A stretch of DNA of 64,000 nucleotides from Chrysemys picta bellii (Eukaryota). Numbering within the stretch: the first letter of the stretch is position 1; each line of letters opens with the position of its first letter. Below, one piece after another: positions 1 through 64,000 of this stretch. The position numbers and the translations under genes are program-made. The notes beneath the pieces were generated by a model. That model was not told the DNA's origin. It saw only the letters and a program-made list of their open reading frames with translations, and did no database searches. Location of the stretch: NCBI RefSeq assembly GCF_011386835.1, contig NC_088794.1:9176001-9240000 (forward strand), written 5' to 3'.

Positions 1-700
1 TTTTTACCGAACATTGTGACATTTCTTAATTGAATGTTTTATCAAAAATATAATGCTATAGATGACATATTGAAATATTAGAAACTTGTTTACTGTAAAT
101 GAAAAATGTCTATAACTATGTTTACAATGTTTTGATTAATTTTATGAAAAATGAAGAACATCTCTTGAAACTTTGGAATGAAAACAACTTCAAAATTTCT
201 TCTGAACGGAACTATTTTTTTTAATGTATATTTTGACCATCTCCACAAACTTGCTATCATTTTAAAACAAGCTGGCCGTTTTAGCTGATTGTGTGGATAT
301 AATAGACTTGACTTCTACAGGGTTTTGACTGGGTGCAGCACCGCGTTCTGATTTAAAACCGAGCTCAATGCAAAAGCAACGTAGAAGGGGTTAAATGGAA
401 TAAAACCCGGGTAACTAGGCGAGCATGCAGAACCCAAACCCTCATGTGCACAACTCCACCCATAATCTATATAGCCCTAACCGCAAACCTAACCTGCAGA
501 ACCTGAACCCATCCGTTCTCTGCTCAGATCTAACTCCAAACCTATTCTGCACAATGCTAAACCCAGCTCCCTCAGCTGCATCACCCGAATTTGCATAACC
601 CAACCCAAAACCTAACCCGCCTATCCCCAACTCCACCTCTAATCCGCACGACCCTAACCCTGACCTGCACCATCCTGACCCTCTCGAGTCCGGGAGAAAG

Positions 701-1015
701 GGGTTAAAAACCAAATCCTCCATTCACAGCGCAGGCAGGGCTGCGAGGGACCGGAATAGCAGAGGGACCTTCCTGTGCCAGCCCCCAGGCACCTGGGGCC
801 CCGCTCCTGAGCCGGCTCCCGGCCCGGGCGTGTACAAGGATCGGTCCCCTCTGCAGCGCGGCCCCGGGGAAATCGCCCCGGCCCGGCGGTGAGTGGGGGC
901 GCCGGGGAGACCCAGCGTCGCGGCGAGAGGCGGCCCCGGGGCGGGAGGGAGACAGCAGCAGAGGCAGGAAATCGCTGCTTGGAGGAAGTGGCAGAGCGAG
1001 GTGGGGATCGGAGCC
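701..1015 (+). promoter_or_regulatory. Shared promoter/leader-exon module, copy 1 (upstream of TBRG1-like); putative non-coding exon ~764-888
   Basis: GGGTTAAA 701-708, GGGACCTTCCTGTGCCAGCC from 764, donor GGCG|GTGAGT (GT 889-890), intronic GCAGAGGCAGGAAATCGCTG...GGGATCGGAGC; homologous to 5304-5585, 23150-23432(-), 26113-26400. Promoter role is inference. Confidence 0.7.
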
Positions 1016-1204
1016 GGGGGGGGGGGGGGCAGAGAGAGACACCCCCACTCAGCCAGCTCCGGGGCATCACGGGCTGGGGGTGGGGGTTGTGCCCTGAGCC
1101 CTGCAGGGTCCCCCAGACCAACTATATTAGCGGTACCCCCGAGCCAGCTAGTCCCCATGGGGCTGGTTCAGAGATCTCCCTCCCCCCCCCGCCCCAAGGG
1201 AAAG

Positions 1205-1483
1205 GCCCCGTGTCCCATTCCCCACATCCCTGAGCCAGCCAGGACCCGCCTCCCCCCCCAGACCCCATGTCCAATATTCTCCCACACCCCTGAGCCAGCC
1301 AGGACCCGCCTCCCCGCCCCAGACCCCATGTCCAATATTCTCCCACACCCCTGAGCCAGCCAGGACCCGCCTCCCCCCCCCAGACCCCATGTCCAATATT
1401 CTCCCACACCCCTGAGCCAGCCAGGACCCGCCTCCCCCCCCCAGACCCCATGTCCAATATTCTCCCACACCCCTGAGCCAGCC
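1205..1483. repeat. ~61-bp minisatellite, ~4.5 copies
   Basis: Unit CAGACCCCATGTCCAATATTCTCCCACACCCCTGAGCCAGCCAGGACCCGCCTCCCCCCC recurs at 1259, 1320, 1381, 1442. Confidence 0.95.
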
Positions 1484-1565
1484 AGTCTCCTGCTCAGAGC
1501 CAATCAGACAGCAGCAGTAGTGGCTTGTGAGTGAAGGGGCCCAGCCACATACCTTCTTCATAGAT

Positions 1566-1980
1566 CAGGGGTAGGCAACCTATGACACGCGTGCCAAAGG
1601 CGGCACGCAAGCGGATTTTCAGTGGCACTCGCACTGCCCGGGTCCTGGCCACCGGTCCGGGGGGCTCTGCATTTTAATCTAATTTTACATGAAGCTTCTT
1701 AAACCTTTTAAAACCCTTATTTACTTTACATACAACAATAGTTTGCATCTGAAGAAGTGAGGTTCTTACCCACGAAAGCTTATGCTCCCAATACTTCTGT
1801 TAGTCTCAAAGGTGCCACAGGACCCTCTGTTGCTTTTAACAATAGTTTAGTTCTATATTATAGACTTATAGAAAGAGACCTTCTAAAAACGTTAAAATGT
1901 ATGACTGGCACACGAACCCTTAAATTAGAGTGAATAAATGAAGACTCGGCACACCACTTCTGAAAGGTTGCCGACCCCTG
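1566..1980. mobile_element. Non-autonomous hAT-type DNA transposon
   Basis: TIRs CAGGGGTAGGCAACC / GGTTGCCGACCCCTG; 8-bp TSD TCATAGAT / TCACAGAT. Confidence 0.85.
1741..1838 (+). mobile_element. Penelope-like retroelement terminal fragment with hammerhead-like core, nested in the hAT element
   Basis: CTGAAGA 1749-1755, hairpin, GAAA 1774-1777, AGC-TTAT-GCT-C; flanked by duplicated AACAATAGTTT. Confidence 0.65.
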
Positions 1981-2990
1981 TCACAGATGCTCAAGGCCAC
2001 TGAGTCCATCCAGCCCAGCCTCCTGCATCATCTAGGCCAGACGGTCTCCCCCAGCGATTCGGTAAATAGCGCTAAGGGCAGGTCAGTTATACAGAGCCAC
2101 CCAGAGCAGCCTATTGAGTGTGTGTCTTAACACAGCCACGTGCATGGCTACACATCTAGGACAGAGGAGGTAGCCGACACTTAATAGATGAGGGGCTGTA
2201 TCCTGGAAAGGAGAAGCGCTGGGAAGGGCTTAGGGCTCATGGTGGAAACCTGCTGAACATGAGCTGCTAGTGGGAGGGAATATCGCAGTCCCTGGCTGTC
2301 CGAGTAGAGGAGTACAAGGAGAAGCAGGGATGGGGGGGTTACCTCTGTATATGGCATTAGTAAGACTGTTAGTGGGGACTCTGTCCAGTTCTGGTGTGCA
2401 CACTTCAACCAGGATGTTGCCAAGTTGCTAAGGGTTCAAAGAAGAGCTACAGGGACGATTTGAGATCTGGAAAACCTGCCTTGGAGCGAGAGACTAAGGG
2501 CTTGTCTACACAGCAAAATTTACTGGGGTAGCTCTGTAATTATACAGCTGTCATTATACTGGTGCCACTCATAGAGAGACACTTTGCACCAAGCCTAATA
2601 CCTTAAATGTTCTTTTCCTTAATCATATAGTGCATAAGAGAGCACAGATCATACAAAGCAATATACATCTGAAGTCGCAACGTCAGTAAGTCAGCCGGGA
2701 TGCAGGAATTGTTAGGGGGGGCTGGGATGGAGGGGCAAAATGGGCCTTTCTTCTGGCCTTAGCGTTTATGAAATGCGCTGTTCTGCAGAGTCCAGCTGCC
2801 TTTGCAGGGACAGAGCTAATGGAGGGAGCTCTGGGAATGGATGGGAAACAGCGATCTTTGTGTGAGTGTCCATGTGAGAGTGAATCTATGAATGTGTGTG
2901 TCTGTGTGTGCCCAGAGAGGTGATGGTGCCCGGGCTCTCTGATCCAGCAGGTCTGAAGGTGGCTATCCCTCCAGGCGGGGTGAGCTGAGG

Positions 2991-4076
2991 ATGAAGAAGG
3001 TGTCAAGGAAGAGCCAGAATGAGAAGTACCGGCTGAAGTACAGCCGGCTGCGCCGGGCGGCCAAGGCCATGGTGTTCGAGAATGCAGCACTGTGTGATGA
3101 GATTGCGCGGCTGGAGGAGAAATTCCTGCGGGCGAGAGAGGAGCGTCGATTCCTCTTCACCAAGCTGCTGCAGCTCCAGGCACTGTCAGCCGAGGAGGAG
3201 AGCCCGGCGGTGCCATTGGGGGGCATCTCAGCAGGGTACGGCGTGGCACCGACCCCTGGCCCAGATGAGCCAGCGCCTGCAGGGAAGCGGCCCAAGAAGG
3301 GCAAGGAGAATGGGCGTGCAGCCAAGCGGCGGGCAGCACCAGACAGGGGGGTGCGGCGGCTGGTGCAGCCAGTGCCGCTGGACCCCTCGGGTCGGCCGGT
3401 TTTCCCCATCGCGCTGGGTGGGCTGACGGTCTACAGCCTGGGTGAGATCGTGGCCGACCGGGCAGGCTTCCACGATGAGGGAGCCATCTACCCAGTGGGT
3501 TTCTGCAGCACACGGGTCTACGCCAGCATGCGGCGCCCCGACCAGCGCTGCCTCTACACCTGCCAGATCAAAGACGGCGGAGTGGGCCCCCGCTTTGAGA
3601 TTGTGCCTGAGGATGAGCCGGGCAGTGCCCTGGCGGGCACCACAGCTGACACCTGCCACGCCCAGCTGCTGGCGGCCATCAGTGCTGCCCGGGGGCGGCC
3701 CTACCCTGAGCTGGAGGCAGCCGGGGCTGATTTCTTCGGCTTCTCGCACCCAGCCGTGCACAACCTCATCCAGAGCTGCCCCGGGGCCCGCAAATGCGGG
3801 GCCTACCGCTGGGTGCGCTTCGAGGTGTGTCGTCCCGGGGATGGGCAGGTGCCCCAGGGGCTGCCCGACAACTGCGCAGCCACCGACTTCCAGTCCTTCC
3901 GCCGCCGCGCCCAGGAGGAGGAGGAACGGGACCGCGGAGGGGGCGGAGCTGGGGGGCGGGCACTGGGGCTGACCCCTGCCCAGGCCTTCACTTCCCCCTG
4001 CTCCTATGAGGAGGTGTTCCTGAGCCGCCCTCTCGAGTCCCCCAGCCATGGCAGCCCCGATGGCTCTGACGACTGA
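2991..4076 (+). CDS. TBRG1: TBRG1/NIAM-like protein (FYRN/FYRC domains), 361 aa, single coding exon
   Basis: N-terminal KSQNEKYRLKY..ENAALCDEIARLEEKF coiled coil, FYRN (LVQPVPLDPSGRPVFPI..IYPVGFCSTRVYAS) and FYRC (GADFFGFSHPAVHNLIQSCPGARKC) match TBRG1 as I recall it; acceptor CAGCAG| at 2950; AATAAA 4443-4448. Likely a paralog/retrocopy rather than the ortholog. Confidence 0.92.
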   Translation: MKKVSRKSQNEKYRLKYSRLRRAAKAMVFENAALCDEIARLEEKFLRAREERRFLFTKLLQLQALSAEEESPAVPLGGISAGYGVAPTPGPDEPAPAGKRPKKGKENGRAAKRRAAPDRGVRRLVQPVPLDPSGRPVFPIALGGLTVYSLGEIVADRAGFHDEGAIYPVGFCSTRVYASMRRPDQRCLYTCQIKDGGVGPRFEIVPEDEPGSALAGTTADTCHAQLLAAISAARGRPYPELEAAGADFFGFSHPAVHNLIQSCPGARKCGAYRWVRFEVCRPGDGQVPQGLPDNCAATDFQSFRRRAQEEEERDRGGGGAGGRALGLTPAQAFTSPCSYEEVFLSRPLESPSHGSPDGSDD

Positions 4077-4442
4077 GACCCCTCTCCCCCTCAGCCCTGG
4101 TGTGGCCTCCATGGAGCCACCCCCCCACAGGCCCGGTACGGCCTGCACAGCTCTTCCCATGAAGCGCCCCCTCCCCCTCCATCCCAGCCTATGCAGAGTT
4201 CCCAGCTCAGCATGGCCCCCACAGCTCCTGCCACTGAGCCCCCTCCCCCTGTGTGGGCATCACATGCCCCTGGCCTGAGCCTCACGTCTCCTCCCACTGA
4301 GCTCTCCCTCTCCACCACAGCATGACAACCCACCCCCCCCCCCGCAGCTGTGCTGGCTCTGGGGGTGGTGCTGTCTTTGGGGACCTGTGCAGCTGACTCC
4401 ACATGGGGCTTGTCCCCACCCTGTGTGAACACTCTGCTCACT

Positions 4443-4448
4443 AATAAA
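4443..4448 (+). terminator. Polyadenylation signal of TBRG1-like gene
   Basis: AATAAA ~370 nt after the stop codon. Confidence 0.65.
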
Positions 4449-5303
4449 GATGATGGTGGAAGCCACATCCCTGGCTCTGTCTGCTCCCTTTCCTGGGTGT
4501 AGGAGGGAGGGGAACAGAGGGGCAGCCGGACGGGTGAGCTACCCCTGCCCTGTTCTGGCTTATCCCATGTTAACAGCGGGATCCAAATCTGGATCTCAAT
4601 CCCTGGTCACTCAGCCATGTGGGGTGTGAGCTTAAGGGGTCACCCAAAGCTGGACAGATGGGGCAGCCTATCCTCTCCCCAGTGGCATCCTGGGGCTGCC
4701 CCCTCCCTCCAAACTAGACTCAGCCACTCCTATCCAACCTAGGCCCAAACAGACCCTTCCTCCATTGGACAGGGGCTCAGACCCACATCCACCCTCTGTC
4801 TTTCAGAGTAAGTGTGCCAGAGCTATTTGCCAGCCAGACCCATTCCTCTTCTCCCAGAGCCTGCTCCCTGTCTGTCTATAACCCTGTGCCTTCCTGCTGT
4901 GCTGGCACTGTCTCTCCTGGGAGATCAAGCAATGTCCCGTCCCCCCCCCCCAACACACACACACTCCGCGCTTCCCATCAGACCCCCCATGTCAGGGCAG
5001 ACCCTGTCTCAGCTGACCGGCTATTCCCGGCTCTGGGAGGAAATGAGGTCTTGTGGGTGGGGAGGGGAATGGAACTCAGGACTCCTGGGTTCTCTTTGCG
5101 GAGGGGGGAGTGGAGTCTAGTTGGTTAGAGCGGGGGGCCTGGGTTTTATTCCCAGCTGTGGCAGCCATAACCCATGGGCTGCCTCTGATATTGTACCACC
5201 CTGGCGCCTCTGTGCCCCCTGTCCCTGGTTCAAATCCCCCCCCCCCCCCCGAGTCTTCCCTCCTACTTTACATCTCCGTTCCCCGGCGAGCTGGGGCATG
5301 AAT

Positions 5304-5585
5304 GGGTTAAAGACACCAAGCTCCTGGAGTGGAGCCTGAAGCAGGGAGGGGGACGGGATAGCGGAGGGACCTTCCTGTGCCAGCCCCGAGCACCTGGGTC
5401 CCGAGCCCCGCTCCCCTCCCCGCCAGTGTGTGCGCGCAGGGCGAGCCCCAGTCTGCAGCCCCCGGGGGATCGCCCCGGCCCGGCGGTGAGTAGGGGCGCG
5501 GGGAGAGGCGGCCACGGCAGGGAGGGAAACAGCAGCAGAGGCAGGAAATTGCACCGCAGGGCTGGGTGGGATCGGAGCCGAACCG
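5304..5585 (+). promoter_or_regulatory. Shared promoter/leader-exon module, copy 2 (upstream of ZNF A); exon ~5366-5485
   Basis: GGGTTAAA 5304, GGGACCTTCCTGTGCCAGCC 5366, donor GGCG|GTGAGT (GT 5486-5487), GCAGAGGCAGGAAATTGC...GGGATCGGAGC. Confidence 0.7.
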
Positions 5586-6488
5586 CGGCTGGGACCGGAG
5601 GACCCCCCCCCCGGTAGCCCCGGGGTTTGTGCTGCAGGCGAGGGCCTGCCCTGCCCGGGGGGAATGGCTGTGCCAGCGATGATCCCGGGTGTGGGCTGAC
5701 TTACGCTGTGGGGAGGAAGTGTAGGGGCAGCCCAGCTGTGGAGAAGGCATGAAGGAGGGGGCCTGGTGTCTGGTGGAGCAATGATTCCCTCTCCAGGGAG
5801 CCACCTGTTCCCTGGCCACACAGTCTACCAAGGGTGAGTTAGTTTGTGGTGTGGGAGCTGGAGATAGGACTCACCCAACTCCTCTAAATGCCCACATGGT
5901 GGGAACAGCAGCTGGGCTGGCACTGAGGGCCCTCAGTGACCTGTTAGTGGGGCTTCTGCTTTTGGGGTTCACTAACTTCAGTTTTTCGGGTGTTATTTAT
6001 AACAATTTTTGAGTTCTGTGTAGATATCAAAAACTGGGGGGTTTCAGGGCTTTCTCTTTGTATATAGTGTAATGAGTAATTTATTTGCTATGGACCCTTG
6101 TGCGCTTTTACGTAGCACTGTTTCAAACAGCACTATGGTAGAGCACACTAGGGAGCTTCTAATGCGCACCAGCAGGATCCCTGTGGCCCAATTAATGCTC
6201 AACACATTCGTTCATTTGAGAAATCATACTCCTGTAGTGCACATTACTGCTCCGTCTAGACAAGCCCTTATAACCCTTCCAATGTTTGATTTCTTTTCTT
6301 TGTATTGGGGTGTGTTGTGGGTGTTTATCATCTAAAATCAGATGCCTTACCCATTAGCAATGCCCTGGGCATCCTGTGCCCAAGTAATGCCAATTTAGGA
6401 GGACATTATGTCTCTTGTGATATGCAATGTAGCTGTGTTGGTTCTAGGATATCAGAGAGACAAAGTGGGTGAGGTAAGATCTTTTATC

Positions 6489-7645
6489 TGGGGTTGTCAA
6501 ATGATTAACAAAATAATTACAGAGGGTCCTGTGGCACCTTTGAGACTAACAGAAGTATTGGGAGCATAAGCTTTCGTGGGTAAGAACCTCACTTCTTCAG
6601 ATGCAAGAAGTGAGGTTCTTACCCACGAAAGCTTATGCTCCCAATACTTCTGTTAGTCTCAAAGGTGCCACAGGACCCTCTGTTGCTTTTTACAGATTCA
6701 GACTAACACGGCTACCCCTCTGATACTAAAATAATTACAATTAATCATGAGATTTAAAAAATAGTCACGATTAATCACAGTTTTAATCGCAGTGTTAAAC
6801 AATAATAGAATATCAATTTAAATTTATTATAAATATGTTTGGATGTTTTTCTACATTTTCAAACATACTGATTTCAATTACAACGCAAAATACAAAGTGT
6901 AGAGTGTTTATAGTGCTCACTTTATATTATTTTTCAGTTCACCTCATACAAGTACTGTGGTGCAATCTCTTTATTGTGAAAGTGCAATTTACAAATGTAG
7001 AATTATTTTTTTACATAAACTACACTCAAAAACAAAACAATGTAAAACTTCAGAGTCTACAAGTCCACTCAGTCCTATTTCTTGTTCAGCCAATCGCTCA
7101 GACAAACAAGGTTGTTTACATTGACAGGACATAATGCTGCCCGCTTCTTAATTACGTCACCTGAAAGTGAGAAAAGGCGTTCGCATGGTACTGTTGTAGC
7201 TGGCGCTGCAAGGTATTTATGTGTCAGATATGCTAAACATTAGTATGCCTCTTCATGCTTTGACTTGTAGGTTCTAAAGTAATAATAATAATTCTACATT
7301 TGTAAGTTGCACTTTCACAATAAAGAGATTGTGCTATAGTACTTGTATGAAGTGAACTGAAAAATACCATTTCTTCTGTTTATCTTTTTTACAGTGCAAA
7401 TATTTGTAATAAAAAATACTAATATAAAGTGAGCACTGTACACTTTGTATTCTGTGTTGTAATTGAAATCAATATATTTGAAAATATAGAAAAAAATCCA
7501 GAAATATTTATAATACATTTAAATTGGTATTCTATAATGGTTTAACAGTGCGATTAAAACAGTGATTAATCATGACTATTTTTTAATCTAGTTAATTTGT
7601 TTTCTGTTAATTGCTTGCGTTGACTGCAATTAATTGACAACCCTA
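6489..7645. mobile_element. Non-autonomous hAT-type DNA transposon (AT-rich)
   Basis: Ends TGGGGTTGTCAA / TTGACAACCCTA; 8-bp TSD CTTTTATC / CTTTTATT. Confidence 0.8.
6519..6725. mobile_element. Palindromic Penelope-like terminal repeat with hammerhead-like core on the minus strand
   Basis: Inverted repeat ~6520-6684; minus strand reads CTGAAGAAGTGAGGTTCTTACCCACGAAAGCTTATGCTC (6600-6562). Confidence 0.65.
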
Positions 7646-7671
7646 CTTTTATTGGACAGAACTTGTGACAC

Positions 7672-7960
7672 AGGCATTGGCTGAGTGCTGGACAAGGACT
7701 CCGAACTCCTGGGTTCGATTCATGGTTCTGCTATAGACCTTGGACAAATCACCTTTCCTCTTCGGGCCTCAGTTCATACTCCTGCACTTTGTCTATTTAG
7801 AGTAGACAGTAGTAAGCTGTTCAGGGCAGGGAGTTTCTTGCACTGCGTGCCCATACAGCACCCCGGGCAACAGAGCCCCAAACTCGGTCATTGGGTGCTC
7901 GTGCGGGTCCCTGGCACAATGGGGCCCTGATCTCTGCTGGGATTTCTAGGTGCTACTGTT
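7672..7960 (+). mobile_element. MIR-like (CORE) SINE remnant
   Basis: tRNA-like head (GAACTCCTGGGTTCGATT), CCTTGGACAAATCAC..GGGCCTCAGT core, tail GGCACAATGGGGCCCTGATCTC. Confidence 0.55.
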
Positions 7961-8066
7961 GGTAGTGACAGTAAGAAGTTCTCAGTGCTGTGATAATCTC
8001 CGATGCCTCCTCTCTGCTGTTCCAGGGGCAGGCGTCCCCGTTCCCAAACCCGACCTCGTGTCCCAC

Positions 8067-8145
8067 ATGGAGCGATGGGAAGAGCTGCAAGTCCCAGACC
8101 CCCAGTGCTCCAAGGAACAGGAGATGCCAAGAGGCGCCCAAGAAG
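8067..8145 (+). CDS. ZNF gene A, KRAB-B-derived first coding exon (exon 8026-8145)
   Basis: Acceptor TTCCAG|8026, frame PVPKPDLVSHMERWEELQVPDPQCS is KRAB-B-like, donor AAG|GTGAG 8146; first ATG 8067; phase 1 joins 8787 in frame. Confidence 0.7.
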
Positions 8146-8786
8146 GTGAGGGTACTCGGAGACCATCTGTGAGGGACCACCCTTTGATTTCACTCCTGGC
8201 ACTCCAGCAGGTGAATAAAGAGGAGAGGGTAGCTAACTCCCTCATCTTCCATGCTAGGCAGGCTTAGCTTCCTTGAGACACCCCCAGCTCTGGAGATCCA
8301 GGGTGGCAGTTTCTCCCCCTTAACCAACATGCAAAACCAGTCTTTCAGGAAGTGTGCGTCTCTTTAACCCCCCGCTCCCCCTCGGTCTCTGACTGTCCCC
8401 TCCCCGCTTCATGGGGGCGGGGGTGATTCAGACACAGATCCTCAAAGGTTCCCATTGATTTCAGTAGAAGTTAGGAGTTTGAAGTACCTTTGAGGATCTG
8501 GATCTCAGCCCTAGGAAGGTGGGTCTGGCCCACCAGAGGTGGGAGGGCAGAGGTAGCTAGTCCTGGGTGTGCATCTCAAGAGCTCTGACCTGGGCTATTG
8601 TCCAGCCACGGTTCCTGACTGCCAGGATATGGAACTGACCCGATAGATGCTGCAGTAACCCTCCGTACATTAGGGAGACAAACATCTAGAGCAGCCATAG
8701 ATTATTACAGGCCACTCCTGATCCGCCCCCTGGCACCTCCTCTGGGCGTCAGTGCAGCAATGACTCCCATCTGGCTCATCTTCCAG

Positions 8787-9952
8787 GTGCCGAGATCCCG
8801 CGTAGAAGCAAGGAAGAGACTTTGCAGCATGAAAGGGAAGCAGCCAGATGCAAAGGGAATGTGTCCTGTAGACCCAAGGGGGGCGATGGCTGGGTGGAAG
8901 GGCAGCAGGATCCCGGACCTCTGGGTTCCATTTGCGTGAAGAGTGGCATGAGCGACGGGTCAGTGGGTGGCACCCCAAGCCCCATCGCCTGCCCCATGTG
9001 CGGAAAGGGCTTCAGCCGCAGGTCGAACCTCACGAAGCACCAGCGGGTCCACACGGGGGAGCGTCCGTTCTGCTGCACCCAGTGTGGGAAATGCTTCACT
9101 CAGAGCTCCAACCTCTGCCGGCACCAGAGCCTCCATGCAGCGGGTGAGGGGCCCTGGTGCTGCCCCGAGTGTGGGGAGAGCTTCACAGGGAGCGCGGGGC
9201 TGGCCAGGCACCGAAGAACACATGCTGTAGGGGAGAGATCCCACTACTGCCACCAATGTGGGAAAGGCTTTGCTAGCCACTCACTTTTGACCATTCACCG
9301 GCGCAGCCACTCGGGGGAGCGGCCGTTCTCATGTGCCCAGTGCGGGCGCAGCTTTGACCGCAGCTCCCTACTGGTGGAGCACCAGCGCACCCACACCGGG
9401 GAGCGCCCCTACCGCTGCCACCAGTGCAGCCAGGGCTTCACCCGCGCCACCCACCTCAGCCGGCACCAGCTAATCCACCGTGGCGAGCGACCTCACGGCT
9501 GCCCCGAGTGTGGCCGGCGCTTCCGGCTCCGGGCTGCATTAGTCAAGCACGTGCGGAGCCACACAGGGGAGCGACCTTACAAGTGTGCTGAGTGTGGGGC
9601 GGTCTTCGCCAGTGTCTCCTCCCTGGCCCGGCACCGCCGGAGCCACGCCGGTGAGAAGCCCCACCACTGCCCCGATTGTGGCAAGAGATTTGGGCAGAGC
9701 ACTGCCTTCGCTGAGCACTGCCGCACCCACACTGGGGAGCGCCCCTACCGCTGCCTGGAGTGTGGCCGCGCCTTCGCTGGCAGCTCCAACTTCATCCGGC
9801 ACCAGAGAATCCACACCGGGGAGCGACCCTACCAGTGCCAGGACTGCGGCCGTACCTTCCGGGTCAGCTCCAACCTAGCCAGGCACCAGAGGACTCACCA
9901 CCTTACTGAGTGTGGAGATACTCCCTTGCTGGGACGGGCAGGACAAAGCTAG
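8787..9952 (+). CDS. ZNF gene A, C2H2 zinc-finger exon (11 fingers); spliced CDS ~414 aa
   Basis: Acceptor TTCCAG|8787; 11 C-x2-C-x12-H-x3-H units with TGERP-type linkers. Confidence 0.93.
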
Positions 9953-12540
9953 GGTCACTGGGGGCGTAGGCCTAGGTGGAGCTGAAGGCGGGCGGGGGAG
10001 GGGGTTGGTTGGGGCTGGGGCCATGGCAGGTGTGAGCTGAGATGGTCAGGGCACAAGGCAGGAGCAAGTGGCTGGTGGCTGGATTCTCTGCACCCCTGAG
10101 CCAAGCAGCACCCCATGGAGCAGGATCAGACGGCTCGGATCAGAGCTCACCAGGGAAGGTGGTTCCTGCATCTTGCCGCACCAGTCCTCTCTTCCCCGCC
10201 TTGGTGCTGAACTCCCCGTCCAGTAGGAAGCGCCGTCTCCTAAACGCTCCTCCCACCAGTACCACCAATTTAGGCTAGGCCTGCTGGGGCAGAGCTCTCT
10301 CCTTTCATCATCCCAAGGAAGATAGGGCCCATGTTGGCCCCTGGCTCCAGTCTGCTTCTAACAAGGCTGCGCCATGGCGACAAACTCAGAGGTGCCCCAG
10401 GGGAGTGGCCCTTCTTTGCTGTATAGACCAGCCTCAGGCAGGCTGGACCTGCCCTCAGTGCTGCAGTTCGCCCAGGGGTCTATGCCACCTCCCACCCCAA
10501 GCCAATGCCACTTGAGGCTGGACTACACAGCAGGTTTGTTTATATTAAAAACAAAAGCCCACGGCCCGTTGTTGTGTTTTTGTTGTTACCAGGTTAAACC
10601 TGGGGTCGGCCGACACACTGACCCCCGGAGCGGCCTACTGAGCCATGCTCATCCTAGTTGCACTTTGTCACGCCTTCCTAAACTGCACTCCCCCCTGGAG
10701 TCTCTGTGGCTGGCGGCCCTGCCTGCAGACTCAGCAGACCTTGGCTTTCTCGAGGGGTTAGCTCTGAAATCTGGAAGGACCCTGCGCTCCAAACCAAAGC
10801 TCTCAATCCCAGAGCCCCCTGGGCCAGAGGGGGGCTGGCCGCTCCTGAGCCCCTGCACTTGGCTCTTCTGTAACGAAAGAGTCACAAAGCTCAGAGAGAA
10901 CAGAACCCAATTGAAGATCGAGGTATAACTGCTCGCCACATTTGTGGTCAGGAAAGAATTTCCCCCCAAGTCATGCTGGCAGGGAGGGCGCACACCATTC
11001 CTGGAAGTACTGGAATATCCAGTACTCTGGGGAGGTGTGAGTGACTACACTATCTCCCCCCAACTCTAACCCACTAGACCCCACTTCCTTCGCAGAGCTG
11101 GGGATAGAAACCAGGAGTCCTGACTCCCCCTTTCCGATCCCCCCTCTAACTCACTAGACCCCATTTCCTTCCCAGAGCTGGGAATAATTGGCTCAATGGA
11201 GATGGGGTCTGCTCCTGAAATGGGAGCTGTGACAGGGAGCATTTGTGGGGGGTTGCTCTTTCAGGGAAACAGTGTCAGCATAGCAGGAAGGCAGTGTTAT
11301 AGATGGGGTGGGGAGCTAGCTCCGAGGGTCTCTGGGGTGCGGGTGGGGTCTGGCTGGCACATAGCTCTGGCACATTCACTCTGAACAGCTGTGGGGGAGA
11401 TCTGGGTCTGAGCCCCATTCCAATGGGGGAAGGATCTGTTTGTTCTGAGGTTGGAAGGGAGCAGCTGAATCCAGTCTGGATGAATGCCAGGATGCTGCTA
11501 GGGGGAGGGGACAAGCTGCCCACATGTCAGACCCAGGAGACCAGTTATGATGTATTGGGAACCTGAGCTGGAGATGCCTGAGAATTCACTGCATCTGACA
11601 GCTCACTGTAGGGATCACAACTGCACAGACATTCTTGTACCGCTTACTCCCATCCCTAGACTGGGAATCGAACCCAAGAGTTCTGACTCTGCCCCCCTCA
11701 CCACCGCCACATTCTCTCAGTAGCTTTGACAGCGTGGTCTAGCGGCAAGACACTGGCCTGGGAATGAAACCTGCTGAGTTGAGCATTGAAGGGATTGTGA
11801 ATCAGACTGTTTACACCTTTTTTGTTCTTTTGGGAAATCAAATGACTGAGCAGCAGTTTGGAGAAAAGATGTCGGAGTTAAAATTGTTAAACAATAACAA
11901 AAACCACCAAAGAAAGAAAGAAACAAATAAAAACTTGACCCAGAACCAGGACTAAAATGCAGGGGACTGCTTATTGAAATGGCAAGTCTAATCAATGGAA
12001 TAAAGAGAAAAAAGAAACACACGAGTAACTGAAACAGAGAGGATTTATGGCAAGGTGCAAATGAAGGAGGGACTGAAAAAGATGTTACAAAGGAAAAAAA
12101 GTTTGGAAGAGGGTTTGGCAAGTAGAACACAGTAAGGTCTCCAAATGCAGCGTGGTAATGTCCAAGTCTCACCTCCTCATGAGATTAAGGTTGCCAATTT
12201 TGGTTGAACACATTCCTGGAGGTATCATCACATGACATAATCTTTAATTAAAGATGAATCTTTAATTCTTGGAGACTCCAGGACAATCCGGGAACATTGG
12301 CAACCCTACATCAGATGCTAGCAGTTGTTGCTAAACCCACAGATAAATATAACACATGACGGGCAGAGGTAAGGTTAATCACAAATATCCCTTAATTTGC
12401 TGCATCATTGTAGAGTCCTTGAGTTAAAAGCAAAATTCATCCTCCAGGGCAGAGTTAAGGTCATGAGTGCACATCCCTCTATTTCTGATGGTGTTGTTAG
12501 AATCCTGTAGCTAAAAGTGAACAAATACCCCCGATAGGGA

Positions 12541-12719
12541 GGAGGGATAGCTCAGTGGTTTGAGCATTGGCCTACTAAACCCAGGGTTGTGAATTCAATC
12601 CTTGAGGGGGCTATTTAGGGATGTGGGGCAAAAATCTGTCTGGGGATTGGTCTCCCTTTGAGCAGGGGGTTGGACTAGATGACCTCCTGAGGTCCTTTCC
12701 AACCCTGGTATTCTATGAT
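12541..12719 (+). mobile_element. Tortoise-type tRNA-derived SINE with CR1-like 3' tail
   Basis: A/B boxes GGATAGCTCAGTGG..GTGAATTCAATCC followed by GGACTAGATGACCTCCTGAGGTCCTTTCCAACCC..TTCTATGAT, the same tail seen on CR1 copies in this window. Confidence 0.85.
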
Positions 12720-15284
12720 ATTTGGGAGTTTGGACTTAATCCCTTCTGCCAAGATTTTCAGAAGTGACTAGAGATTTTAAGGCTGTGCGCATCCCAGCTC
12801 AATACCTTAAAGGGGTCCTGATTTTGGGAGGAAAAGTGCTCAACGCTTTATTCAGAATCAGGCCCTTTTAAAGATGTCCCAAACTAGGTCACCTTTTAGG
12901 CCACAGAGGTCCAATCCTGAAAGGATCATAGCAATGACGGCTTCTATCAACACTTCACAAGAAGCAGCCAGGTGCCGGATACATCTGAGAAGAGGTTCAC
13001 AGGTGTCTCTAAAGTGGCGCCTAATAAATACGGAGGATTCAGGAAAGAAGAGTTTAACCCAAACATTGTCTAAGTTGGGATTTCTGCTGATTGCAGCTGC
13101 TCGTCATGTACCTGTCCCAATGTAACCCCCTAGGGAAGACTATGGAAATCACTACTTCTATTGGTGCAGCTGATGTCTTGAATCGGGGCAGATTTCCAGC
13201 ATACAAAAGATCTTGAAATCCCCTCAGGAAATCTGATCTAGAACTGGTTACAATATTTTTGAGAAAGAAAGAAACATTTTATTTTCAAATCACAATTTCG
13301 GTCTGGATTTAAAAAAAAAGTTTTCAATTTGGGGATTTTGGGGTTATTTTTTCCCCTCTTTTTTTCCTCACTGCAAATGATGGGTGAAAGTAGAAGTGAG
13401 ACAGAAAGTGTGTTTGAGGCGAGGAGAGCAAAGCAAAAAAATCCAATTGGAAATTAAACAGAAATGTGCATTTTGTAATCACCAGTCAAAATGTTTTGTT
13501 GAAAATAACGTTTTCATGAGAAAAACTCCATTTTTCACTCAACTTCATTTTTTGCCAGGAATAGGTTTTGCTTACAAAATGTCAATTCACTCTAATTAAT
13601 TTAATCCCATTGAATTTAGAAACCAAATTCTCTTCAACTCCTTTGAAAAATCCCAGCTGGGAAGTCGAACTCCTAACATCCAAATCCAAGTGGAGGAGTC
13701 CTAACAACAGTAGCCCAGTCTTTAACAAAACACTTCCTGAAGGGCGGAGTTAAGGTTATTAATGGCTATCCCTTAATTTGTGATACTGTTGTTAGACTCC
13801 TGTAGTTAACAAAGTTTTTTGCCTGGTGAAGAAAAACCTTTCCTTGGTTTTTATTTTTTGTTTTGTGTTGTAACAAATAAAACAAAAAGTGTAGGTTGTT
13901 ATTTCTAATCTTCCCTAAGTATTATTTTTAAGTGTTGGTTTTCTAAGAAAATGAACACACAAAAGTTTTGGGAAAAGAATGGAGGAAAACATTACTTTTC
14001 ATATTACATATATAAAACCAGGGAGGTTTCAATCAAATAGGAGCAATTGTGTGACACTTCCAAAAAGGCTTGAAAAGCAAGGAGCCAATTCCATTGTGAT
14101 GTGTTGTTTATTCTTGTATATCCAACCCATGGGTTCTCAGCCCCCAAAGGTGATTATTACAGGATCTGAAGGAATTTGGGCACGTGACTGTCTTCCAAAG
14201 CTGATCAGATGCTGGCCATCCAAAGACTTTTAGGTGGGAAATGTCGTCCTGTCCCGTCCCATCCCCCTGGTCTTTTGTTGTTGTTGACAAAACATTTTTT
14301 TTCCCCTAGAAATTTCCATGGCATTGAAAAATACCTGGAAACTGTTTGGGTTTTGGGAACCCAAATTTTCTCAGCTTTAAATTTGTTGACAAAAACCCTG
14401 AACATTTTCCACAAAAGTTTAGATGAAAAATTTCAAGGAAACACATTTTTCCCAACCATGTTTTCATTAAAACATTTCATGGGGACAAACAAATCATTTC
14501 CTGACCAGCTCTCGTCCGTTAGCCCCAATCCCAACCCCAATGCATGATGCCATGCTACCCTGAGCTAAAGGGGTAACTCCCCCAGCTGTGAGTGAGCAGT
14601 GGGTATTGTAGTAGCCAGGGCTGTGCACTAGAGGGAGACATGGCCACAGGCATTAAGCCAATGAATTACACCTTAGCCTTAGAATTCTGGCTATAAGTTC
14701 AGCCTCTGGTGGATTCCTAAACCCTTCACAACTGTGAGACACATGAACAAATTCCACCAACTCCACTGGGATTGGAGTGGGTTCACAAATATCTCCAAAA
14801 TTTAACCCCAGCAGCATGGCCACTCTAAGCATTCAAAAATCACGAGCCAGCCCCCAGAATAATCATGGCTTAAAAACATCATGAGAGGTTGAAAATCGTA
14901 AATGGAAGGGTCTGTTTAGTCACAATTCTGAGCCATTTGGAGTAATTTTCCCAGCTTTTCTCCCCAACCATGAAGATCAGAAAATAACTTTTTTAAAAAG
15001 CTGAGATTTTCCAATAGTCACATGACTTGGGGGGGCGGGGGGAAATATCACCAACAATTTCGATTACAAGAAAAAAAGTGTCTTGTTCCAGAACCAGATT
15101 GACTTAGTAAAACTGTTTTTCTTTCTGTCCCTTGATCAGCTGTAGCACTAAACCTGCTCCCTGTCCCTCTCTAGTGGCTGGATAAAGGATTACAAGTCTG
15201 TATCACCCTCTTGGCCCGGTAACTCAAGCAACAGAGGAGCCCCGGGTTCAATCCCCACCCAGGGCAGCCGGGGACTGGAGGGGC

Positions 15285-16654
15285 TTAGTTGGCAGGTGGG
15301 GAGGGGAGTTCGTTATCGCCATCGTCCACCACAATAATAGTGGCATGGAGCTTCCGGTGCTGCGCCAGCTGCGAGGGAAAGCAGAACCCTTTGCCGCATT
15401 GGTGGCAGCGGTGGGGCCGCTCACCGGTGTGGATGGCCTGGTGTTGCACCAGGTTGGAGCTCTGGGCAAAGGCGCGGCCACACTGCCCACAGGCAAAGGG
15501 CCGCTCACCGCTATGGGTCAGTTGGTGCTTGCGCAGCACTTTGCCATCAGCGAAGCCCTTGCCGCAGTGGTGGCAGCGGTAGGGCCGCTCCCCACTGTGC
15601 AGCCGCTGGTGCCTCAAGAAGCTGGAGCTATCACTGAAGGCCCGGCCACATTTGGGGCACTTGTATGGGCGCTCCCCAGTATGCGTGCGCAGGTGCTGCG
15701 TCAGGTTGGAGCTCTGGGCAAATGCCTTGCCGCACTGGTGGCAGTGGTGGGGTTTCTCACCAGTGTGGACTCGCTGATGCTGTGTGAGGTGTGAACTCAT
15801 GCTGAAAGTTTTCCCACACTCAGTGCACCGGAAGGGCCGCTCCCCGGTGTGGATCCTCAGGTGCTTGAGGAGCGGGGAGCGGTCCACAAAGCCCTTGTGG
15901 CACTGGGGACAGCGATGGGGGTTGTCAGGGCTGTGCAGCCGCTGGTGCTTGGCCAACTGGGAGCGCAGACAGAACCCCTTCCCGCACTGTGGGCAGATGA
16001 AAGGCTTCTCCGCCAGGTGGGTCTTCTGGTGCTGCGTCAGGTTGGAGCTCTGGCTGAACCCTTTGCCACACTGGTGGCAGCGGTGGGGTTTCTCGCCAGT
16101 GTGGGTGTACCGGTGCTCGATCAGGTGTGCCCGACGGCCAAATGCCCTCCCACAGTCGGGGCAGCAGTAAGGTCGCTCCCCAGCATGGGTGCGTCGGTGC
16201 TGGGCCAGCCGGGAGCTGTCGGCGAAGCCGCGTCCACAGCTGGGGCAACTGTAGGGGCGCTCGCCTGTGTGGGTACGGGCATGCTTGGTGAGTGACGAAC
16301 TGTCCACAAAGCCTTTGCCACACTGGGGGCAGGTGTAGGGGCGCTCTCCTGTGTGGGTCCGGCCGTGCTTAACTAGGGACGAGCTGTCGGCGAAGCCTTT
16401 GCCGCAGTCGGCACAGCGGTAAGGGCGCTCACCCGTGTGCATGCGCCGGTGCTGCACCAGGTGTGAGGGCCAGGTGAAGGCTTTGCCGCAGTCGGCACAG
16501 TTGTAGGGTTTCCCTGAGTTGGCAGTGGGGAGCGTCATCGGCGGCCACTCCCGGTCGGGGCTGGGGGACAACTCCCACTCGGACCCGCCTGACAGCGCCC
16601 CATCCTCCGGGCCAGGACTCCCCTCCTTGTCCCCACTCTGCGCCTCGTTGCCAG
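15285..16654 (-). CDS. ZNF gene B, C2H2 zinc-finger exon (14 fingers); spliced CDS ~482 aa
   Basis: Acceptor TTCCAG|16654; 14 canonical fingers; C-terminal tail [11 protein letters not shown]. Confidence 0.93.
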
Positions 16655-17418
16655 CTGGAACGACATGAAAACAGATCACCACTCACTGGGCTGAAAAACC
16701 GTCTCCCAACCCACCCTCTAGAGACGGAGCTGGCTGGGAGCCAGTGTCCCAGCACGACACGCAGGCTAGGAGAGGTATCATGGGTTGAAATCCAGGATGT
16801 GCTGGGTTTATGAGGCATGCATTTTTAACAGTGAGAGTAATCAACCATAGGGACAACCTACCAAGGGTTGTGGCGGATTCTCCATGACAAGTTTTAAAGC
16901 AAGTGTGGAGGTTTTTCTAAAAGATCCGGCCTAGTTCAAACAGGAATTAACTCAGGGAAGTTCTCTGGCCTGTGTGATACAGCACAACAGACTAGATAAT
17001 CACAGTGGTCCCTTCTAGCCTTGGAATCCATGATTCCATGGACTACAATGGGGCCAGGACTTCGCCTGTGGATGTCAAGGCCGAAGAGCCCATTGTGCCC
17101 ATCCAGTCGGCCTCCTGTGTAACCCAGGCCAGAGAACTTCACCCAGTATCAAGGTCCTTGGCTGTATAACTTCATAGATTCCAAGGCCACAAGAGACTGT
17201 TGTGATCATCTCGTCTGACTTCCTGTATAACACAGGTCAGAGACCTGCCTCCAAATCTTTCCTCGGGCAGAGCTTTTAGAAAAACATCTAAACTTGATTT
17301 TAAAACTGTCAGGGATGGAGAATCCACCACGATCCTTTTGGATACTGTTCCAGTGGTTCATTACTCTCAACGTTAAAAATGTACCCCTTACTTCCAGTCT
17401 GAATTTGTCTAAGCTTCA

Positions 17419-20400
17419 TATTGTAGGAATAATCGAAACGTGGTGGAACGGTAGTCATGACTGGAGTACAGGTATGGAAGGGTATGTGCTGTGTAGGAAG
17501 GACCGGAACAAAGGCAAAGGTGGGGGAGTAGCATTGTATGTCAATAATGAGGTAAACTGTAAAGAAATAATAAGTGATGGAATGGATAAGACGGAGTCCG
17601 TCTGGGCGATAATCACACTGGGTAAAAGAACTACTAGAGCCTCCCCTGGGATAGTGCTTGGGGTGTGCTATAGACCGCCGGGATCTAGCCTGGATATGGA
17701 CAGAGAACTCTTTAATGTTTTTAGGGAAGTAAATACTAATAGGAACTGTGTAATCATGGGAGACTTTAACTTCCCGGATATAGACTGGGGAACAAATGCT
17801 AGTAACAATAATAGGGCTCAGATTTTCCTAGACGTGATAGCTGATGAATTCCTTCATCAAGTAGTTGCTGAACCGACGAGGGGGGATGCCATTTTAGATT
17901 TGGTTTTGGTGAGTAGTGAGGACTTCGTTGAGGAAATGGTCGTAGGGGACAACCTTGGCTCGAGTGATCATGAGCTAATTCGGTTTAAACTAAATGGAAG
18001 GATCAACAGAATTAAATCGGAGACTAAGGTTTACGATTTCAAAAGGGCTAACTTTAATAAATTAAGGCGACTAGTTAGGGAAGTGGATTGGACTAACATA
18101 TTTATGGATCTAAAGGTGGAAGGCGCCTGGGATTATTTCAAGTTGAAGTTGCAGGAGCTGTCGGAGGCTTGTATCCCGAGAAAGGGAAAACGGTTCGTGG
18201 GCAGGAGATTTAGACCGAGCTGGATGAGCGAGCGTCTCAGAGGGGTGATTAAGAAAAAACAGAAAGCGTACAAGGAGTGGAAGATGGGAGGGATCAGCAA
18301 AGAAACCTACCTTATTGAGGTCAGAGCATGTAGAAATGGAGTGAGAAAGGCCAAAAGCCGTGTAAAGTTGGACCTTGCGAGGGGAATTAAAACCAATAGT
18401 AAGAGGTTTTATAGTCATATAAATAGGAAGAAAACAAAGAAAGAAGAAGTGGGACCGCTTAAGACTGTAGATGGAGTGGAGATTAAGGATAATCTAGGCA
18501 TGGCACAATGTCTAAACAAATATTTTGCATCGGTCTTTAATGAGGCTAATGAAGGGCTTAGGAATAGTGGCAGCGTGACGGATGGGAAGAAAGGAGGGGG
18601 GGTTGACATTATCATATCCGAGGTAGAAGCCAAACTCGAACAGCTTAATGGGACTAAATCGGGCGGACCGGATGATCTTCATCCGAGAATATTAAAGGAA
18701 CTGGCGTGAGAAATTGCAAGCCCGTTAGCAATAATTTTTAATGAATCGGTAAACTCGGGGGTGGTACCGTTTGACTGGAGAATAGCTAATGTGGTTCCTA
18801 TTTTCAAGAAGGGGAAAAAAAGTGACCCGGGTAACTACAGGCCTGTTAGTTTAACATCTGTAATATGCAAGGTCTTGGAAAAAAATTTGAAGGAGAGAGT
18901 AGTTAAGGACCTTGAGGTCAATGGCAATTGGGACAAATTACAACACGGTTTTACGAAAGGTAGATCGTGCCAAACCAACCTGATCTCCTTCTTTGAGAAA
19001 GTAACAGATTTTTTAGATAAAGGAAATGCGGAGGATCTAATATACCTCGATTTCAGCAAAGTGTTTGATACGGTACCGCATGAGGAATTATTGGTTAAAT
19101 TGGAAAAGATGGGGATCGATATGAAAATCCAGAGGTGGATAAAGAACTGGTTAAAGGGGAGACTGCAGCGGGTCGTACTGAAAAGTGAACTGTCAGGTTG
19201 GAGGGAGGTTACCAGTGGAGTTCCTCAAGGTTCGGTTTTGGGTCCGATTTTATTTAATCTATTTATTACTGACCTCGGAACCGAATGTAGGAGTGTGCTG
19301 ATAAAGTTTGCTGATGACACAAAGTTGGGAGGTATTGCCAATTCGGAGAAGGATCGGGATATCCTGCAGGGAGATTTGGATGACCTTGTAAACTAGAGTA
19401 ATAGTAATAGGATGAAATTTAATAGTGAGAAGTGTAAGGTTATGCATTTAGGGATGACTAACAAGAATTTTAGTTATAAGCTGGGGACGCATCGGTTGGA
19501 AGTAACGGAAGAGGAGAAGGACCTCGGAGTCCTGGTTGATCGCAGGATGACTATGAGTCAGCAATGTGACGTGGCCGTGAAAAAAGCTAATGCGGTCTTG
19601 GGATGCATTAGGCGAGGTATTTCTAGTAGGGATAGGGAGGTGCTGGTTCCATTATACAAGGCACTGGTGAGACCTCATTTGGAGTACTGTGTGCAGTTCT
19701 GGTCTCCCATGTTTAAAAAGGATGAATTCAAACTGGAACGGGTACAGAGAAGGGCCATTAGGATGATCCGAGGAATGGAAAACCTGTCGTATGAAAGGAG
19801 ACTCGGGGAGCTCGGTTTGTTTACCTTAACCAAAAGAAGGCTGAGGGGGGATATGATTGCTCTCTTTAAATATATCAGAGGGATAAATACCAGAGAGGGA
19901 GAGGAATTATTTCAGCTCAGTAATAATGTGGACACAAGAACAAATGGATATAAACTGGCCGTCGGGAAGTTTAGGCTTGAAATTAGACGAAGGTTTCTAA
20001 CCATCAGAGGGGTGAAGTTCTGGAACAGCCTTCCGAGGGAAACAGTGGGGGCGAAAGACCTCTCTGGCTTTAAGATTAAGCTTGATAAGTTTATGGAGGG
20101 GACGGTTTGATGGGATAACGTGATTTTAGTCAATAGGTCAATAACGTGCCATCGCTGGTAATTAGTAACAATGGTCAATGATGGGATATTAAAAGTTACT
20201 ACAGAGAACTTTTTCCGGAGGGTCTGGCTGGAGAATCTTGACCGCATGCTCAGGGTTCAGCTGATCGCCATATTTCGGGTCGGGAAGGAATTTTCCTCCA
20301 GGGTAGATTGGCAGAGGCCCAGGAGGTTTTTCGCCTTCCTCCGCAGCATGGGGCAGGGGTCACTTGCTGGGCAGGGGTCGCTTGCTGGAGGATTCTCTAC

Positions 20401-20563
20401 GACTTGAAGTCTTTAAATCATGATTTGGGGACTTCAACAGCTGAGTCAAGGGAGAGAATTATTCCAGGAGTGGGTGGGTCGGCTTTTGTGGCCTGCATAA
20501 TGTGGGAGGTCAGACTAGATGATCATAATGGTCCCTTCTGACCTTAAAGTCTATGAGTCTATA
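17419..20563 (+). mobile_element. Young 5'-truncated CR1 LINE: near-complete ORF2 (APE endonuclease + RT) plus 3' UTR
   Basis: GIIETWW, GDFNFPDIDW, SDH (EN); YLDFSKVFD, GVPQGSVLGP, FADD (RT); one frame to 20110 with only two in-frame stops (18707-9, 19394-6); splits an older antiparallel CR1 at AAGCTTC|AACTTCCAG. Confidence 0.95.
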
Positions 20564-21039
20564 ACTTCCAGCGATTGGATTGTGTTGGACCTTTCTCTGT
20601 CCCCATGTAGATACTTATAGACTGTGGTCAAGTCACCCCTTAACCTTCTCTTTATTAAATTCAATTGTTTGAGCTTCTGGAGTCTCTCACTATAAGGCAG
20701 GTTTCCTAATCCTTTAATCATTCTTGTGGCTCTTCTCTGAATCCCTCTCCAATTTTTAAGCATCCTGCTTGGATTGTGGACACCAGAACTGGACACAGAA
20801 TTCTAAGAGCGGTTGGACCAATGACAAATACAGAGATAAAATAACCTCTCTGCTTCTATTAGAGATTCCCTTGTTTATGCATCCAAGGACTGCACTAGCC
20901 CTTTTGGCCACAGACCATGTTTACCAGGGAGGGGAATTAACCACTGGAACAGCTCCCCTAGGAATGGGGTGGATTCTCCAAGAGATGAGTACACATGGGG
21001 CAGAGAGATGAACATGGATGGAGATAGGCTGACAGGGTT

Positions 21040-21355
21040 AGAATCATAGAAGATTAGGATTGGAAGGAACCTCAGGAGGTCATCTAGTCCAACCCCCTGC
21101 TCAAAGCAGGACCAATCCCCAACTAAATCATCCCAGCCAGGGCTTTGTCAAGCCTGACCTTAAAAACCTCTAAGGAAGGAGATTCCACCACCTCCCTAGG
21201 TAACCCATTCCAGTGCTTCACCACCCTTCTAGTTAAAGTTTTTCCTAATATCCAACCTAAACCTCCCCACTGCAACTTGAGACCATTACTCCTTGTTCTG
21301 TCATCTGCCACCACTGAGAACAGTCTAGATCCATCCTCTTTGGAACCCCCTTTAA
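21040..21355 (-). mobile_element. CR1 3' fragment
   Basis: [33 protein letters not shown] and the TTCTATGATTCT-type tail. Confidence 0.9.
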
Positions 21356-22349
21356 CTCGCCAATGTAGCCCAGTTTGTGAGTTGTGTACACTTCTATAGC
21401 AATCACTGTTAGCATGATCTGCCAACCAATAATTAATTTAAGGCCAGCAGGGCCCATCATAACCACCCAGTCCACCCTCCAATGGCTATTAGCCAAGATG
21501 GTTAGAGATGCAACCCCATGCTCTGGGTGCCCCCAAACCTCTGACTGACAGAAGCTGGGACTGGACGACAGGGGATGGATCACTCAGTAAGTTGCCCTGT
21601 TCTGTTCATTCCCTCTGAAGCATTTGGCACCTGTCGGAAGACAGGACACTGGGCAACATAGACCATAGGTCTGACCCAGTATGGCCATTCTTATGTTCTC
21701 CTTCCTAACGCAGGCCAGAGAATCTCCCCAGCAATTCCCTCCTCCACCCAGTAACTCCTGGCTGAACAACATGTGTCTATTTAACTGGAGAAATGTGAGA
21801 AACATTTAGTTTGACAAATCTGAGAATTCACAAGGCAGAACAAATTTATAATAAGGCTCCATTTATAAATGATTCTTAGATGTCTTGAAGAATGGTGAGT
21901 GACTGGATAGAGCAGCTCAATAAGCTACTTAAACCCATGGTGTATAATTATTATTACTATTAGTGCGATTTATTTATATTACTGCAGCATTTAGGAGCCC
22001 ACGTGGTGGACAAAGACCTCATTGTCCTAGCCCTATACAAACACCAAACAAAACCATCTACACACCTTGTAGTGCTTATAACCATCCACTACACACGCCT
22101 GTTCCACGCTGTGAACATCTGTGCCTCGTGGATTAACACTTTACCTGCCATTTATAAACAGAAGTGTGTCTGACAAAACAAATCCATCCCGAATGTCTCA
22201 GATTACTTATCCAGCTGGAGTCACAACTGACCCCTGTCACATTGATGTGGCAGCTGTTGGTTCCAGTGCCGAACTGGACGAGATGAGGCAGGACCGGACG
22301 GGCTCAGGGCATCTTGGGGAGCCAGGGTTAGTTAAGAAGTGTCTCTCAC

Positions 22350-22428
22350 CTGCAGAAGTGTCTGTAGGGACACAGCTGTCACTGGAGCACTGGGGATCCA
22401 GCGTGCACGGCTCTACCTCTGGCTCCAT
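22350..22428 (-). CDS. ZNF gene B, degenerate KRAB-B-derived first coding exon (exon 22467-22350)
   Basis: Acceptor TCTTCAG|22467, frame ISTPQTSRESQMEPEVEPCTLDPQCS, donor CAG|GTGAG at 22349; 79 coding nt, phase 1 joins 16654 in frame. Confidence 0.65.
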
Positions 22429-23149
22429 CTGGGACTCACGGCTGGTCTGGGGGGTGGAAATCCAGCCCTGAAGACAGAAAAGAGGGGCGACCAGGGCTGG
22501 GTTGAACAGCTGTTACAAAGGACGCTCTGTGAGTTTGAACTTCTTGCCTGGAGGGACATATGATTGCGGCACATGGCAAAAAGGGCCAGGAGACCCATGG
22601 GCACAGCATGGGGGTCCTGAAGACAAAACATCTGGGTGGAAGACGTGCTAATGTGACAGGCAATGGGGATCAAACGAGGGATCTTTGGGGCCAGAGGTAC
22701 CAGCCTCTACTGCCAGGGGCCTCATCCACGCCTAAAAATTAGCTCGACCTAGCGGCATCGCTCAGGGCTGTGAAAAATGTCACGGGCTGTGCTGTAGTTA
22801 GGCCCAATACAGATGTGGCCAGGTCAAGGGGAGAAGTCTTCCTTGGTCCTAGCTACTGCCTGTGGGAGAGGTACATAAACTACATCCCTTCCACTGCTGT
22901 AGGAAGCACCTATGCCGTGGAGTTAGCAGGACAGCACTGTCCCTGTGCCCCTACAGTGTAGACATGGGCATGCCCCGAGCTCCAAGTGCAGCCAGACTCC
23001 GCAGCAGGGGCTGGAACAGAGACTCTCTAGCGGGGACCCTGCGCGCTGCCCAGGGGCTAAGCAGAGAGACAAGGGGCGGGGGCGGTTATATCTTCTATAG
23101 GACCAGCTGGCAGGGAGGGGGGATCTCTCTGGTCCCAGGCACAGGGCAG

Positions 23150-23432
23150 CTCAGATCCCCGGCCCTGCGGCCGCTTCCTCCCGACAGCGATTTCCTCCCT
23201 CTGCGGCTGTTTCCCTCCCGCCCCGGAGCCGCGTCTGCCCCGCTCACCGCCCTGCCGGGGCCCGGGGCTGCAGCCGGGGACTGGCCCTGCGCACACACAG
23301 GCCGGGAGCCGGGCTGGGGACCCAAGTGTCGGTCGGGGCTGGCACAGGAAGGTCCCTCTAGTTATTACGTCCCCAACCCGGGCCGGCTTCTCCTGCTCTG
23401 ATCTGGGGTGAGGAACTCGGTGGGTTTAACCC
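23150..23432 (-). promoter_or_regulatory. Shared promoter/leader-exon module, copy 3 (upstream of ZNF B); exon ~23356-23248
   Basis: Minus strand: GGGTTAAA 23432, GGGACCTTCCTGTGCCAGCC 23356, donor GGCG|GTGAGC (23247), GCAGAGGGAGGAAATCGCTG...GGGATCTGAGC. Confidence 0.7.
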
Positions 23433-23799
23433 ATCCCTCCCCAGACGTCAAGGGAGCGGATTTCTCTCCCTCTCGGGCCTCTGGCTGCCTGCGGGAGTGA
23501 GAGGCTGGGTCCACACAGCTCACACAGGATGTCAAGCTGCTTGGAGTGGCTCATCAACGTGGGTGCCAGCCTCAGGGCCGAGTGATGCAAACCAGGGCAC
23601 AAACCCCAACCCGGTTGTGTGTTCTATTACATAGATTTCACCAACCTAGTATCAAATGTGAACTCCTCCAGCGCTATAATAACTACTTTAACTGGAGTCA
23701 CTGGCAGTTGCCATGGGCACTCGGTCTAGCTTGCCCCCCGGGCAAACCTGCTTTTGTGAGAGATGATCCCTGACACCAAAAATTACAACAATAGTCAGA

Positions 23800-23905
23800 A
23801 AAAAACGAGGAGTCCGGTGGCACCTTAAAGACTAACAGATGTATTTGGGCATAAGCTTTCGTGGGTAAATTGTGGACACAGACTAACATGGCTACTCTCT
23901 GATAC
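23800..23905 (-). mobile_element. Penelope-like terminal fragment (core incomplete)
   Basis: GGTGGCACCTTAAAGACTAACAGAT..GCATAAGCTTTCGTGGG, same family as 1741 and 6519. Confidence 0.6.
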
Positions 23906-25880
23906 TTGACACAATGTTCAGGTTACTCGCAGTCCCAAAGGACCAGTCACTTACCTCAGGTCAATTGCACCTTATATCTTCCCCCAAAGACACCACTTGT
24001 GGCCAATCCTGTAATTAACTAAAGTTTTATTAACTTAAAAAAGGAAACAAGAGAGTTATTCACAAAGTTAAAGCAGGAAACTTACACACACAGACGAGTT
24101 ACCGTCTTAGGTTCCAAAAAGTACATAAGAACATAAGAACGGCTGTACTGGGTCAGACCAAAGGTCCATCTAGTCCAGTATCCTGTCCACTTGATGTTCC
24201 ACTCCACAATGGTTTGTCTGGTGTCTATGGGCTTTCTTCTGTTGGGCAGGAGGTGACACCTCTCGTGGTAAACGAGTATTGCACACGTGGTAATGCTTGT
24301 CTCCTGACTGTGAGGGTTTCCAGTTTCATAGCAAACACTTTACTAGTTACAGAGCAAACACTTAACTGTCACCTTGTAACAGAGGCTACAGATATTATCA
24401 TTGAGATCAATGCCTGCAGCAACTCACAAGCATTTTAAAAAATCCAAACACAGAACATATTTCTATGATGCTAATATATATTTTAACAATGCTAACACAC
24501 AGGTGAACCAGTCTGGTTTCCAGCTATGCAGTTGTCAGTATTCAGGGAGGCCATGGGCATGAGCTGGCATCCTGTCTATTGGTGTCACAACACTGTTCTC
24601 ACAAGAGTTTATTGGCGAAAATCCCAGCAAAGTGAGAGCAGCGTTTGGGTCTTTGCTGGCAAAGCAAAGCTCTCCTACCATTGGAGAAGGGTTCAGAGAA
24701 GAGCTGCAGGAGCTAACTGAGGTCTGCAAAACCAGCTCTATAGTTAAGATTATATTTTTATTGGTAACTGTCGATAAATATCAGTTTCACCATCCGCCCA
24801 CACCCACAGATGAAAAACAATTTCCATTGTAATAATAAAAATGTGCAGCTAGGTAAGGCAAGAAACATGCTGCTTGAGAACTAGAGTTTGATTTAAGGCT
24901 CCATCCCTTGTCTATTTTGACATGTGACATTGCCTGTTAGTGTTTTAGTAAATATAAAGCTTTAACTTTTTTAATCTCGAAGTCTACCGTCATTAAATAT
25001 AATTATTGTCTGACATCTCCCCCCCCCACCTTGTTGGACCCCCTCTAATTTCCCACAACTGTGAAAAATTGAATGAATAAATATTGAAAAAATTGCTGCA
25101 AACCAAACCGATGTGATCCATCAACATTATTTAAAAAAATAAAATTCTGCCAAGCCTGCCAATAGCGAGCCACCAAAGGAGTTCAATGGGTTTAGTTTAT
25201 TCAAGAGAAGGTTAAGAGGTGACGTGACTGACATGGGGAGGGGATTGCTGAGAGCAGAGGGTTCTTTATCCTCCAATCTAGGCAGAGCACAATGCACTGG
25301 CTGGGAGCAGAAGGGAGACAAATGGAGGCGGGGAATTAGGGGACAGTGTTTAGCTGGGAGGAGAAGGAACCATTGGGAGAGCTCCTCTAGGGAGGAGGTG
25401 GGTTGTCCATCACTGGGAGTCTGTCGGTGGAGATGGGGCGTCTCTCTCTCAAAGCTCCGCTCTACCTCAGCCAGGAGTTACTGGGCCAGAGGCAGGAACC
25501 CTGGGGGAGATTCCTGGCCTGGGTTAGGCAGGAGCCTGACGCAGATGGGCACAATGCGCCCTTCTGGCCTTGAACTCCATGACTCTAAATCCAAGCTGTT
25601 ATAAATGACTGTGGGGGGGGGGGGGGGGCAGAGGTTGCCCACAGAATAAACCAGGAGTTTAAGAGGGAGTCTAGTCTCTCAGGTGTTGAGGGAGAAACTT
25701 CCAGTCCATGTGTCGAGGCTGCCATGAGATTTGGCCAGAAGAATAGCGGAAATATAGACAATAGGCTGAAAAGCTAGGATAGAGAAAAGGCCGGAAGGGT
25801 GGCAAGATAATTCTGGGGAGCTTTTGCCTAACACAGAGATGTCAAAGATGGCCCAGGGTCAGATCCTTCACTGGGGTAAA

Positions 25881-26003
25881 TAGGGTGACCAGATGTCCAG
25901 ATTTTATAGGGACAGTCCTGCTATTTGGGGATTTTTCTTATATAGGCTCCTATAACCCCCACCCCCTCTCCCGATTTTTCACACTTGTTGTCTGGTCACC
26001 CTA
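25881..26003. mobile_element. Short MITE
   Basis: TIRs TAGGGTGACCAGA / TCTGGTCACCCTA; no TSD recognised. Confidence 0.65.
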
Positions 26004-26112
26004 GCCCCCATTGACTCCAGTGGAATTGGGGCCAATTTACCCCAGTGGGGGACCTGCCCCATTTCTCACAAGGTATTTAGTGGCTCATGCAGCATCATGG
26101 CTGGGGTGGGAA

Positions 26113-26400
26113 GGGTTAAGCCCAGTGAATCCTGAGTCTGCCACTTCACAGAGCAGACAGCTGGGACGGGGACAGGATAACGGAGGGACCTTCCTGACAG
26201 CGCCCGGCCAGCACCTGGGTCCCCAGCCCGGTCTGGCCCGGGTGTGAGCAGCGGGGTCTGCGGGGATCGCCCCCGCCGGGCGGTGAGTGGGGGGTGCCGG
26301 GCTGCAGCGAGGGGCACCGGGGAGGGAGGGAGAGAAACAGCCGCGGAGGCAGGAAATCGCTGCCCGGGGGAAGCCGCTGCAGGGAGGAGGGGATCGGACT
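26113..26400 (+). promoter_or_regulatory. Shared promoter/leader-exon module, copy 4 (upstream of ZNF C); exon ~26185-26282
   Basis: GGGTTAA 26113, GGGACCTTCCTG 26185, donor GGCG|GTGAGT (GT 26283-26284), GGAGGCAGGAAATCGCTG...GGGATCGGA. Confidence 0.7.
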
Positions 26401-26721
26401 GGAGAGACCCCCGCTCCCCAGCCAGCTCCGGGGCGGTATGAGCTGGGAACAGGGCTGGGGCAATGGGGGTGGGGGAGCATTGGCAGAGCTGTGCCTGGGG
26501 GAAGCGCCGACAGACCCAGCCTGGCTACTGGCCCCTCTCTCCCCCACACCCCCACAGCGCCCCCTGCTGGTCTGTGCTCCCCTCCCCATTCCCTGCAGTC
26601 TCCCCTCTCACAGCCCACTCTCCCCAGTGGGTCCCAGGCCCTGGCCCCATGGTGACCCGTTCCGCTCTTCCCCAGGACGCGGTGCATGCGAGTGAAGGTT
26701 GAATGAGTGACCTCGGAGAAG

Positions 26722-26941
26722 ATGGCATCCCCTGGGGCATTATGGGAATCTCCTGGTTCCCAGCTGGACCAGCCACAGCTCCATCCTGAGTGTGTATCCC
26801 AGGAGGAGGAGGGAAAGGGAGAACTAGCAAGACCCCACTCTGAGCTGCTCTGTATCACCAAAGAGAAGCCCCAGCCTCTCGAGGAAACAGGACACCAACG
26901 TGAGCTTCTTTGTGACATAAAAGAGGAGCCCCTTGAAACGG
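26722..26941 (+). CDS. ZNF gene C, first coding exon (exon 26676-26941), no KRAB
   Basis: Acceptor CCCCAG|26676, ATG 26722 (MASPGALWES..DIKEEPLET), donor CGG|GTAAC; phase 1 joins 28224 in frame. Confidence 0.65.
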
Positions 26942-26981
26942 GTAACAAATCACTTCTCCATCCCCTGCCCTTACTGCATAA

Positions 26982-27710
26982 CTGTGCAGCGCCCGGCACG
27001 ACGGGGCCCTGATCTCAGTCGCTGTGTGTCTGTGCAGCGCCCGGCGCGACGGGGCCCTGATCTCAGTCGCTGTGTGTCTGTGCAGCGCCCGGCGCGACGG
27101 GGCCCTAATCTCAGTCGCTGTGTGTCTGTGCAGCGCCCGGCGCGACGGGGCCCTGATCTCAATCGCTGTGTGTCTGTGCAGCGCCCGGCGCGACGGGGCC
27201 CTGATCTCAGTCGCTGTGTGTCTGTGCAGCGCCCGGCGCGACGGGGCCCTGATCTCAGTCGCTGTGTGTCTGTGCAGCGCCCGGCGCGACGGGGCCCTGA
27301 TCTCAGTCGCTGTGTGTCTGTGCAGCGCCCGGCGCGACGGGGCCCTGATCTCAGTCGCTGTGTGTCTGTGCAGCGCCCGGCGCGACGGGGCCCTGATCTC
27401 AGTCGCTGTGTGTCTGTGCAGCGCCCGGCGCGACGGGGCCCTGATCTCAGTCGCTGTGTGTCTGTGCAGCGCCCGGCGCGACGGGGCCCTGATCTCAGTC
27501 GCTGTGTGTCTGTGCAGCGCCCGGCGCGACGGGGCCCTGATCTCAGTCGCTGTGTGTCTGTGCAGCGCCCGGCGCGACGGGGCCCTGATCTCAGTCGCTG
27601 TGTGTCTGTGCAGCGCCCGGCGCGACGGGGCCCTGATCTCAGTCGCTGTGTGTCTGTGCAGCGCCCGGCGCGACTGGGCCCTGATCTCAGTCACTGTGTG
27701 TCTGTGCAGC
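26982..27710. repeat. 48-bp CpG-rich minisatellite, 15 near-identical units, intronic in ZNF C
   Basis: Unit CTGTGCAGCGCCCGGCGCGACGGGGCCCTGATCTCAGTCGCTGTGTGT; exact 48-bp period from 26982 to 27702. Confidence 0.97.
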
Positions 27711-28223
27711 TATTGGCACGCTGATCTTGGTCCCGATGCCTCACCCACCCCACCGATCTGAATCACTCTGTGTCCATGCAGTGCCCAGCATCCCAATCTC
27801 ACTTCAGGGGGGGCCTGTGCACCACCCAGCATGACAGGGTCCCACTCTCCATCACTCTGTCTTGCAGGGCCCGGCCAAGCGGAGTCCTGCTCTTATTTGG
27901 CACATGTATCTATCCGTGTTATTTATCTGGCCTCACCAGTGCCGGGTCTGAGCACCTCACAATCATTTATGAGTTTAGCCGCACACAGCCTGTGAGGCCG
28001 GGAAGGATCAGACTAAAGGTGGGGAACTGAGGCCCAGAGAGGTTCACCCAGCATCACTCAGGAAGTCCGTTTCAGAGCAGGAAATTGAACCCAGATCTCC
28101 TGACTCCCGGTCCAGTGCCCTAAGCCCTGCACCATCCCCATTCATAGGTGCCCCTGCCGTAGATGTTCTAACAACAGACTGACTCAGGAATTGACTCTGA
28201 TCTGGATTGTCTCTTCATTCCAG

Positions 28224-29524
28224 CTGTTGACAGGACACTGAGCAAGGAAGATGCCAACACTGTAGGGACGTTCCATTCTGCCCACAGCTCCCTGTGCCCA
28301 TTCCCCCTCTGGGAGAACCTGGCAGACTCCACTGGCTGTGGGGACGAGGTACTCAGGGATCCCACTGCTAACCCCCGGCAGGACAAGAAGCCCTTCCGGT
28401 GCAACAAAGAAGAGGTGTTTGGGGATCCCACTTCTGCCCCTCCACTGGATGGGGTGCTTGGAGATCTCACCTCTGCCCCCCAGCCAGCCGAGAAGCCATT
28501 CCGGTGCAGCGAGTGCGACAAGACCTTTGGGCAGAGCTCCCACCTGCTGCAGCACCAGATCACACACACCGGGGACCGTCCCTACCAGTGCCCTGACTGC
28601 GGCAAGCGCTTCAGCTGGAGCTCAGCCCTGTGCCAGCACCAGCGCATTCACCGGGGGGAACGCCCCTACCAGTGCGCTGACTGCGGCAAGCGCTTCGCCC
28701 AGAGCTCCAACCTGACCACGCACCGGCGCACCCACACAGGTGAGAAGCCCTACCGCTGCCCACAGTGCGGCCGCGGTTTCAGCCAGAATGCCAACCTGCT
28801 GACCCACCAGCGGGTGCACGCAGGGGTCAAGCGCCACGAGTGCCCCCAGTGCGGACGGGTCTTCGTGGAGCGCTCGTCCCTGCTCAAGCACCAAGGTGTG
28901 CACTTGGCGGAGAAACCATACCAGTGCCCCGAGTGTGGGCGCAGCTTCACACAGGGCTCCACACTGGCCCAGCACCTCCGCATCCACACCGGTGAGAAAC
29001 CATACCAGTGCGGTGAGTGCGGGAAGTGCTTTGGGCAGAGCTCTGCCCTGGCCCAGCACCGCCGGGCCCACACAGGTGAGAGATCCTACCATTGCCACCA
29101 ATGCGGCAAGGCCTTCAGTCAGAGCTCCAACCTCATCACTCACCAGGCCTCACACACTGGTGAGCGGCCTTACAAGTGCCCGGACTGCGGGCGCGCCTTT
29201 GGGCGCAGCGCCCATCTGGTTACCCACCAGCGCACTCACACTGGGGAGCGACCCTACCACTGCCACCAATGCGGCAAGGGCTTCAGCCAGAGCTCCACCT
29301 ACATCCAGCACCAGACCACCCACACCGGTGAGCGCCCGTACAAGTGCCCGCAGTGTGGCAAGGCCTTTAGCCAGAACTCCAACCTGCTCACCCACCAGCG
29401 CATCCACACCGGTGAAAAACCTTACCGCTGCCACCAATGCGGCAAGAGCTTCCGGCAGAGCTCAGGCTATCTGCAGCACCAAAGGACCCACACAGCCTCG
29501 CAGCCCTCCACCACACCCACATAA
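28224..29524 (+). CDS. ZNF gene C, C2H2 zinc-finger exon (12 fingers); spliced CDS ~506 aa
   Basis: Acceptor TTCCAG|28224 in frame with ORF 28415-29524; 12 canonical fingers. Confidence 0.93.
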
Positions 29525-31715
29525 TGGTGCTCGCCGTGGGGACTATGGGTCTAACATCACACGCCTCCAATGTTTGTGATAACTCAGAGACATGATGGGA
29601 ATTACAAACCACAATACATTGCCCAGCCAACAGAGGGCAGCAGAGGAGTACACACAATTGGACACGCACCTGCCTCTCCTGCTTGGGCTAAAACAGCGAC
29701 ACGGTGGACTCATCGATGGATCTGGATGGTTTTCCATTTCATGGGAAATCCTGTGATTTTTTTGGGGGGGGGGGGAGGGGAGAAACATCCATTCCAAAAC
29801 AGAATGAAAAGAAACAAATTCAAAACTTCCCCTAAAACAAAATCCGTGGGAGGGAACATCTAGTGTTGACCAAAACAATTTGTTCTGGGTTAGAATTTTT
29901 CATTTTTTATTATATAACATAATATACCATTTAAAAATATATGTAAGACGCAATTTAAAAAATTGAAAGGCAACGTCATTTGGAAATGGGAAATCAAAAT
30001 GTTCCGCTAAAGGTCAAAGTATTTTGTTCCAGTTTTTTTCCTAAATGAAATTGATGCATTTCCACGCAATGAAATGGCAGTTTCTGAAGGAGATATATGC
30101 CATCAGAAAAGTTCCAACTGGCTCTTTTCAATAGAGGTTATACATTGCCCAGCCAACACAACCTGTGGTTGCACCCAGTCAGACATGCACCGGGAATGTC
30201 AAACAGATGTTCTTGTGCTGTATTTTCCCACAATCCACTTAGAATTCACTCCTCAACTAGATTCATCTCTCTCGATTTCTGAGGGGTCTTTAATCTCACA
30301 GACAAAAGCAGAAAGAGATCAGCTGGCTGGGAGCTTCCCCAGGCAGAATTGCATTGGGAGAGCAAAAACTTTTCATCCAATGGAAGGTTGAAAGGCTGGA
30401 ATCAAAACATTTGAACTATTCAGTCATTGAGTTTGGGTCACTAGTAACAGTCTATGTCTCGGAGATCTCAGCTTGCAGATGTAACAACACAAGGGGTATA
30501 GTCTGCTAAACCAGATTCCCATCTGGCATAAATCAGGTATAGTTCCAACAGAGTCAATGGGGCCAGATCCCTAGCTGGAGTAAGTTGGCCATAGCTCCAC
30601 TGGGGAGATTGTGCCAGGCTGCTTGGAGATTTGAACACTCACTGGGATGTGAAGGAGGCTGTAAGTTAGAGTCACATGTCCCTTATGTGTGTTGTGGATA
30701 ACACATTGGTTAACCTCTACCATGCTCTGAGCCATGGAGACTGTACTGAGATGACTGGCTGTCATGGAAATGTTGTATTCCTAATATTTGTACTTTTAAA
30801 ATTTGTTTTGTGAGGGTTGTTTTTTTCCTGGAACTTTCAAATAAATTGAAGGAAAAACTCAAAACAAAATACCAGTTTTTCCATAGCATTGGCATGGTTT
30901 GAGTCATCGTCATCAACTTCTCAACTCTGTAAAGTGCCCAGGGTCAAGGAATATTGACATGAAATCCCAAATCGCATGTTTTATTAACTAAAACACAGTG
31001 GTACAAACACACAAAGTTAGGTTCAAGTCCAATGAATTCCCATCTATGAACAATAACCCACATCTTCAATGGCTGAAAAGGTGGGGCTTATTGTTTGTCT
31101 TCAGATACAAGCTTGTGTTGTAGGTGGAGCTTGGGAAGGGCACCCCTGTTGCTCCAGTGGGCCCCCTGCTGTGGGTGTGACTGTTGCTATGGGACCCCAC
31201 ATGCCATGCTGACCCTAGCTTGGCCCGTGGGCAGAGTCCAGGAGCACATGCAGTGGCAGGAACCAGGGAAGAAGGCAGATGCAGCCACCCCAGCATGGTT
31301 GCCTGAGCCTTGAGCCTGGCCTACTTTCAGGGGCCCACACTGCCTGGAGGGCAATGAGTGGTGCTCAGCCCAGTAACCCACTGTGGTGCTAGGGGGCGCT
31401 GCAGAGAGTGGGATGGGCACTCAGTAGGGGACACTGTGCTGCAAGGAGCAGGTGGGGGGGCTCTATAGTGGGTATCATGCTACAAGGGCAGTGTCCTCTT
31501 GCCCTTTCCCAGTTCTGGGAATTCTCTGATTCCTATGGCCCCTCGGCAGTGCTATTTGGATGCAGGATTCATCTTCAGTGCCCGTCCCAAAGCTCCATCT
31601 GGCTGTGACACCCCCAGGGGCGAGGGACAGGAGAGAGACACCATTTTTCACTTCACTCTTTCCTTCTGTCACTTTTCCTTTGGTCTCACACTGAATTATT
31701 ACTAGATAATATTGA

Positions 31716-31838
31716 CAGGTTTCAGAGTAGCAGCCATGTTAGTCTGTATCCGCAAAAAGAACAAGAGTACTTGTGGCACCTTAGAGACTAACAAATTTGT
31801 TAGTCTCTAAGGTGCCACAAGTACTCCTGTTCTTTTTG
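31716..31838. mobile_element. Collapsed palindromic Penelope-like end (hammerhead part absent)
   Basis: Hairpin centred on GACTAACAAATTTGTTAGTC with AGTACTTGTGGCACCTTAGA arms. Confidence 0.6.
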
Positions 31839-32424
31839 TAGATAATATCGGTTTCCTTTTGCAGTTTTAGGTAATGGACCGATACAATCAATTTGTATTC
31901 TGGCCCAGGGACCCTCTATCCTTTGATGACTCAGGGGGGTCCTTCTACCAGTCCAATATCTGCATTATTGGCAGCCCAAGGCAAGCAATTATTTACATAC
32001 TGCTCTATAGCGGTTCTCATAGTTGGCCACCAGCTGCTGCTTGCAGCCTGCTGAGAGTGTTCTCCATGTCTAGATGTCCATTATTATGGACTAGGGTTAC
32101 CATTTCAGATCTTATTTCAGTTGAGACAACCCATGCTGTCAACATTTTCCCCATTTTGGTAGCTAAAATTAATCCTGTATTATGCAGCCAAATTTTCCAC
32201 CCTTGATATTCCCCTTTAGCTACAAGCCTTTTTATTGCTGGAACTTTTTTTCTGTAGGGATATTAGACCTATTTGGTCTGTCTTATCCCCTTCTACTACT
32301 GCTATTGGAGCTAACTGGAATTGCGGTTGCCACAACGTCCCCTCGTTAGCTCCTTCCTTAGCCTCCTCATCTGCACTGTTATTCCACTGAGCCTCGTCGT
32401 CTCTTTCTTATGACCCCCTTACCT

Positions 32425-33390
32425 TGGGGCACTCCGCTTGATACCGGCTGCCAACTAGACATGGAGCCATTGATCACTACCCGTTGAGCCCGACAATCTA
32501 GCCAGCTTTCTATCTACCTTACAGTCCATTCATCCAGCCCATACTTCTTTAGCTTGCTGGCAAGAATACTGTAGGAGACCGTATCAAAAGCTTTGTTAAA
32601 GTCAAGGAATAACACATCCACTGCTTTCCCCTCATCCACAGAGCCAGTTATCTCGTTATAGAAGGCAATTAGGTTAGTCAGGCACGACTTCCCCTTGGTG
32701 AATCCATGCTGACTGTTCCTGATCACTTTCCTCTCCTCTAAGTGCTTCAGAATTGATTCCTTGAGGACCTGCTCCATGATTTTTCCAGGGATTGAGGTGA
32801 GGCTGACTGGCCTGTAGTTCCCCGGATCCTCCTCCTCCTCTTTTTTAAAGATGAGCACTACATTAGCCTTTTTCCAGTCATCCGGGACCTCCCCCGATCG
32901 CCATGAGTTTTCAAAGATAATGGCCAATGGCTCTGCAATCACATCCGCCAACTCCTTTAGCAACCTCGGATGCAGCACATCCGGCCCCATGGACTTGTGC
33001 TCGTCCAGCTTTTCTAAATAGTCCCGAACCACTTCTTTCTCCACAGAGGGCTGGTCACCTTCTCCCCATATTGTGCTGCCCAGTGTGGTAGTTTGGGAGC
33101 TGATCTTGTTCGTGAAGACAGAAGCAAAAAAAGCATTGAGTACATTAGCTTTTTCCACATCCTCGGTCACTAGGTTGCCTCCCTCATTCAGTAAAGGGCC
33201 CACACTTTCCTTGACTTTCTTCTTGTTGCTAACATACCTGAAGAAACCCTTCTTGTTACTCTTAACATCTCTTGCCAGCTGCAACTCCAAGTGTGATTTG
33301 GCCTTCCTGATTTCACTCCTGCATGCCTGAGCAATATTTTTATATTCCTTCCTGGTCATTTGTCCAATCTTCCACTTCTTGTAAGCTTCT
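32425..33390 (-). mobile_element. CR1 internal ORF2 fragment
   Basis: ORF 32514-33359: KSMGPD..HPRLLKELA, NYRPVSLTS, QHGF..KSCLTNL, FLDFNKAFD; 3' end absent. Confidence 0.9.
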
Positions 33391-34480
33391 TTTTTGTGTT
33401 TTTTGTACTGATAGCAATCTTAAAATGTACGTTGAGTTTTACATATATAAAGCACAATTCACACACTCATACATCCTCTCACACACACACATTAATACTA
33501 TACTGTGCTATCCTCTAATTGTAACTAAGAGACTCACCTTATCTGCTGATTTTGCTGTGTTGACTGTGCTGCTGGTTGTTCAGGTTGCTTCACTCCGTTT
33601 GGCTCCGCTCGTTCAGGTCAGCTCTCCGCTGGAGCGCTTCATTCACTCCGCTCCGAACTGTTTTAATAGTCGTAACTCTCTGCATTTTATACTGTCCTGT
33701 CAGCTATCAGATCTTTACCGCGCAGGTTTATCGCTAGTTGCACCTTTTTGGCTTTCTACCAATTCTATTCCTCGCTCTCCCCCCGCTGAACTTTCAACCT
33801 TTTGGCCTATTTTCAGCAGTCAAGTACCATGTCAACTTCCGCTTCTAACGGTGGAGTGAATTTTGCCTATTCAAAATGGAAGCTAGGGACACAAAATGAA
33901 GTCCGGGAAATCTTTGTGGTATCATCTCTTACCCAATAACTCCTGACTGAGCTAGAGTGGGGCTTTGAGAAAGAGACACCCCATCTCCACTGACAGACTC
34001 CCAGTGATGGAAAATCCACCCCCTCCAATGGTGAATTCCCCTCTCTGGTAAACACTGGACCCTTATTCCCAGCCTGAACTTTTCTCCCTTCAGCTCCCAT
34101 CCTGTGGATTTTGCTCTGCCTTTGTCTGGGAATTAAACAGCCCTCTGCTCTCAGCAATCCCCTTCTCATTTAGGTGCTTACAGACCAGGATCACATCACC
34201 TCTTAACCTTCTCCTCCACTCTCTCACGACACAGCAGATTTTCCAGACCTCAAATCGTTCTTGTGGCTCTTTTAAACCATTAACCGTTTGTCACCATCCC
34301 ATTTACCTGCCAGTCAACTGCTCATTCAACACCCACACTCTGTGGACCCCCCCAAAGGTCCCCTCTCCTAATGCTGCACCCTCTGCCCTTCCTGGAGTGT
34401 TTGCATTTGGATGGATGTAGCAACACTGCAGTGAGAGCCAAGTTATGGATAGAGTCTCCCCAGCACTGACAAGCAAACCA

Positions 34481-34486
34481 TTTATT
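34481..34486 (-). terminator. Probable TACO1 polyadenylation signal
   Basis: AATAAA on minus strand ~740 nt after the TACO1 stop. Confidence 0.5.
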
Positions 34487-35227
34487 AAGCAATGTAAGGG
34501 AAAGGCCGCCCTCCCCAGACAGTACATTTGGAGGGTGGGGTGCGCTCCCTATTGCTCTCCTGCTGGGGGTGCTGAATAGGGGGTCACACAACAGGGAGGT
34601 GTTAAGTCCGTAGGTTGTCATCGCCTTGGCACAGTGTTACTCTTTATCCGCGGAGTATTCGGTGCTGTATGGGTGCAGAGGAAGCTCCCTCCACCCATCC
34701 CAGTGGGAGGGGGACATGCCAGAGCATCACGCAGGGAGGCCTTACTGCAGAAGGCCTGTTGGATCAGACTCAAGAGGGGAGCCGAGGCATACAGGTCACG
34801 AATCCCAGGGGACGAAGTTAGGAGCCATAAGATGCCTCAGAGAACACGCCCCATCCTCAGGAGCAAGGGCTTCTGCCCCAGAGAGTGCCGCCAGATTGCA
34901 CCCAGTGTTGGCACCTGGAGAGCTGCGATGGGGATGGTTCACCCTGGGAAGAAATCCCAAATTAAGCCCGATCTTGGGCCGAGCCCTAAACCACGTGGCG
35001 CTCAGGCGTCCAATCCCAGGGCAGGATGAGGCAGAGTCCTGAACTGGTTGCCCCATGGGCTCCTGATCCAAGGGACTAGGCCACACACCGGTTGCCGTCC
35101 ATACAGGAGGATCTCAAGTTGAGCTGCACCCATTGCCCACCAGATGGGCTGATCTTAGGCCAGGACTAGGCCAAGCCGGGACCGACGTGCCTTGTCACCA
35201 TCCATCTGCTACCCCCTGCGCTGGCCC

Positions 35228-35428
35228 CTACTCGATGTTGTCGTAGACCCGGATCACCTCCTGGCAGTCGCCCAGCATGGAGAGCAGCTGGGATGCCCGC
35301 TCCATCTCCTCATCGGTCAGCCGCACCCTGGCATTGGGGATGAACTCCAGGGCAGCGGAGAGCGACTGTAGCCCCTTCGAGTCCAGCTTCTGCCGCACCT
35401 GGTGCAGTGATGGCACCTCACACACAAA
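35228..35428 (-). CDS. TACO1: TACO1 coding exon 5 (FVCEVPSL..VYDNIE*)
   Basis: Acceptor CTCAG|35428, stop TAG; YebC/PmpR-family C-terminus D..EV..VYDN. Confidence 0.93.
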   Translation of the reverse strand, partial: FVCEVPSLHQVRQKLDSKGLQSLSAALEFIPNARVRLTDEEMERASQLLSMLGDCQEVIRVYDNIE

Positions 35429-36378
35429 CTGAGGGGAGAGGACAGGACAGGGGCTGTGAGGGGCTGCAAACCTGCCCACTGGCCCCCCGGGCCGCAGCAG
35501 AGCAGCGTGGGTGCCCGCTGAACAGACAGTGTGGGCCACGTCGCCCCCGCTGGGCCTGATCTGTAGAGCCTGCCTCTTCAGAGCCGGCCATCGCTAGTTC
35601 AATGCCTAGTGCTGGCTACCATCTAACTTGCCGTCTGACCCCCATTCACCCTGTCCCTGCACTGCGGTTCCAGGGGATTTAACCCCCCACCCCAGGAATA
35701 ATGGCAGCAAAGGCGGGCCCAGGCAGTCACTCTGGTGGGACAGGGAGTGCAGGACGAGCCCCCAGGTACATGCTACAGCAGCCTCGGGGCAGCTCTCACT
35801 TATACACAGTCCCCCTGGGGAAGCAGAGAATGGGACAGAGGGCAGCGAGCGATGCCCAGGCCAGCCAGGGAAGACCCTGAGGGGGGCTGTTTCCAACCTC
35901 CTTACGCTCCCATAGCATTCTCGAGGGTAACTGCAAAGCATACCCAGCCAATGCCTCCCACATATCCTGTGTATAATCCCCCTGAGCCAGGGGTACACCA
36001 GCCAGAACCCCACATCTCTCCCCTCCCCTGGGCCATAGCAATACCAGATCCCCACGATTCCTCCCCTTCCCCGGCCAGATCAGTGCCAGCCAGACCCTCA
36101 GGTATCTCTCCCATCACCTGAGCTGGATCAGAACCAGCCAGACCCCCACATATCTCCACACCTGTCCCCCGAACCAGATTAGCACCAGGTGGGCCCCGAT
36201 TGGTGCCTGAGCAATTACATCAACTGGCTGCCACCCCCCATTGGCTGATGGTATCTCCCGCTCCACAGTCCCACGTTCTCCCAGCAGCCCTCACTGCAGC
36301 AGCAGGAGGGCCCTGTGGCAAGGACCACAATGGACTTGCCACTATGTTAGCCAGGGAGCCCCTGTCACACATACCCAC

Positions 36379-36556
36379 CTTCAGAACTGCTTGCTCCTTC
36401 TCGTCGTCTTCTTCCCACACATCCTGGGCCCCGGCCTCGATCGCCAGCTCCAGGGCCTGCTCCAGGGCCACTGGCCTCTGCTGAGAGTCCTGCCCGCTGA
36501 CCGTGATCACCCCCTTCTTGTCAAAGCTGTGCCGGGCCCCGTCGGACATCTGCACC
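36379..36556 (-). CDS. TACO1: TACO1 coding exon 4
   Basis: RHSFDKKGVITV..ALELAIEAGAQDV; AG/GT boundaries; 178 nt, phase consistent. Confidence 0.93.
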
Positions 36557-39457
36557 CTGCATGGGAAAAGGGGGACATCAGGGGACAGGGAGTCACTTCT
36601 ATACAGCATGAGAGAGACCATTCCTGGATGCTGGTCCAGGGGATTCGTGCTTTGCACAGGATGGAGACGAGGGAGGAAGGGCTCAGAGAAGAGCCACAAG
36701 AATGATTCACCTGCCTCATAGAGAGAGCTTGAAGACTCTCAGCGTACTGAATTTATCCCAGAGATGTCAAAGGCCCATTGTGCTCATCCAGCCAGACTCC
36801 TGCCTAGCCCAGGCCAGAGAATCTCCCCCCTTGATTACTGCTGCCAGCCCAGTAACTCCTGGCTGAGCTAGAGATGCCTTTGAGAAAAAGACACCCCCTC
36901 TCCACTGACAGACTCCCAGTGATGGAGAATCCACCTCGTCCCTTGGGGAGCTGTTCCAGTGATTCATTCCCCTCCCTGGTAACCATGGGCTCCTTGTTCC
37001 CAGCCTGAATTTGTCTCCCTTCAGCTCCCAGCCAGTGGATCTCACTCTGCCTTTGTCTGGTGGTTGAAGACCCCTCTGCTCTCAGAAATCCTCTCCCCAT
37101 GTCGGTGCTTATAGACCAGGATCACATCACCTCTTACCCTTCTCTGAGATAAACTACATTGAACGAGCTCCTTTGGTCCTTCGTTCAGAGGCAGGTTTTC
37201 CAGCCCCCAGATTGCTCTTGTAGTTCTTCTCTGAATCCATAACAATGTAAATGGTTTGGGAAGAGGTTTAAGCTACCTCCAATTAAGCCCTTCTTGCACA
37301 GATATAAGAGAGTCCACCCAGAGATGTGTTGTGATAACTGGGCTGGCAAATTTACCCTAATTGTGAGCTCAACTGTAAAAAGTATGTAAAAATTCATGAG
37401 ATGTCACAGTAGCCTTTAGAATCATAGGACTGGAAGGGGCCTTGAGAGGTCATCTAGTCCAGTGCCCTACACTCAATGCAAGACTAAGTATTATCTAGAC
37501 CAGCGGTTCTCAAACTTTAGCAACCCAAGAACCCCCATTTTAATTTAAAATTTTTCAGGGATCCCCAAGTCCCCGCACTCCGCCCTTCCCTGAGGCCACG
37601 CCCCCGCCCTGCTCCTTCTCCGAGGCCCTGCCCCCCGCTCACTCCGCCCCCCAGCTCAATCCAACCCCTCTCTCCATCACACGGTCTCTCCCTCATTCAC
37701 TTTTACCAGTCTGGGGTAGGGGGTTGGGGTGCAGGCTCTGGGAGGGAGTTTGGGTGCAGGAGTTGGGGTTCTTGGCAAATCCATGATGACTGTTACCTTA
37801 TCATCTTCTAGGTGTTTGCAAATTGATTGCTTAATTAGTTTCTCTATTATCTTTCCAGGTACTGAAGTTAAGATGACTGGTCTGTAACTCCCTGGATTGT
37901 CTTTATTTCCCTTTTTATAGATTGGCACTATATTTGCCCTAATAACAAATGCTGATGGGAAAAGGTATGAAAGAGACAGAAAGAATGAAATAGTCTAAAA
38001 CAAAAAGGCTGACAAGTATAACTCAAGGGCTACATTGAAATCATCCTTACTAAACACCAAAGATGTGGAACTAGAAATGAATGAACCAAAATTGGTGAAT
38101 CAGAAATTAGGCCTAATTGCTGAACAGGATAACAAGGGGCTTGGCTATTCCACCCATCGGTACATTTTGGGGTCCTTAAAGTAATTTAGGGGGAAATATG
38201 GGAAGAACCGATGGAGACTATTAGACCCAGACCCCTTTCACCCTAATCCTCAGGGATATCCTGACCAGTCCAGGCCAAAGATAGGGACTCAGTTGACATC
38301 ACCACCCCTACCAACTCGAGCTGAATCCCAGGTTATGTCTCTACTGCAACTGGACACTTGCTTCTGGCTTGTGCCACTTGACTCGGGCTTGCGCTAAGGG
38401 GCTGTTTAATTGCAGTGTAGACATCCGAGCCCAAGCTCTGGGACCTTCCCCCCCTCCCCCTCCGCCATTGGGTCCCAGAGCTCAGGCTCCATCCTGACCT
38501 AAATGTCTACACCACAGATGAACAGCCTCTTAGCCCAAGCCAGCTGGCATGGGCCAGCCACGGGTGTCTCTTAGCAGTGCAGACAAAGCCCCAAACATGA
38601 GATAAAATGCGATCAGACTTTAGCAGCAGCAGCAACGGCTACAGCTCATCTCAACTAACTTACTTTTTTAGCGCAAAGACCAGTAATCACCATCTTTGGG
38701 ACCATCTAAGAGACCGGAGAAACCCTTGTTTGACATCTAAAGACTCTCTCCATCCAGAAGGGAAGTTATTAAAATCAAAGCCTTACTCAATACTTTACAT
38801 CTCAAAGGCTTTTAACTGTTTTGCCTTCTTTTCCGAATCTTTAACAAAAGGATTTTTAGTGGGGTGTTTGCCACGCTGCTAAGCAGCATGAAGTCTCTGT
38901 ATCCCAAACCCCGAACCTTGTGTAACACTTTTTAATGTTGGACAGTGACATTGTTAGGTTAACACCTTTGGCCCATTTATTCCAGCTAAATTAATGCCAC
39001 AGGTGTGCACCAGTTTAATTAAACCCGTTTAAGTTAATCCGGTGCACCTGTTCCAGTAAACCCGGGGTAACATTTCCCAAAGAATCTAAATCACTTAAGA
39101 ACCTGAATCCCATTGACTTTCCAAGACTTGGGCTCCTAAAGGCTGAAAGTCACTTTTGAAAATGGGACTATGGCTCCTAAACCACTTAGGTGCTTTTGAT
39201 AATTTAACCCAAGGTCTTGCTTATTACAACTTCATGTACAGACCAGCCCTGACCCACATGTGGACTGTATGTTGTGGCCAGGCTGTAGAGAGCGTTAGCC
39301 AGCTATTTCCCTGCACTAATGCATTGTGTTTATCTCAACCACTAGACACTCATGTTTTAAGACCCGGAAGTGTCAGGTTTGGTCACTGCATGGAGCACGG
39401 GAAGGGCCTTTGTGCAATGAAATGCAGGATTGTCGGGCCCGGCAGGGAAGGACTGAC

Positions 39458-39588
39458 CCATTGCGTCTCAGGATGAGCCGAATATCCTGGTAGGTTCGCT
39501 TTGCATTGTCCGTCAGCACCTCAATGAGCAGCGCAGATCCCCCAGGGCCTCTGGCTTCGTAGAGCAGGTACGAGCTCTTCCCTTTGTC
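39458..39588 (-). CDS. TACO1: TACO1 coding exon 3
   Basis: DKGKSSYLLYEARGPGGSALLIEVLTDNAKRTYQDIRLILRRNG; GCAG|..|GTCAGT; missed by the ORF track. Confidence 0.92.
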
Positions 39589-39729
39589 CTGCAGCGAGAA
39601 GGGGCAGATTCAGCTTTGCAGCTGGGCTTATGTCTTGGGAGGTGTTAGGGGGCTTTCCCTTCACCCCCTCCCCTGGTTCTTGTCACGCAGACAGAAAGCA
39701 GAAGCCTGGAAGTCCTAAGTGCAGGCACT

Positions 39730-40637
39730 CTGTGTTCCCTGTAAGCTGCGCACTTGGCCATGCAGGAGAGATTCAAATGCCGGCCAGCTGATTAGAGAGC
39801 CCGTACAGCCAGCAACGTGTGTTCAGGTGCCCCATCCCTCATGTTGCTCTGTACTGCAACTTCTCCCGAAACCCTCCTGCTGGCTATGCAGAGCAGGGGT
39901 GGGAGAGGAGGGTGCTGATGTCAGGGTGTCCCACTTCCCCCACCCCTGTACCCCACCTCCGCAGAGTAGGGCAGAGGGGACAGCCTGGCTCAGGACTAGG
40001 AGCTGCTGTGGTCTGAGGTCTGAATGGTGAGTGGCTGGGTGCCTTTCTTAAAGAGACAGTGCACGGTTCCCGAGATTTCCCCAGCAGCCAGCACTCAGTC
40101 TCAGTCTCTCTCACACACACACTCTTCCCCCTCCCCCTGTAGCCCATCTCCCCAGAGCAGAGGCGGGGAAACAGGGCTCGGGACAGAGCAGGAGAGCTTT
40201 CAGTGAGTGACTTAAAGAGACAGTGCATGGCTTTCTCCAGCAGCCAGCACACACCCAGAATCTCTGTGTCACACACACACACACACACACACATATATAC
40301 ACACACACACAGTCTCGTTCACACTCACCTCCCAACACATACTTGTATTATTGTTGTTACTTCTTGGTACTTCCTTCAATGCACATATATTCTCTGTAGT
40401 TTTATTCTTTCAAAGTGTGCTATTTTAGAGTTTAGACTGGTCTATGCATTTAATAATTTTTATTTCTCTCTTACACTTAAATTTAATTCTTTGAGTAGTG
40501 AGTTCTAAAATGCCTAACCTGTCCTGGCTGGAGTAATTATCCTTTTTATTTCTACGGGTGGCGCACATCCACACATACCTTGGTGCACATAACAAAATTT
40601 ATTCCGCACATGGATGGAAAAATTAGAGGGAACATTG
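39730..40637. mobile_element. Non-autonomous hAT-type element in a TACO1 intron
   Basis: Ends CTGTGTTCCCTGTAAG / TTAGAGGGAACATTG; TSD CAGGCACT / CAGGCAAT. Confidence 0.8.
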
Positions 40638-41482
40638 CAGGCAATGCAATGTTTATTGGGGTTAGTTTCAAGCAAGCATCTCCATGGCTCTGATGCCACA
40701 GAGCCTTTACCTGTGTCCCCGTTCCCTATTCCCACCTCCTTAGCAGGCCCAAATATACCTGCAGTGCACGTCCCTGGTCCCACCCCTTACAATTTATGGT
40801 CATGTCCCTTTTCGGAGGGTCATGAGTCTGGGGTCGGGGTACCACCTCTTTTGTATCCCATGGGAGGGGTAAGGAGTGAGGTTGTGTTCTGGCCAAGGCC
40901 AGGCCTTTCTTTGGCCTTTAGTGTTTCTTATGCCTCCTCCCCATCCCCTCTTGCCCCTCCTGACTGGTTGCTTGACCTTGGCTTGAGAGAAGTGCCAGGC
41001 AGCCTTCCAGCATATGCTCAGATATTTATACACCCAAACACACCCAGTAACACTTTCAACACTCTCCTCTCATTGTACTAACAAGCCCATCTGGCTGGGT
41101 AGAAGGAACACATAGTGTCTTTGCTCACAGATATTAGTAAGGATAAAAGAGCATCAAAAGTCAAGCCCAAAATTCTGCCCCAGGCTAACAAACAGGCCAA
41201 TATACTAACATGAGGTCCTGGGGTTAAACAATAAAGGCCAAGTCTCCGTCCATCCCCAGGCCCCAGATATACGTTACTGGTGGCTCCTGCACTACCCAGG
41301 AATGGCTCCTGCTTCCTCTCTGGATGCACATGCACAAGGGATCCAACAGCAAACTGGAGCCATAGAAACACTCAATGTTTATGATCTGAAGTGGAGCACC
41401 AGACCTGGAAACTGGGGCAAAGGAGGGGGCCCTCTGGAGCAATAGATTGTAGGCTTTGCCATATGGGATCAACACCAAGGTC

Positions 41483-42527
41483 ATAGAATCCTAGAAGATT
41501 AGGGTTGGAAGAGACCTCAGAAGGTCATCTAGTCCAACCCCCTGCTCAAAGCAGGACCAACCCCAACTAAATCATCCCAGCCAGGGCTTTGTCAAGCCTG
41601 ACCTTAAAAACCTCTAAGGAAGGAGATTCCACCACCTCCCTAGGTAACCCATTCCAGTGATTCACCACCCTCCTAGTGAAATAGTGTTTCCTAATATCCA
41701 ACCTAGACCTCCCCCACTGCAACTTGGGACCATTTCTCCTTGTTCTGTCATCTGCCACCACTGGGAACAGCCTAGCTCCATCCTCTTTGGAAGCCCCCTT
41801 CAGATAGTTGAAGGCTGCTATCAAATCCCGCTTCACTCTTCTCTTCTGCAGACTAAACAAGCCCAGTTCCCTCAGCCTCTCCTCATAAATCATGTGCCCC
41901 AGCCCCCTAATCATTTTTGTTGCCCTTCGCTGGACTCTCTCCAATTTGTCCACATCCTTTCTGTAGTGGGGAGCCCAAAACTGGACACAATACTCCAGAT
42001 ATGGCCTCACCAGTGCCAAATAGAGGGGAATAATCACTTCCCCCGATCTGCTGGCAATGCTCCTACTAATGCAGCCCAATATGCCATTAGCCTTCTGGGC
42101 AACAAGGGCACACTGCTGACTCATATCCAGCTTCTCATCCACTGTAATCCCCAGGTCCTTTTCTGCAGAACTGTCGCTTAGCCAGTCGGACCCCAGCCTG
42201 TAGTGGTGCATGGGATTCTTCCTTCCTAAGTGCAGGACTCTGCACTTGTCCTTGTTGAACATCATCAGATTTCTTTTGGCCCAATCCTCCAATTTGTCTA
42301 GGTCACTCTGGACCCTATCGCTACCCTCCAGCATATCTACCTCTCCCCCCAGCTTAGTGTCATCCGCGAACTTGCTGAGGGTGCAATCCATCCCATTATC
42401 CAGATCATTAATGAAGATGTTGAACAAAACCGGCCCCAGGACAGACCCTCTGAGGCACTCCGCTTGATACCGGCTGCCAGCTAGACATCGAGCCGTTGAT
42501 CACTACCTGTTGAGCCCGACGATCTAG
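41483..42527 (-). mobile_element. CR1 3' portion (RT C-terminal half + tail)
   Basis: ORF 41567-42427 [32 protein letters not shown]; CR1 tail. Confidence 0.93.
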
Positions 42528-42698
42528 GTCCATCTAGCTCAGTCTCCTATCACTGACAGCACCCAGAGCCTAGACTTCAGCCCAAGCCCAAACATCTACG
42601 TGGCAACTTTACAGCCCTGCAGCCCAAGCCCCACGAGCTCAAGCCAGCTGACCCAGGCCAGCCACAGATATTTCATTGCTGTGTAGACGTACCCATGG

Positions 42699-43372
42699 CA
42701 GTGTTCCCTCTAATTTTTCCCACCAATGTGCGGAATGAATTTTGTTCATTATGTGCACCAATACGGAGGTGAAGTGTGACACATCATCTTCATATTGGTG
42801 CACATAACAAAATTCATGTGGTGGGGGAGGGGCTGAGGAGTTCTTGTGGGAGGGGGCTCAGGGCTGGGGCAGAGGGTTGGGGTGCAGGGGTGTGAGGGCT
42901 CTGGCTGGTGGTGCGGGCTCTGGGGTGGGGCCGGGGATGAAGGGCTCGGGGCTGGGGCAGAGGGTTGGGGTGCAGGGGTGTGAGGGCTCTGGCTGGGGGT
43001 GCAGGCTCTGGGGTGGAGATGAGGGGTTTAGGGTGCAGGAGGGTGCTCCAGGCCTATTGCAGGGAGAGAGGACTCCCCCCAGCGCTCTCCCCACAGCAAC
43101 ACCTGGGTTTGGGGGTGGGGAGAGGCGCCTGTCCCCGCCGCGGGAGCTCTGGGGCTGGAGGATAGGCACCCCTCCCCCTGGCCCCAGCAGGTCCGGGCCA
43201 GGCCTGGGGCCAGCCGCGGCCCAATCCGGCCGCGGCTGAGTCCAGGCCGCAGGGTGAGTTGTGGCTGGGGGAGGGGCGCCCCTTCCCTGGTAGGTCCCCG
43301 GGCAGGTTCCCTAAGCGCCTGCGCTGCACTAAATAGGCTGCTGTGCGGCCGCAGAGTTTACAGGGAGCTTAG
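42699..43372. mobile_element. Non-autonomous hAT-type element, same family as 39730-40637, opposite orientation
   Basis: Ends CAGTGTTCCCTCTAA / TTTACAGGGAGCTTAG; TSD ACCCATGG / ACTCATGG. Confidence 0.78.
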
Positions 43373-45404
43373 ACTCATGGTGAACAAGTTTGGGGCCCCG
43401 TTGGGCTGGACCCCAGCACAGACACACCATGACTAAGACTGTAGCCCTGTCCCACTGGGCACGGCAGAGACAGAGAGTAACTGAGATTTGGTCCCCATTG
43501 TGCCGGATGCGGCTCCAGCACATGGTCATTGAGAAAAAGTCCCCGTCACACTGGGCATGCACAGATACACGGCGACCCCCATCGCAACAAGTGCTGCACA
43601 GATACACCAAGTAGTTGACAGTCCCTGCCTCAAAGAACGTATAATCTATAGACAGGACACAGGGTGGAGAAAATGGGAACCACAGACTATTCCTGTGTAA
43701 TAGTACTTGAGTTTTCACTAAATCTTTCACAATTATTTTTGCTATTCTTCCCCCCACCCCGGAAACAAGCTCCTCCCCCCCGATACATTTTTTGAACCAG
43801 GACATTTTCAAAAATGAATTTACAAGAGAAGAAGATTAGATGCACATTCCACTGGCCCCCCCTCAGGAAAAACATAACAGTACAGTGTGACCAAACTAAC
43901 CAATCAAAAGTTACTGGTAGCAATACCGGGTGGAGGGGGGTGGGGGCGGTTTCCATTTGCTCTAGTTCATTTTGCAGTTTTCACCCTTGTGCATGTGTGT
44001 GCGTTTTGCAACTGGGTGACTTTTGATTGGGCAAATACAAATGGGTTTATTATCTCAGACCCTATTTGCAAAAGGGGAAACTGAGGCACAGACAAACCAA
44101 TGTCAAATTTATTACATGTTCACTGTTGGGCTGTCCTGGGTCTATGACAGACATGTTTCAACCCTAACCCTCGGGTTGAATAGACTCAGGGGAAATGGAT
44201 GCAGGCCACTTATTTTGGGGCCCACATAGGGTTGGGGCCCCAATTTGAGAGGGCTTAAAGGAGTGTGACTTCCAGAGACTGGGACCCTGGCACTTTCTGA
44301 GAACCAAGTCGCTTTATACAATCCCAAGATGGGGCAGCTTGAAGTCAGGGATGCTCTTGAACTAACAGAGGGCTGGACAGAGAACAGAGATTGAGAGCAT
44401 CTGCTCTCCCCATCCTATAACCACAGATGGTCAAAACACTGGCAGCAAAACAGTTTTCCATTGGAAAAGGTAGTTTTGTTAGAATCGAAACATTTCACAA
44501 GAGCTTGTCAATTTTGATGTGAAAATGAATCACTTAAATTTTCTCAGTTCAAGAATACGAAAAATGTGTTTTACTAAGGTAACACTTCGTTTTGACTGTA
44601 TTGTTCCAGTTCATTCCAATTTTACATTTTATTATATTAATTTCAATGTAGGTTTAATATTTTCTATTAAATTACAAGGTTATGGCATTAGTGAAAGGAA
44701 ATAATTCAGTGTGTCTGAATTGTATTGTCTGAATTTTCTTTCCACCAAACATTTTAAAATCTAAATTTTCTAATCCGATTCAGCATGAAAACAAATTAGA
44801 AGTGGCAGAATCTCCCGTGGGATGGACATTCTGTTTCCCAATCATCTCTACTTGTAACACAAGGACTAGAGAATGTTCCTTGAAATAAAAGGTGGGAAAT
44901 TCAAAGCTGATCATAGAAAATACTTTTTCACACAAAGGGTGATTATCCTGTGGAACTCACTGACACAGGATGTCACAGGGGGCAAGAACTTAGCAAACAA
45001 CTTCTGGCAGGGATATTAAACCTCCTGCTTCAGGGCTTGAGCTGACTGTAACTATTACAGACCAAGCTGAGACCTAACGCAGGATGATTATCCCCACATC
45101 TGCTACTGAGGGATTCTTACACCTGCCTCTGCAGCCTCTGGTGCTGGAAACAGGACACTGGAGTGGACACACCTCTGCTCTGATCCAGTCTGGCAATTCC
45201 CTATGACCCAAGTGATTTGCTCAAGGTCACAGAGGGAGCAAGTGGCAGAGCTAGGAATAGAAACCACAAGTCCTGTAGCCCGGCCTCGTTCAAGGCTCCC
45301 AATGCCCCTCTGCATAGCCTGGCCTGGCCCAGAGAATGCAGCAAGGCTGCAGCCTATAAGCCCCTCTGCCCCCTGAGCTGAGCTGGCAGGACCCGGCTAC
45401 GTAC

Positions 45405-45511
45405 CCCTCCCTTGATGGCCACCTCAATGGATGATTTGGGCATGCTCTTGCTCCGGCACTGCTCAATGATGTTGGCCAGGTTGGTATTGAGATCAGGGTT
45501 GGGTCCCCCTT
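45405..45511 (-). CDS. TACO1: TACO1 coding exon 2
   Basis: [36 protein letters not shown]; 107 nt, AG/GT boundaries. Confidence 0.93.
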
Positions 45512-46220
45512 CTGCAATAGGACAGAAAGGGGGTGTCATAAGGGAGACATGGCTGTGATCCCATTCCAGACAGTCCTGATTCCCAGCTCCCATTGCTATA
45601 ACCCACCAGCCTCCAATCCCCTCCCAGAGCCAGGGATAGAATCCAGGCATCCTGACTCTGAGACCCCCTTACTCTAACCCACTATCCCCCTCCCAGAGCC
45701 AGGGATAGAACCCAGGAGTCCTGAGGTCCCTGGTGACCCTCCCTGCTCCAAACCACCTATCCCAAGGCCCTTCCTCCCTTCAGCCACCATTATCTGTTAC
45801 CTCAGGCCGCCTGAACCCCAGGGACTGGGCTGCCCCCCTCTTATGCGAAACAGCTACTAGAGTGGAGCACAGACCGAGCCACCTTACAGGAGGTGCTGTG
45901 GGACAAAGGAAAGGTCCAGTGGAGAAAGGATGAGAAGGGGAGAGACACTACCCCACAGACCAGCATCCTCTCCTCCAGCAGCCGAGGAGGATAACAGAGG
46001 TTAGGGATGCTGGGGTTAGGGGCAGCGCTACTGGTCAAGGCTGGGCTCTGTAGCCACAGCCTCTGGCTAGGGCTGGGCCCCATCAGGTGCTGGGAGGCGG
46101 GAAGTCTCTGTAGCCCTCCCTCTGGCTGTGACAGGGCCTGTGGGGCACTGGGAAGCTGGCGGGGCTCTGTAGTGCCCCCTCTGTCTGGGGCTGTATCACA
46201 CACAGGATCCGCCCCGGTAC

Positions 46221-46482
46221 CTTTCACAGCGACGCGCAGCAGCATGGTGAGCTTCTGGAAGAGCCGGCTGCGCTCCACGTCCCGCGGGCCCTTGATGTGC
46301 TTGACCTTGGACCATTTGTTGTGGCCGGCGGGGGTGGCACCTGAGGTGTGCAGGGCCCGGCATGATGAGCGGGGGGAAGGGGCAGCCAGCCTGGGCACCA
46401 GCTCCTTCAGTGCCAGCACCGAGGCCAGAACACGGCATCTGTACGGGGCAGCGGCCCTCGCCATGGCGCTGGGCAGGGACAT
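46221..46482 (-). CDS. TACO1: TACO1 coding exon 1 (mitochondrial presequence + [13 protein letters not shown]); start ATG 46482 or 46464
   Basis: [24 protein letters not shown] is the YebC/TACO1 N-terminal signature; the five exons join to ~292 aa. Confidence 0.93.
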
Positions 46483-46879
46483 GGGTGTGAGCTCCTGAAA
46501 CACACATACACACACAGGTTACACAGCTGGATGGGAGCTCCTGTAACACACACACATAACACACATACTGCTCAGCCTCCCCGAAACACACACACACACA
46601 CACACTACAGCCAAGTGTGAGCTCCTGTAACGCTCATACATACACTGGCTTCCTCTAACACACACACATGACACAGCAGGCGGGGGTGTGATCCCCTGTA
46701 ACACACACCAACATCACACAGCCAAGCAACAAACACACCACACAGACCGACCTGTCTCTTACTGTGACACACGCTGCAGAGTCTGGCCGGGGCCCTCTTA
46801 TACCCACTAGTCCCCCTCCCCTCCCAGAGCCGGGAGAAAACCCAGGAGTCCGGGCTCACAGCCCCCCACCGCACAGCGG

Positions 46880-47700
46880 GACCCCACTCACAGCCCAGGG
46901 GCAGGGACTGGGCTGCCCCCTAACGGGCTCCTGCCGCCCGGGCCCTAGGAGCAGCGAGCGCCCCGGCGGCCGGACTCGGGACCCAGGCGTCCGGGGAGCT
47001 GGGCCGGAAGGTCCCTGGGCTGGGGCCTGCCCCGGCTGCTGGAGCTGACGGCGCAGGCGCGGGGCCCTTGAGCCGGGGGCGGGCGGGGAGCGCAGCAGCC
47101 GGCGAGTCCCGCAGCGAGTGGGGCGGGGCCTTCCCGGGCCAGCCCGGCCCCCTGGGTCCCAGCCCGGCCCGTGCGCGGGGCGTGTCCCAGCTGCAGCCCC
47201 GGGCGGGGAGCGGGCAGAGAAGTCGCTGCCCAGCTGGAGCAAGCGGCCGGAGCCGGAGCCGAGTCCGGCGATGGCTGCAGCGGGGCCGGCGCAGGTAGGA
47301 CGCGGGGCGGGGACTCCCCGGCCGGGCACTGGCTGGTCCCGGCTGGGGGCCGAGGGGGGCCGGGACCCGGGTCTCTCCCGCGCTAGTGACCCCGGGGCTG
47401 GGGGCTGCAGCAGCTCCCGGGGGTGGCGCTGCCCCGGGGCAGGGAGCGGCTCAGCGCGGTGGGGCCAGGCAGGACCCGGGGTCTCGCTTCGCACCCGCGC
47501 AGCCCGGGGGCGCAGGGGCTGGAGCAGCCGGAGCGCTGGGGCCGGGGAGCGGCTTTGGGGCCCCGAGACCTGCCCACAAAGCCGAGAGCGGGGTCTCCCT
47601 GGGTCACAGCTGCTGGGCCAGGGGGTCCCTGGGAGTCGCTCCCCTAGAAACCGCGTCCCCTGCTGAGACTCCGGGCTGGGGGCTGGAGCGGAAGGTGCTG
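46880..47700. promoter_or_regulatory. CpG-island bidirectional promoter TACO1 (-) / KRAB-ZNF D (+), with a partial fifth leader module on the minus strand
   Basis: Dense CpG, GC boxes, NRF1-like GCGCAGGCGC 47051-47060; minus strand GGGACCTTCC..CCTGGGTCCCGAG from 47015 and CT|GTGAGTGGGG donor at 46891. Confidence 0.7.
47271..47294 (+). CDS. KRAB-ZNF gene D exon 1 (MAAAGPAQ)
   Basis: GGCGATGG Kozak-like context, CAG|GTAGGA donor, in frame with the KRAB-A exon. Confidence 0.7.
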
Positions 47701-47721
47701 AGTGTGTAATGCTTGTGCCAG

Positions 47722-47851
47722 CAGCCCCAGGTGGTGTTTGGGGACGTCGCTCTGTATTTCACCCGGGAGGAGTGGGAGCTCCTATCCCAGCGAGAGAAGC
47801 ATCTGTACCGGGACCAGATGCTGAGGAATTATTGGGCCCTCGTTTCCCTGG
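47722..47851 (+). CDS. KRAB-ZNF gene D exon 2, KRAB-A box
   Basis: [40 protein letters not shown]|G, donor GGTAAG; in-frame alternative acceptors at 47721/47724/47730. Confidence 0.9.
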
Positions 47852-48926
47852 GTAAGGACCAATTGCGCTTCATTTTAACAGCTGTGAAATGTCTGGGTTC
47901 CCTCCATACCTCAGCTGCCATGTGCAGCTCTGGGCTGAGCGGTGGCAAATGTCAGCCCCTTTCAGCCTGGCTTCCTGTAGGAGCAGAAATCAGGGCTACC
48001 AAGCCTGGGGCTAATCTCAGTGTAACTTGTTTATTTTGCATTACCTACCTCCGTCCTGGCACAGAGGTGGTAGCAAACAGTTACACGAGTAACATCTGTG
48101 CCTCAAGAACTGACTCTAGTTAGACGAATAAGGCAGGGAAATGCTGCTGCTGCAACAGCTCCCCACCTCCCCCAAAAGAACGAACATAGTACATTTAACA
48201 ACTGTACACTTGAACAATGCTTGCACCCTACGTGCAAGAACTGGTAGCTCTGAATGGTGCCACCTGCCAAGACACGTTGTGGCCGATGCCTTAATGACAT
48301 ACAGCAAACTGTTTTCAACAGCTATAAGATGGCAAAGGAGCAAAGTTCCCTTCTTCCAAAATCTTCCCCCATGGTAAATTTTCGGGGGGACAGTTGGGTA
48401 AGTGAATGACCAGAGAGAAGGTGGTTGAGGACTTTCTACTCACCCTGTCTCTTAATCTGAGAGTAATGGGGGTTCAATGGTGTTTCAACTCATTAAAGAA
48501 AATCGGTGTCACACAGTTGTCCTATGGAACGTAGTGCCACAAGATAGCATAGAGGCCGAGATATTAGCAGAATGGGATATTTCTATGGAACATCCATTCT
48601 AGAGTTCCCCTAGTAAGGATTTAAAACTCAGCCCCCACTGCAAATTGAGACGGGTCATAGACGTTGCTGCTTCAGAGTATGAACTGAACTTGCCTGGGGG
48701 GAGACCAGAAGAAATCTCCTCTAAGGAAGGTTTATTTCATTATTCTCCTGCTTGGGATCTCCTGCACTTTCCTCTGAAGCAGTGACCGAGATCAGTGTCC
48801 CGTCGTGCCAGGTGCTGCACAGACACACCCTGACCGAGGTCGGGGCCCTGTTGTGCTGGGCTGCACCAACATATAATTGAGCCCCTGCAGCCAAAAATTT
48901 AGTAATAAAACTTCCCCCCCAAACAG

Positions 48927-49043
48927 GTTATTCAGGTTCTAAACCGGACTTAATCCACCGGATCGAGGTAGGGGAGGCAGAGCTCTGGATCCAGGATGCC
49001 AAGAGCTCCAGGGAAAGCTCCGGGCCTGAGAGCCGCTCCTCAG
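48927..49043 (+). CDS. KRAB-ZNF gene D exon 3, KRAB-B box
   Basis: AACAG| YSGSKPDLIHRIEVGEAELWIQD..SS |GTGAGT; 117 nt, phase 1-1; not in the ORF track. Confidence 0.85.
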
Positions 49044-49314
49044 GTGAGTTATAATAATCCAGTTCCTTCTGATTTACACACCTGCTAGTGAAGGGCTCCC
49101 TGATGTAGAAGACAAAGGCAGAGCGAGATCCACTGGCTGGGAGCAGAAGGGAGACTAATTGAGGCTGGGAATTGGGGGCCAGTGTTTATCTTGGTAGGAA
49201 TGAACCACTGGGAGAGCTCCCCTGAGGACACCATGGATTCTCCATCACTAGGAGTGTTAGACCCTCAGTAGAGGTCTCCCTATGGGATGGGGAGCAGGCA
49301 GGTACCGGACAAAG

Positions 49315-49915
49315 TGTTGGTATATAATACTCTAAATGGTCTTTATTGATTACAAAACAAACCTTACTTGGTCCACATTCATACCCCAAACATACTATCC
49401 CAGAGTCCAAAGGTCAGAATGGGCCCGATGGCCAGTTGAGATTCCTTCCGATCATAAGATGCGGGGAGCCAGCGAAAACCACATCTATACCCACACGGAG
49501 CTCTGGATCAGTAAACAACTCCAATTTGCAGAAGTCATAGGCGAACATTTATAGTCCATTCTGTCATGTCCTCGGTTCTTTGCCTTTGTTTACTAGGCCT
49601 TCTACCCACACAATTCCAAAGAGACAATCCTGGGCGAGCTGCCATGATCCAAGGCGTGCCATTTCCTCCAATTCTTATACAATTTTATATCAGTCCATCT
49701 GGTGTTGTTTCCTTTTCTGTTCATTTTCCGTATTTTTCTCTGAACAAAACAAGATTGTTTTTGCACAGATAGTTCTAATAGTCCTTGACCGTATGTTCTT
49801 GCTTTGGTTGCTAAGTTGCAACGCACGTATTCATATCAAGCACGCGTCACTCATACCAGGCCTCAATGACGTATCCATGTAATACGTTATAGATGAATCA
49901 CAATGTGTGTGCGTT
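49315..49915 (-). mobile_element. 3' LTR (partial; 5' part in N gap) of the endogenous retroelement
   Basis: Minus strand: CRE-like TGACGT 49867-49872, TATAAA 49553-49548, AATAAA 49347-49342, terminal ..ACCAACA at 49315; lies directly downstream of env. Confidence 0.65.
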
Positions 49916-50082
49916 NNNNNNNNNNNNNNNNNNNNNNNNNNNNNNNNNNNNNNNNNNNNNNNNNNNNNNNNNNNNNNNNNNNNNNNNNNNNNNNNNNNNN
50001 NNNNNNNNNNNNNNNNNNNNNNNNNNNNNNNNNNNNNNNNNNNNNNNNNNNNNNNNNNNNNNNNNNNNNNNNNNNNNNNNNN
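49916..50082. other. Assembly gap (N run)
   Basis: Run of N bases. Confidence 1.
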
Positions 50083-50123
50083 CTCTTGATACAATAATTA
50101 ATGGCATTAATCATGTATCACTT

Positions 50124-51940
50124 TATAATTTCGCAAGCAATTCAATTATATATATCACTTGCTCCAAAACTTCTTGTCGCTTTCTTATTCGGCAGTATAA
50201 ACATAGCATAATGTTAACAAAATAATTAATGCAAATAATATCACAATAGGATGTAGCATTAAATTTAGAAGAGCTGTGACACTGGGAGATCATCCTTTGA
50301 AAATATCATACCAATGAGAAATTGCCAATTCTTCTCCTTTCCCCAATTTTAATATTTGACCATTGTGGATCAAAATGTTTATTTTTCCCAGCTGAGCAGA
50401 CTTAGATATATCTATTGCATATTGCCTGATTTTTTTTTCACTTTCATCAATAAATTTTTCCCATTGTTCCCAATGTATCCCCAAATCCAAAGACCAGTCC
50501 ACATCTTTTGGTTCCCAAACAATTTCCTTTTTTAAAAATAGAGGACCTCGGTAAATAATTCTATTAATAATGACCTCTGTTACATTACATTTACATGACT
50601 CAATTGGGCCTTTTTCTGTCATGCTTCCCCAAAATACATGTTTTTCAGTGGCTACCACACAAATACACCCATTAACTAAATCAAACACTCTTGTGCCATG
50701 AGAGGCTAAATATTGCATGGTACATTGTCTGCTTGAATGGTTCAAATGACATCCCTCTAGGGACCAAGTTAGTTGTGGGCACAACCACTTACTTCATCCC
50801 CACTCTTCACAATGTTTCATCAATTCTACTAATGTATAATCCCTTTCTTCTTGAATCAAGTGTGTCCCACTTATTTCTATTTTCTATAACTCTTCATTAA
50901 TAATTTTTGGCAACACCCAGGCCATTGCTGCTTGCTTGCTTATTTATTTATTTATTTATTTATTTTGCTTCTCTGTGTTGTGTAACAGCATTCTGCCTTT
51001 CCACTCCACCCTCAGAGTGGCTTTGTCCCAATTAAACTCTATATATTTCTTTCATCTTGGAATTCGTTGATTCCATATATGAGGATCTTTGAACCATTCA
51101 AAAGGCCATGGTCCATTACTTAACAGATTAACCATTCTCTCTATGTATTGTATCCCATAGGTTTGCATCTGTACACATCGTATTGTTAGTTTTATTGTCA
51201 ATCTCAGACACACCAAATAGATTTACATTTAGAGATGTTTTAAAGGGTTGGGCTTGTTTCAGTTGGAGTTCCACACTTCTTATTCCTTGTTCCGATAATG
51301 CACCAAAATTTTGTCATGTGTCTGTATCCCAAAATCTTACCCAAAGCTGACATTTTCCCTTGCAACGTCTCAATATCAAATCTTTTGGCCTTAGATATTC
51401 CCCTGTCACATTTTTGCCATCTTCCCACCATATTTCACATTTTACCTCAAAAGGGTTTTTCTTTACATCTGGTTTTGTTTGGTCCTGTTTTTCCCATTCT
51501 ATCCCACGAATAGTCTAAGGTATTTTTCCCTTCTATCCATACCTCCATCCTAGAGGTGTTCCCATATGTATATCCATGTACCCCTAAATTTCCTCAAATA
51601 TTCAAAAAACTTAAAAGCCAAAAACCATATTTTCACCCTTATTGAGGATCCTCATAATTCAAAATTGAAGTCCTGGCCATTATTCCATAGGAATAATATC
51701 CAATGCTTCTGGTCGTATTATTCTAAATACTTACACTAACCTCTTCTATCTTCGCTCGAGCTCTGGTATTATTTTTTTTCTTCCTAAAATATAACACACA
51801 CAACACAATTCTTCTACTAAGACAAAATGCAAAGCAAGCATAAACAATAAACCAATTATAAAAATTGTAGCACCGTAGCCACGCTCAAATCCAAGGTCCG
51901 TACAGGATAATCTCCGGTGCAATTGGGCATTCCTTTCCCT
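50124..51940 (-). pseudogene. Decayed env-like glycoprotein gene of the retroelement
   Basis: Acceptor at 51941; hydrophobic leader TIFIIGLLFMLALHFVLV; sequons NKT/NVT/NNT; Cys-rich HCEEWG*SKWLCPQ..GCICVV..SCKCNVT; HWYDIFKG*SPSVTALLNLMLHPIVILFALIILLTL anchor then basic CRIRKR after a frameshift; several stops and frameshifts. Confidence 0.7.
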
Positions 51941-52620
51941 CTGTAAGATAAACTAAAAGAAAAAGAAAGGAACGTTATTTAATCTTTAGGCCATAAATTT
52001 AATTGTGATGTGTGGACCCACTTTCCCTTTTCCCCCTTGTTAATCTGCACTACAGTAGGTGCAATTTTATTCATGATGGAAAATGGTCCAACCCATCTAG
52101 ACTCCAGGAAATGATTTTTCTATGTTAATTTCAAATACGTTACTCTAGCTCCGATTTTCCATAATCTACTGTCCTGAGCCACACGAGAATCCACATAGTC
52201 TCTTGCTTTTTCAGTGGTGTCAGTCAGTTTAAATTCCATTTTCTTAAGTTCTGTTGGTAACACCCTTACCCATTGAGTAACTGATATCTCCTCTTCTTCT
52301 TCCGGGTACAATAAAGGGCTCCACAATCTCATAGGCCTTCCAAAGAGAATTTGATAAGCCCGGTAGCCAGTACCCAATAGATCACTACTTCGGATGGCCG
52401 CCAACACCACTGGCAATTTATCGTCCCAATCTTTGCCAGTTTCTTGCACTACTTTGCATAGAGCTTGTTTAATAGTTTGATTCATCCTTTCTACTGTCCC
52501 TGATGATTGAGGATGATAGGGGATGTGTAGTTGTTGCTTTATTCCTAAAGCTTTTAATAAACTTTTAATTACTCCTCCTACAAAATGTGGCCCATTATCG
52601 GAATAAATTACTTTTGGAGT

Positions 52621-52857
52621 TCATAGAATCATAGAAGATTAGGGTTGGAAGAGACCTCAGGAGGTTATCTAGTCCAATCCCTTGCTCAAAGCAGGACCAA
52701 CACCAACTAAATCATCCCAGCCAGGGCTTTGTCAAGACGGGCCTTAAAAATCTCTACGGATGGAGATTCCACCACCTCCCTAGGTAACCCATTCCAGTGC
52801 TTCACCACCCTCCTAGTGAAATAGTGTTTCCTAATATTCAATGTAGATCTCCCCCAC
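52621..52857 (-). mobile_element. CR1 3' fragment nested in the integrase gene
   Basis: CR1 tail TCATAGAATCATAGAAGATTAGGGTTGGAAGAGACCTC interrupts FSRY / TPKVIYSD. Confidence 0.9.
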
Positions 52858-53505
52858 ATAATTTTTCATATCTACTAAACATTACTTCCCACAACTTTTT
52901 GGCAGTGGTCTCTGCAGTATGATTTCTGGTGTGAATCGCCTCCACCCATCCAGAAAAGGAATCTACTATCACTAATAAATACTGATTCCCCCTTTGGGTC
53001 TTAAGCAATTTATCAATATAATCAACCTGTATTCTTCTCCATGGCCCCACAATTCTTTGGTGCAACAAGGGTCTTGAATTCAGTGGTGTATTCAGTAGTG
53101 CACACCTTATGCAGTTTTTAACAAAATTTTCTACGTCCTTTCGCACCTGAGGCCATATTCCAATTTATTTTACCTTAAAGAGAGTATTCTCTATTCCTTG
53201 ATGCACCATAGAGTGACACAGGTTAATAATCTCTTCTCTTTGAAGTTTGTCAGGTACCCACTTTATCTCTCCTGTTTTGTTTTGTTTTTATTCACTGCAC
53301 AGCCCCCTTGTATATTCCCGTTTCCCCATCTTTCCTCAGGTTTAACCTCCTGTTTTATGGCTGGAGCTCTAGTAACTCCCAGAACTCCCAGAGGTTCCTT
53401 TGCTGCTAATTTTTAATTTTTTTTTCATTCCCTTCTCGCTTTTGATGACCTTTAATATGTCTTACTCTTAATTTTCCTGGGTGTTTTTTCAACCAATCAT
53501 AAATA

Positions 53506-53735
53506 CAGGTTTCAGGGTAGCAGCCGTGTTAGTCTGTATCCTCAAAAAGAACGGGAGTACTTGTGGCACCTTAGAGACTAACAAATTTATTAGAGCATAA
53601 GCTTTCGTGGGCTACAACCCACTTCTTCGGTTTCACTCTATATGCATCCGAAGAAGTGGGCTGTAGTCCACGAAAGCTTATGCTCTAATAAATTTGTTAG
53701 TCTCTAAGGTGCCACAAGTACTCCTGTTCTTTTTC
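53506..53735. mobile_element. Palindromic Penelope-like end nested in pol, hammerhead-like cores on both strands (CCGAAGA variant)
   Basis: CCGAAGAAGTGGGCTGTAGTCCACGAAAGCTTATGCTC from 53648 and its inverted copy 53593-53630. Confidence 0.65.
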
Positions 53736-55861
53736 AATCATAGAGAGATTTTCAATCCTCCTTTTGGACCAAATTTTTCCCCTCCGCTGTTTCCCAAGGC
53801 TTCTTTTTCCGAATCCCAGTCCAGGATCCCAGTCCTTGTCCCACAAAGTCTGAATCCATATAGACATGACAGCCTGCAACGTTATTTTTCTGTTTAAGCA
53901 GATCACTAAGAGCTCTGACCTCTGCTCCCTGAGCTGAAGTCATACTCATAGAACCAGAAATAGTTTCCCCATCAATTTGTACAGCCACGTATCCCGTATA
54001 TTTCTTAGAGTTTTCATAGTATGGACTACCATCTGTAAACCAAAACTCTTCTTCTCCGAGGCTTAACACTTCATCTACCAGGGGTGTGTCTTCAACTAAC
54101 TTCGGTCTGGAAGTGGGCATTCCTGCTCCTCTCCTTCCGTCAGGAGGGCATAGGGTAACATCATTGCTTGTTTGTTATTCTCATAAGTGACATCTCTGCT
54201 AGTTAACATCAAGGTCCATTGGGCCATCCTGGCATTCGATACTCCTGTCCCCTGCAGTTTCCCTAATAAAATATACTTCAGGGGAGAGTGAGGTGTTTGT
54301 ATTATAACAGGGGCTGTGCCAGTAGTCAAAGCAAAAGCTTCACTGGCCCACACAGCAGCTAAACGTGCTCTTTAACAGATCCCAAACTGCTGCTTCGTAG
54401 GAGTTAATCTTCTAGACTCGTATGCTACCGGTATTAACTTCCTGTCAATTTCCTACATTAGTACTGATGCTAGACTTTGCTGGGTTGCTGCCAACTTAAT
54501 CACAAACAGCTTGTTTATCTCTGGGAATTTCAATGCTTGTTTTAAATGACAAAGCTTTTTCTTGTTCAGGCCCCGACTCCCATTCTCCTTTCTTTTAGTA
54601 AACGCCACAAGGGTACAATTATAACGGCAACATTCCAGATGTGTTTCCTTAAATAGTTAAACCCTCCTAACATCACGTCAACGCATGAGAATCCTCTGGC
54701 CTTGGTAAATTCATTGCTGATTTCACCTTTTGTTGATCTACCTGAATTCCTTGTTCCCCGAGGGTCACCCCCAAATAATTCACTCTCCTCTGCACTAGTT
54801 GGGCTTTCTCTTTATTAGCCTTGAAACCAGTTTCCTGGATGAGTCTCAACGCTTTTTTAGTCCACTGAGCCACCTCCTCCTCAATGTCCCCCCCCACACT
54901 AATATGTCATCTACATATGAGGTGACATTCTCCCGATCCTCTTTGGATAATTGATCCAGTATTTGCACCACATGTTGGGGCGCAATAGCCGGACCGCAAT
55001 GTAGGCCCTGGGGAATTCTTTTAAACAAGTACTGTTGTCCCTTAAAAGTCAACGCAAAGCAGGCCCAAGAATCGGGATGCAATGGGATGGCGAAAAAACA
55101 GTTTGTCAAATCTATGATCGAGAACCATTTAGGGGCCCCCTGTATTCTTGCCATCACTTGAAGTAGATCTGCTACTATTGGTGCCATGGGGGGGCAGCTT
55201 TATTAATTTGTCTAAAATCCTGTTGTGCCAAGCGCTGCCTGTATCCTGGGCAGGCTACAATTTAAGCATAAAACGAGACCCATGGGAGCAGGCGCCAGGT
55301 GCTGCACAAACAACATTGGGTAAAACCACCCTGAGTCTAGCTGCAGATTGTCGCGGCATTTTGTATCAGAAATTACAGAGCAGTTATATAAGTTTAGTAA
55401 ATGTCACAGGTCCTTAAATTTACTGTGATGGCTCCATGATTTTTAATAAAACCTGCCCTTCTCCTCGCCCTGCTCAAGGGGCACTAGCCACCCAAAGAAG
55501 CACCTTCCCCCTAGCGCTGCAACCCTAACCCCAGCCTGGTGCAGAGGGGTTGGGGTGGGCTAGAGTAGATCTGGGTGGCAATGCCATTCACTGAAGTTTG
55601 TCCCACCTCCCCCACCATCATGACCATGGGCGGGGGAAAATCTGAGTGGCACTGGAACCTCGCAGGCCAGGTCTCAATGCCCAGAGCAAGGCGTTGGGTC
55701 CAGCCCTGTGGGACAGGAGCTGCCATTGCAGGGTGAGGCACCCATCCAAAAAACAATCACGAAGAAATGGGGAAATCGCTCCATCCGTGACATTTTTCCA
55801 TCTTTGTTGAAGGTGTAGTTTAACCATGAGCTAACACCGGGATTACCTCTACTCTCTCCAG

Positions 55862-56976
55862 CAGGGCAGGAGATCCCGGGAGGAAAGAGGGCACAGGCCG
55901 AATGTGGGGAAAGCGCAGCAGGAATGCAGGATCCCATGGCCCACAGAGGGATCCATGCACAGGATGCAATCCATCCCCGGGGTAAACTCAGCCAGAGACC
56001 GGATCTGGCTACACAACAGAGACTCCCCATGGGACAGTGTCCCCAACACTGCATTGACTGCGACAAGAGGTTCAGCAACCCCTCCGCGCTGAACCAGCAC
56101 CAGCGCACACATGCCAGGGAGCAGCCATACCGTTGCTCTGACTGTGACAAGGGCTTTGCAGAGAGCTCAAAGCTGAGAATACACCAGCGCACGCACACCG
56201 GGGAGCGGCCGTACCGTTGCTCCGACTGCGACAAGGGTTTTGCACAGATTGCATATCTGAGAATACACCAGCGCACGCACACTGGAGAGCGGCCGCGCTG
56301 CTGCCCCCACTGTGGCAAGAGATTTGCGCACAGCTCAAGCCTGAGAACACACCAGCGCACGCACACCAGAGAGCGGCCGTACCACTGCACTGACTGCGGC
56401 AAGGACTTTGCAGAGATTGCACACCTGAGAATACACCAGCGCACGCACAACGGGGAGCGCCCGTACCGCTGTGCTGACTGTGACAAGAGCTTTGCACAGA
56501 TCGCACACCTGAGAAGACACCAACGCACGCACACTGGGGAGCTCCCACACCACTGCGCTGAGTGCGGCAAGGATTTTGCACAGATTGCATATCTGAGAAT
56601 ACACCAGCGCACGCACACCGGGGAGCGGCCGTACCGCTGTGCTGACTGCGACAAGGGCTTTGCACAGATCGCACACCTGAGAATACACCAGCGCACGCAC
56701 AGCGGGGAGCGGCCATACCGCTGCATCAGCTGTGGGAAGAGCTTTGCAGAGAACTCAAAGCTGAGAATACACCAGCGCACGCACACTGGGGAGCGGCCGT
56801 ATTGCTGCACCAACTGCGGCAAGAGCTTTGCAGAGAGCTCAAGCCTGAGAATACACCAGCGCACGCACACCGGGGAGCGGCCGTACCGCTGTGCTGACTG
56901 CGGAAAGGACTTTTCACAGATCGGACACCTGAGAAAACACCAGCGCACGCACACGGGAGCGGCCGCATCGCTGTGA
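55862..56976 (+). CDS. KRAB-ZNF gene D exon 4, 11 C2H2 fingers; spliced CDS ~461 aa
   Basis: Acceptor CTCCAG|55862 in frame with KRAB-B and ORF 55924-56976; 24+130+117+1115 = 1386 nt. Confidence 0.9.
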
Positions 56977-57390
56977 CGATTGCGGCAAGAGCTTCAGCAA
57001 TGCCAGTACGCTGACAAACCACCAACTCATGCACACTGGAGAGCGGCCGCGCCGCTGTGCATACTATGGTAAGAGGTTCAGCAATGCCAACAAGCTGACC
57101 CAGCACCAGTGCATAATCTCATACCTGAGAGCACACCAGTGTGCGCACACCAGGGAGCGGCCATACAGCTGTCATGATTGCGGCAAGAGCTTCAGCAGCA
57201 CTGATGCCTCATCAGCGCATGCACACCGTGGCCGGCCATTTCAATGCACTGACTGCGGCAAGAGCTTGCACAGAGCTCACTCCTGAGACTACACCAGCGC
57301 ATTCACAGCAGGGAGCGGCTGTACAGCTGTGCTGATTGGCAAACGCTTTGCTCAATTGGGCAACCTCCCCTGGCACCAGTTGGCTCACCA
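56955..57390 (+). pseudogene. Out-of-frame, decayed zinc fingers downstream of the gene D frameshift
   Basis: Shifted frame reads ERPHRCDDCGKSFSNASTLTNHQLMHTGERPRRC.., then progressively broken fingers. Confidence 0.8.
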
Positions 57391-57769
57391 ACGCCCCTCT
57401 GCCACCGCCAGGGTCTGCGGGGCTTCTGGCAGCAAGTGGATCTGGCACAGTGCCAGCAGACTCAGGCCAGGGAGTGGTCCTGTCCCCCATGATGCCCAGC
57501 AGAGACTGTGGGGCAGGGAAGGGGGACTTGGCTGAGCAGTGTGGGGAAGAGCAGACAGGTGGGGGGATTTTAGAGCAGATGGTCACAGCCTACTCAGGCT
57601 TTTGCATTACTCCTGGGGAATTCTGTGCTAAAAAAAGAAACATTCTGCAAACTATATTTTAAAATTCTGCATATTTTATTTGTCAACATAACACAATATA
57701 ATCACGTTAGTTTCAATTATTTTGGTGATTTATTTCAAAATACCTGTCAGCTACTATGTCTAAGCTGAA

Positions 57770-58600
57770 ATCGCAACTGAAGTGTGTTTACCAGACACAT
57801 CTGGGGAGTGGATAAAACTGTTTCTCAACCAAAGAAGTTAACGCTTCTAGCCAAGGTGTCCTCAAAGCTGATGGGCCACCACCTATCAAGTAGCCATTCT
57901 TTGGCAAGGAAGGCAATCAGGAACCAATAGACCTGCATTTTAGAAAACAACAGCATGAAACCTCTTTGCCACCAAAGTTCATGTCTCCCCACTCAGCTGA
58001 GAAGTTTATCTAGGGGTCGCTTTGAGAAAAATGCATTTCAAAGGGAGATTGAACTATAAAAGAGAAGGGCAAAAACACCTCTTGTGATTTCTCCCTGTTT
58101 ATCTCTAGTTATCGCCTAAGAGGACAAAAAAGGAAAAGAAAAGCAGCTCTTGGACCTCAGGAACTGATCCTGACCTGAAAATTTGGTCCGCAATGCTACT
58201 GGAAACCTGTGCTAAGGGACTTCACTTTTCCCCAAGTCTAATTTGTTCAGTTTAGTACTAGGAAGTATTTTTCTTTCTTTTTCTTGCAGCCATTTCTGAC
58301 TTTGATGCCTCGTCACTTGTACTCACTCGAAATCTACCTTTGTGATTAAATACATTTGTTTTCTTCTTTAATTGAAATGAATCCAGTATTGTGAACTGTG
58401 TGGATATCTCCATTTGGGGTGGGAAACTGTTAGGTCCATTGCCCCTCTAAGGGGATCAAGATATATTATACCAGGACGGTCCAGGAGAAGGCTGGACAAT
58501 ACAGGCCGTACATTTTGGTGGGGAAATCTGGGACTGTGTATGTGTTCGGGGTCACCCTGCAGTAATAACCCAGGCTGTGAAAGGCAGAGTGTGAGCTGAG
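57770..58600 (+). mobile_element. Possible solo LTR remnant
   Basis: CTATAAAAG ~58053 and ATTAAA ~58346 in LTR-like order; ends and TSD not defined. Confidence 0.3.
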
Positions 58601-60459
58601 CGTGGGTGGCAGGCAGCAGCTACACACAGACACTCGGGGTAAGACCGGAAGCTGGAGGCTGTTTTTGAGTGGTCCAGGTTGGGAATGGCAGCAGCAAAGC
58701 ATTAATGGGCATCCCAGGTTACAGGGCAGGCGGTGACACTGCCCCCCTTCCCTTCTCCTCCCCCCCCCCCAAATGTCTGGATTACATCCTGGATTGTGAT
58801 AGCCTCATTGTCTTGTTGGACAATGAAAAGGGACACAACTCATATCCTGGTTGGATGTTCCAAGCTTTTGCCATCAGTACGGGTCATTTCCTGATTGGCC
58901 CAGGCCAGCTTTGCCCAGCAGAGTGACCAGGCTGCACCACCCAACAGAAATGGTATAAAATGTCTCATGTTGTTCAGAGCGTCGCTTCCTGAAGTCAAAA
59001 TGTCTGCATGAAAGAGATGGTGAGTGTGACCATCATGGCCTGGCCAGGGAGAGCACCCCCTGCTGGGTAACAACTGAACTCTGGTTGCTGAAAAGCACCC
59101 TACTAATTTCATTTTTTAAAGTCGGGTGTTAGGCAACCGCTAAGAAATCCCCCCAGAGTATGGCTGTCACGGCACCTTGAGTGAATCACCTGAATGAACT
59201 CCCTCGCTGTCTCTAGAACCAGTCACTGCAATGGTGAAGCTGAGCTGGAGAAGTCACCTCCCTGCCAGCTCCAACCGAGATGTAGAAAAAAGTCATTTTG
59301 CATATTTACATATTGGTTAATGAACCATATTTACATATTGAATTGACAACGTGGTGCTGTTAAGGTAACCGCTTCATAGCTGAGTGAACACCCTCTGGGC
59401 GACTAAAATGGATGATGCGCAGAGGCGACAGGTAATGGCTGATAGTGGAGGGAAGGGCACAATGGAAAGGTTCTGGTGGTGTGCTGCGGGGTTCAGGGCA
59501 TGTACTCCACACACAAAGGAGTTTTGATTTCTAGACCTATTTTTGATTTCATTGTGTCGGGTTGCGACTCCACCCTGTGGGGTGCCACCTGATGTACCGG
59601 GGTACCACTGAGCCCACCTGTTACACCAGTCTGGGATCCCTTACCCGGTCCTGCTGAGCCAGGCCCTCAAGCCTACTTCAGTATACACACAGGTAGGGCC
59701 ACACCTAGCTGCAGAAAGACACAGACACTGACATCAGCACTGCCTCAGAAGGCTTCAATTAAGAAATTGCCCAGCATTCAAGTGCACAACCCCTCTGGAG
59801 TGTAAACCCCAAATGACATCATCTTGCGTTGCATAGAGAACTATAGGGCATAAGCTCATGAAATTCACCTCCTTCCTCAGTGTGGAGGGAGATATGCATG
59901 GCTTTTGCCCCCCAGTTATGAATTTCACAAACTGGTTTGAGAGAAAACAAAAGTTTATTAACTACAAAAGATCAATTTTGAGTTGTTATAAGGGATAGCA
60001 CAGAGATCAAAGCAGATTACCTGGCAAATAAAACAAACACACAAGCTAAGATCAATATACTAAAGAAACTGGTTATAAGCATCAATTTCTCACCCTAAAT
60101 GTTATTTTGGGCAGATTGCAGAGGTTCTTGAAGGCAAACTGCTCTTGCTTGCAGCTTAAAACTTCAGATGTTTCTTTCACAGGCTAGAACACTTTCCAGC
60201 CTGGCTTCAGCTCTTCTCCCTCCCCTCCCACCAGTCTTTGTTTCACACAGCAATCATCTTGGGTGGGAATTCAGTGAAGAACAAACACTGATTATGTCAC
60301 TCCCCTGCCTTAAATAGGTTTTACATATGGCCAGAATCCTTTGTTTTCCAGTGTGATCCCCACACCCACCTTCAGTCAGTGGAAAAGTACTAATTTTATC
60401 ATGGAGTCCCATATCAGGTAACGTGATCACATGACTCCGCAGCCACAACTCAAAGTCTA

Positions 60460-60572
60460 CAGGCTGTAGTTCATGAAAGTTTATGCTTTAATAAATTTGT
60501 TAGTCTCTAAGGTGCCACAAGTCCTCCTGTTCTTTTTGCGGATACAGACTAACATGGCTGCTACTCTGAAAC
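60460..60572 (+). mobile_element. Penelope-like terminal fragment (degenerate)
   Basis: GAAAGTTTATGCTTTAATAAATTTGTTAGTCTCTAAGGTGCCACAAG..GCTACTCTGAAAC. Confidence 0.6.
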
Positions 60573-61074
60573 TCAAAGTCTGTTTGCTGGGTCCACAGGA
60601 AGGTTTTCCAGGAAGGTGGGACATTAGCATCTTCAAAGACCTATTGTTTTTCTTAATGGCCCATCCAGACTGATTGCATTGTCTGGTGGGCGTTCGGCGG
60701 TAAAAACCCACTTGTAATTGATGCATAGTCAATATTCCTAACATTCCCCAGCTGTGCTGGAACCGAGATTGTCCTGCTCCTTCCCAGCATCCTGACCCCC
60801 TGCAGAGGGTCTTGGCTAATGGGGACCTTTCTCCTTCAAGATCTGGGACCCCCAAGATGGGGGTGTTTGTCACACACCAGATGGGGTCTCCTCCCCCCCA
60901 GACACTGACCCAGTTCCTGACCCTGCTTGTGTAGGAATCGTGGGTGATTTGGACATTAGGCGGATCCCCGCTATCCCCCATTCAGGCCTAAGTCCTGCAG
61001 CTCGTGTGGCTGGGACAGGGAGGTCCCTGGCTAACTGGCTCTCTCTCCCCTAACCGCACTCCTGGTGGGCGCAG

Positions 61075-61196
61075 GACGAGGCCCAGCAGCTAGTGTTCCT
61101 GCACGCCATCCACCCCGCGTGTCTGCTGCACAGCAGAGGGGGCAGGACACACTGGAGCCGCACTGCTCCAAGGCAGCTGTGGCGAAGAGGATTGTG
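61075..61196 (+). pseudogene. MROH-like (Maestro HEAT-like repeat) exon, apparent 1-bp frameshift
   Basis: GCAG|DEAQQLVFLHAIHPAC.. then the frame shifts to AAQQRGQDTLEPHCSKAAVAKRIV|GTGAG; 122 nt. Confidence 0.5.
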
Positions 61197-61493
61197 GTGA
61201 GCGAGACACGGTGCCCGGCAGCTGGAGGGTGGACAGAGACATGGGAGGGGCAGGGGTCTCCCTGGACTGGTTGGGGGATGGCTGGTGCTGGAGGGCAGCT
61301 GAGGGCAGGGATTGCTGGGGCTGAAGATTGGGGAGAAGAGACGGGAGAAATAGTGGGCAGGAATCGGAGGAGCGGGAGGCAGGTGGGGGGATCCTGCTGG
61401 CTGTGTGGGGTGCTGGCTGTGTAATCTCCTCATTGGGAAGTGTCAGTGAGGCCCAAATTTCACACGCTCCTTTGTCTCCTTTGTGTCTCACAG

Positions 61494-61573
61494 GAGCTCA
61501 TTGAGGAGCTTCCTCATGACTCTCCACCCGGCGCCGTCCTGGCCAACTCCCTCATTGCTGTGGCCAACCTCAG
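61494..61573 (+). CDS. MROH-like exon (ELIEELPHDSPPGAVLANSLIAVANL)
   Basis: CACAG|..CAG|GTACC; phase 0-2; helical HEAT-like sequence. Confidence 0.6.
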
Positions 61574-61853
61574 GTACCGAGACCCTCTTGCCCGGTTCCC
61601 CTAACCCCGGTGCTGCTCAGGCCCGTGGCTGGGAGTCACTGCCCCTCCCACTCCCAGTGGGGCTCCTCTGGCAGAGGTGGCAGGAAGGGTCACTCCCACT
61701 CCTGGCTGCTCTGTTCTTTTCACTCCAGTCACATTGCAATGGCTTTGGGGAGAGGCTGACTCCCAGGATCAGATACAGGAGGGGCAGCAGGGTCCAGGGA
61801 ACAGGCACCATTCCTGCCCTGCCACTGTCGGTCTGGGAAACCTTGGCCTTATC

Positions 61854-62743
61854 CAGGGCCGGCTTTAGCAAGAGCGGGGCCCGATTCCTGGGGGCGGGGC
61901 TTGCTGCAAGCCCCGCCCCCAGGAATCCAGCCGCGCCGCGGGGGGGGGGGGAGCCGCGCCGCGGGCGGGGGGCGGGGGGGGGAGAGACACGGGGAGACCC
62001 AAGCCGCGCCGCGGGGGGGGGGGGACACGGGGAGACCCGAGCCGCGCCACGCCGGGGACGGGGGGAGGGGGGACATGGGGAGAGCCGCGCCGCGGGGGGG
62101 ACGGAGGGAGGGGGGACACGGGGAGACCCGAGCCGCGCTGCGCCGGGGATGGAGGGGGGGGACACGGGGAGACCCGAGCCGCGCTGCGGGGGGGACGGAG
62201 GGGGGGGACATGGGGAGATCCGAGCCGCGCCGCAGGGGGGACAGGGGGGGTCAGGGGGAAACCCGAGCCGCGCCGCGGGGGGGGGGACACGGGGAGACCC
62301 GAGCCGTGCCGCGGGGGGGACGGGGACACGGGGAGACCCGAGCCGCGCCGGGGGCGGGGGGGACCCGAGCCGCGCCACGGGGGCCGCGCCGGGGGGGGGG
62401 ACCGAGCCGCGCCGCAGAAGCCGCGCCGGGGGGGGGCACCCGAGCCTTGGGGACCGGGCTGGGCCGGAGCCGCTGGGGCCTGCGGGAACGGGCCGCGCCT
62501 CCCCGGAGCCCTTCTCCCGCCCCCACCACCCCAGCTTATTTTGTGCTGCCGGCCCGCCCCTGCTTCGTCTCAGACTTCCCGCGAATCTCTGATTCGCGGG
62601 AAGCAGGGGAGGGGGCGGAGCGTGCAGGGGAGGGGAGGAGGGGGAAGTGAGCTGGGGGCGGGGTGGACAGCTGCAGCGCGAGGCCCTCTTGGCGCGGGGC
62701 CCAATTCAGCCGAATCGGCTGAATCGGCCTAAAGCCGGCCCTG
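61854..62743. mobile_element. hAT-type MITE with internal GC-rich minisatellite
   Basis: Perfect 15-bp TIR CAGGGCCGGCTTTAG and perfect 8-bp TSD GCCTTATC (61846-61853, 62744-62751); internal repeats GAGCCGCGCCGCGGGG..GACACGGGGAGACCC. Confidence 0.92.
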
Positions 62744-62882
62744 GCCTTATCATTCCCTGGCTCAGTGCCTCAGTTTCCATTTTCACCAGCCTCTGCCTAT
62801 TTTCCTGCAGTTTCATGTCTGTGTCGGTGCCAGTCCCACCCCCACACTGCACAGTCTAATACCGGCTCCTCTCTCTTGCCAG

Positions 62883-62988
62883 CACCATGACACCTGCCCT
62901 GGAGCCGGAGCTGGAGACCCACCTCCTCCGAGCTGCCCTGCACGCCGTCTTCACCCTGGGCACCCAGACGGACACCAATCAAGTCCAG
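62883..62988 (+). CDS. MROH-like exon (TMTPALEPELETHLLRAALHAVFTLGTQTDTNQVQ)
   Basis: GCCAG|..CAG|GTAGA; phase 2-0, continuous with the previous exon. Confidence 0.62.
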
Positions 62989-63195
62989 GTAGATCAGCTA
63001 AATCCTGGATTGAAGAGCCAGCTGTCATCCTGCCCGAATCCTTGCTAATTGCCTACAGTGGGATGTGAATGAGAGAGGCCAGGATACATGTTTGGGGGTC
63101 TCACCAGTGCTTCCCAGAGACCCCTCTTCTCATCCTGTGGCAGGTGTAGCCCCAGTTTCCCTAAGTCTGACCCATGACTCTCTCTTGCTTTGCAG

Positions 63196-63291
63196 GATCT
63201 GCAAAGGGTCATGCCAGACCTCCTGGACGCCATGCTGGGGAACCTGCTGGCAAAGTCCCCAGACACCGACAAGCTCCACTACATCTTGGAG
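63196..63291 (+). CDS. MROH-like exon (DLQRVMPDLLDAMLGNLLAKSPDTDKLHYILE); gene presumably continues beyond the window
   Basis: TGCAG|..GAG|GTGAG; L..ML..LL..SP...L..ILE is a pattern I associate with MROH proteins. Confidence 0.62.
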
Positions 63292-64000
63292 GTGAGCCCG
63301 ATGAGAGGGGTGCGGGCAATTTTACCTTAACTCTTAGATCCATTTTCCAGTCTGTCCTCCTAGCTGGCCCCCAGTGGCCATCCTTGGTCAGGGCAGTCAG
63401 TGCAATGCAGGGTCAGGCCCTTCCTCCTTGAAGAACAGAGGAAGGAGCTGGGACTTCAAGCCAGAGCTCTGCCGGTTCTGCTGAGCACTAACCATGGGGC
63501 CCCTGGCTGGCTTGGGGAGTGAGAGTCTGAACCCCGCCTGTGAGATCCAGAAGATGGTCCTCAGAGAAGAGCCACAGCCTTGTTCCTAGAGAAACAGGAG
63601 GGCCCCAGAGAATCAGCCCTTGTATCTGATGGGCCCCGAGATTCCTGGGGGGATTCTACTCACACTCAGTCTCTTCACCCAACCAAGGACTTGAGAGCCA
63701 GGGAGGGGGGAGGGGTCTGTCTCCTTCCTGGTGATCTGTTCAGGAATCAGGACTTCAGGGAGGATAGGACCAGCCCCGACACCGAGCATTGTCCCAATCT
63801 AGAGAGACAATACAAGTTGTGACCTGCAGGATGCAAGCATCATCCTGGGGGCAACAGTCCCCTTCTAAAGCTCTGCGATCAATGAATCAGATATTCCACC
63901 CCCCACCGCATGCAATATCTCAGCCCCCTGGGGATGGGGAGGGGCTCATTAGCACAACACATGCACCTGCCCATGAATCCTGAGCTGTCTCCTTTCCCCA

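Follow-up and report, generated by a model that had tools for sequence, protein, structure and literature searches.

A paralogous leader-exon unit, probably spread by local duplication, at the 5' ends of zinc-finger genes and unrelated neighbours in Chrysemys picta bellii

The question raised by this locus is why genes of different kinds share one sequence unit at their 5' ends in a 64,000-nucleotide stretch of the Chrysemys picta bellii genome (the window). Four copies, c1 to c4, show the elements described in the initial annotation in the same order: GGGTTAA, GGGACCTTCCTG, a stretch without ATG, a GGCG|GTGAG donor and an intronic GGAAATCGCTG..GGGATC block. All the landmark coordinates of that annotation were exact when re-located in the sequence (Table 1), no ATG is found between GGGTTAA and the donor in any of the four, and c2 has the intron-block variant attributed to it, GGAAATTGC. 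The distance from GGGTTAA to GGGACCTTCCTG, start to start, is 63, 62, 76 and 72 nt in c1 to c4, GGGACC and the sequence after it up to the donor span 125, 120, 109 and 98 nt, and the intronic GGAAAT(C/T)GC lies 52-79 nt past the donor, followed by GGGATC. The exact 12-mer GGGACCTTCCTG occurs only four times in the window, once in each copy. The four copies are homologous, with E-values from 1e-93 to 1e-106 against a four-copy profile and pairwise BLAST identities of 65-70% across 300-400 nt. The span originally given is homologous, but the homology continues about 100-150 nt further 3', to the approximate ends in Table 1, and starts only around 20 nt upstream of GGGTTAA; it covers non-exonic sequence on either side of the exon, and the introns around the copies do not align with each other. 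The units show a GC content of 0.68-0.71 and a CpG observed/expected ratio of 0.50-0.61, versus 0.40 in the window. All detected copies are upstream of a gene and in sense orientation, and each gene within the first 57 kb of the window has one at its 5' end.

Table 1. Leader units and coding features in the window; for c1 to c4 the exon end is the last base ahead of GTGAG.
Feature	Span	Strand	Landmarks	Basis
c1, leader unit of TBRG1	690..1100	+	GGGTTAA 701; ETS-like core GGGACCTTCCTG 764-775; exon end 888 (GGCG|GTGAGT); GGAAATCGCTG..GGAGGAAG..GGGATC 967-1009	landmark reading, profile
c2, leader unit of ZNF A	5293..5690	+	GGGTTAA 5304; core 5366-5377; exon end 5485; GGAAATTGC 5544; GGGATC 5568	landmark reading, profile
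c3, leader unit of ZNF B	23051..23444	-	GGGTTAA 23432; core 23356-23345; exon end 23248 (GGCG|GTGAGC); GGAAATCGC 23195; GGGATC 23159	landmark reading, profile
c4, leader unit of ZNF C	26102..26500	+	GGGTTAA 26113; core 26185-26196; exon end 26282; GGAAATCGC 26352; GGGATC 26390	landmark reading, profile
c5, diverged, putative copy, exon 1 of KRAB-ZNF D	47106..47294	+	core GGGGCCTTCCCG 47125; ATG 47271; new donor after 47294	BLAST, shuffles, pattern test, core profile
c6, diverged, putative copy, TACO1 strand, inverted with respect to c5	46880..47035	-	core GGGACCTTCCGG 47015; CCTGGGTCCCGAG 28 nt further on; donor-like GGGCT|GTGAGTGGGG, last exon base 46892	nhmmer, pattern test, core profile, alignment
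TBRG1 main exon	2948..4076	+	NAGNAG acceptor 2948/2951; ATG 2991; stop 4074-4076	turtle TBRG1 identity, Pfam, isoform N-termini
ZNF A coding exons	8026..9952	+	exon 2 8026-8145, ATG 8067; zinc-finger exon 8787-9952	join matches Malaclemys XP_053881117.1; Pfam zf-C2H2
ZNF B coding exons	15285..22467	-	exon 2 22467-22350, ATG 22428; zinc-finger exon ~16654 to 15285	homology to ZNF A, frame, Pfam
ZNF C coding exons (predicted)	26676..29524	+	exon 2 26676-26941, ATG 26722; zinc-finger exon ~28224 to 29524	splice-site reading, frame-compatible join, Pfam zf-C2H2
TACO1	36220..46494	-	ATG-bearing exon begins after tttcag| at 46494; ATGs 46482, 46464; later exons down to ~36.2 kb	Pfam TACO1_YebC_N; homologs named TACO1
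ZNF D coding exons	47722..56976	+	KRAB-A exon 47722-47851; zinc-finger exon ~55924-56976	Pfam, reading frame

The gene downstream of c1, labelled "TBRG1-like" initially, is an ordinary turtle TBRG1, with an ORF 96-97% identical to TBRG1 of other turtles. Its 361-aa coding sequence, with INO80E, FYRN and FYRC domains, is contained entirely in one exon, and alligator, a lizard and a caecilian have an intronless coding sequence too. The NAGNAG acceptor is evident in the N-termini of the Caretta and Dermochelys TBRG1 isoform pairs, and the proposed junction 888>2951 is supported by the Carettochelys RefSeq isoform X1 (XP_074854357.1), whose first coding exon is the c1 ortholog, ends exactly at ...GGCG|GTGAGT and is joined to that acceptor. 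This model, which is the only one reaching that far, begins upstream of the GGGTTAA position, and another upstream 5' exon of TBRG1 splices to the same acceptor. ZNF A, B and C each show an open three-exon model. In ZNF A, where exon 2 encodes a KRAB-B-like remnant, the junction 5485>8026 is present in Malaclemys XP_053881117.1 (which the exon join matches from residues 856-901 onward) and Caretta CAM4581996.1; the alternative 5485>5797 is unneeded. The donors of c1 and c2 are used in public gene models, and the unit is a 5' leader exon in sense orientation whose splice donor works. For c2, the role of leader exon holds for the donor but not for the first position: in the Malaclemys and Caretta models, which read through from TBRG1 to ZNF A (P0138, P0147), the c2 exon is entered through an internal acceptor, 5345, instead of coming first, and is therefore usable without a start site of its own. 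The junction 23248>22467 of ZNF B would follow by paralogy, since 8009-8150, with exon 2 of ZNF A, aligns by BLAST with 22485-22345, with exon 2 of ZNF B, and the exon join is frame-compatible; the junction 26282>26676 of ZNF C is only predicted. The ZNF B intron contains an antisense CR1-like LINE and the ZNF C intron a 48-bp minisatellite. The zinc-finger exons (61-66% identity by BLAST) diverge like the leader copies, which fits joint duplication of unit and genes.

Orthologs of c1 precede TBRG1 in Caretta (L001 8550-8880), Carettochelys (L002 10031-10375) and Emydura (L006 8192-8554), the same three genera contain c2 orthologs, and alligator has a copy-2-like unit (L003 14699-14975). The shared location of c1 and c2 across four lineages of turtles (side-necked, soft-shelled-group, marine and emydid), together with the alligator copy, indicates a leader unit of great age. 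The donor G|GTGAG is retained in c1 to c4 and, according to a regex survey, in the c1 and c2 orthologs of both Caretta and Carettochelys, in contrast with the 65-70% identity of the remaining unit; in Emydura, the c2 donor, as read directly from the sequence, is GGTG|GTGAGC, and c1 shows only nearby GTGAG sites with shifted offsets. The block around GGGACCTTCCTG is the best conserved between distant turtles (0.78-0.90 versus 0.2-0.5 in the flanks), and its TTCC core is present in 13 of the 13 copies examined, including those of alligator (GGGATCTTCC) and Emydura (GGGAACTTCC). By contrast with the core, c1 of Caretta and of Carettochelys has lost GGGTTAA. Compared with Caretta, the window shows about 83% identity in the unit and 83-92% in its surroundings, so that the unit is no better conserved, and no order of duplication emerges from the copy tree. 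The leader unit does not accompany all zinc-finger genes of the area: in Caretta the next upstream one has no such unit within 10 kb.

Two additional putative, diverged copies, c5 and c6, absent from the initial list of four, lie back to back in a CpG island at 46.9-47.3 kb, with their cores about 110 nt apart, at the head of ZNF D and TACO1. In c5 the old donor is lost (it reads GGCGGGGAG), and hence the exon extends through the former intron block (AGAAGTCGCTGCC) to an ATG, which is in frame with the KRAB-A exon of ZNF D (Pfam KRAB E 6e-18, plus zf-C2H2), and a new donor. By BLAST, c5 matches c3 with 64.6% identity across 198 nt (E 2e-7). In c6, the core start-to-donor distance is 124 nt (125 nt in c1), the four-copy profile gives an E-value of 4e-5 with nhmmer, and the Chelydra ortholog scores 7.5e-10 with the core profile; use of the c6 donor-like site is doubtful, since it reads GTGGCT in Chelydra. 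It is possible that the likeness of c5 and c6 to c1-c4 comes from convergence of GC-rich ETS-type promoters with a consensus donor, in which case TACO1 and ZNF D would have no true copies. Shuffle z-scores are modest (2.7-6.3 for c5 and 1.5-4.1 for c6), c5 is missed by the full-length profile, its core is not detectable in the Chelydra ortholog, which does keep the 3' part and the ATG/donor, and the core-profile E-values (2e-8 for c5 and 3e-10 for c6) are partly circular because c5 and c6 were included in that profile. However, the pattern GGGRCCTTCC-N14-22-YTGGGKCCC, ordered and with the same spacing, appears in only 2 of 20000 shuffles of the island and 0 of 200 shuffles of the whole window, control GC-rich segments remain below a z-score of 2.6, c6 has GTGAGTGGGG at the c1-like distance from its core, and the c5 alignment continues along the former intron block, AGAAGTCGCTGCC..GGAGCAAGCGGCC. 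The c5-c3 match, the four-copy-profile match of c6 and the Chelydra c6 ortholog provide independent sequence support for these putative copies, and convergence is considered unlikely.

For the unit as a whole, and going by the roughly 190 kb of window and related loci, a dispersed transposable element or a derivative of one, found at gene starts owing to the small 64-kb sample, is most improbable, and the initial annotation had also seen no transposon here. Fragments of transposable elements do adjoin some copies, namely a SINE-like tail upstream of c2 and downstream of c1, and the centre of a palindromic MITE-like element (38386-38541) matches the short composite pattern, although with an E-value of only 12 against the core profile. 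On the other side, the copies have neither terminal inverted repeats nor target-site duplications nor poly-A tails in common, six of the six are at gene 5' ends in sense orientation, orthologous copies are fixed across the span from side-necked turtles to alligator, and scans for Rfam families and tRNAs gave no hit. The scan of about 190 kb (the window and related loci) shows no stray copies, whereas the same DNA has many members of the CR1, SINE-like and MITE-like families. The unit could also be a repeated internal 5'-UTR exon lacking a promoter, with transcription starting at some more distant upstream site, such as the CpG island of the preceding zinc-finger gene, and with module exons spliced into long read-throughs. 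The internal c2 exon, the second upstream 5' exon of TBRG1 and the upstream start of the Carettochelys model agree with this, but c3 runs on the other strand and c5 and c6 point away from each other within a single island, so each needs its own start. Moreover, the homology includes non-exonic sequence on both sides, beginning ahead of GGGTTAA, and the most conserved element resembles a transcription-factor motif rather than a splice signal. Conjoined Gnomon models are commonly read-through artefacts; a promoterless internal exon is very unlikely.

The likely explanation is that local duplication of DNA in the zinc-finger cluster has spread a unit of promoter and leader exon, whose copies are paralogs. 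The unit, of about 0.4 kb, would be the 5' end of a gene, running from the proximal promoter through an untranslated leader exon (roughly 100-190 nt) and its donor into intron 1 for 150-200 nt. GGGACCTTCCTG fits the kappaB pattern claimed for it, but an ETS site on the other strand fits too, and it is the ETS core, not the flanks, that is conserved in all copies; the most conserved element is best read as an ETS-type TTCC core. This invariant core (CAGGAAGG or CCGGAAGG on the other strand) would be an ETS-family site, such as that of GABP, and transcription would start inside the unit.

In mammalian zinc-finger clusters, promoter and non-coding exon 1 are duplicated along with the genes. The turtle locus resembles tandem (KRAB) zinc-finger duplications in its leader exon, small N-terminal exon(s) and one large zinc-finger exon, in copies that are in sense with each paralog and diverge like coding exons, and in the textbook form of ZNF D, with the exon-1 ATG followed by the KRAB-A exon; it differs in that the unit also heads TBRG1 and TACO1, which are not zinc-finger genes, and is missing from one neighbouring zinc-finger gene. 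Alternative first-exon arrays (protocadherin, UGT1A) likewise combine in one cluster a number of homologous first exons, every one preceded by upstream sequence of its own, but the turtle leader exons feed their own genes on both strands and have no common constant exons. Intronless genes can recruit the promoter of a neighbour or a new 5' exon, as in retrocopy piggy-backing (Carelli et al., 2016, PMC4772013), and TBRG1 is similar in its single-exon coding sequence, its acceptor about 40 nt before the ATG and its upstream non-coding exon, here a copy of the neighbours' leader unit; its putative promoter, however, is duplicated rather than shared, and its coding sequence is intronless beyond turtles. 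Divergent promoters typically contain GABP sites (Collins et al., 2007, PMC2077898), and TACO1 and ZNF D are head to head from one GC-rich island with (C/G)GGAAGG on each side (c6 has CCGGAAGG, versus the strict GABP consensus CCGGAAGTG), as in ETS/GABP-driven divergent CpG-island promoters. The back-to-back pair c5/c6 would form their divergent promoter; unlike that class, the two sides, with their candidate sites, resemble inverted copies of one unit and not a single shared site, and c1-c4 are not divergent promoters.

Local duplication would have multiplied the unit within the turtle zinc-finger cluster, so that related copies head ZNF A, B and C, the KRAB gene ZNF D and the unrelated neighbours TBRG1 and, in diverged form, TACO1. 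Partial duplication would have placed one copy before TBRG1 and one before TACO1, or taken them from there, and the donation to unrelated coding sequences proposed initially may have gone in either direction. Promoter activity, start sites near GGGACC and co-regulation are what we infer from this arrangement, and the ETS site and both GGAA motifs in the intron block would together give these genes broad, shared expression. The locus would represent promoter duplication of a known kind and not a new kind of element.

Six copies (c1 to c6) of one unit, formed by a proximal-promoter-like segment, a leader exon with its splice donor and the start of intron 1, are found in the window, two of them (c5 and c6) as probable copies. 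Each of the six heads a gene, in sense orientation, the genes having been assigned by Pfam and homologs. The initial annotation had described c1 to c4, which are real and for which every landmark coordinate is correct on the window sequence; c5 and c6 raise the total to six. Copies c1 to c4 show GGGTTAA, the core GGGACCTTCCTG 62-76 nt after it (start to start), an ATG-free interval from GGGTTAA as far as the donor, a GGCG/GTGAG donor, and an intron block GGAAAT(C/T)GC...GGGATC, located as initially listed. These copies are homologous to each other beyond chance (nhmmer E 1e-93 to 1e-106), with 65-70% identity across 300-400 nt in BLAST, from about 20 nt upstream of GGGTTAA to about 100-150 nt beyond GGGATC. 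The introns that flank them give no alignment whatever, and the zinc-finger exons of the genes headed by these copies are 61-66% identical (BLAST).

Copies c5 and c6 are more diverged. Copy c5 was joined to c3 by BLAST and c6 was matched by the four-copy nhmmer profile (E 4e-5); both show GGGRCCTTCC followed by YTGGGKCCC at the usual spacing, a pair which arose in 2 of 20000 shuffles of the c5/c6 CpG island and in none of the whole-window shuffles. A core profile made with c5 and c6 included gives E 2e-8 for c5 and 3e-10 for c6, and shuffle z-scores are 2.7-6.3 and 1.5-4.1, respectively, with control GC-rich segments below 2.6. The predicted first exon of ZNF D is in c5 and shares the reading frame of the KRAB exon; the old donor of c5 is mutated to GGCGGGGAG, and therefore the exon would continue through the former intron block to the ATG. 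Copy c6 is directed at TACO1 and shows a donor-like GGGCT/GTGAGTGGGG 124 nt from the core start, versus 125 nt in c1, and an acceptor at 46494 precedes the exon containing the TACO1 ATG. Chelydra keeps the c6 core (E 7.5e-10), shows GTGGCT at the c6 donor-like site and has no detectable c5 core, and because of this c5 and c6 are considered probable true copies, weaker than c1 to c4. Several acceptor-like sites are contained in a TG-rich tandem array, in which gttacag/gagctc units are repeated, directly ahead of the start codon of TACO1; this array is also conserved in Chelydra.

Coordinates of the copies of the unit, the genes and other features
Feature	Position (strand)	Remarks
Copy c1, TBRG1	GGGTTAA 701, last exon base 888 (+)	
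Copy c2, ZNF A	GGGTTAA 5304, last exon base 5485 (+)	
Copy c3, ZNF B	GGGTTAA 23432, last exon base 23248 (-)	
Copy c4, ZNF C	GGGTTAA 26113, last exon base 26282 (+)	
Copy c5, KRAB-ZNF D	47125-47289 (+)	probable; predicted ATG 47271, donor after 47294
Copy c6, TACO1	47016-46867 (-)	probable
TBRG1	2991-4076 (+)	361-aa ORF; Pfam and homologs
ZNF A	finger exon up to 9952 (+)	Pfam and homologs
ZNF B	exon 2 22467-22350, finger exon 16682-15285 (-)	Pfam and homologs
ZNF C	finger exon up to 29524 (+)	Pfam and homologs
TACO1	~46.5 to 36.2 kb (-)	Pfam and homologs
KRAB-ZNF D	KRAB exon 47722-47851, finger exon 55924-56976 (+)	Pfam and homologs
TG-rich tandem array	46500-46740 (-)	
48-bp minisatellite	26982-27710	ZNF C intron
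Units related to the minisatellite	43371-43607 (-), 48780-48871 (-), 7843-7934	
61-bp tandem repeat	1217-1485	TBRG1 leader intron
G-rich tandem repeats	61946-62402	near window end
CR1-like LINE ORF2	17294-20110 (+)	ZNF B intron
Other LINE fragments	32514-33359 (-), 41567-42427 (-)	
SINE-like repeat	4661-5250	
Copies of the SINE-like repeat	11521-11057 (-), 45664-45774	
SINE-like tail	1160-1195	directly downstream of c1
MITE-like elements	6519-6683, 31747-31844, 53544-53734, 38386-38541	near-perfect palindromes
Long imperfect palindromes	6754-7586, 16813-17388	0.6-0.8 kb
Recurrent palindromic family	1743-1845, 23787-23868, 60462-60577	
LTR-retroelement-like ORFs	52120-52485 (-), 53752-54120 (-)	ZNF D intron
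Possible relic of the unit	61008-61052 (-)	
Assembly gap	49916-50082	167 nt

The use of the leader exon and its donor is best documented for c1 and c2. The first coding exon of the Carettochelys TBRG1 isoform X1 (XP_074854357.1, RefSeq) maps at 100% onto the c1 ortholog and ends exactly at ...GGCCCGGCG/GTGAGT, with the core translated as ...GGTFL..., which bears out the initial proposal that donor 888 is joined to the TBRG1 acceptor. This acceptor is a NAGNAG (2948/2951), as indicated by Caretta and Dermochelys isoform pairs which are one residue apart. For c2, joining 5468-5485 to 8026-8148 gives SPRPGG/AGVPVPKPDL..., identical to the Malaclemys protein XP_053881117.1 (P0138) across the junction, and the Caretta protein CAM4581996.1 (P0147) has the same junction; 5485>8026, one of the two acceptors initially suggested, is thus confirmed. 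The next ZNF A junction, 8145>8787, also agrees with the Malaclemys protein. In ZNF B, exon 2 is homologous to that of ZNF A and its acceptor is at the equivalent place, so that the suggested splice to 22467 is backed by paralogy, and 26282>26676 of ZNF C is a prediction, as is the splicing of c4, c5 and c6 to downstream coding exons in general. The three-exon models of ZNF A, B and C are all open.

Both the Malaclemys and the Caretta proteins are TBRG1-ZNF A read-through models that place the c2 exon internally and give it an acceptor at 5345. XP_053881117.1, which is 100% identical to the window over the TBRG1 exon and part of c2, fuses an upstream zinc-finger gene, TBRG1, the c2 exon (5345-5485) and ZNF A, with a TBRG1 donor after 4036, just ahead of its stop; CAM4581996.1 fuses neighbouring genes in much the same way. 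These fused models, which span 2949-9952 of the window, are either read-through transcripts or annotation artefacts. A protein search with the translated unit (residues 85-185 of P0001) returned the query alone, with N-terminally extended isoforms hidden in 90% clusters. The TBRG1 ORF shows 96-97% identity to TBRG1 of Caretta and Platysternon in the homolog search, and clusters with TBRG1 from a dozen or more species of turtle. ZNF A, B and C show no KRAB-A exon by Pfam and homologs, and generic zinc-finger proteins fill the list of homologs of the ZNF C finger exon, with no ortholog in it.

Copies c1 and c2 flank TBRG1, upstream and downstream, in the same places in Caretta, Carettochelys and the side-necked turtle Emydura, and are therefore older than the last common ancestor of living turtles. 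In the tree of copies, the c1 orthologs form a clade (support 94/100) and the remaining branches are without resolution. The alligator shows a c2-like unit downstream of TBRG1, containing GGGGTTAAAC, then GGAGGGATCTTCCTGTGCC and then CCTGGGTTCTGAGCCCAGC, about 55 nt before an exon resembling exon 2 of ZNF A, with no finger array within the following 8 kb. The unit cannot be recognised in alligator TBRG1 exon 1, whose likeness to c1 is slight: the two have in common CACTTCCTG, a GCG/GTGAGC donor and 48 nt of matching intron (E 0.002). In the intron between this exon and the main exon, the part of TBRG1 that encodes the N-terminus is present a second time in decayed form (11750-11836 of the alligator locus L003), with 55% identity over 29 aa. 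In the lizard Podarcis, no copy is found in the 3 kb upstream of TBRG1, and TBRG1 and TACO1 are direct tail-to-tail neighbours with zero zinc-finger genes between them, so in turtles three zinc-finger genes have been inserted between the members of an older gene pair. No copy is present within 10 kb of the zinc-finger gene that comes next on the upstream side of TBRG1 in Caretta. A scan of metagenomes with the 23-nt core yielded 0 matches, and no specific description of the unit was found in the literature.

As for how the unit came to head several genes, it is, as far as can be seen, not a transposon. A repeat search of c1 to c4 with their flanks found no terminal inverted repeats, target-site duplications or poly-A tails shared by the four copies, in agreement with the initial annotation, and Rfam and tRNA scans gave no match. 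Over about 190 kb of the window and related loci, all matches are gene-start copies or their orthologs, with no stray copies; CR1 LINEs, the SINE-like element and the palindromic MITE-like elements of the same DNA recur in both orientations, away from gene starts. An array of alternative first exons of the protocadherin or UGT1A type requires shared constant exons; here each copy feeds a gene of its own, with copies on both strands. Local duplication of DNA within the zinc-finger cluster is the simplest account: the promoter, the leader exon and the first part of intron 1 would have been duplicated together with the genes, and at least once this 5' block would have been set ahead of a different gene. 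Genes coded in a single exon are known to acquire promoters and 5' exons from nearby (PMC4772013), and this account, in which the 5' exon and putative promoter of TBRG1 would be of local origin, resembles that route. In turtle, alligator, lizard and caecilian alike, no intron interrupts the TBRG1 coding sequence, and because this holds as far out as caecilian, an origin of TBRG1 as a retrocopy could not be shown.

Two further matches were rejected as copies. The pattern match at 38440 (+) is the middle of a MITE-like palindrome of 156 nt (core profile E = 12), and 61034-61008 (-), with GGTTAG..GGGACCTCCCTG, shows a core profile E of 0.045 and neither a GC-rich exon nor a donor after it. The segment around the latter shows GCGGTTAGGGG and, about 25 nt on, CCAGGGACCTCCCTGTCCCAGCC, and may at most be a decayed relic of the unit. 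Among the repeats, the SINE-like repeat contains GGACTCCTGGGTTCT and a tRNA-like GGTTCAAATCC tail with a run of C after it, and ends about 40 nt upstream of the start of c2 homology; a similar tail is next to c1. The LINE ORF2 (endonuclease and reverse transcriptase) is antisense to ZNF B, and the ORFs of the ZNF D intron are like an LTR-retroelement integrase and RNase H, by the ORF list only. The minisatellite has 15 copies with 98% identity, the 61-bp repeat has 4.4 copies (97%), and the very G-rich repeats are of 39-91 bp.

The units show a GC content of 0.68-0.71 and a CpG observed/expected ratio of 0.50-0.61, versus 0.40 for the window. Their identity to Caretta is about 83%, not above the surroundings, and therefore constraint is concentrated in short motifs. 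The GGGACCTTCCTG block is the best-kept part between distant turtles (identity 0.78-0.90 versus 0.2-0.5 in the flanks). Its TTCC, which we take to be the ETS-family core, is kept as a GGAAGG core on the other strand in all 13 copies and orthologs tabulated; the other strand shows CAGGAAGG in c1 to c4, CCGGAAGG in c6, CGGGAAGG in c5 and CAGGAAGT in Emydura c2. The NF-kappaB pattern GGGRNNYYCC, initially pointed out for the core, does fit c1 to c6 and their orthologs as a pattern match; the same site also fits the ETS reading, and the data favour neither. In alligator TBRG1 exon 1, whose homology to c1 is uncertain, CACTTCCTG is kept and GGGR is not. The intron block shows two further GGAA motifs 17 nt apart in most of the c1 to c4 copies and orthologs which keep it; window c2 and Emydura c1 match one only, the first motif of Caretta c1 is GGACAT, and Carettochelys c1 and the alligator copy show none. 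GGGTTAA is kept in c2 to c4 and in the alligator copy, and is replaced in c1 by GGGCTGA (Caretta) and GGGTTCA (Carettochelys). GABP, a factor characteristic of divergent promoters, has CCGGAAGTG as its strict consensus (PMC2077898), to be compared with CCGGAAGG in c6 and CAGGAAGG in c1 to c4; the units may thus be candidates for an ETS/GABP-type promoter. Transcription would start within the unit, as the GC/CpG enrichment and the conserved ETS-like core indirectly suggest, and the units may have promoter activity, bind a factor and co-regulate their genes.

The initial interpretation, of a cassette that co-regulates the zinc-finger genes and can be donated to unrelated coding sequences, is supported in part. 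We hold as tentative, and rather doubtful, its fullest form: a portable promoter/leader-exon cassette copied at the DNA level without transposon machinery and put before at least two unrelated genes (TBRG1 and TACO1) and the zinc-finger genes, with an inverted pair giving a divergent promoter, and an ETS-driven group of co-expressed genes that spans the neighbourhood and has persisted for more than 200 million years. The unit is a kind of thing already known and no new kind of genetic element; its interest comes mainly from a promoter block shared with two unrelated genes and from its age. For turtle annotation, it gives the 5' exons and junctions of six genes precisely, and accounts for the fused public models of the locus and their odd N-terminal extensions. 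As a case in which promoter and leader exon were copied as one block and came to stand before unrelated genes, it is clean and datable, and bears on how new genes and single-exon-coding genes obtain regulation, and on the possible origin of divergent promoters through inverted duplication.

What the first reader, a model, noticed from the sequence alone, without database searches (positions are those of the whole stretch)
764..4465. Intact intronless TBRG1 copy apparently expressed from a captured ZNF-type leader exon
Seen: a full 361-aa TBRG1-like ORF in one exon, with an acceptor 40 nt before the ATG, a downstream AATAAA and module copy 1 upstream. Established: vertebrate TBRG1 (NIAM, an ARF/MDM2/p53-linked growth regulator) is multi-exon. 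Inference: a retrocopy that landed behind a ZNF-cluster promoter (or replaced a ZNF coding region) and has been kept open, with FYRN/FYRC conserved and linkers diverged. A retained extra copy of a p53-pathway gene in a long-lived reptile lineage would be notable.
Basis: partly seen in the sequence, partly recalled or inferred. Interest (0 to 1): 0.7.

Follow-up and report, generated by a model that had tools for sequence, protein, structure and literature searches.

The report
Turtle's ordinary TBRG1, an ancient retrogene
The intronless TBRG1 here is real and under selection, but it is the standard TBRG1 of turtles, crocodilians, birds and lizards, an old processed copy that apparently replaced the multi-exon original, not an extra copy special to long-lived turtles.

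Summary
Window 2991-4076 (+) is an intact 361-aa single-exon TBRG1 with an INO80E-like coil, FYRN and FYRC. A tandem acceptor lies 40/43 nt before the ATG. AATAAA is at 4443. A CpG-island leader module lies upstream, with its donor at 889/890.

- **It is a retrogene.** Bowfin and echidna TBRG1 are multi-exon, share intron positions and sit beside SIAE. The turtle ORF lacks all eight of those introns and sits beside TACO1.
- **It is not an extra turtle copy.** The same intronless gene is annotated as TBRG1, never "-like", in at least 15 turtle species, crocodilians, ratite birds and lizards. The locus is conserved. The coding sequence is also intronless in a caecilian and in axolotl.
- **No second sauropsid TBRG1 protein was found.**
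- **It is under purifying selection,** with dN/dS 0.11-0.16.
- **The leader is shared locally.** The turtle leader exon is a paralogue of the leader modules of three neighbouring C2H2-ZNF genes, and it is present in all four turtle lineages sampled. The crocodile uses a different leader exon but the same acceptor.

A softshell-turtle contig matches exon 2 end to end. This is an ordinary annotated gene with a modestly interesting evolutionary history.

The parts
698..1071 (+). CpG-island promoter and leader module, copy 1, upstream of TBRG1. GC 0.72, CpG observed/expected 0.61. The core is GGGACCTTCCTG, which I read as ETS-like (inference).
   Evidence: Orthologous copies lie upstream of TBRG1 in a sea turtle (L001 8557-8926), Emydura (L010 8202-8607) and, in part, Pelodiscus (L008 8643-8703).
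764..889 (+). Putative non-coding exon 1 (leader). The donor is GGCG|GTGAGT at 889/890. The 5' end (transcription start) is not mapped.
   Evidence: The donor column is invariant in all six aligned module copies. The Platysternon model P0001 joins this exon to about 2943. The N-terminus of Carettochelys isoform X1 (P0127) translates the module core.
890..2947 (+). 5'-UTR intron, about 2.06 kb. It contains a 61-nt tandem repeat at 1191-1485 and a 416-nt insertion at 1565-1981 that the sea turtle lacks.
1987..2079 (+). Alternative cassette exon with its own ATG. It is used in the predicted longer isoforms of other turtles.
   Evidence: Residues 1-38 of Caretta isoform X1 (P0003) map here. Malaclemys P0144 and Caretta P0153 map here too.
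2946..2950 (+). Tandem (NAGNAG) splice acceptor tccAG|cAG|. Exon 2 starts at 2948 or 2951.
   Evidence: Conserved in a sea turtle, Pelodiscus, Emydura and crocodile (ctccAG|tAG|). RefSeq isoform pairs that differ by one residue occur in Caretta, Alligator, Carettochelys and Dermochelys. The Pelodiscus contig L009 begins within 1 nt of this site.
2991..4076 (+). TBRG1 coding sequence in one exon: 361 aa plus the stop. The INO80E-like coil is at nt 3024-3167, FYRN at nt 3402-3578 and FYRC at nt 3585-3824.
   Evidence: dN/dS is 0.11-0.16.
4077..4466 (+). 3' UTR with AATAAA at 4443-4448. Cleavage is expected at about 4466.
   Evidence: By analogy, the Pelodiscus contig L009 ends 18 nt after the orthologous AATAAA with a non-genomic A.
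5301..5638 (+). Module copy 2, the leader of the downstream C2H2-ZNF gene (zinc-finger exon ORF 8822-9952).
   Evidence: The fusion models P0144 and P0153 splice it to 8025-8147 and to the zinc-finger exon, matched over about 8714-9949.
23066..23435 (-). Module copy 4, lying 5' of the minus-strand ZNF array at 15285-16682.
26111..26446 (+). Module copy 3, lying 5' of the ZNF array at 28415-29524.
35234..46359 (-). TACO1 coding exons at 35234-35437, 36439-36564, 39451-39588, 45402-45530 and 46210-46359. TACO1 is the conserved sauropsid neighbour of the TBRG1 retrogene.
   Evidence: tblastx with the lizard and rhea TACO1 regions. TACO1 is the next gene after TBRG1 in the lizard L002 and the rhea L007.

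Best explanation
This is the turtle's normal, functional TBRG1 (NIAM) gene. In sauropsids that gene is an ancient retrogene. A processed TBRG1 mRNA of the short isoform, without the fish HARE-HTH part, was reverse-transcribed. It inserted away from the ancestral SIAE-linked locus, next to TACO1, no later than the common ancestor of lizards, turtles, crocodilians and birds. The multi-exon parent was then apparently lost, making this an 'orphan' retrogene. Amphibians also carry an intronless TBRG1. Whether that comes from the same event is unresolved.

The promoterless copy is expressed through an acquired structure. A CpG-island promoter drives a non-coding exon 1, and a 5'-UTR intron of about 2 kb is spliced to a tandem acceptor 40/43 nt before the ATG. 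The acceptor is shared with crocodilians. The exon-1/promoter module of turtles belongs to a local family that also heads the neighbouring C2H2-ZNF genes, and it has been in place since before the crown turtles.

Shown here:
- the ORF and its domains;
- the missing ancestral introns;
- the different locus and its conserved synteny;
- purifying selection;
- the homology of the modules and the conservation of the donor and acceptor.

Inferred:
- loss of the parent in this genome;
- actual use of exon 1 in this species;
- the direction in which the leader was captured;
- the biochemical function, taken from mouse and human NIAM.
For: **Identity.** Pfam finds FYRN, FYRC and the INO80E coil. The solved human TBRG1 FYR domain 2wzo matches at E 3.7e-74. 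All best hits are TBRG1.

**Retro origin.** Echidna TBRG1 spans 8.5 kb next to SIAE. Bowfin TBRG1 spans 8.5 kb next to SIAE. The two share at least five intron positions. All eight echidna intron positions fall inside the uninterrupted turtle ORF.

**Same intronless gene elsewhere.** The coding span equals the coding length in each of these:
- sea turtle, 1086 bp;
- Pelodiscus;
- Emydura;
- Crocodylus, 1155 bp;
- Podarcis, 1023 bp;
- Rhinatrema, 1134 bp;
- axolotl, 1221 bp.

In the rhea, the exons of the model lie within one 1.6-kb stretch.

**Synteny.** TACO1 (-) follows TBRG1 (+) in the lizard and the rhea, and TACO1 exons are in this window at 35.2-46.4 kb.

**Naming.** At least 15 turtle species and the crocodilians call it TBRG1 and never '-like'. 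No other sauropsid TBRG1 cluster is among the 120 best hits.

**Selection.** dN/dS is 0.114 between the emydid and the sea turtle, 0.13-0.16 between turtles and crocodilians, and 0.11 between crocodile and alligator.

**Expression structure.**
- The donor is invariant in all module copies.
- The NAGNAG acceptor is conserved from turtles to crocodile.
- Gene models splice the leader to exon 2.
- The Pelodiscus contig L009 runs from the acceptor to 18 nt past AATAAA and ends in a non-genomic A.
- The spliced 5' UTR has no upstream ATG.

**Precedent.** Exon gain, CpG-island promoters and orphan retrogenes are the documented routes for retrogenes (PMC4772013, PMC3548309).
Against: - No genome-wide search of this turtle for a second, SIAE-linked TBRG1 could be run. 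The absence of a parent rests on protein databases and on annotation names.
- The run search only shows that 14 small, probably transcriptomic, contig sets hold about 80% of the exon's words.
- The library type of the Pelodiscus contig is unknown.
- The gene tree does not resolve when retroposition happened. It places caecilians with mammals at 90/90. The AU test rejects neither an intronless clade (p 0.165) nor an amniote clade (p 0.349).
- No poly(A) remnant or target-site duplication is visible, as expected at this age.
- The amphibian loci were seen only as gene spans, not as DNA.
Confidence: 0.8

Rival explanations
1. This is an additional, lineage-specific retrocopy kept alongside a canonical multi-exon TBRG1, giving turtles an extra dose of a p53-pathway regulator.
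For: The ORF is intact, intronless and selected. The ancestral gene is multi-exon. This genome was not searched for a second copy.
Against: The same gene at the same locus is the annotated TBRG1 of all turtles, crocodilians, ratites and lizards examined. No other sauropsid TBRG1-like protein is among the 120 best hits, down to E 1e-113, a range that includes fish at 52% identity. No entry is named '-like' in any reptile.
Confidence: 0.06
2. A rival about timing. A single retroposition happened in the tetrapod stem. The parent and the retrocopy then coexisted until mammals lost the retrocopy, and amphibians and sauropsids each lost the parent.
For: The coding sequence is intronless in a caecilian, axolotl and all sauropsids sampled. 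All of these, and mammals too, lack the fish HARE-HTH domain. The AU test does not reject an intronless clade (p 0.165).
Against: The free tree does not recover that clade. Caecilians group with mammals at 90/90. The amniote clade costs less likelihood (3.4 against 7.0 log units). Amphibian synteny with TACO1 was not seen. The scenario needs long coexistence followed by three losses.
Confidence: 0.35
3. A rival about the leader. The neighbouring turtle ZNF genes copied TBRG1's promoter and leader module as the ZNF cluster expanded between TBRG1 and TACO1, rather than TBRG1 capturing a ZNF leader.
For: The three ZNF genes between TBRG1 and TACO1 are absent from the lizard and the rhea, where TACO1 follows directly. 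The module copies are only 67-73% alike, and their tree has no informative root.
Against: The crocodile has a module-2-like element 1.2 kb downstream of TBRG1, at the orthologous position. Its TBRG1 leader exon (L005 about 7633-7872, with a GCGCATGCGC motif) is not module-like. This suggests the module first belonged to the downstream neighbour.
Confidence: 0.25
4. The gene is not a retrocopy. It moved by DNA-level translocation and then lost all its introns one by one.
For: No poly(A) tract or target-site duplications remain.
Against: All eight ancestral coding introns are missing together in every lineage that carries the relocated gene. No intermediate with some introns was seen.
Confidence: 0.03

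Closest known systems
[quoted passage not shown]
   Same: The domain order is the same: an N-terminal coiled coil followed by contiguous FYRN and FYRC. The FYR domain aligns without gaps to the solved human domain 2wzo (E 3.7e-74). Full-length identity is 53-56%. By homology, the function is presumed to be a growth inhibitor and activator of the ARF-Mdm2-Tip60-p53 pathway (PMC4231569).
   Different: The mammalian gene has about nine coding exons and lies next to SIAE. The turtle gene has a single coding exon, lies next to TACO1 and ZNF genes, starts at an internal Met of the mammalian protein, and has shorter linkers. No functional test exists for any reptile.
Orphan retrogenes, that is, retrogenes that replaced their parents (Ciomborowska et al. 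2013, PMC3548309; Carelli et al. 2016, PMC4772013)
   Same: It is an intronless, selected copy at a new locus, with no parent detectable in the lineage. It gained a 5' exon and is expressed from a CpG-island promoter.
   Different: Here the replacement is in sauropsids, and perhaps amphibians, while mammals keep the parent. Full-text searches did not find TBRG1 listed as such a case. Loss of the parent was not verified on a genome.
Fish, coelacanth and lungfish tbrg1
   Same: They share the coiled coil and the FYRN/FYRC core at 52-60% identity. They have the multi-exon structure and the SIAE neighbour, as in mammals.
   Different: They carry an extra N-terminal HARE-HTH domain (PF05066) and are 500-630 aa long. 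That domain is absent from all tetrapod forms.

Membership tests
TBRG1/NIAM protein family | Contiguous FYRN and FYRC domains | tested here: met
   Pfam FYRN scores 90 bits against a cut-off of 24, and FYRC 63.5 bits against 21. PDB 2wzo matches at E 3.7e-74 over aa 134-279.
TBRG1/NIAM protein family | N-terminal INO80E-type coiled coil before the FYR domain | tested here: met
   PF24237 scores 31.7 bits against a cut-off of 27.8, over aa 12-59.
TBRG1/NIAM protein family | Best database matches are TBRG1 proteins across vertebrates | tested here: met
   All named hits among the best 120 are TBRG1, apart from a few chimeric or unnamed 'hypothetical protein' models. Tetrapod sequences form one clade at 100/99.
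TBRG1/NIAM protein family | Positional orthology, meaning the ancestral locus next to SIAE | tested here: not met
   Echidna and bowfin TBRG1 abut SIAE. The window instead carries ZNF genes and TACO1. The gene is therefore a retro-derived co-orthologue, not a positional orthologue.
TBRG1/NIAM protein family | Binding of ARF, MDM2 and Tip60, and growth inhibition | not testable with these tools
   Known only for the mammalian protein (PMC4231569).
Functional retrogene | All parental coding introns are absent | tested here: met
   Eight echidna intron positions, at least five of them shared with bowfin, map inside the uninterrupted ORF.
Functional retrogene | The locus differs from that of the parent | tested here: met
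Functional retrogene | Poly(A) remnant and target-site duplications | tested here: not met
   None is visible after 4466 or around the exon. This is expected for an insertion that I estimate, from my own knowledge of divergence dates, at more than 250 million years old. It is not decisive.
Functional retrogene | Purifying selection on the ORF | tested here: met
   Nei-Gojobori dN/dS is 0.11-0.21 in all pairs.
Functional retrogene | Transcription | tested here: inconclusive
Indirect support comes from the exon-2-shaped Pelodiscus contig, from one-residue isoform pairs at the NAGNAG acceptor, and from 14 small contig sets that hold the exon.
Orphan retrogene (parent lost) | No parental gene in the same genome | not testable with these tools
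   The only support is indirect. No second sauropsid TBRG1 cluster was found, and no entry is named '-like'.

The most novel reading that the evidence does not exclude
TBRG1 is an orphan retrogene in all sauropsids, and possibly in all non-mammalian tetrapods. The multi-exon, SIAE-linked gene survives only in mammals and fishes, while reptiles, birds and amphibians run this p53-pathway regulator from a processed copy more than 250 million years old. That copy built a new promoter, leader exon and 5'-UTR intron. In turtles it swapped its leader for a module shared with a local ZNF cluster, to which it can be joined in predicted read-through transcripts.
Probability: 0.55. Interest if true: 0.4.

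Novelty: new member of a known kind. Interest (0 to 1): 0.3.

Why it matters
The finding removes a tempting but unsupported story, that turtles hold an extra p53-pathway gene tied to longevity.

What remains is a clean and apparently undescribed example of a retrogene taking over from its parent across a major vertebrate clade. The steps by which it gained its regulation can be dated:
- the acceptor is shared by turtles and crocodilians;
- the leader module is specific to turtles.

It also warns that 'TBRG1' orthologues of mammals and reptiles are not positional orthologues. Their promoters and regulation therefore cannot be assumed to be comparable.

Tried and rejected
- **RNA read laying.** No read-level evidence was obtained for this species. 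I used P0002 or other database proteins, or window pieces beside the place. One local blastn inside my own script still contained the stretch. It compared the window only with loci already fetched. All later scripts left the stretch out.
- **Gene tree to date the retroposition.** It came out unresolved.
- **Representative-library search.** Turtles collapse into the mammalian 50% cluster, so it could not reveal a second copy. It did lead to the ostrich and rhea TBRG1.
- **Scan notes.** A search for TBRG1, FYRN or SIAE in this genome found nothing.
- **Literature.** No paper links TBRG1 with retrogene, intronless or retrocopy.
- **Coelacanth locus.** It is not on record.
- **Caecilian and axolotl DNA.** It was not retrievable, so only gene spans were seen.
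- **Pseudogene reading.** Rejected, because the ORF is intact in all species and dN/dS is about 0.1.
- **Joined spliced model.** I did not search a joined leader-plus-exon-2 sequence.


Full report
**What is there**

Window 2991-4076 (+) is an uninterrupted 361-codon ORF. Pfam finds an INO80E-type N-terminal coil (aa 12-59), FYRN (aa 138-196, 90 bits) and FYRC (aa 199-278, 63.5 bits). Residues 134-279 align without gaps to the solved FYR domain of human TBRG1, PDB 2wzo, at E 3.7e-74.

The surrounding features are these:
- The ATG is preceded by a pyrimidine tract and a tandem acceptor tccAG|cAG| at 2946-2950.
- The only AATAAA in the 1.1 kb after the stop is at 4443.
- Upstream, 698-1071 is a CpG island (GC 0.72, CpG observed/expected 0.61) flanked by CpG-poor DNA.
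- That island is one of four copies of a module of about 350 nt. The others are at 5301-5638 (+), 26111-26446 (+) and 23435-23066 (-).
- All copies share a core GGGACCTTCCTG and an invariant donor GGCG|GTGAG, at 889/890 in copy 1.
- Each of the other three copies lies 5' of a C2H2 zinc-finger exon.

**It is a processed copy**

Echidna TBRG1 (401 aa) spans 8.5 kb and abuts SIAE tail to tail. Bowfin tbrg1 (631 aa) does the same. Mapping each protein to its locus shows at least five shared intron positions. One example is a 24-25-aa exon followed by a 78-aa exon in both species. All eight echidna intron positions fall inside the turtle ORF, at about residues 29, 53, 108, 152, 201, 232, 270 and 318.

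The multi-exon, SIAE-linked state is therefore ancestral. The turtle gene lacks all those introns and lies elsewhere. The window holds ZNF genes and, on the minus strand at 35.2-46.4 kb, the five coding exons of TACO1.

**It is not an extra turtle copy**

The 90% cluster around the best hit holds the same 361-aa protein, named 'transforming growth factor beta regulator 1' and never '-like'. It comes from:
- sea turtles;
- Gopherus, Mauremys, Pangshura, Terrapene and Macrochelys;
- Pelodiscus and Carettochelys;
- the pleurodire Emydura.

Crocodilians have a 384-aa version.

The coding span equals the coding length in a sea turtle, Pelodiscus, Emydura, Crocodylus, the lizard Podarcis, the caecilian Rhinatrema and axolotl. 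Ostrich and rhea have divergent, repeat-expanded versions within one 1.6-kb stretch.

Synteny is conserved:
- In the lizard and the rhea the order is a ZNF-like gene (-), TBRG1 (+), then TACO1 (-). In the rhea and the crocodile a TRIM-like gene follows.
- In turtles, three ZNF genes sit between TBRG1 and TACO1.

Among the 120 best database hits, which reach down to fish at 52% identity, every sauropsid entry is of this intronless type. The unnamed entries look mammalian, salamander-like, lizard-like or fish-like at their N-termini.

I could not search this genome directly.

**Selection**

I computed Nei-Gojobori dN/dS from codon 19 onward, leaving out places 3006-3042:

| Pair | dN/dS |
|---|---|
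| This emydid vs sea turtle | 0.114 |
| Turtle vs crocodilian | 0.13-0.16 |
| Crocodile vs alligator-like contig | 0.11 |
| Lizard vs others | 0.12-0.21 |

The window protein is 100% identical to the matching part of a Malaclemys model and 99.7% identical to Terrapene. The source is therefore an emydid.

**How it is expressed (partly inferred)**

The evidence for the leader exon and the acceptor is as follows:
- The Platysternon model reads from the leader module across 889 into about 2943.
- Carettochelys isoform X1 begins with a translation of the module core.
- Caretta X1 uses the cassette exon at 1987-2079.
- Isoform pairs that differ by one residue occur in Caretta, Alligator, Carettochelys and Dermochelys. 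This is what a NAGNAG acceptor produces.
- The acceptor motif is conserved in a sea turtle, Pelodiscus, Emydura and crocodile.
- A 1592-nt Logan contig from Pelodiscus starts within 1 nt of the acceptor. It ends 18 nt after the orthologous AATAAA with an A that the genome lacks, so it has the shape of exon 2 of a polyadenylated mRNA.
- The spliced 5' UTR has no upstream ATG.

For the window's own species I have only one indirect observation. Afterwards I worked beside that place, as described under Tried and rejected.

**The leader module**

- A module lies upstream of TBRG1 in the emydid, a sea turtle and Emydura in full, and in Pelodiscus in part with an earlier donor. It therefore predates the crown turtles.
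- In a module tree, the TBRG1 leaders and the orthologues of module 2 separate at 87/83.
- No module lies upstream of TBRG1 in the crocodile, the lizard or the rhea.
- The crocodile leader exon is at L005 about 7633-7872. The N-terminus of Alligator X1 maps there. It carries a GCGCATGCGC motif and is not module-like.
- The crocodile does have a module-2-like element 1.2 kb downstream of TBRG1, at the orthologous position.

The simplest reading is that the module first belonged to the downstream neighbour and was copied in front of TBRG1 in the turtle stem. The reverse direction is not excluded.

**Timing**

Tetrapod TBRG1 is monophyletic (100/99) and sauropsids form a long-branched clade (100/99). 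The placement of amphibians and mammals is unresolved. Caecilians group with mammals at 90/90. The AU test gives p 0.165 for an intronless clade and p 0.349 for an amniote clade.

The retroposition is therefore at least as old as the sauropsid ancestor. Whether amphibians share the event remains open. The start Met of the reptile protein is an internal Met in lungfish, mammals and axolotl.

**Comparison with what is known**

Mammalian NIAM/TBRG1 is a growth inhibitor and an activator of the ARF-Mdm2-Tip60-p53 pathway (PMC4231569). Gain of 5' exons, use of CpG-island promoters and replacement of parents by 'orphan' retrogenes are all documented for mammals (PMC4772013, PMC3548309). Full-text searches did not find TBRG1 described as a retrogene.

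**Verdict**

This is an ordinary, already annotated gene. The longevity angle is unsupported. The retrogene-replacement history is a modest and apparently unreported point.

Noticed in passing
window 4013 to 5301-5500, 8025-8147 and about 8714-9949; proteins P0144 and P0153: Two independent gene models join most of the TBRG1 coding sequence, through an internal GAG|GTG donor near 4013, to module copy 2 and the downstream ZNF exons. They are Malaclemys 'LOC128835588' (1288 aa) and a Caretta model (871 aa). These may be read-through TBRG1-ZNF chimeric transcripts or a prediction artefact.
   Followed up: partly
window 1565-1981; related copies at 6519-6694: A 416-nt insertion in the 5'-UTR intron is absent from the sea-turtle orthologue. 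Pieces of 88-90 nt are repeated at 99-100% identity in both orientations about 4.7 kb downstream. It is probably a young SINE-like or other transposable element.
   Followed up: partly
window 1191-1485: A tandem repeat of a 61-nt C-rich unit, in 4-5 copies at 98-99% identity, lies inside the 5'-UTR intron. The sea turtle has one unit.
   Followed up: no
window 26838-27857: An array of about 20 copies of a 48-nt unit at 97-99% identity lies just after module copy 3 and before the ZNF exon at 28415-29524. It creates long spurious ORFs on both strands.
   Followed up: no
window 17294-19393 (+); 32517-33359 (-); 41570-42427 (-): These are LINE fragments. One has endonuclease and reverse-transcriptase ORFs. 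Two further reverse-transcriptase pieces lie inside TACO1 introns.
   Followed up: partly
window 46868-47016 (-): A weak fifth module-like element (nhmmer E 2e-4) lies about 0.5 kb upstream of the first coding exon of TACO1. It has the sequence CAGGGACCTTCCGG followed by a GTGAGT donor. The module family may therefore not be restricted to ZNF genes.
   Followed up: partly
window 61934-62408: A G-rich degenerate tandem repeat with a period of about 46 nt (GGGGGGACACGGGGAGACCCGAGCCGCGC...) lies near the end of the window.
   Followed up: no
L007 (Rhea) 10527-12117; P0167 (ostrich): The ratite TBRG1 proteins are much more divergent than those of turtles and crocodilians. They have long acidic (E/D) and PRxDG repeat expansions and a degraded FYRC end. 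The bird branch seems to evolve fast. No neognath TBRG1 turned up.
   Followed up: no
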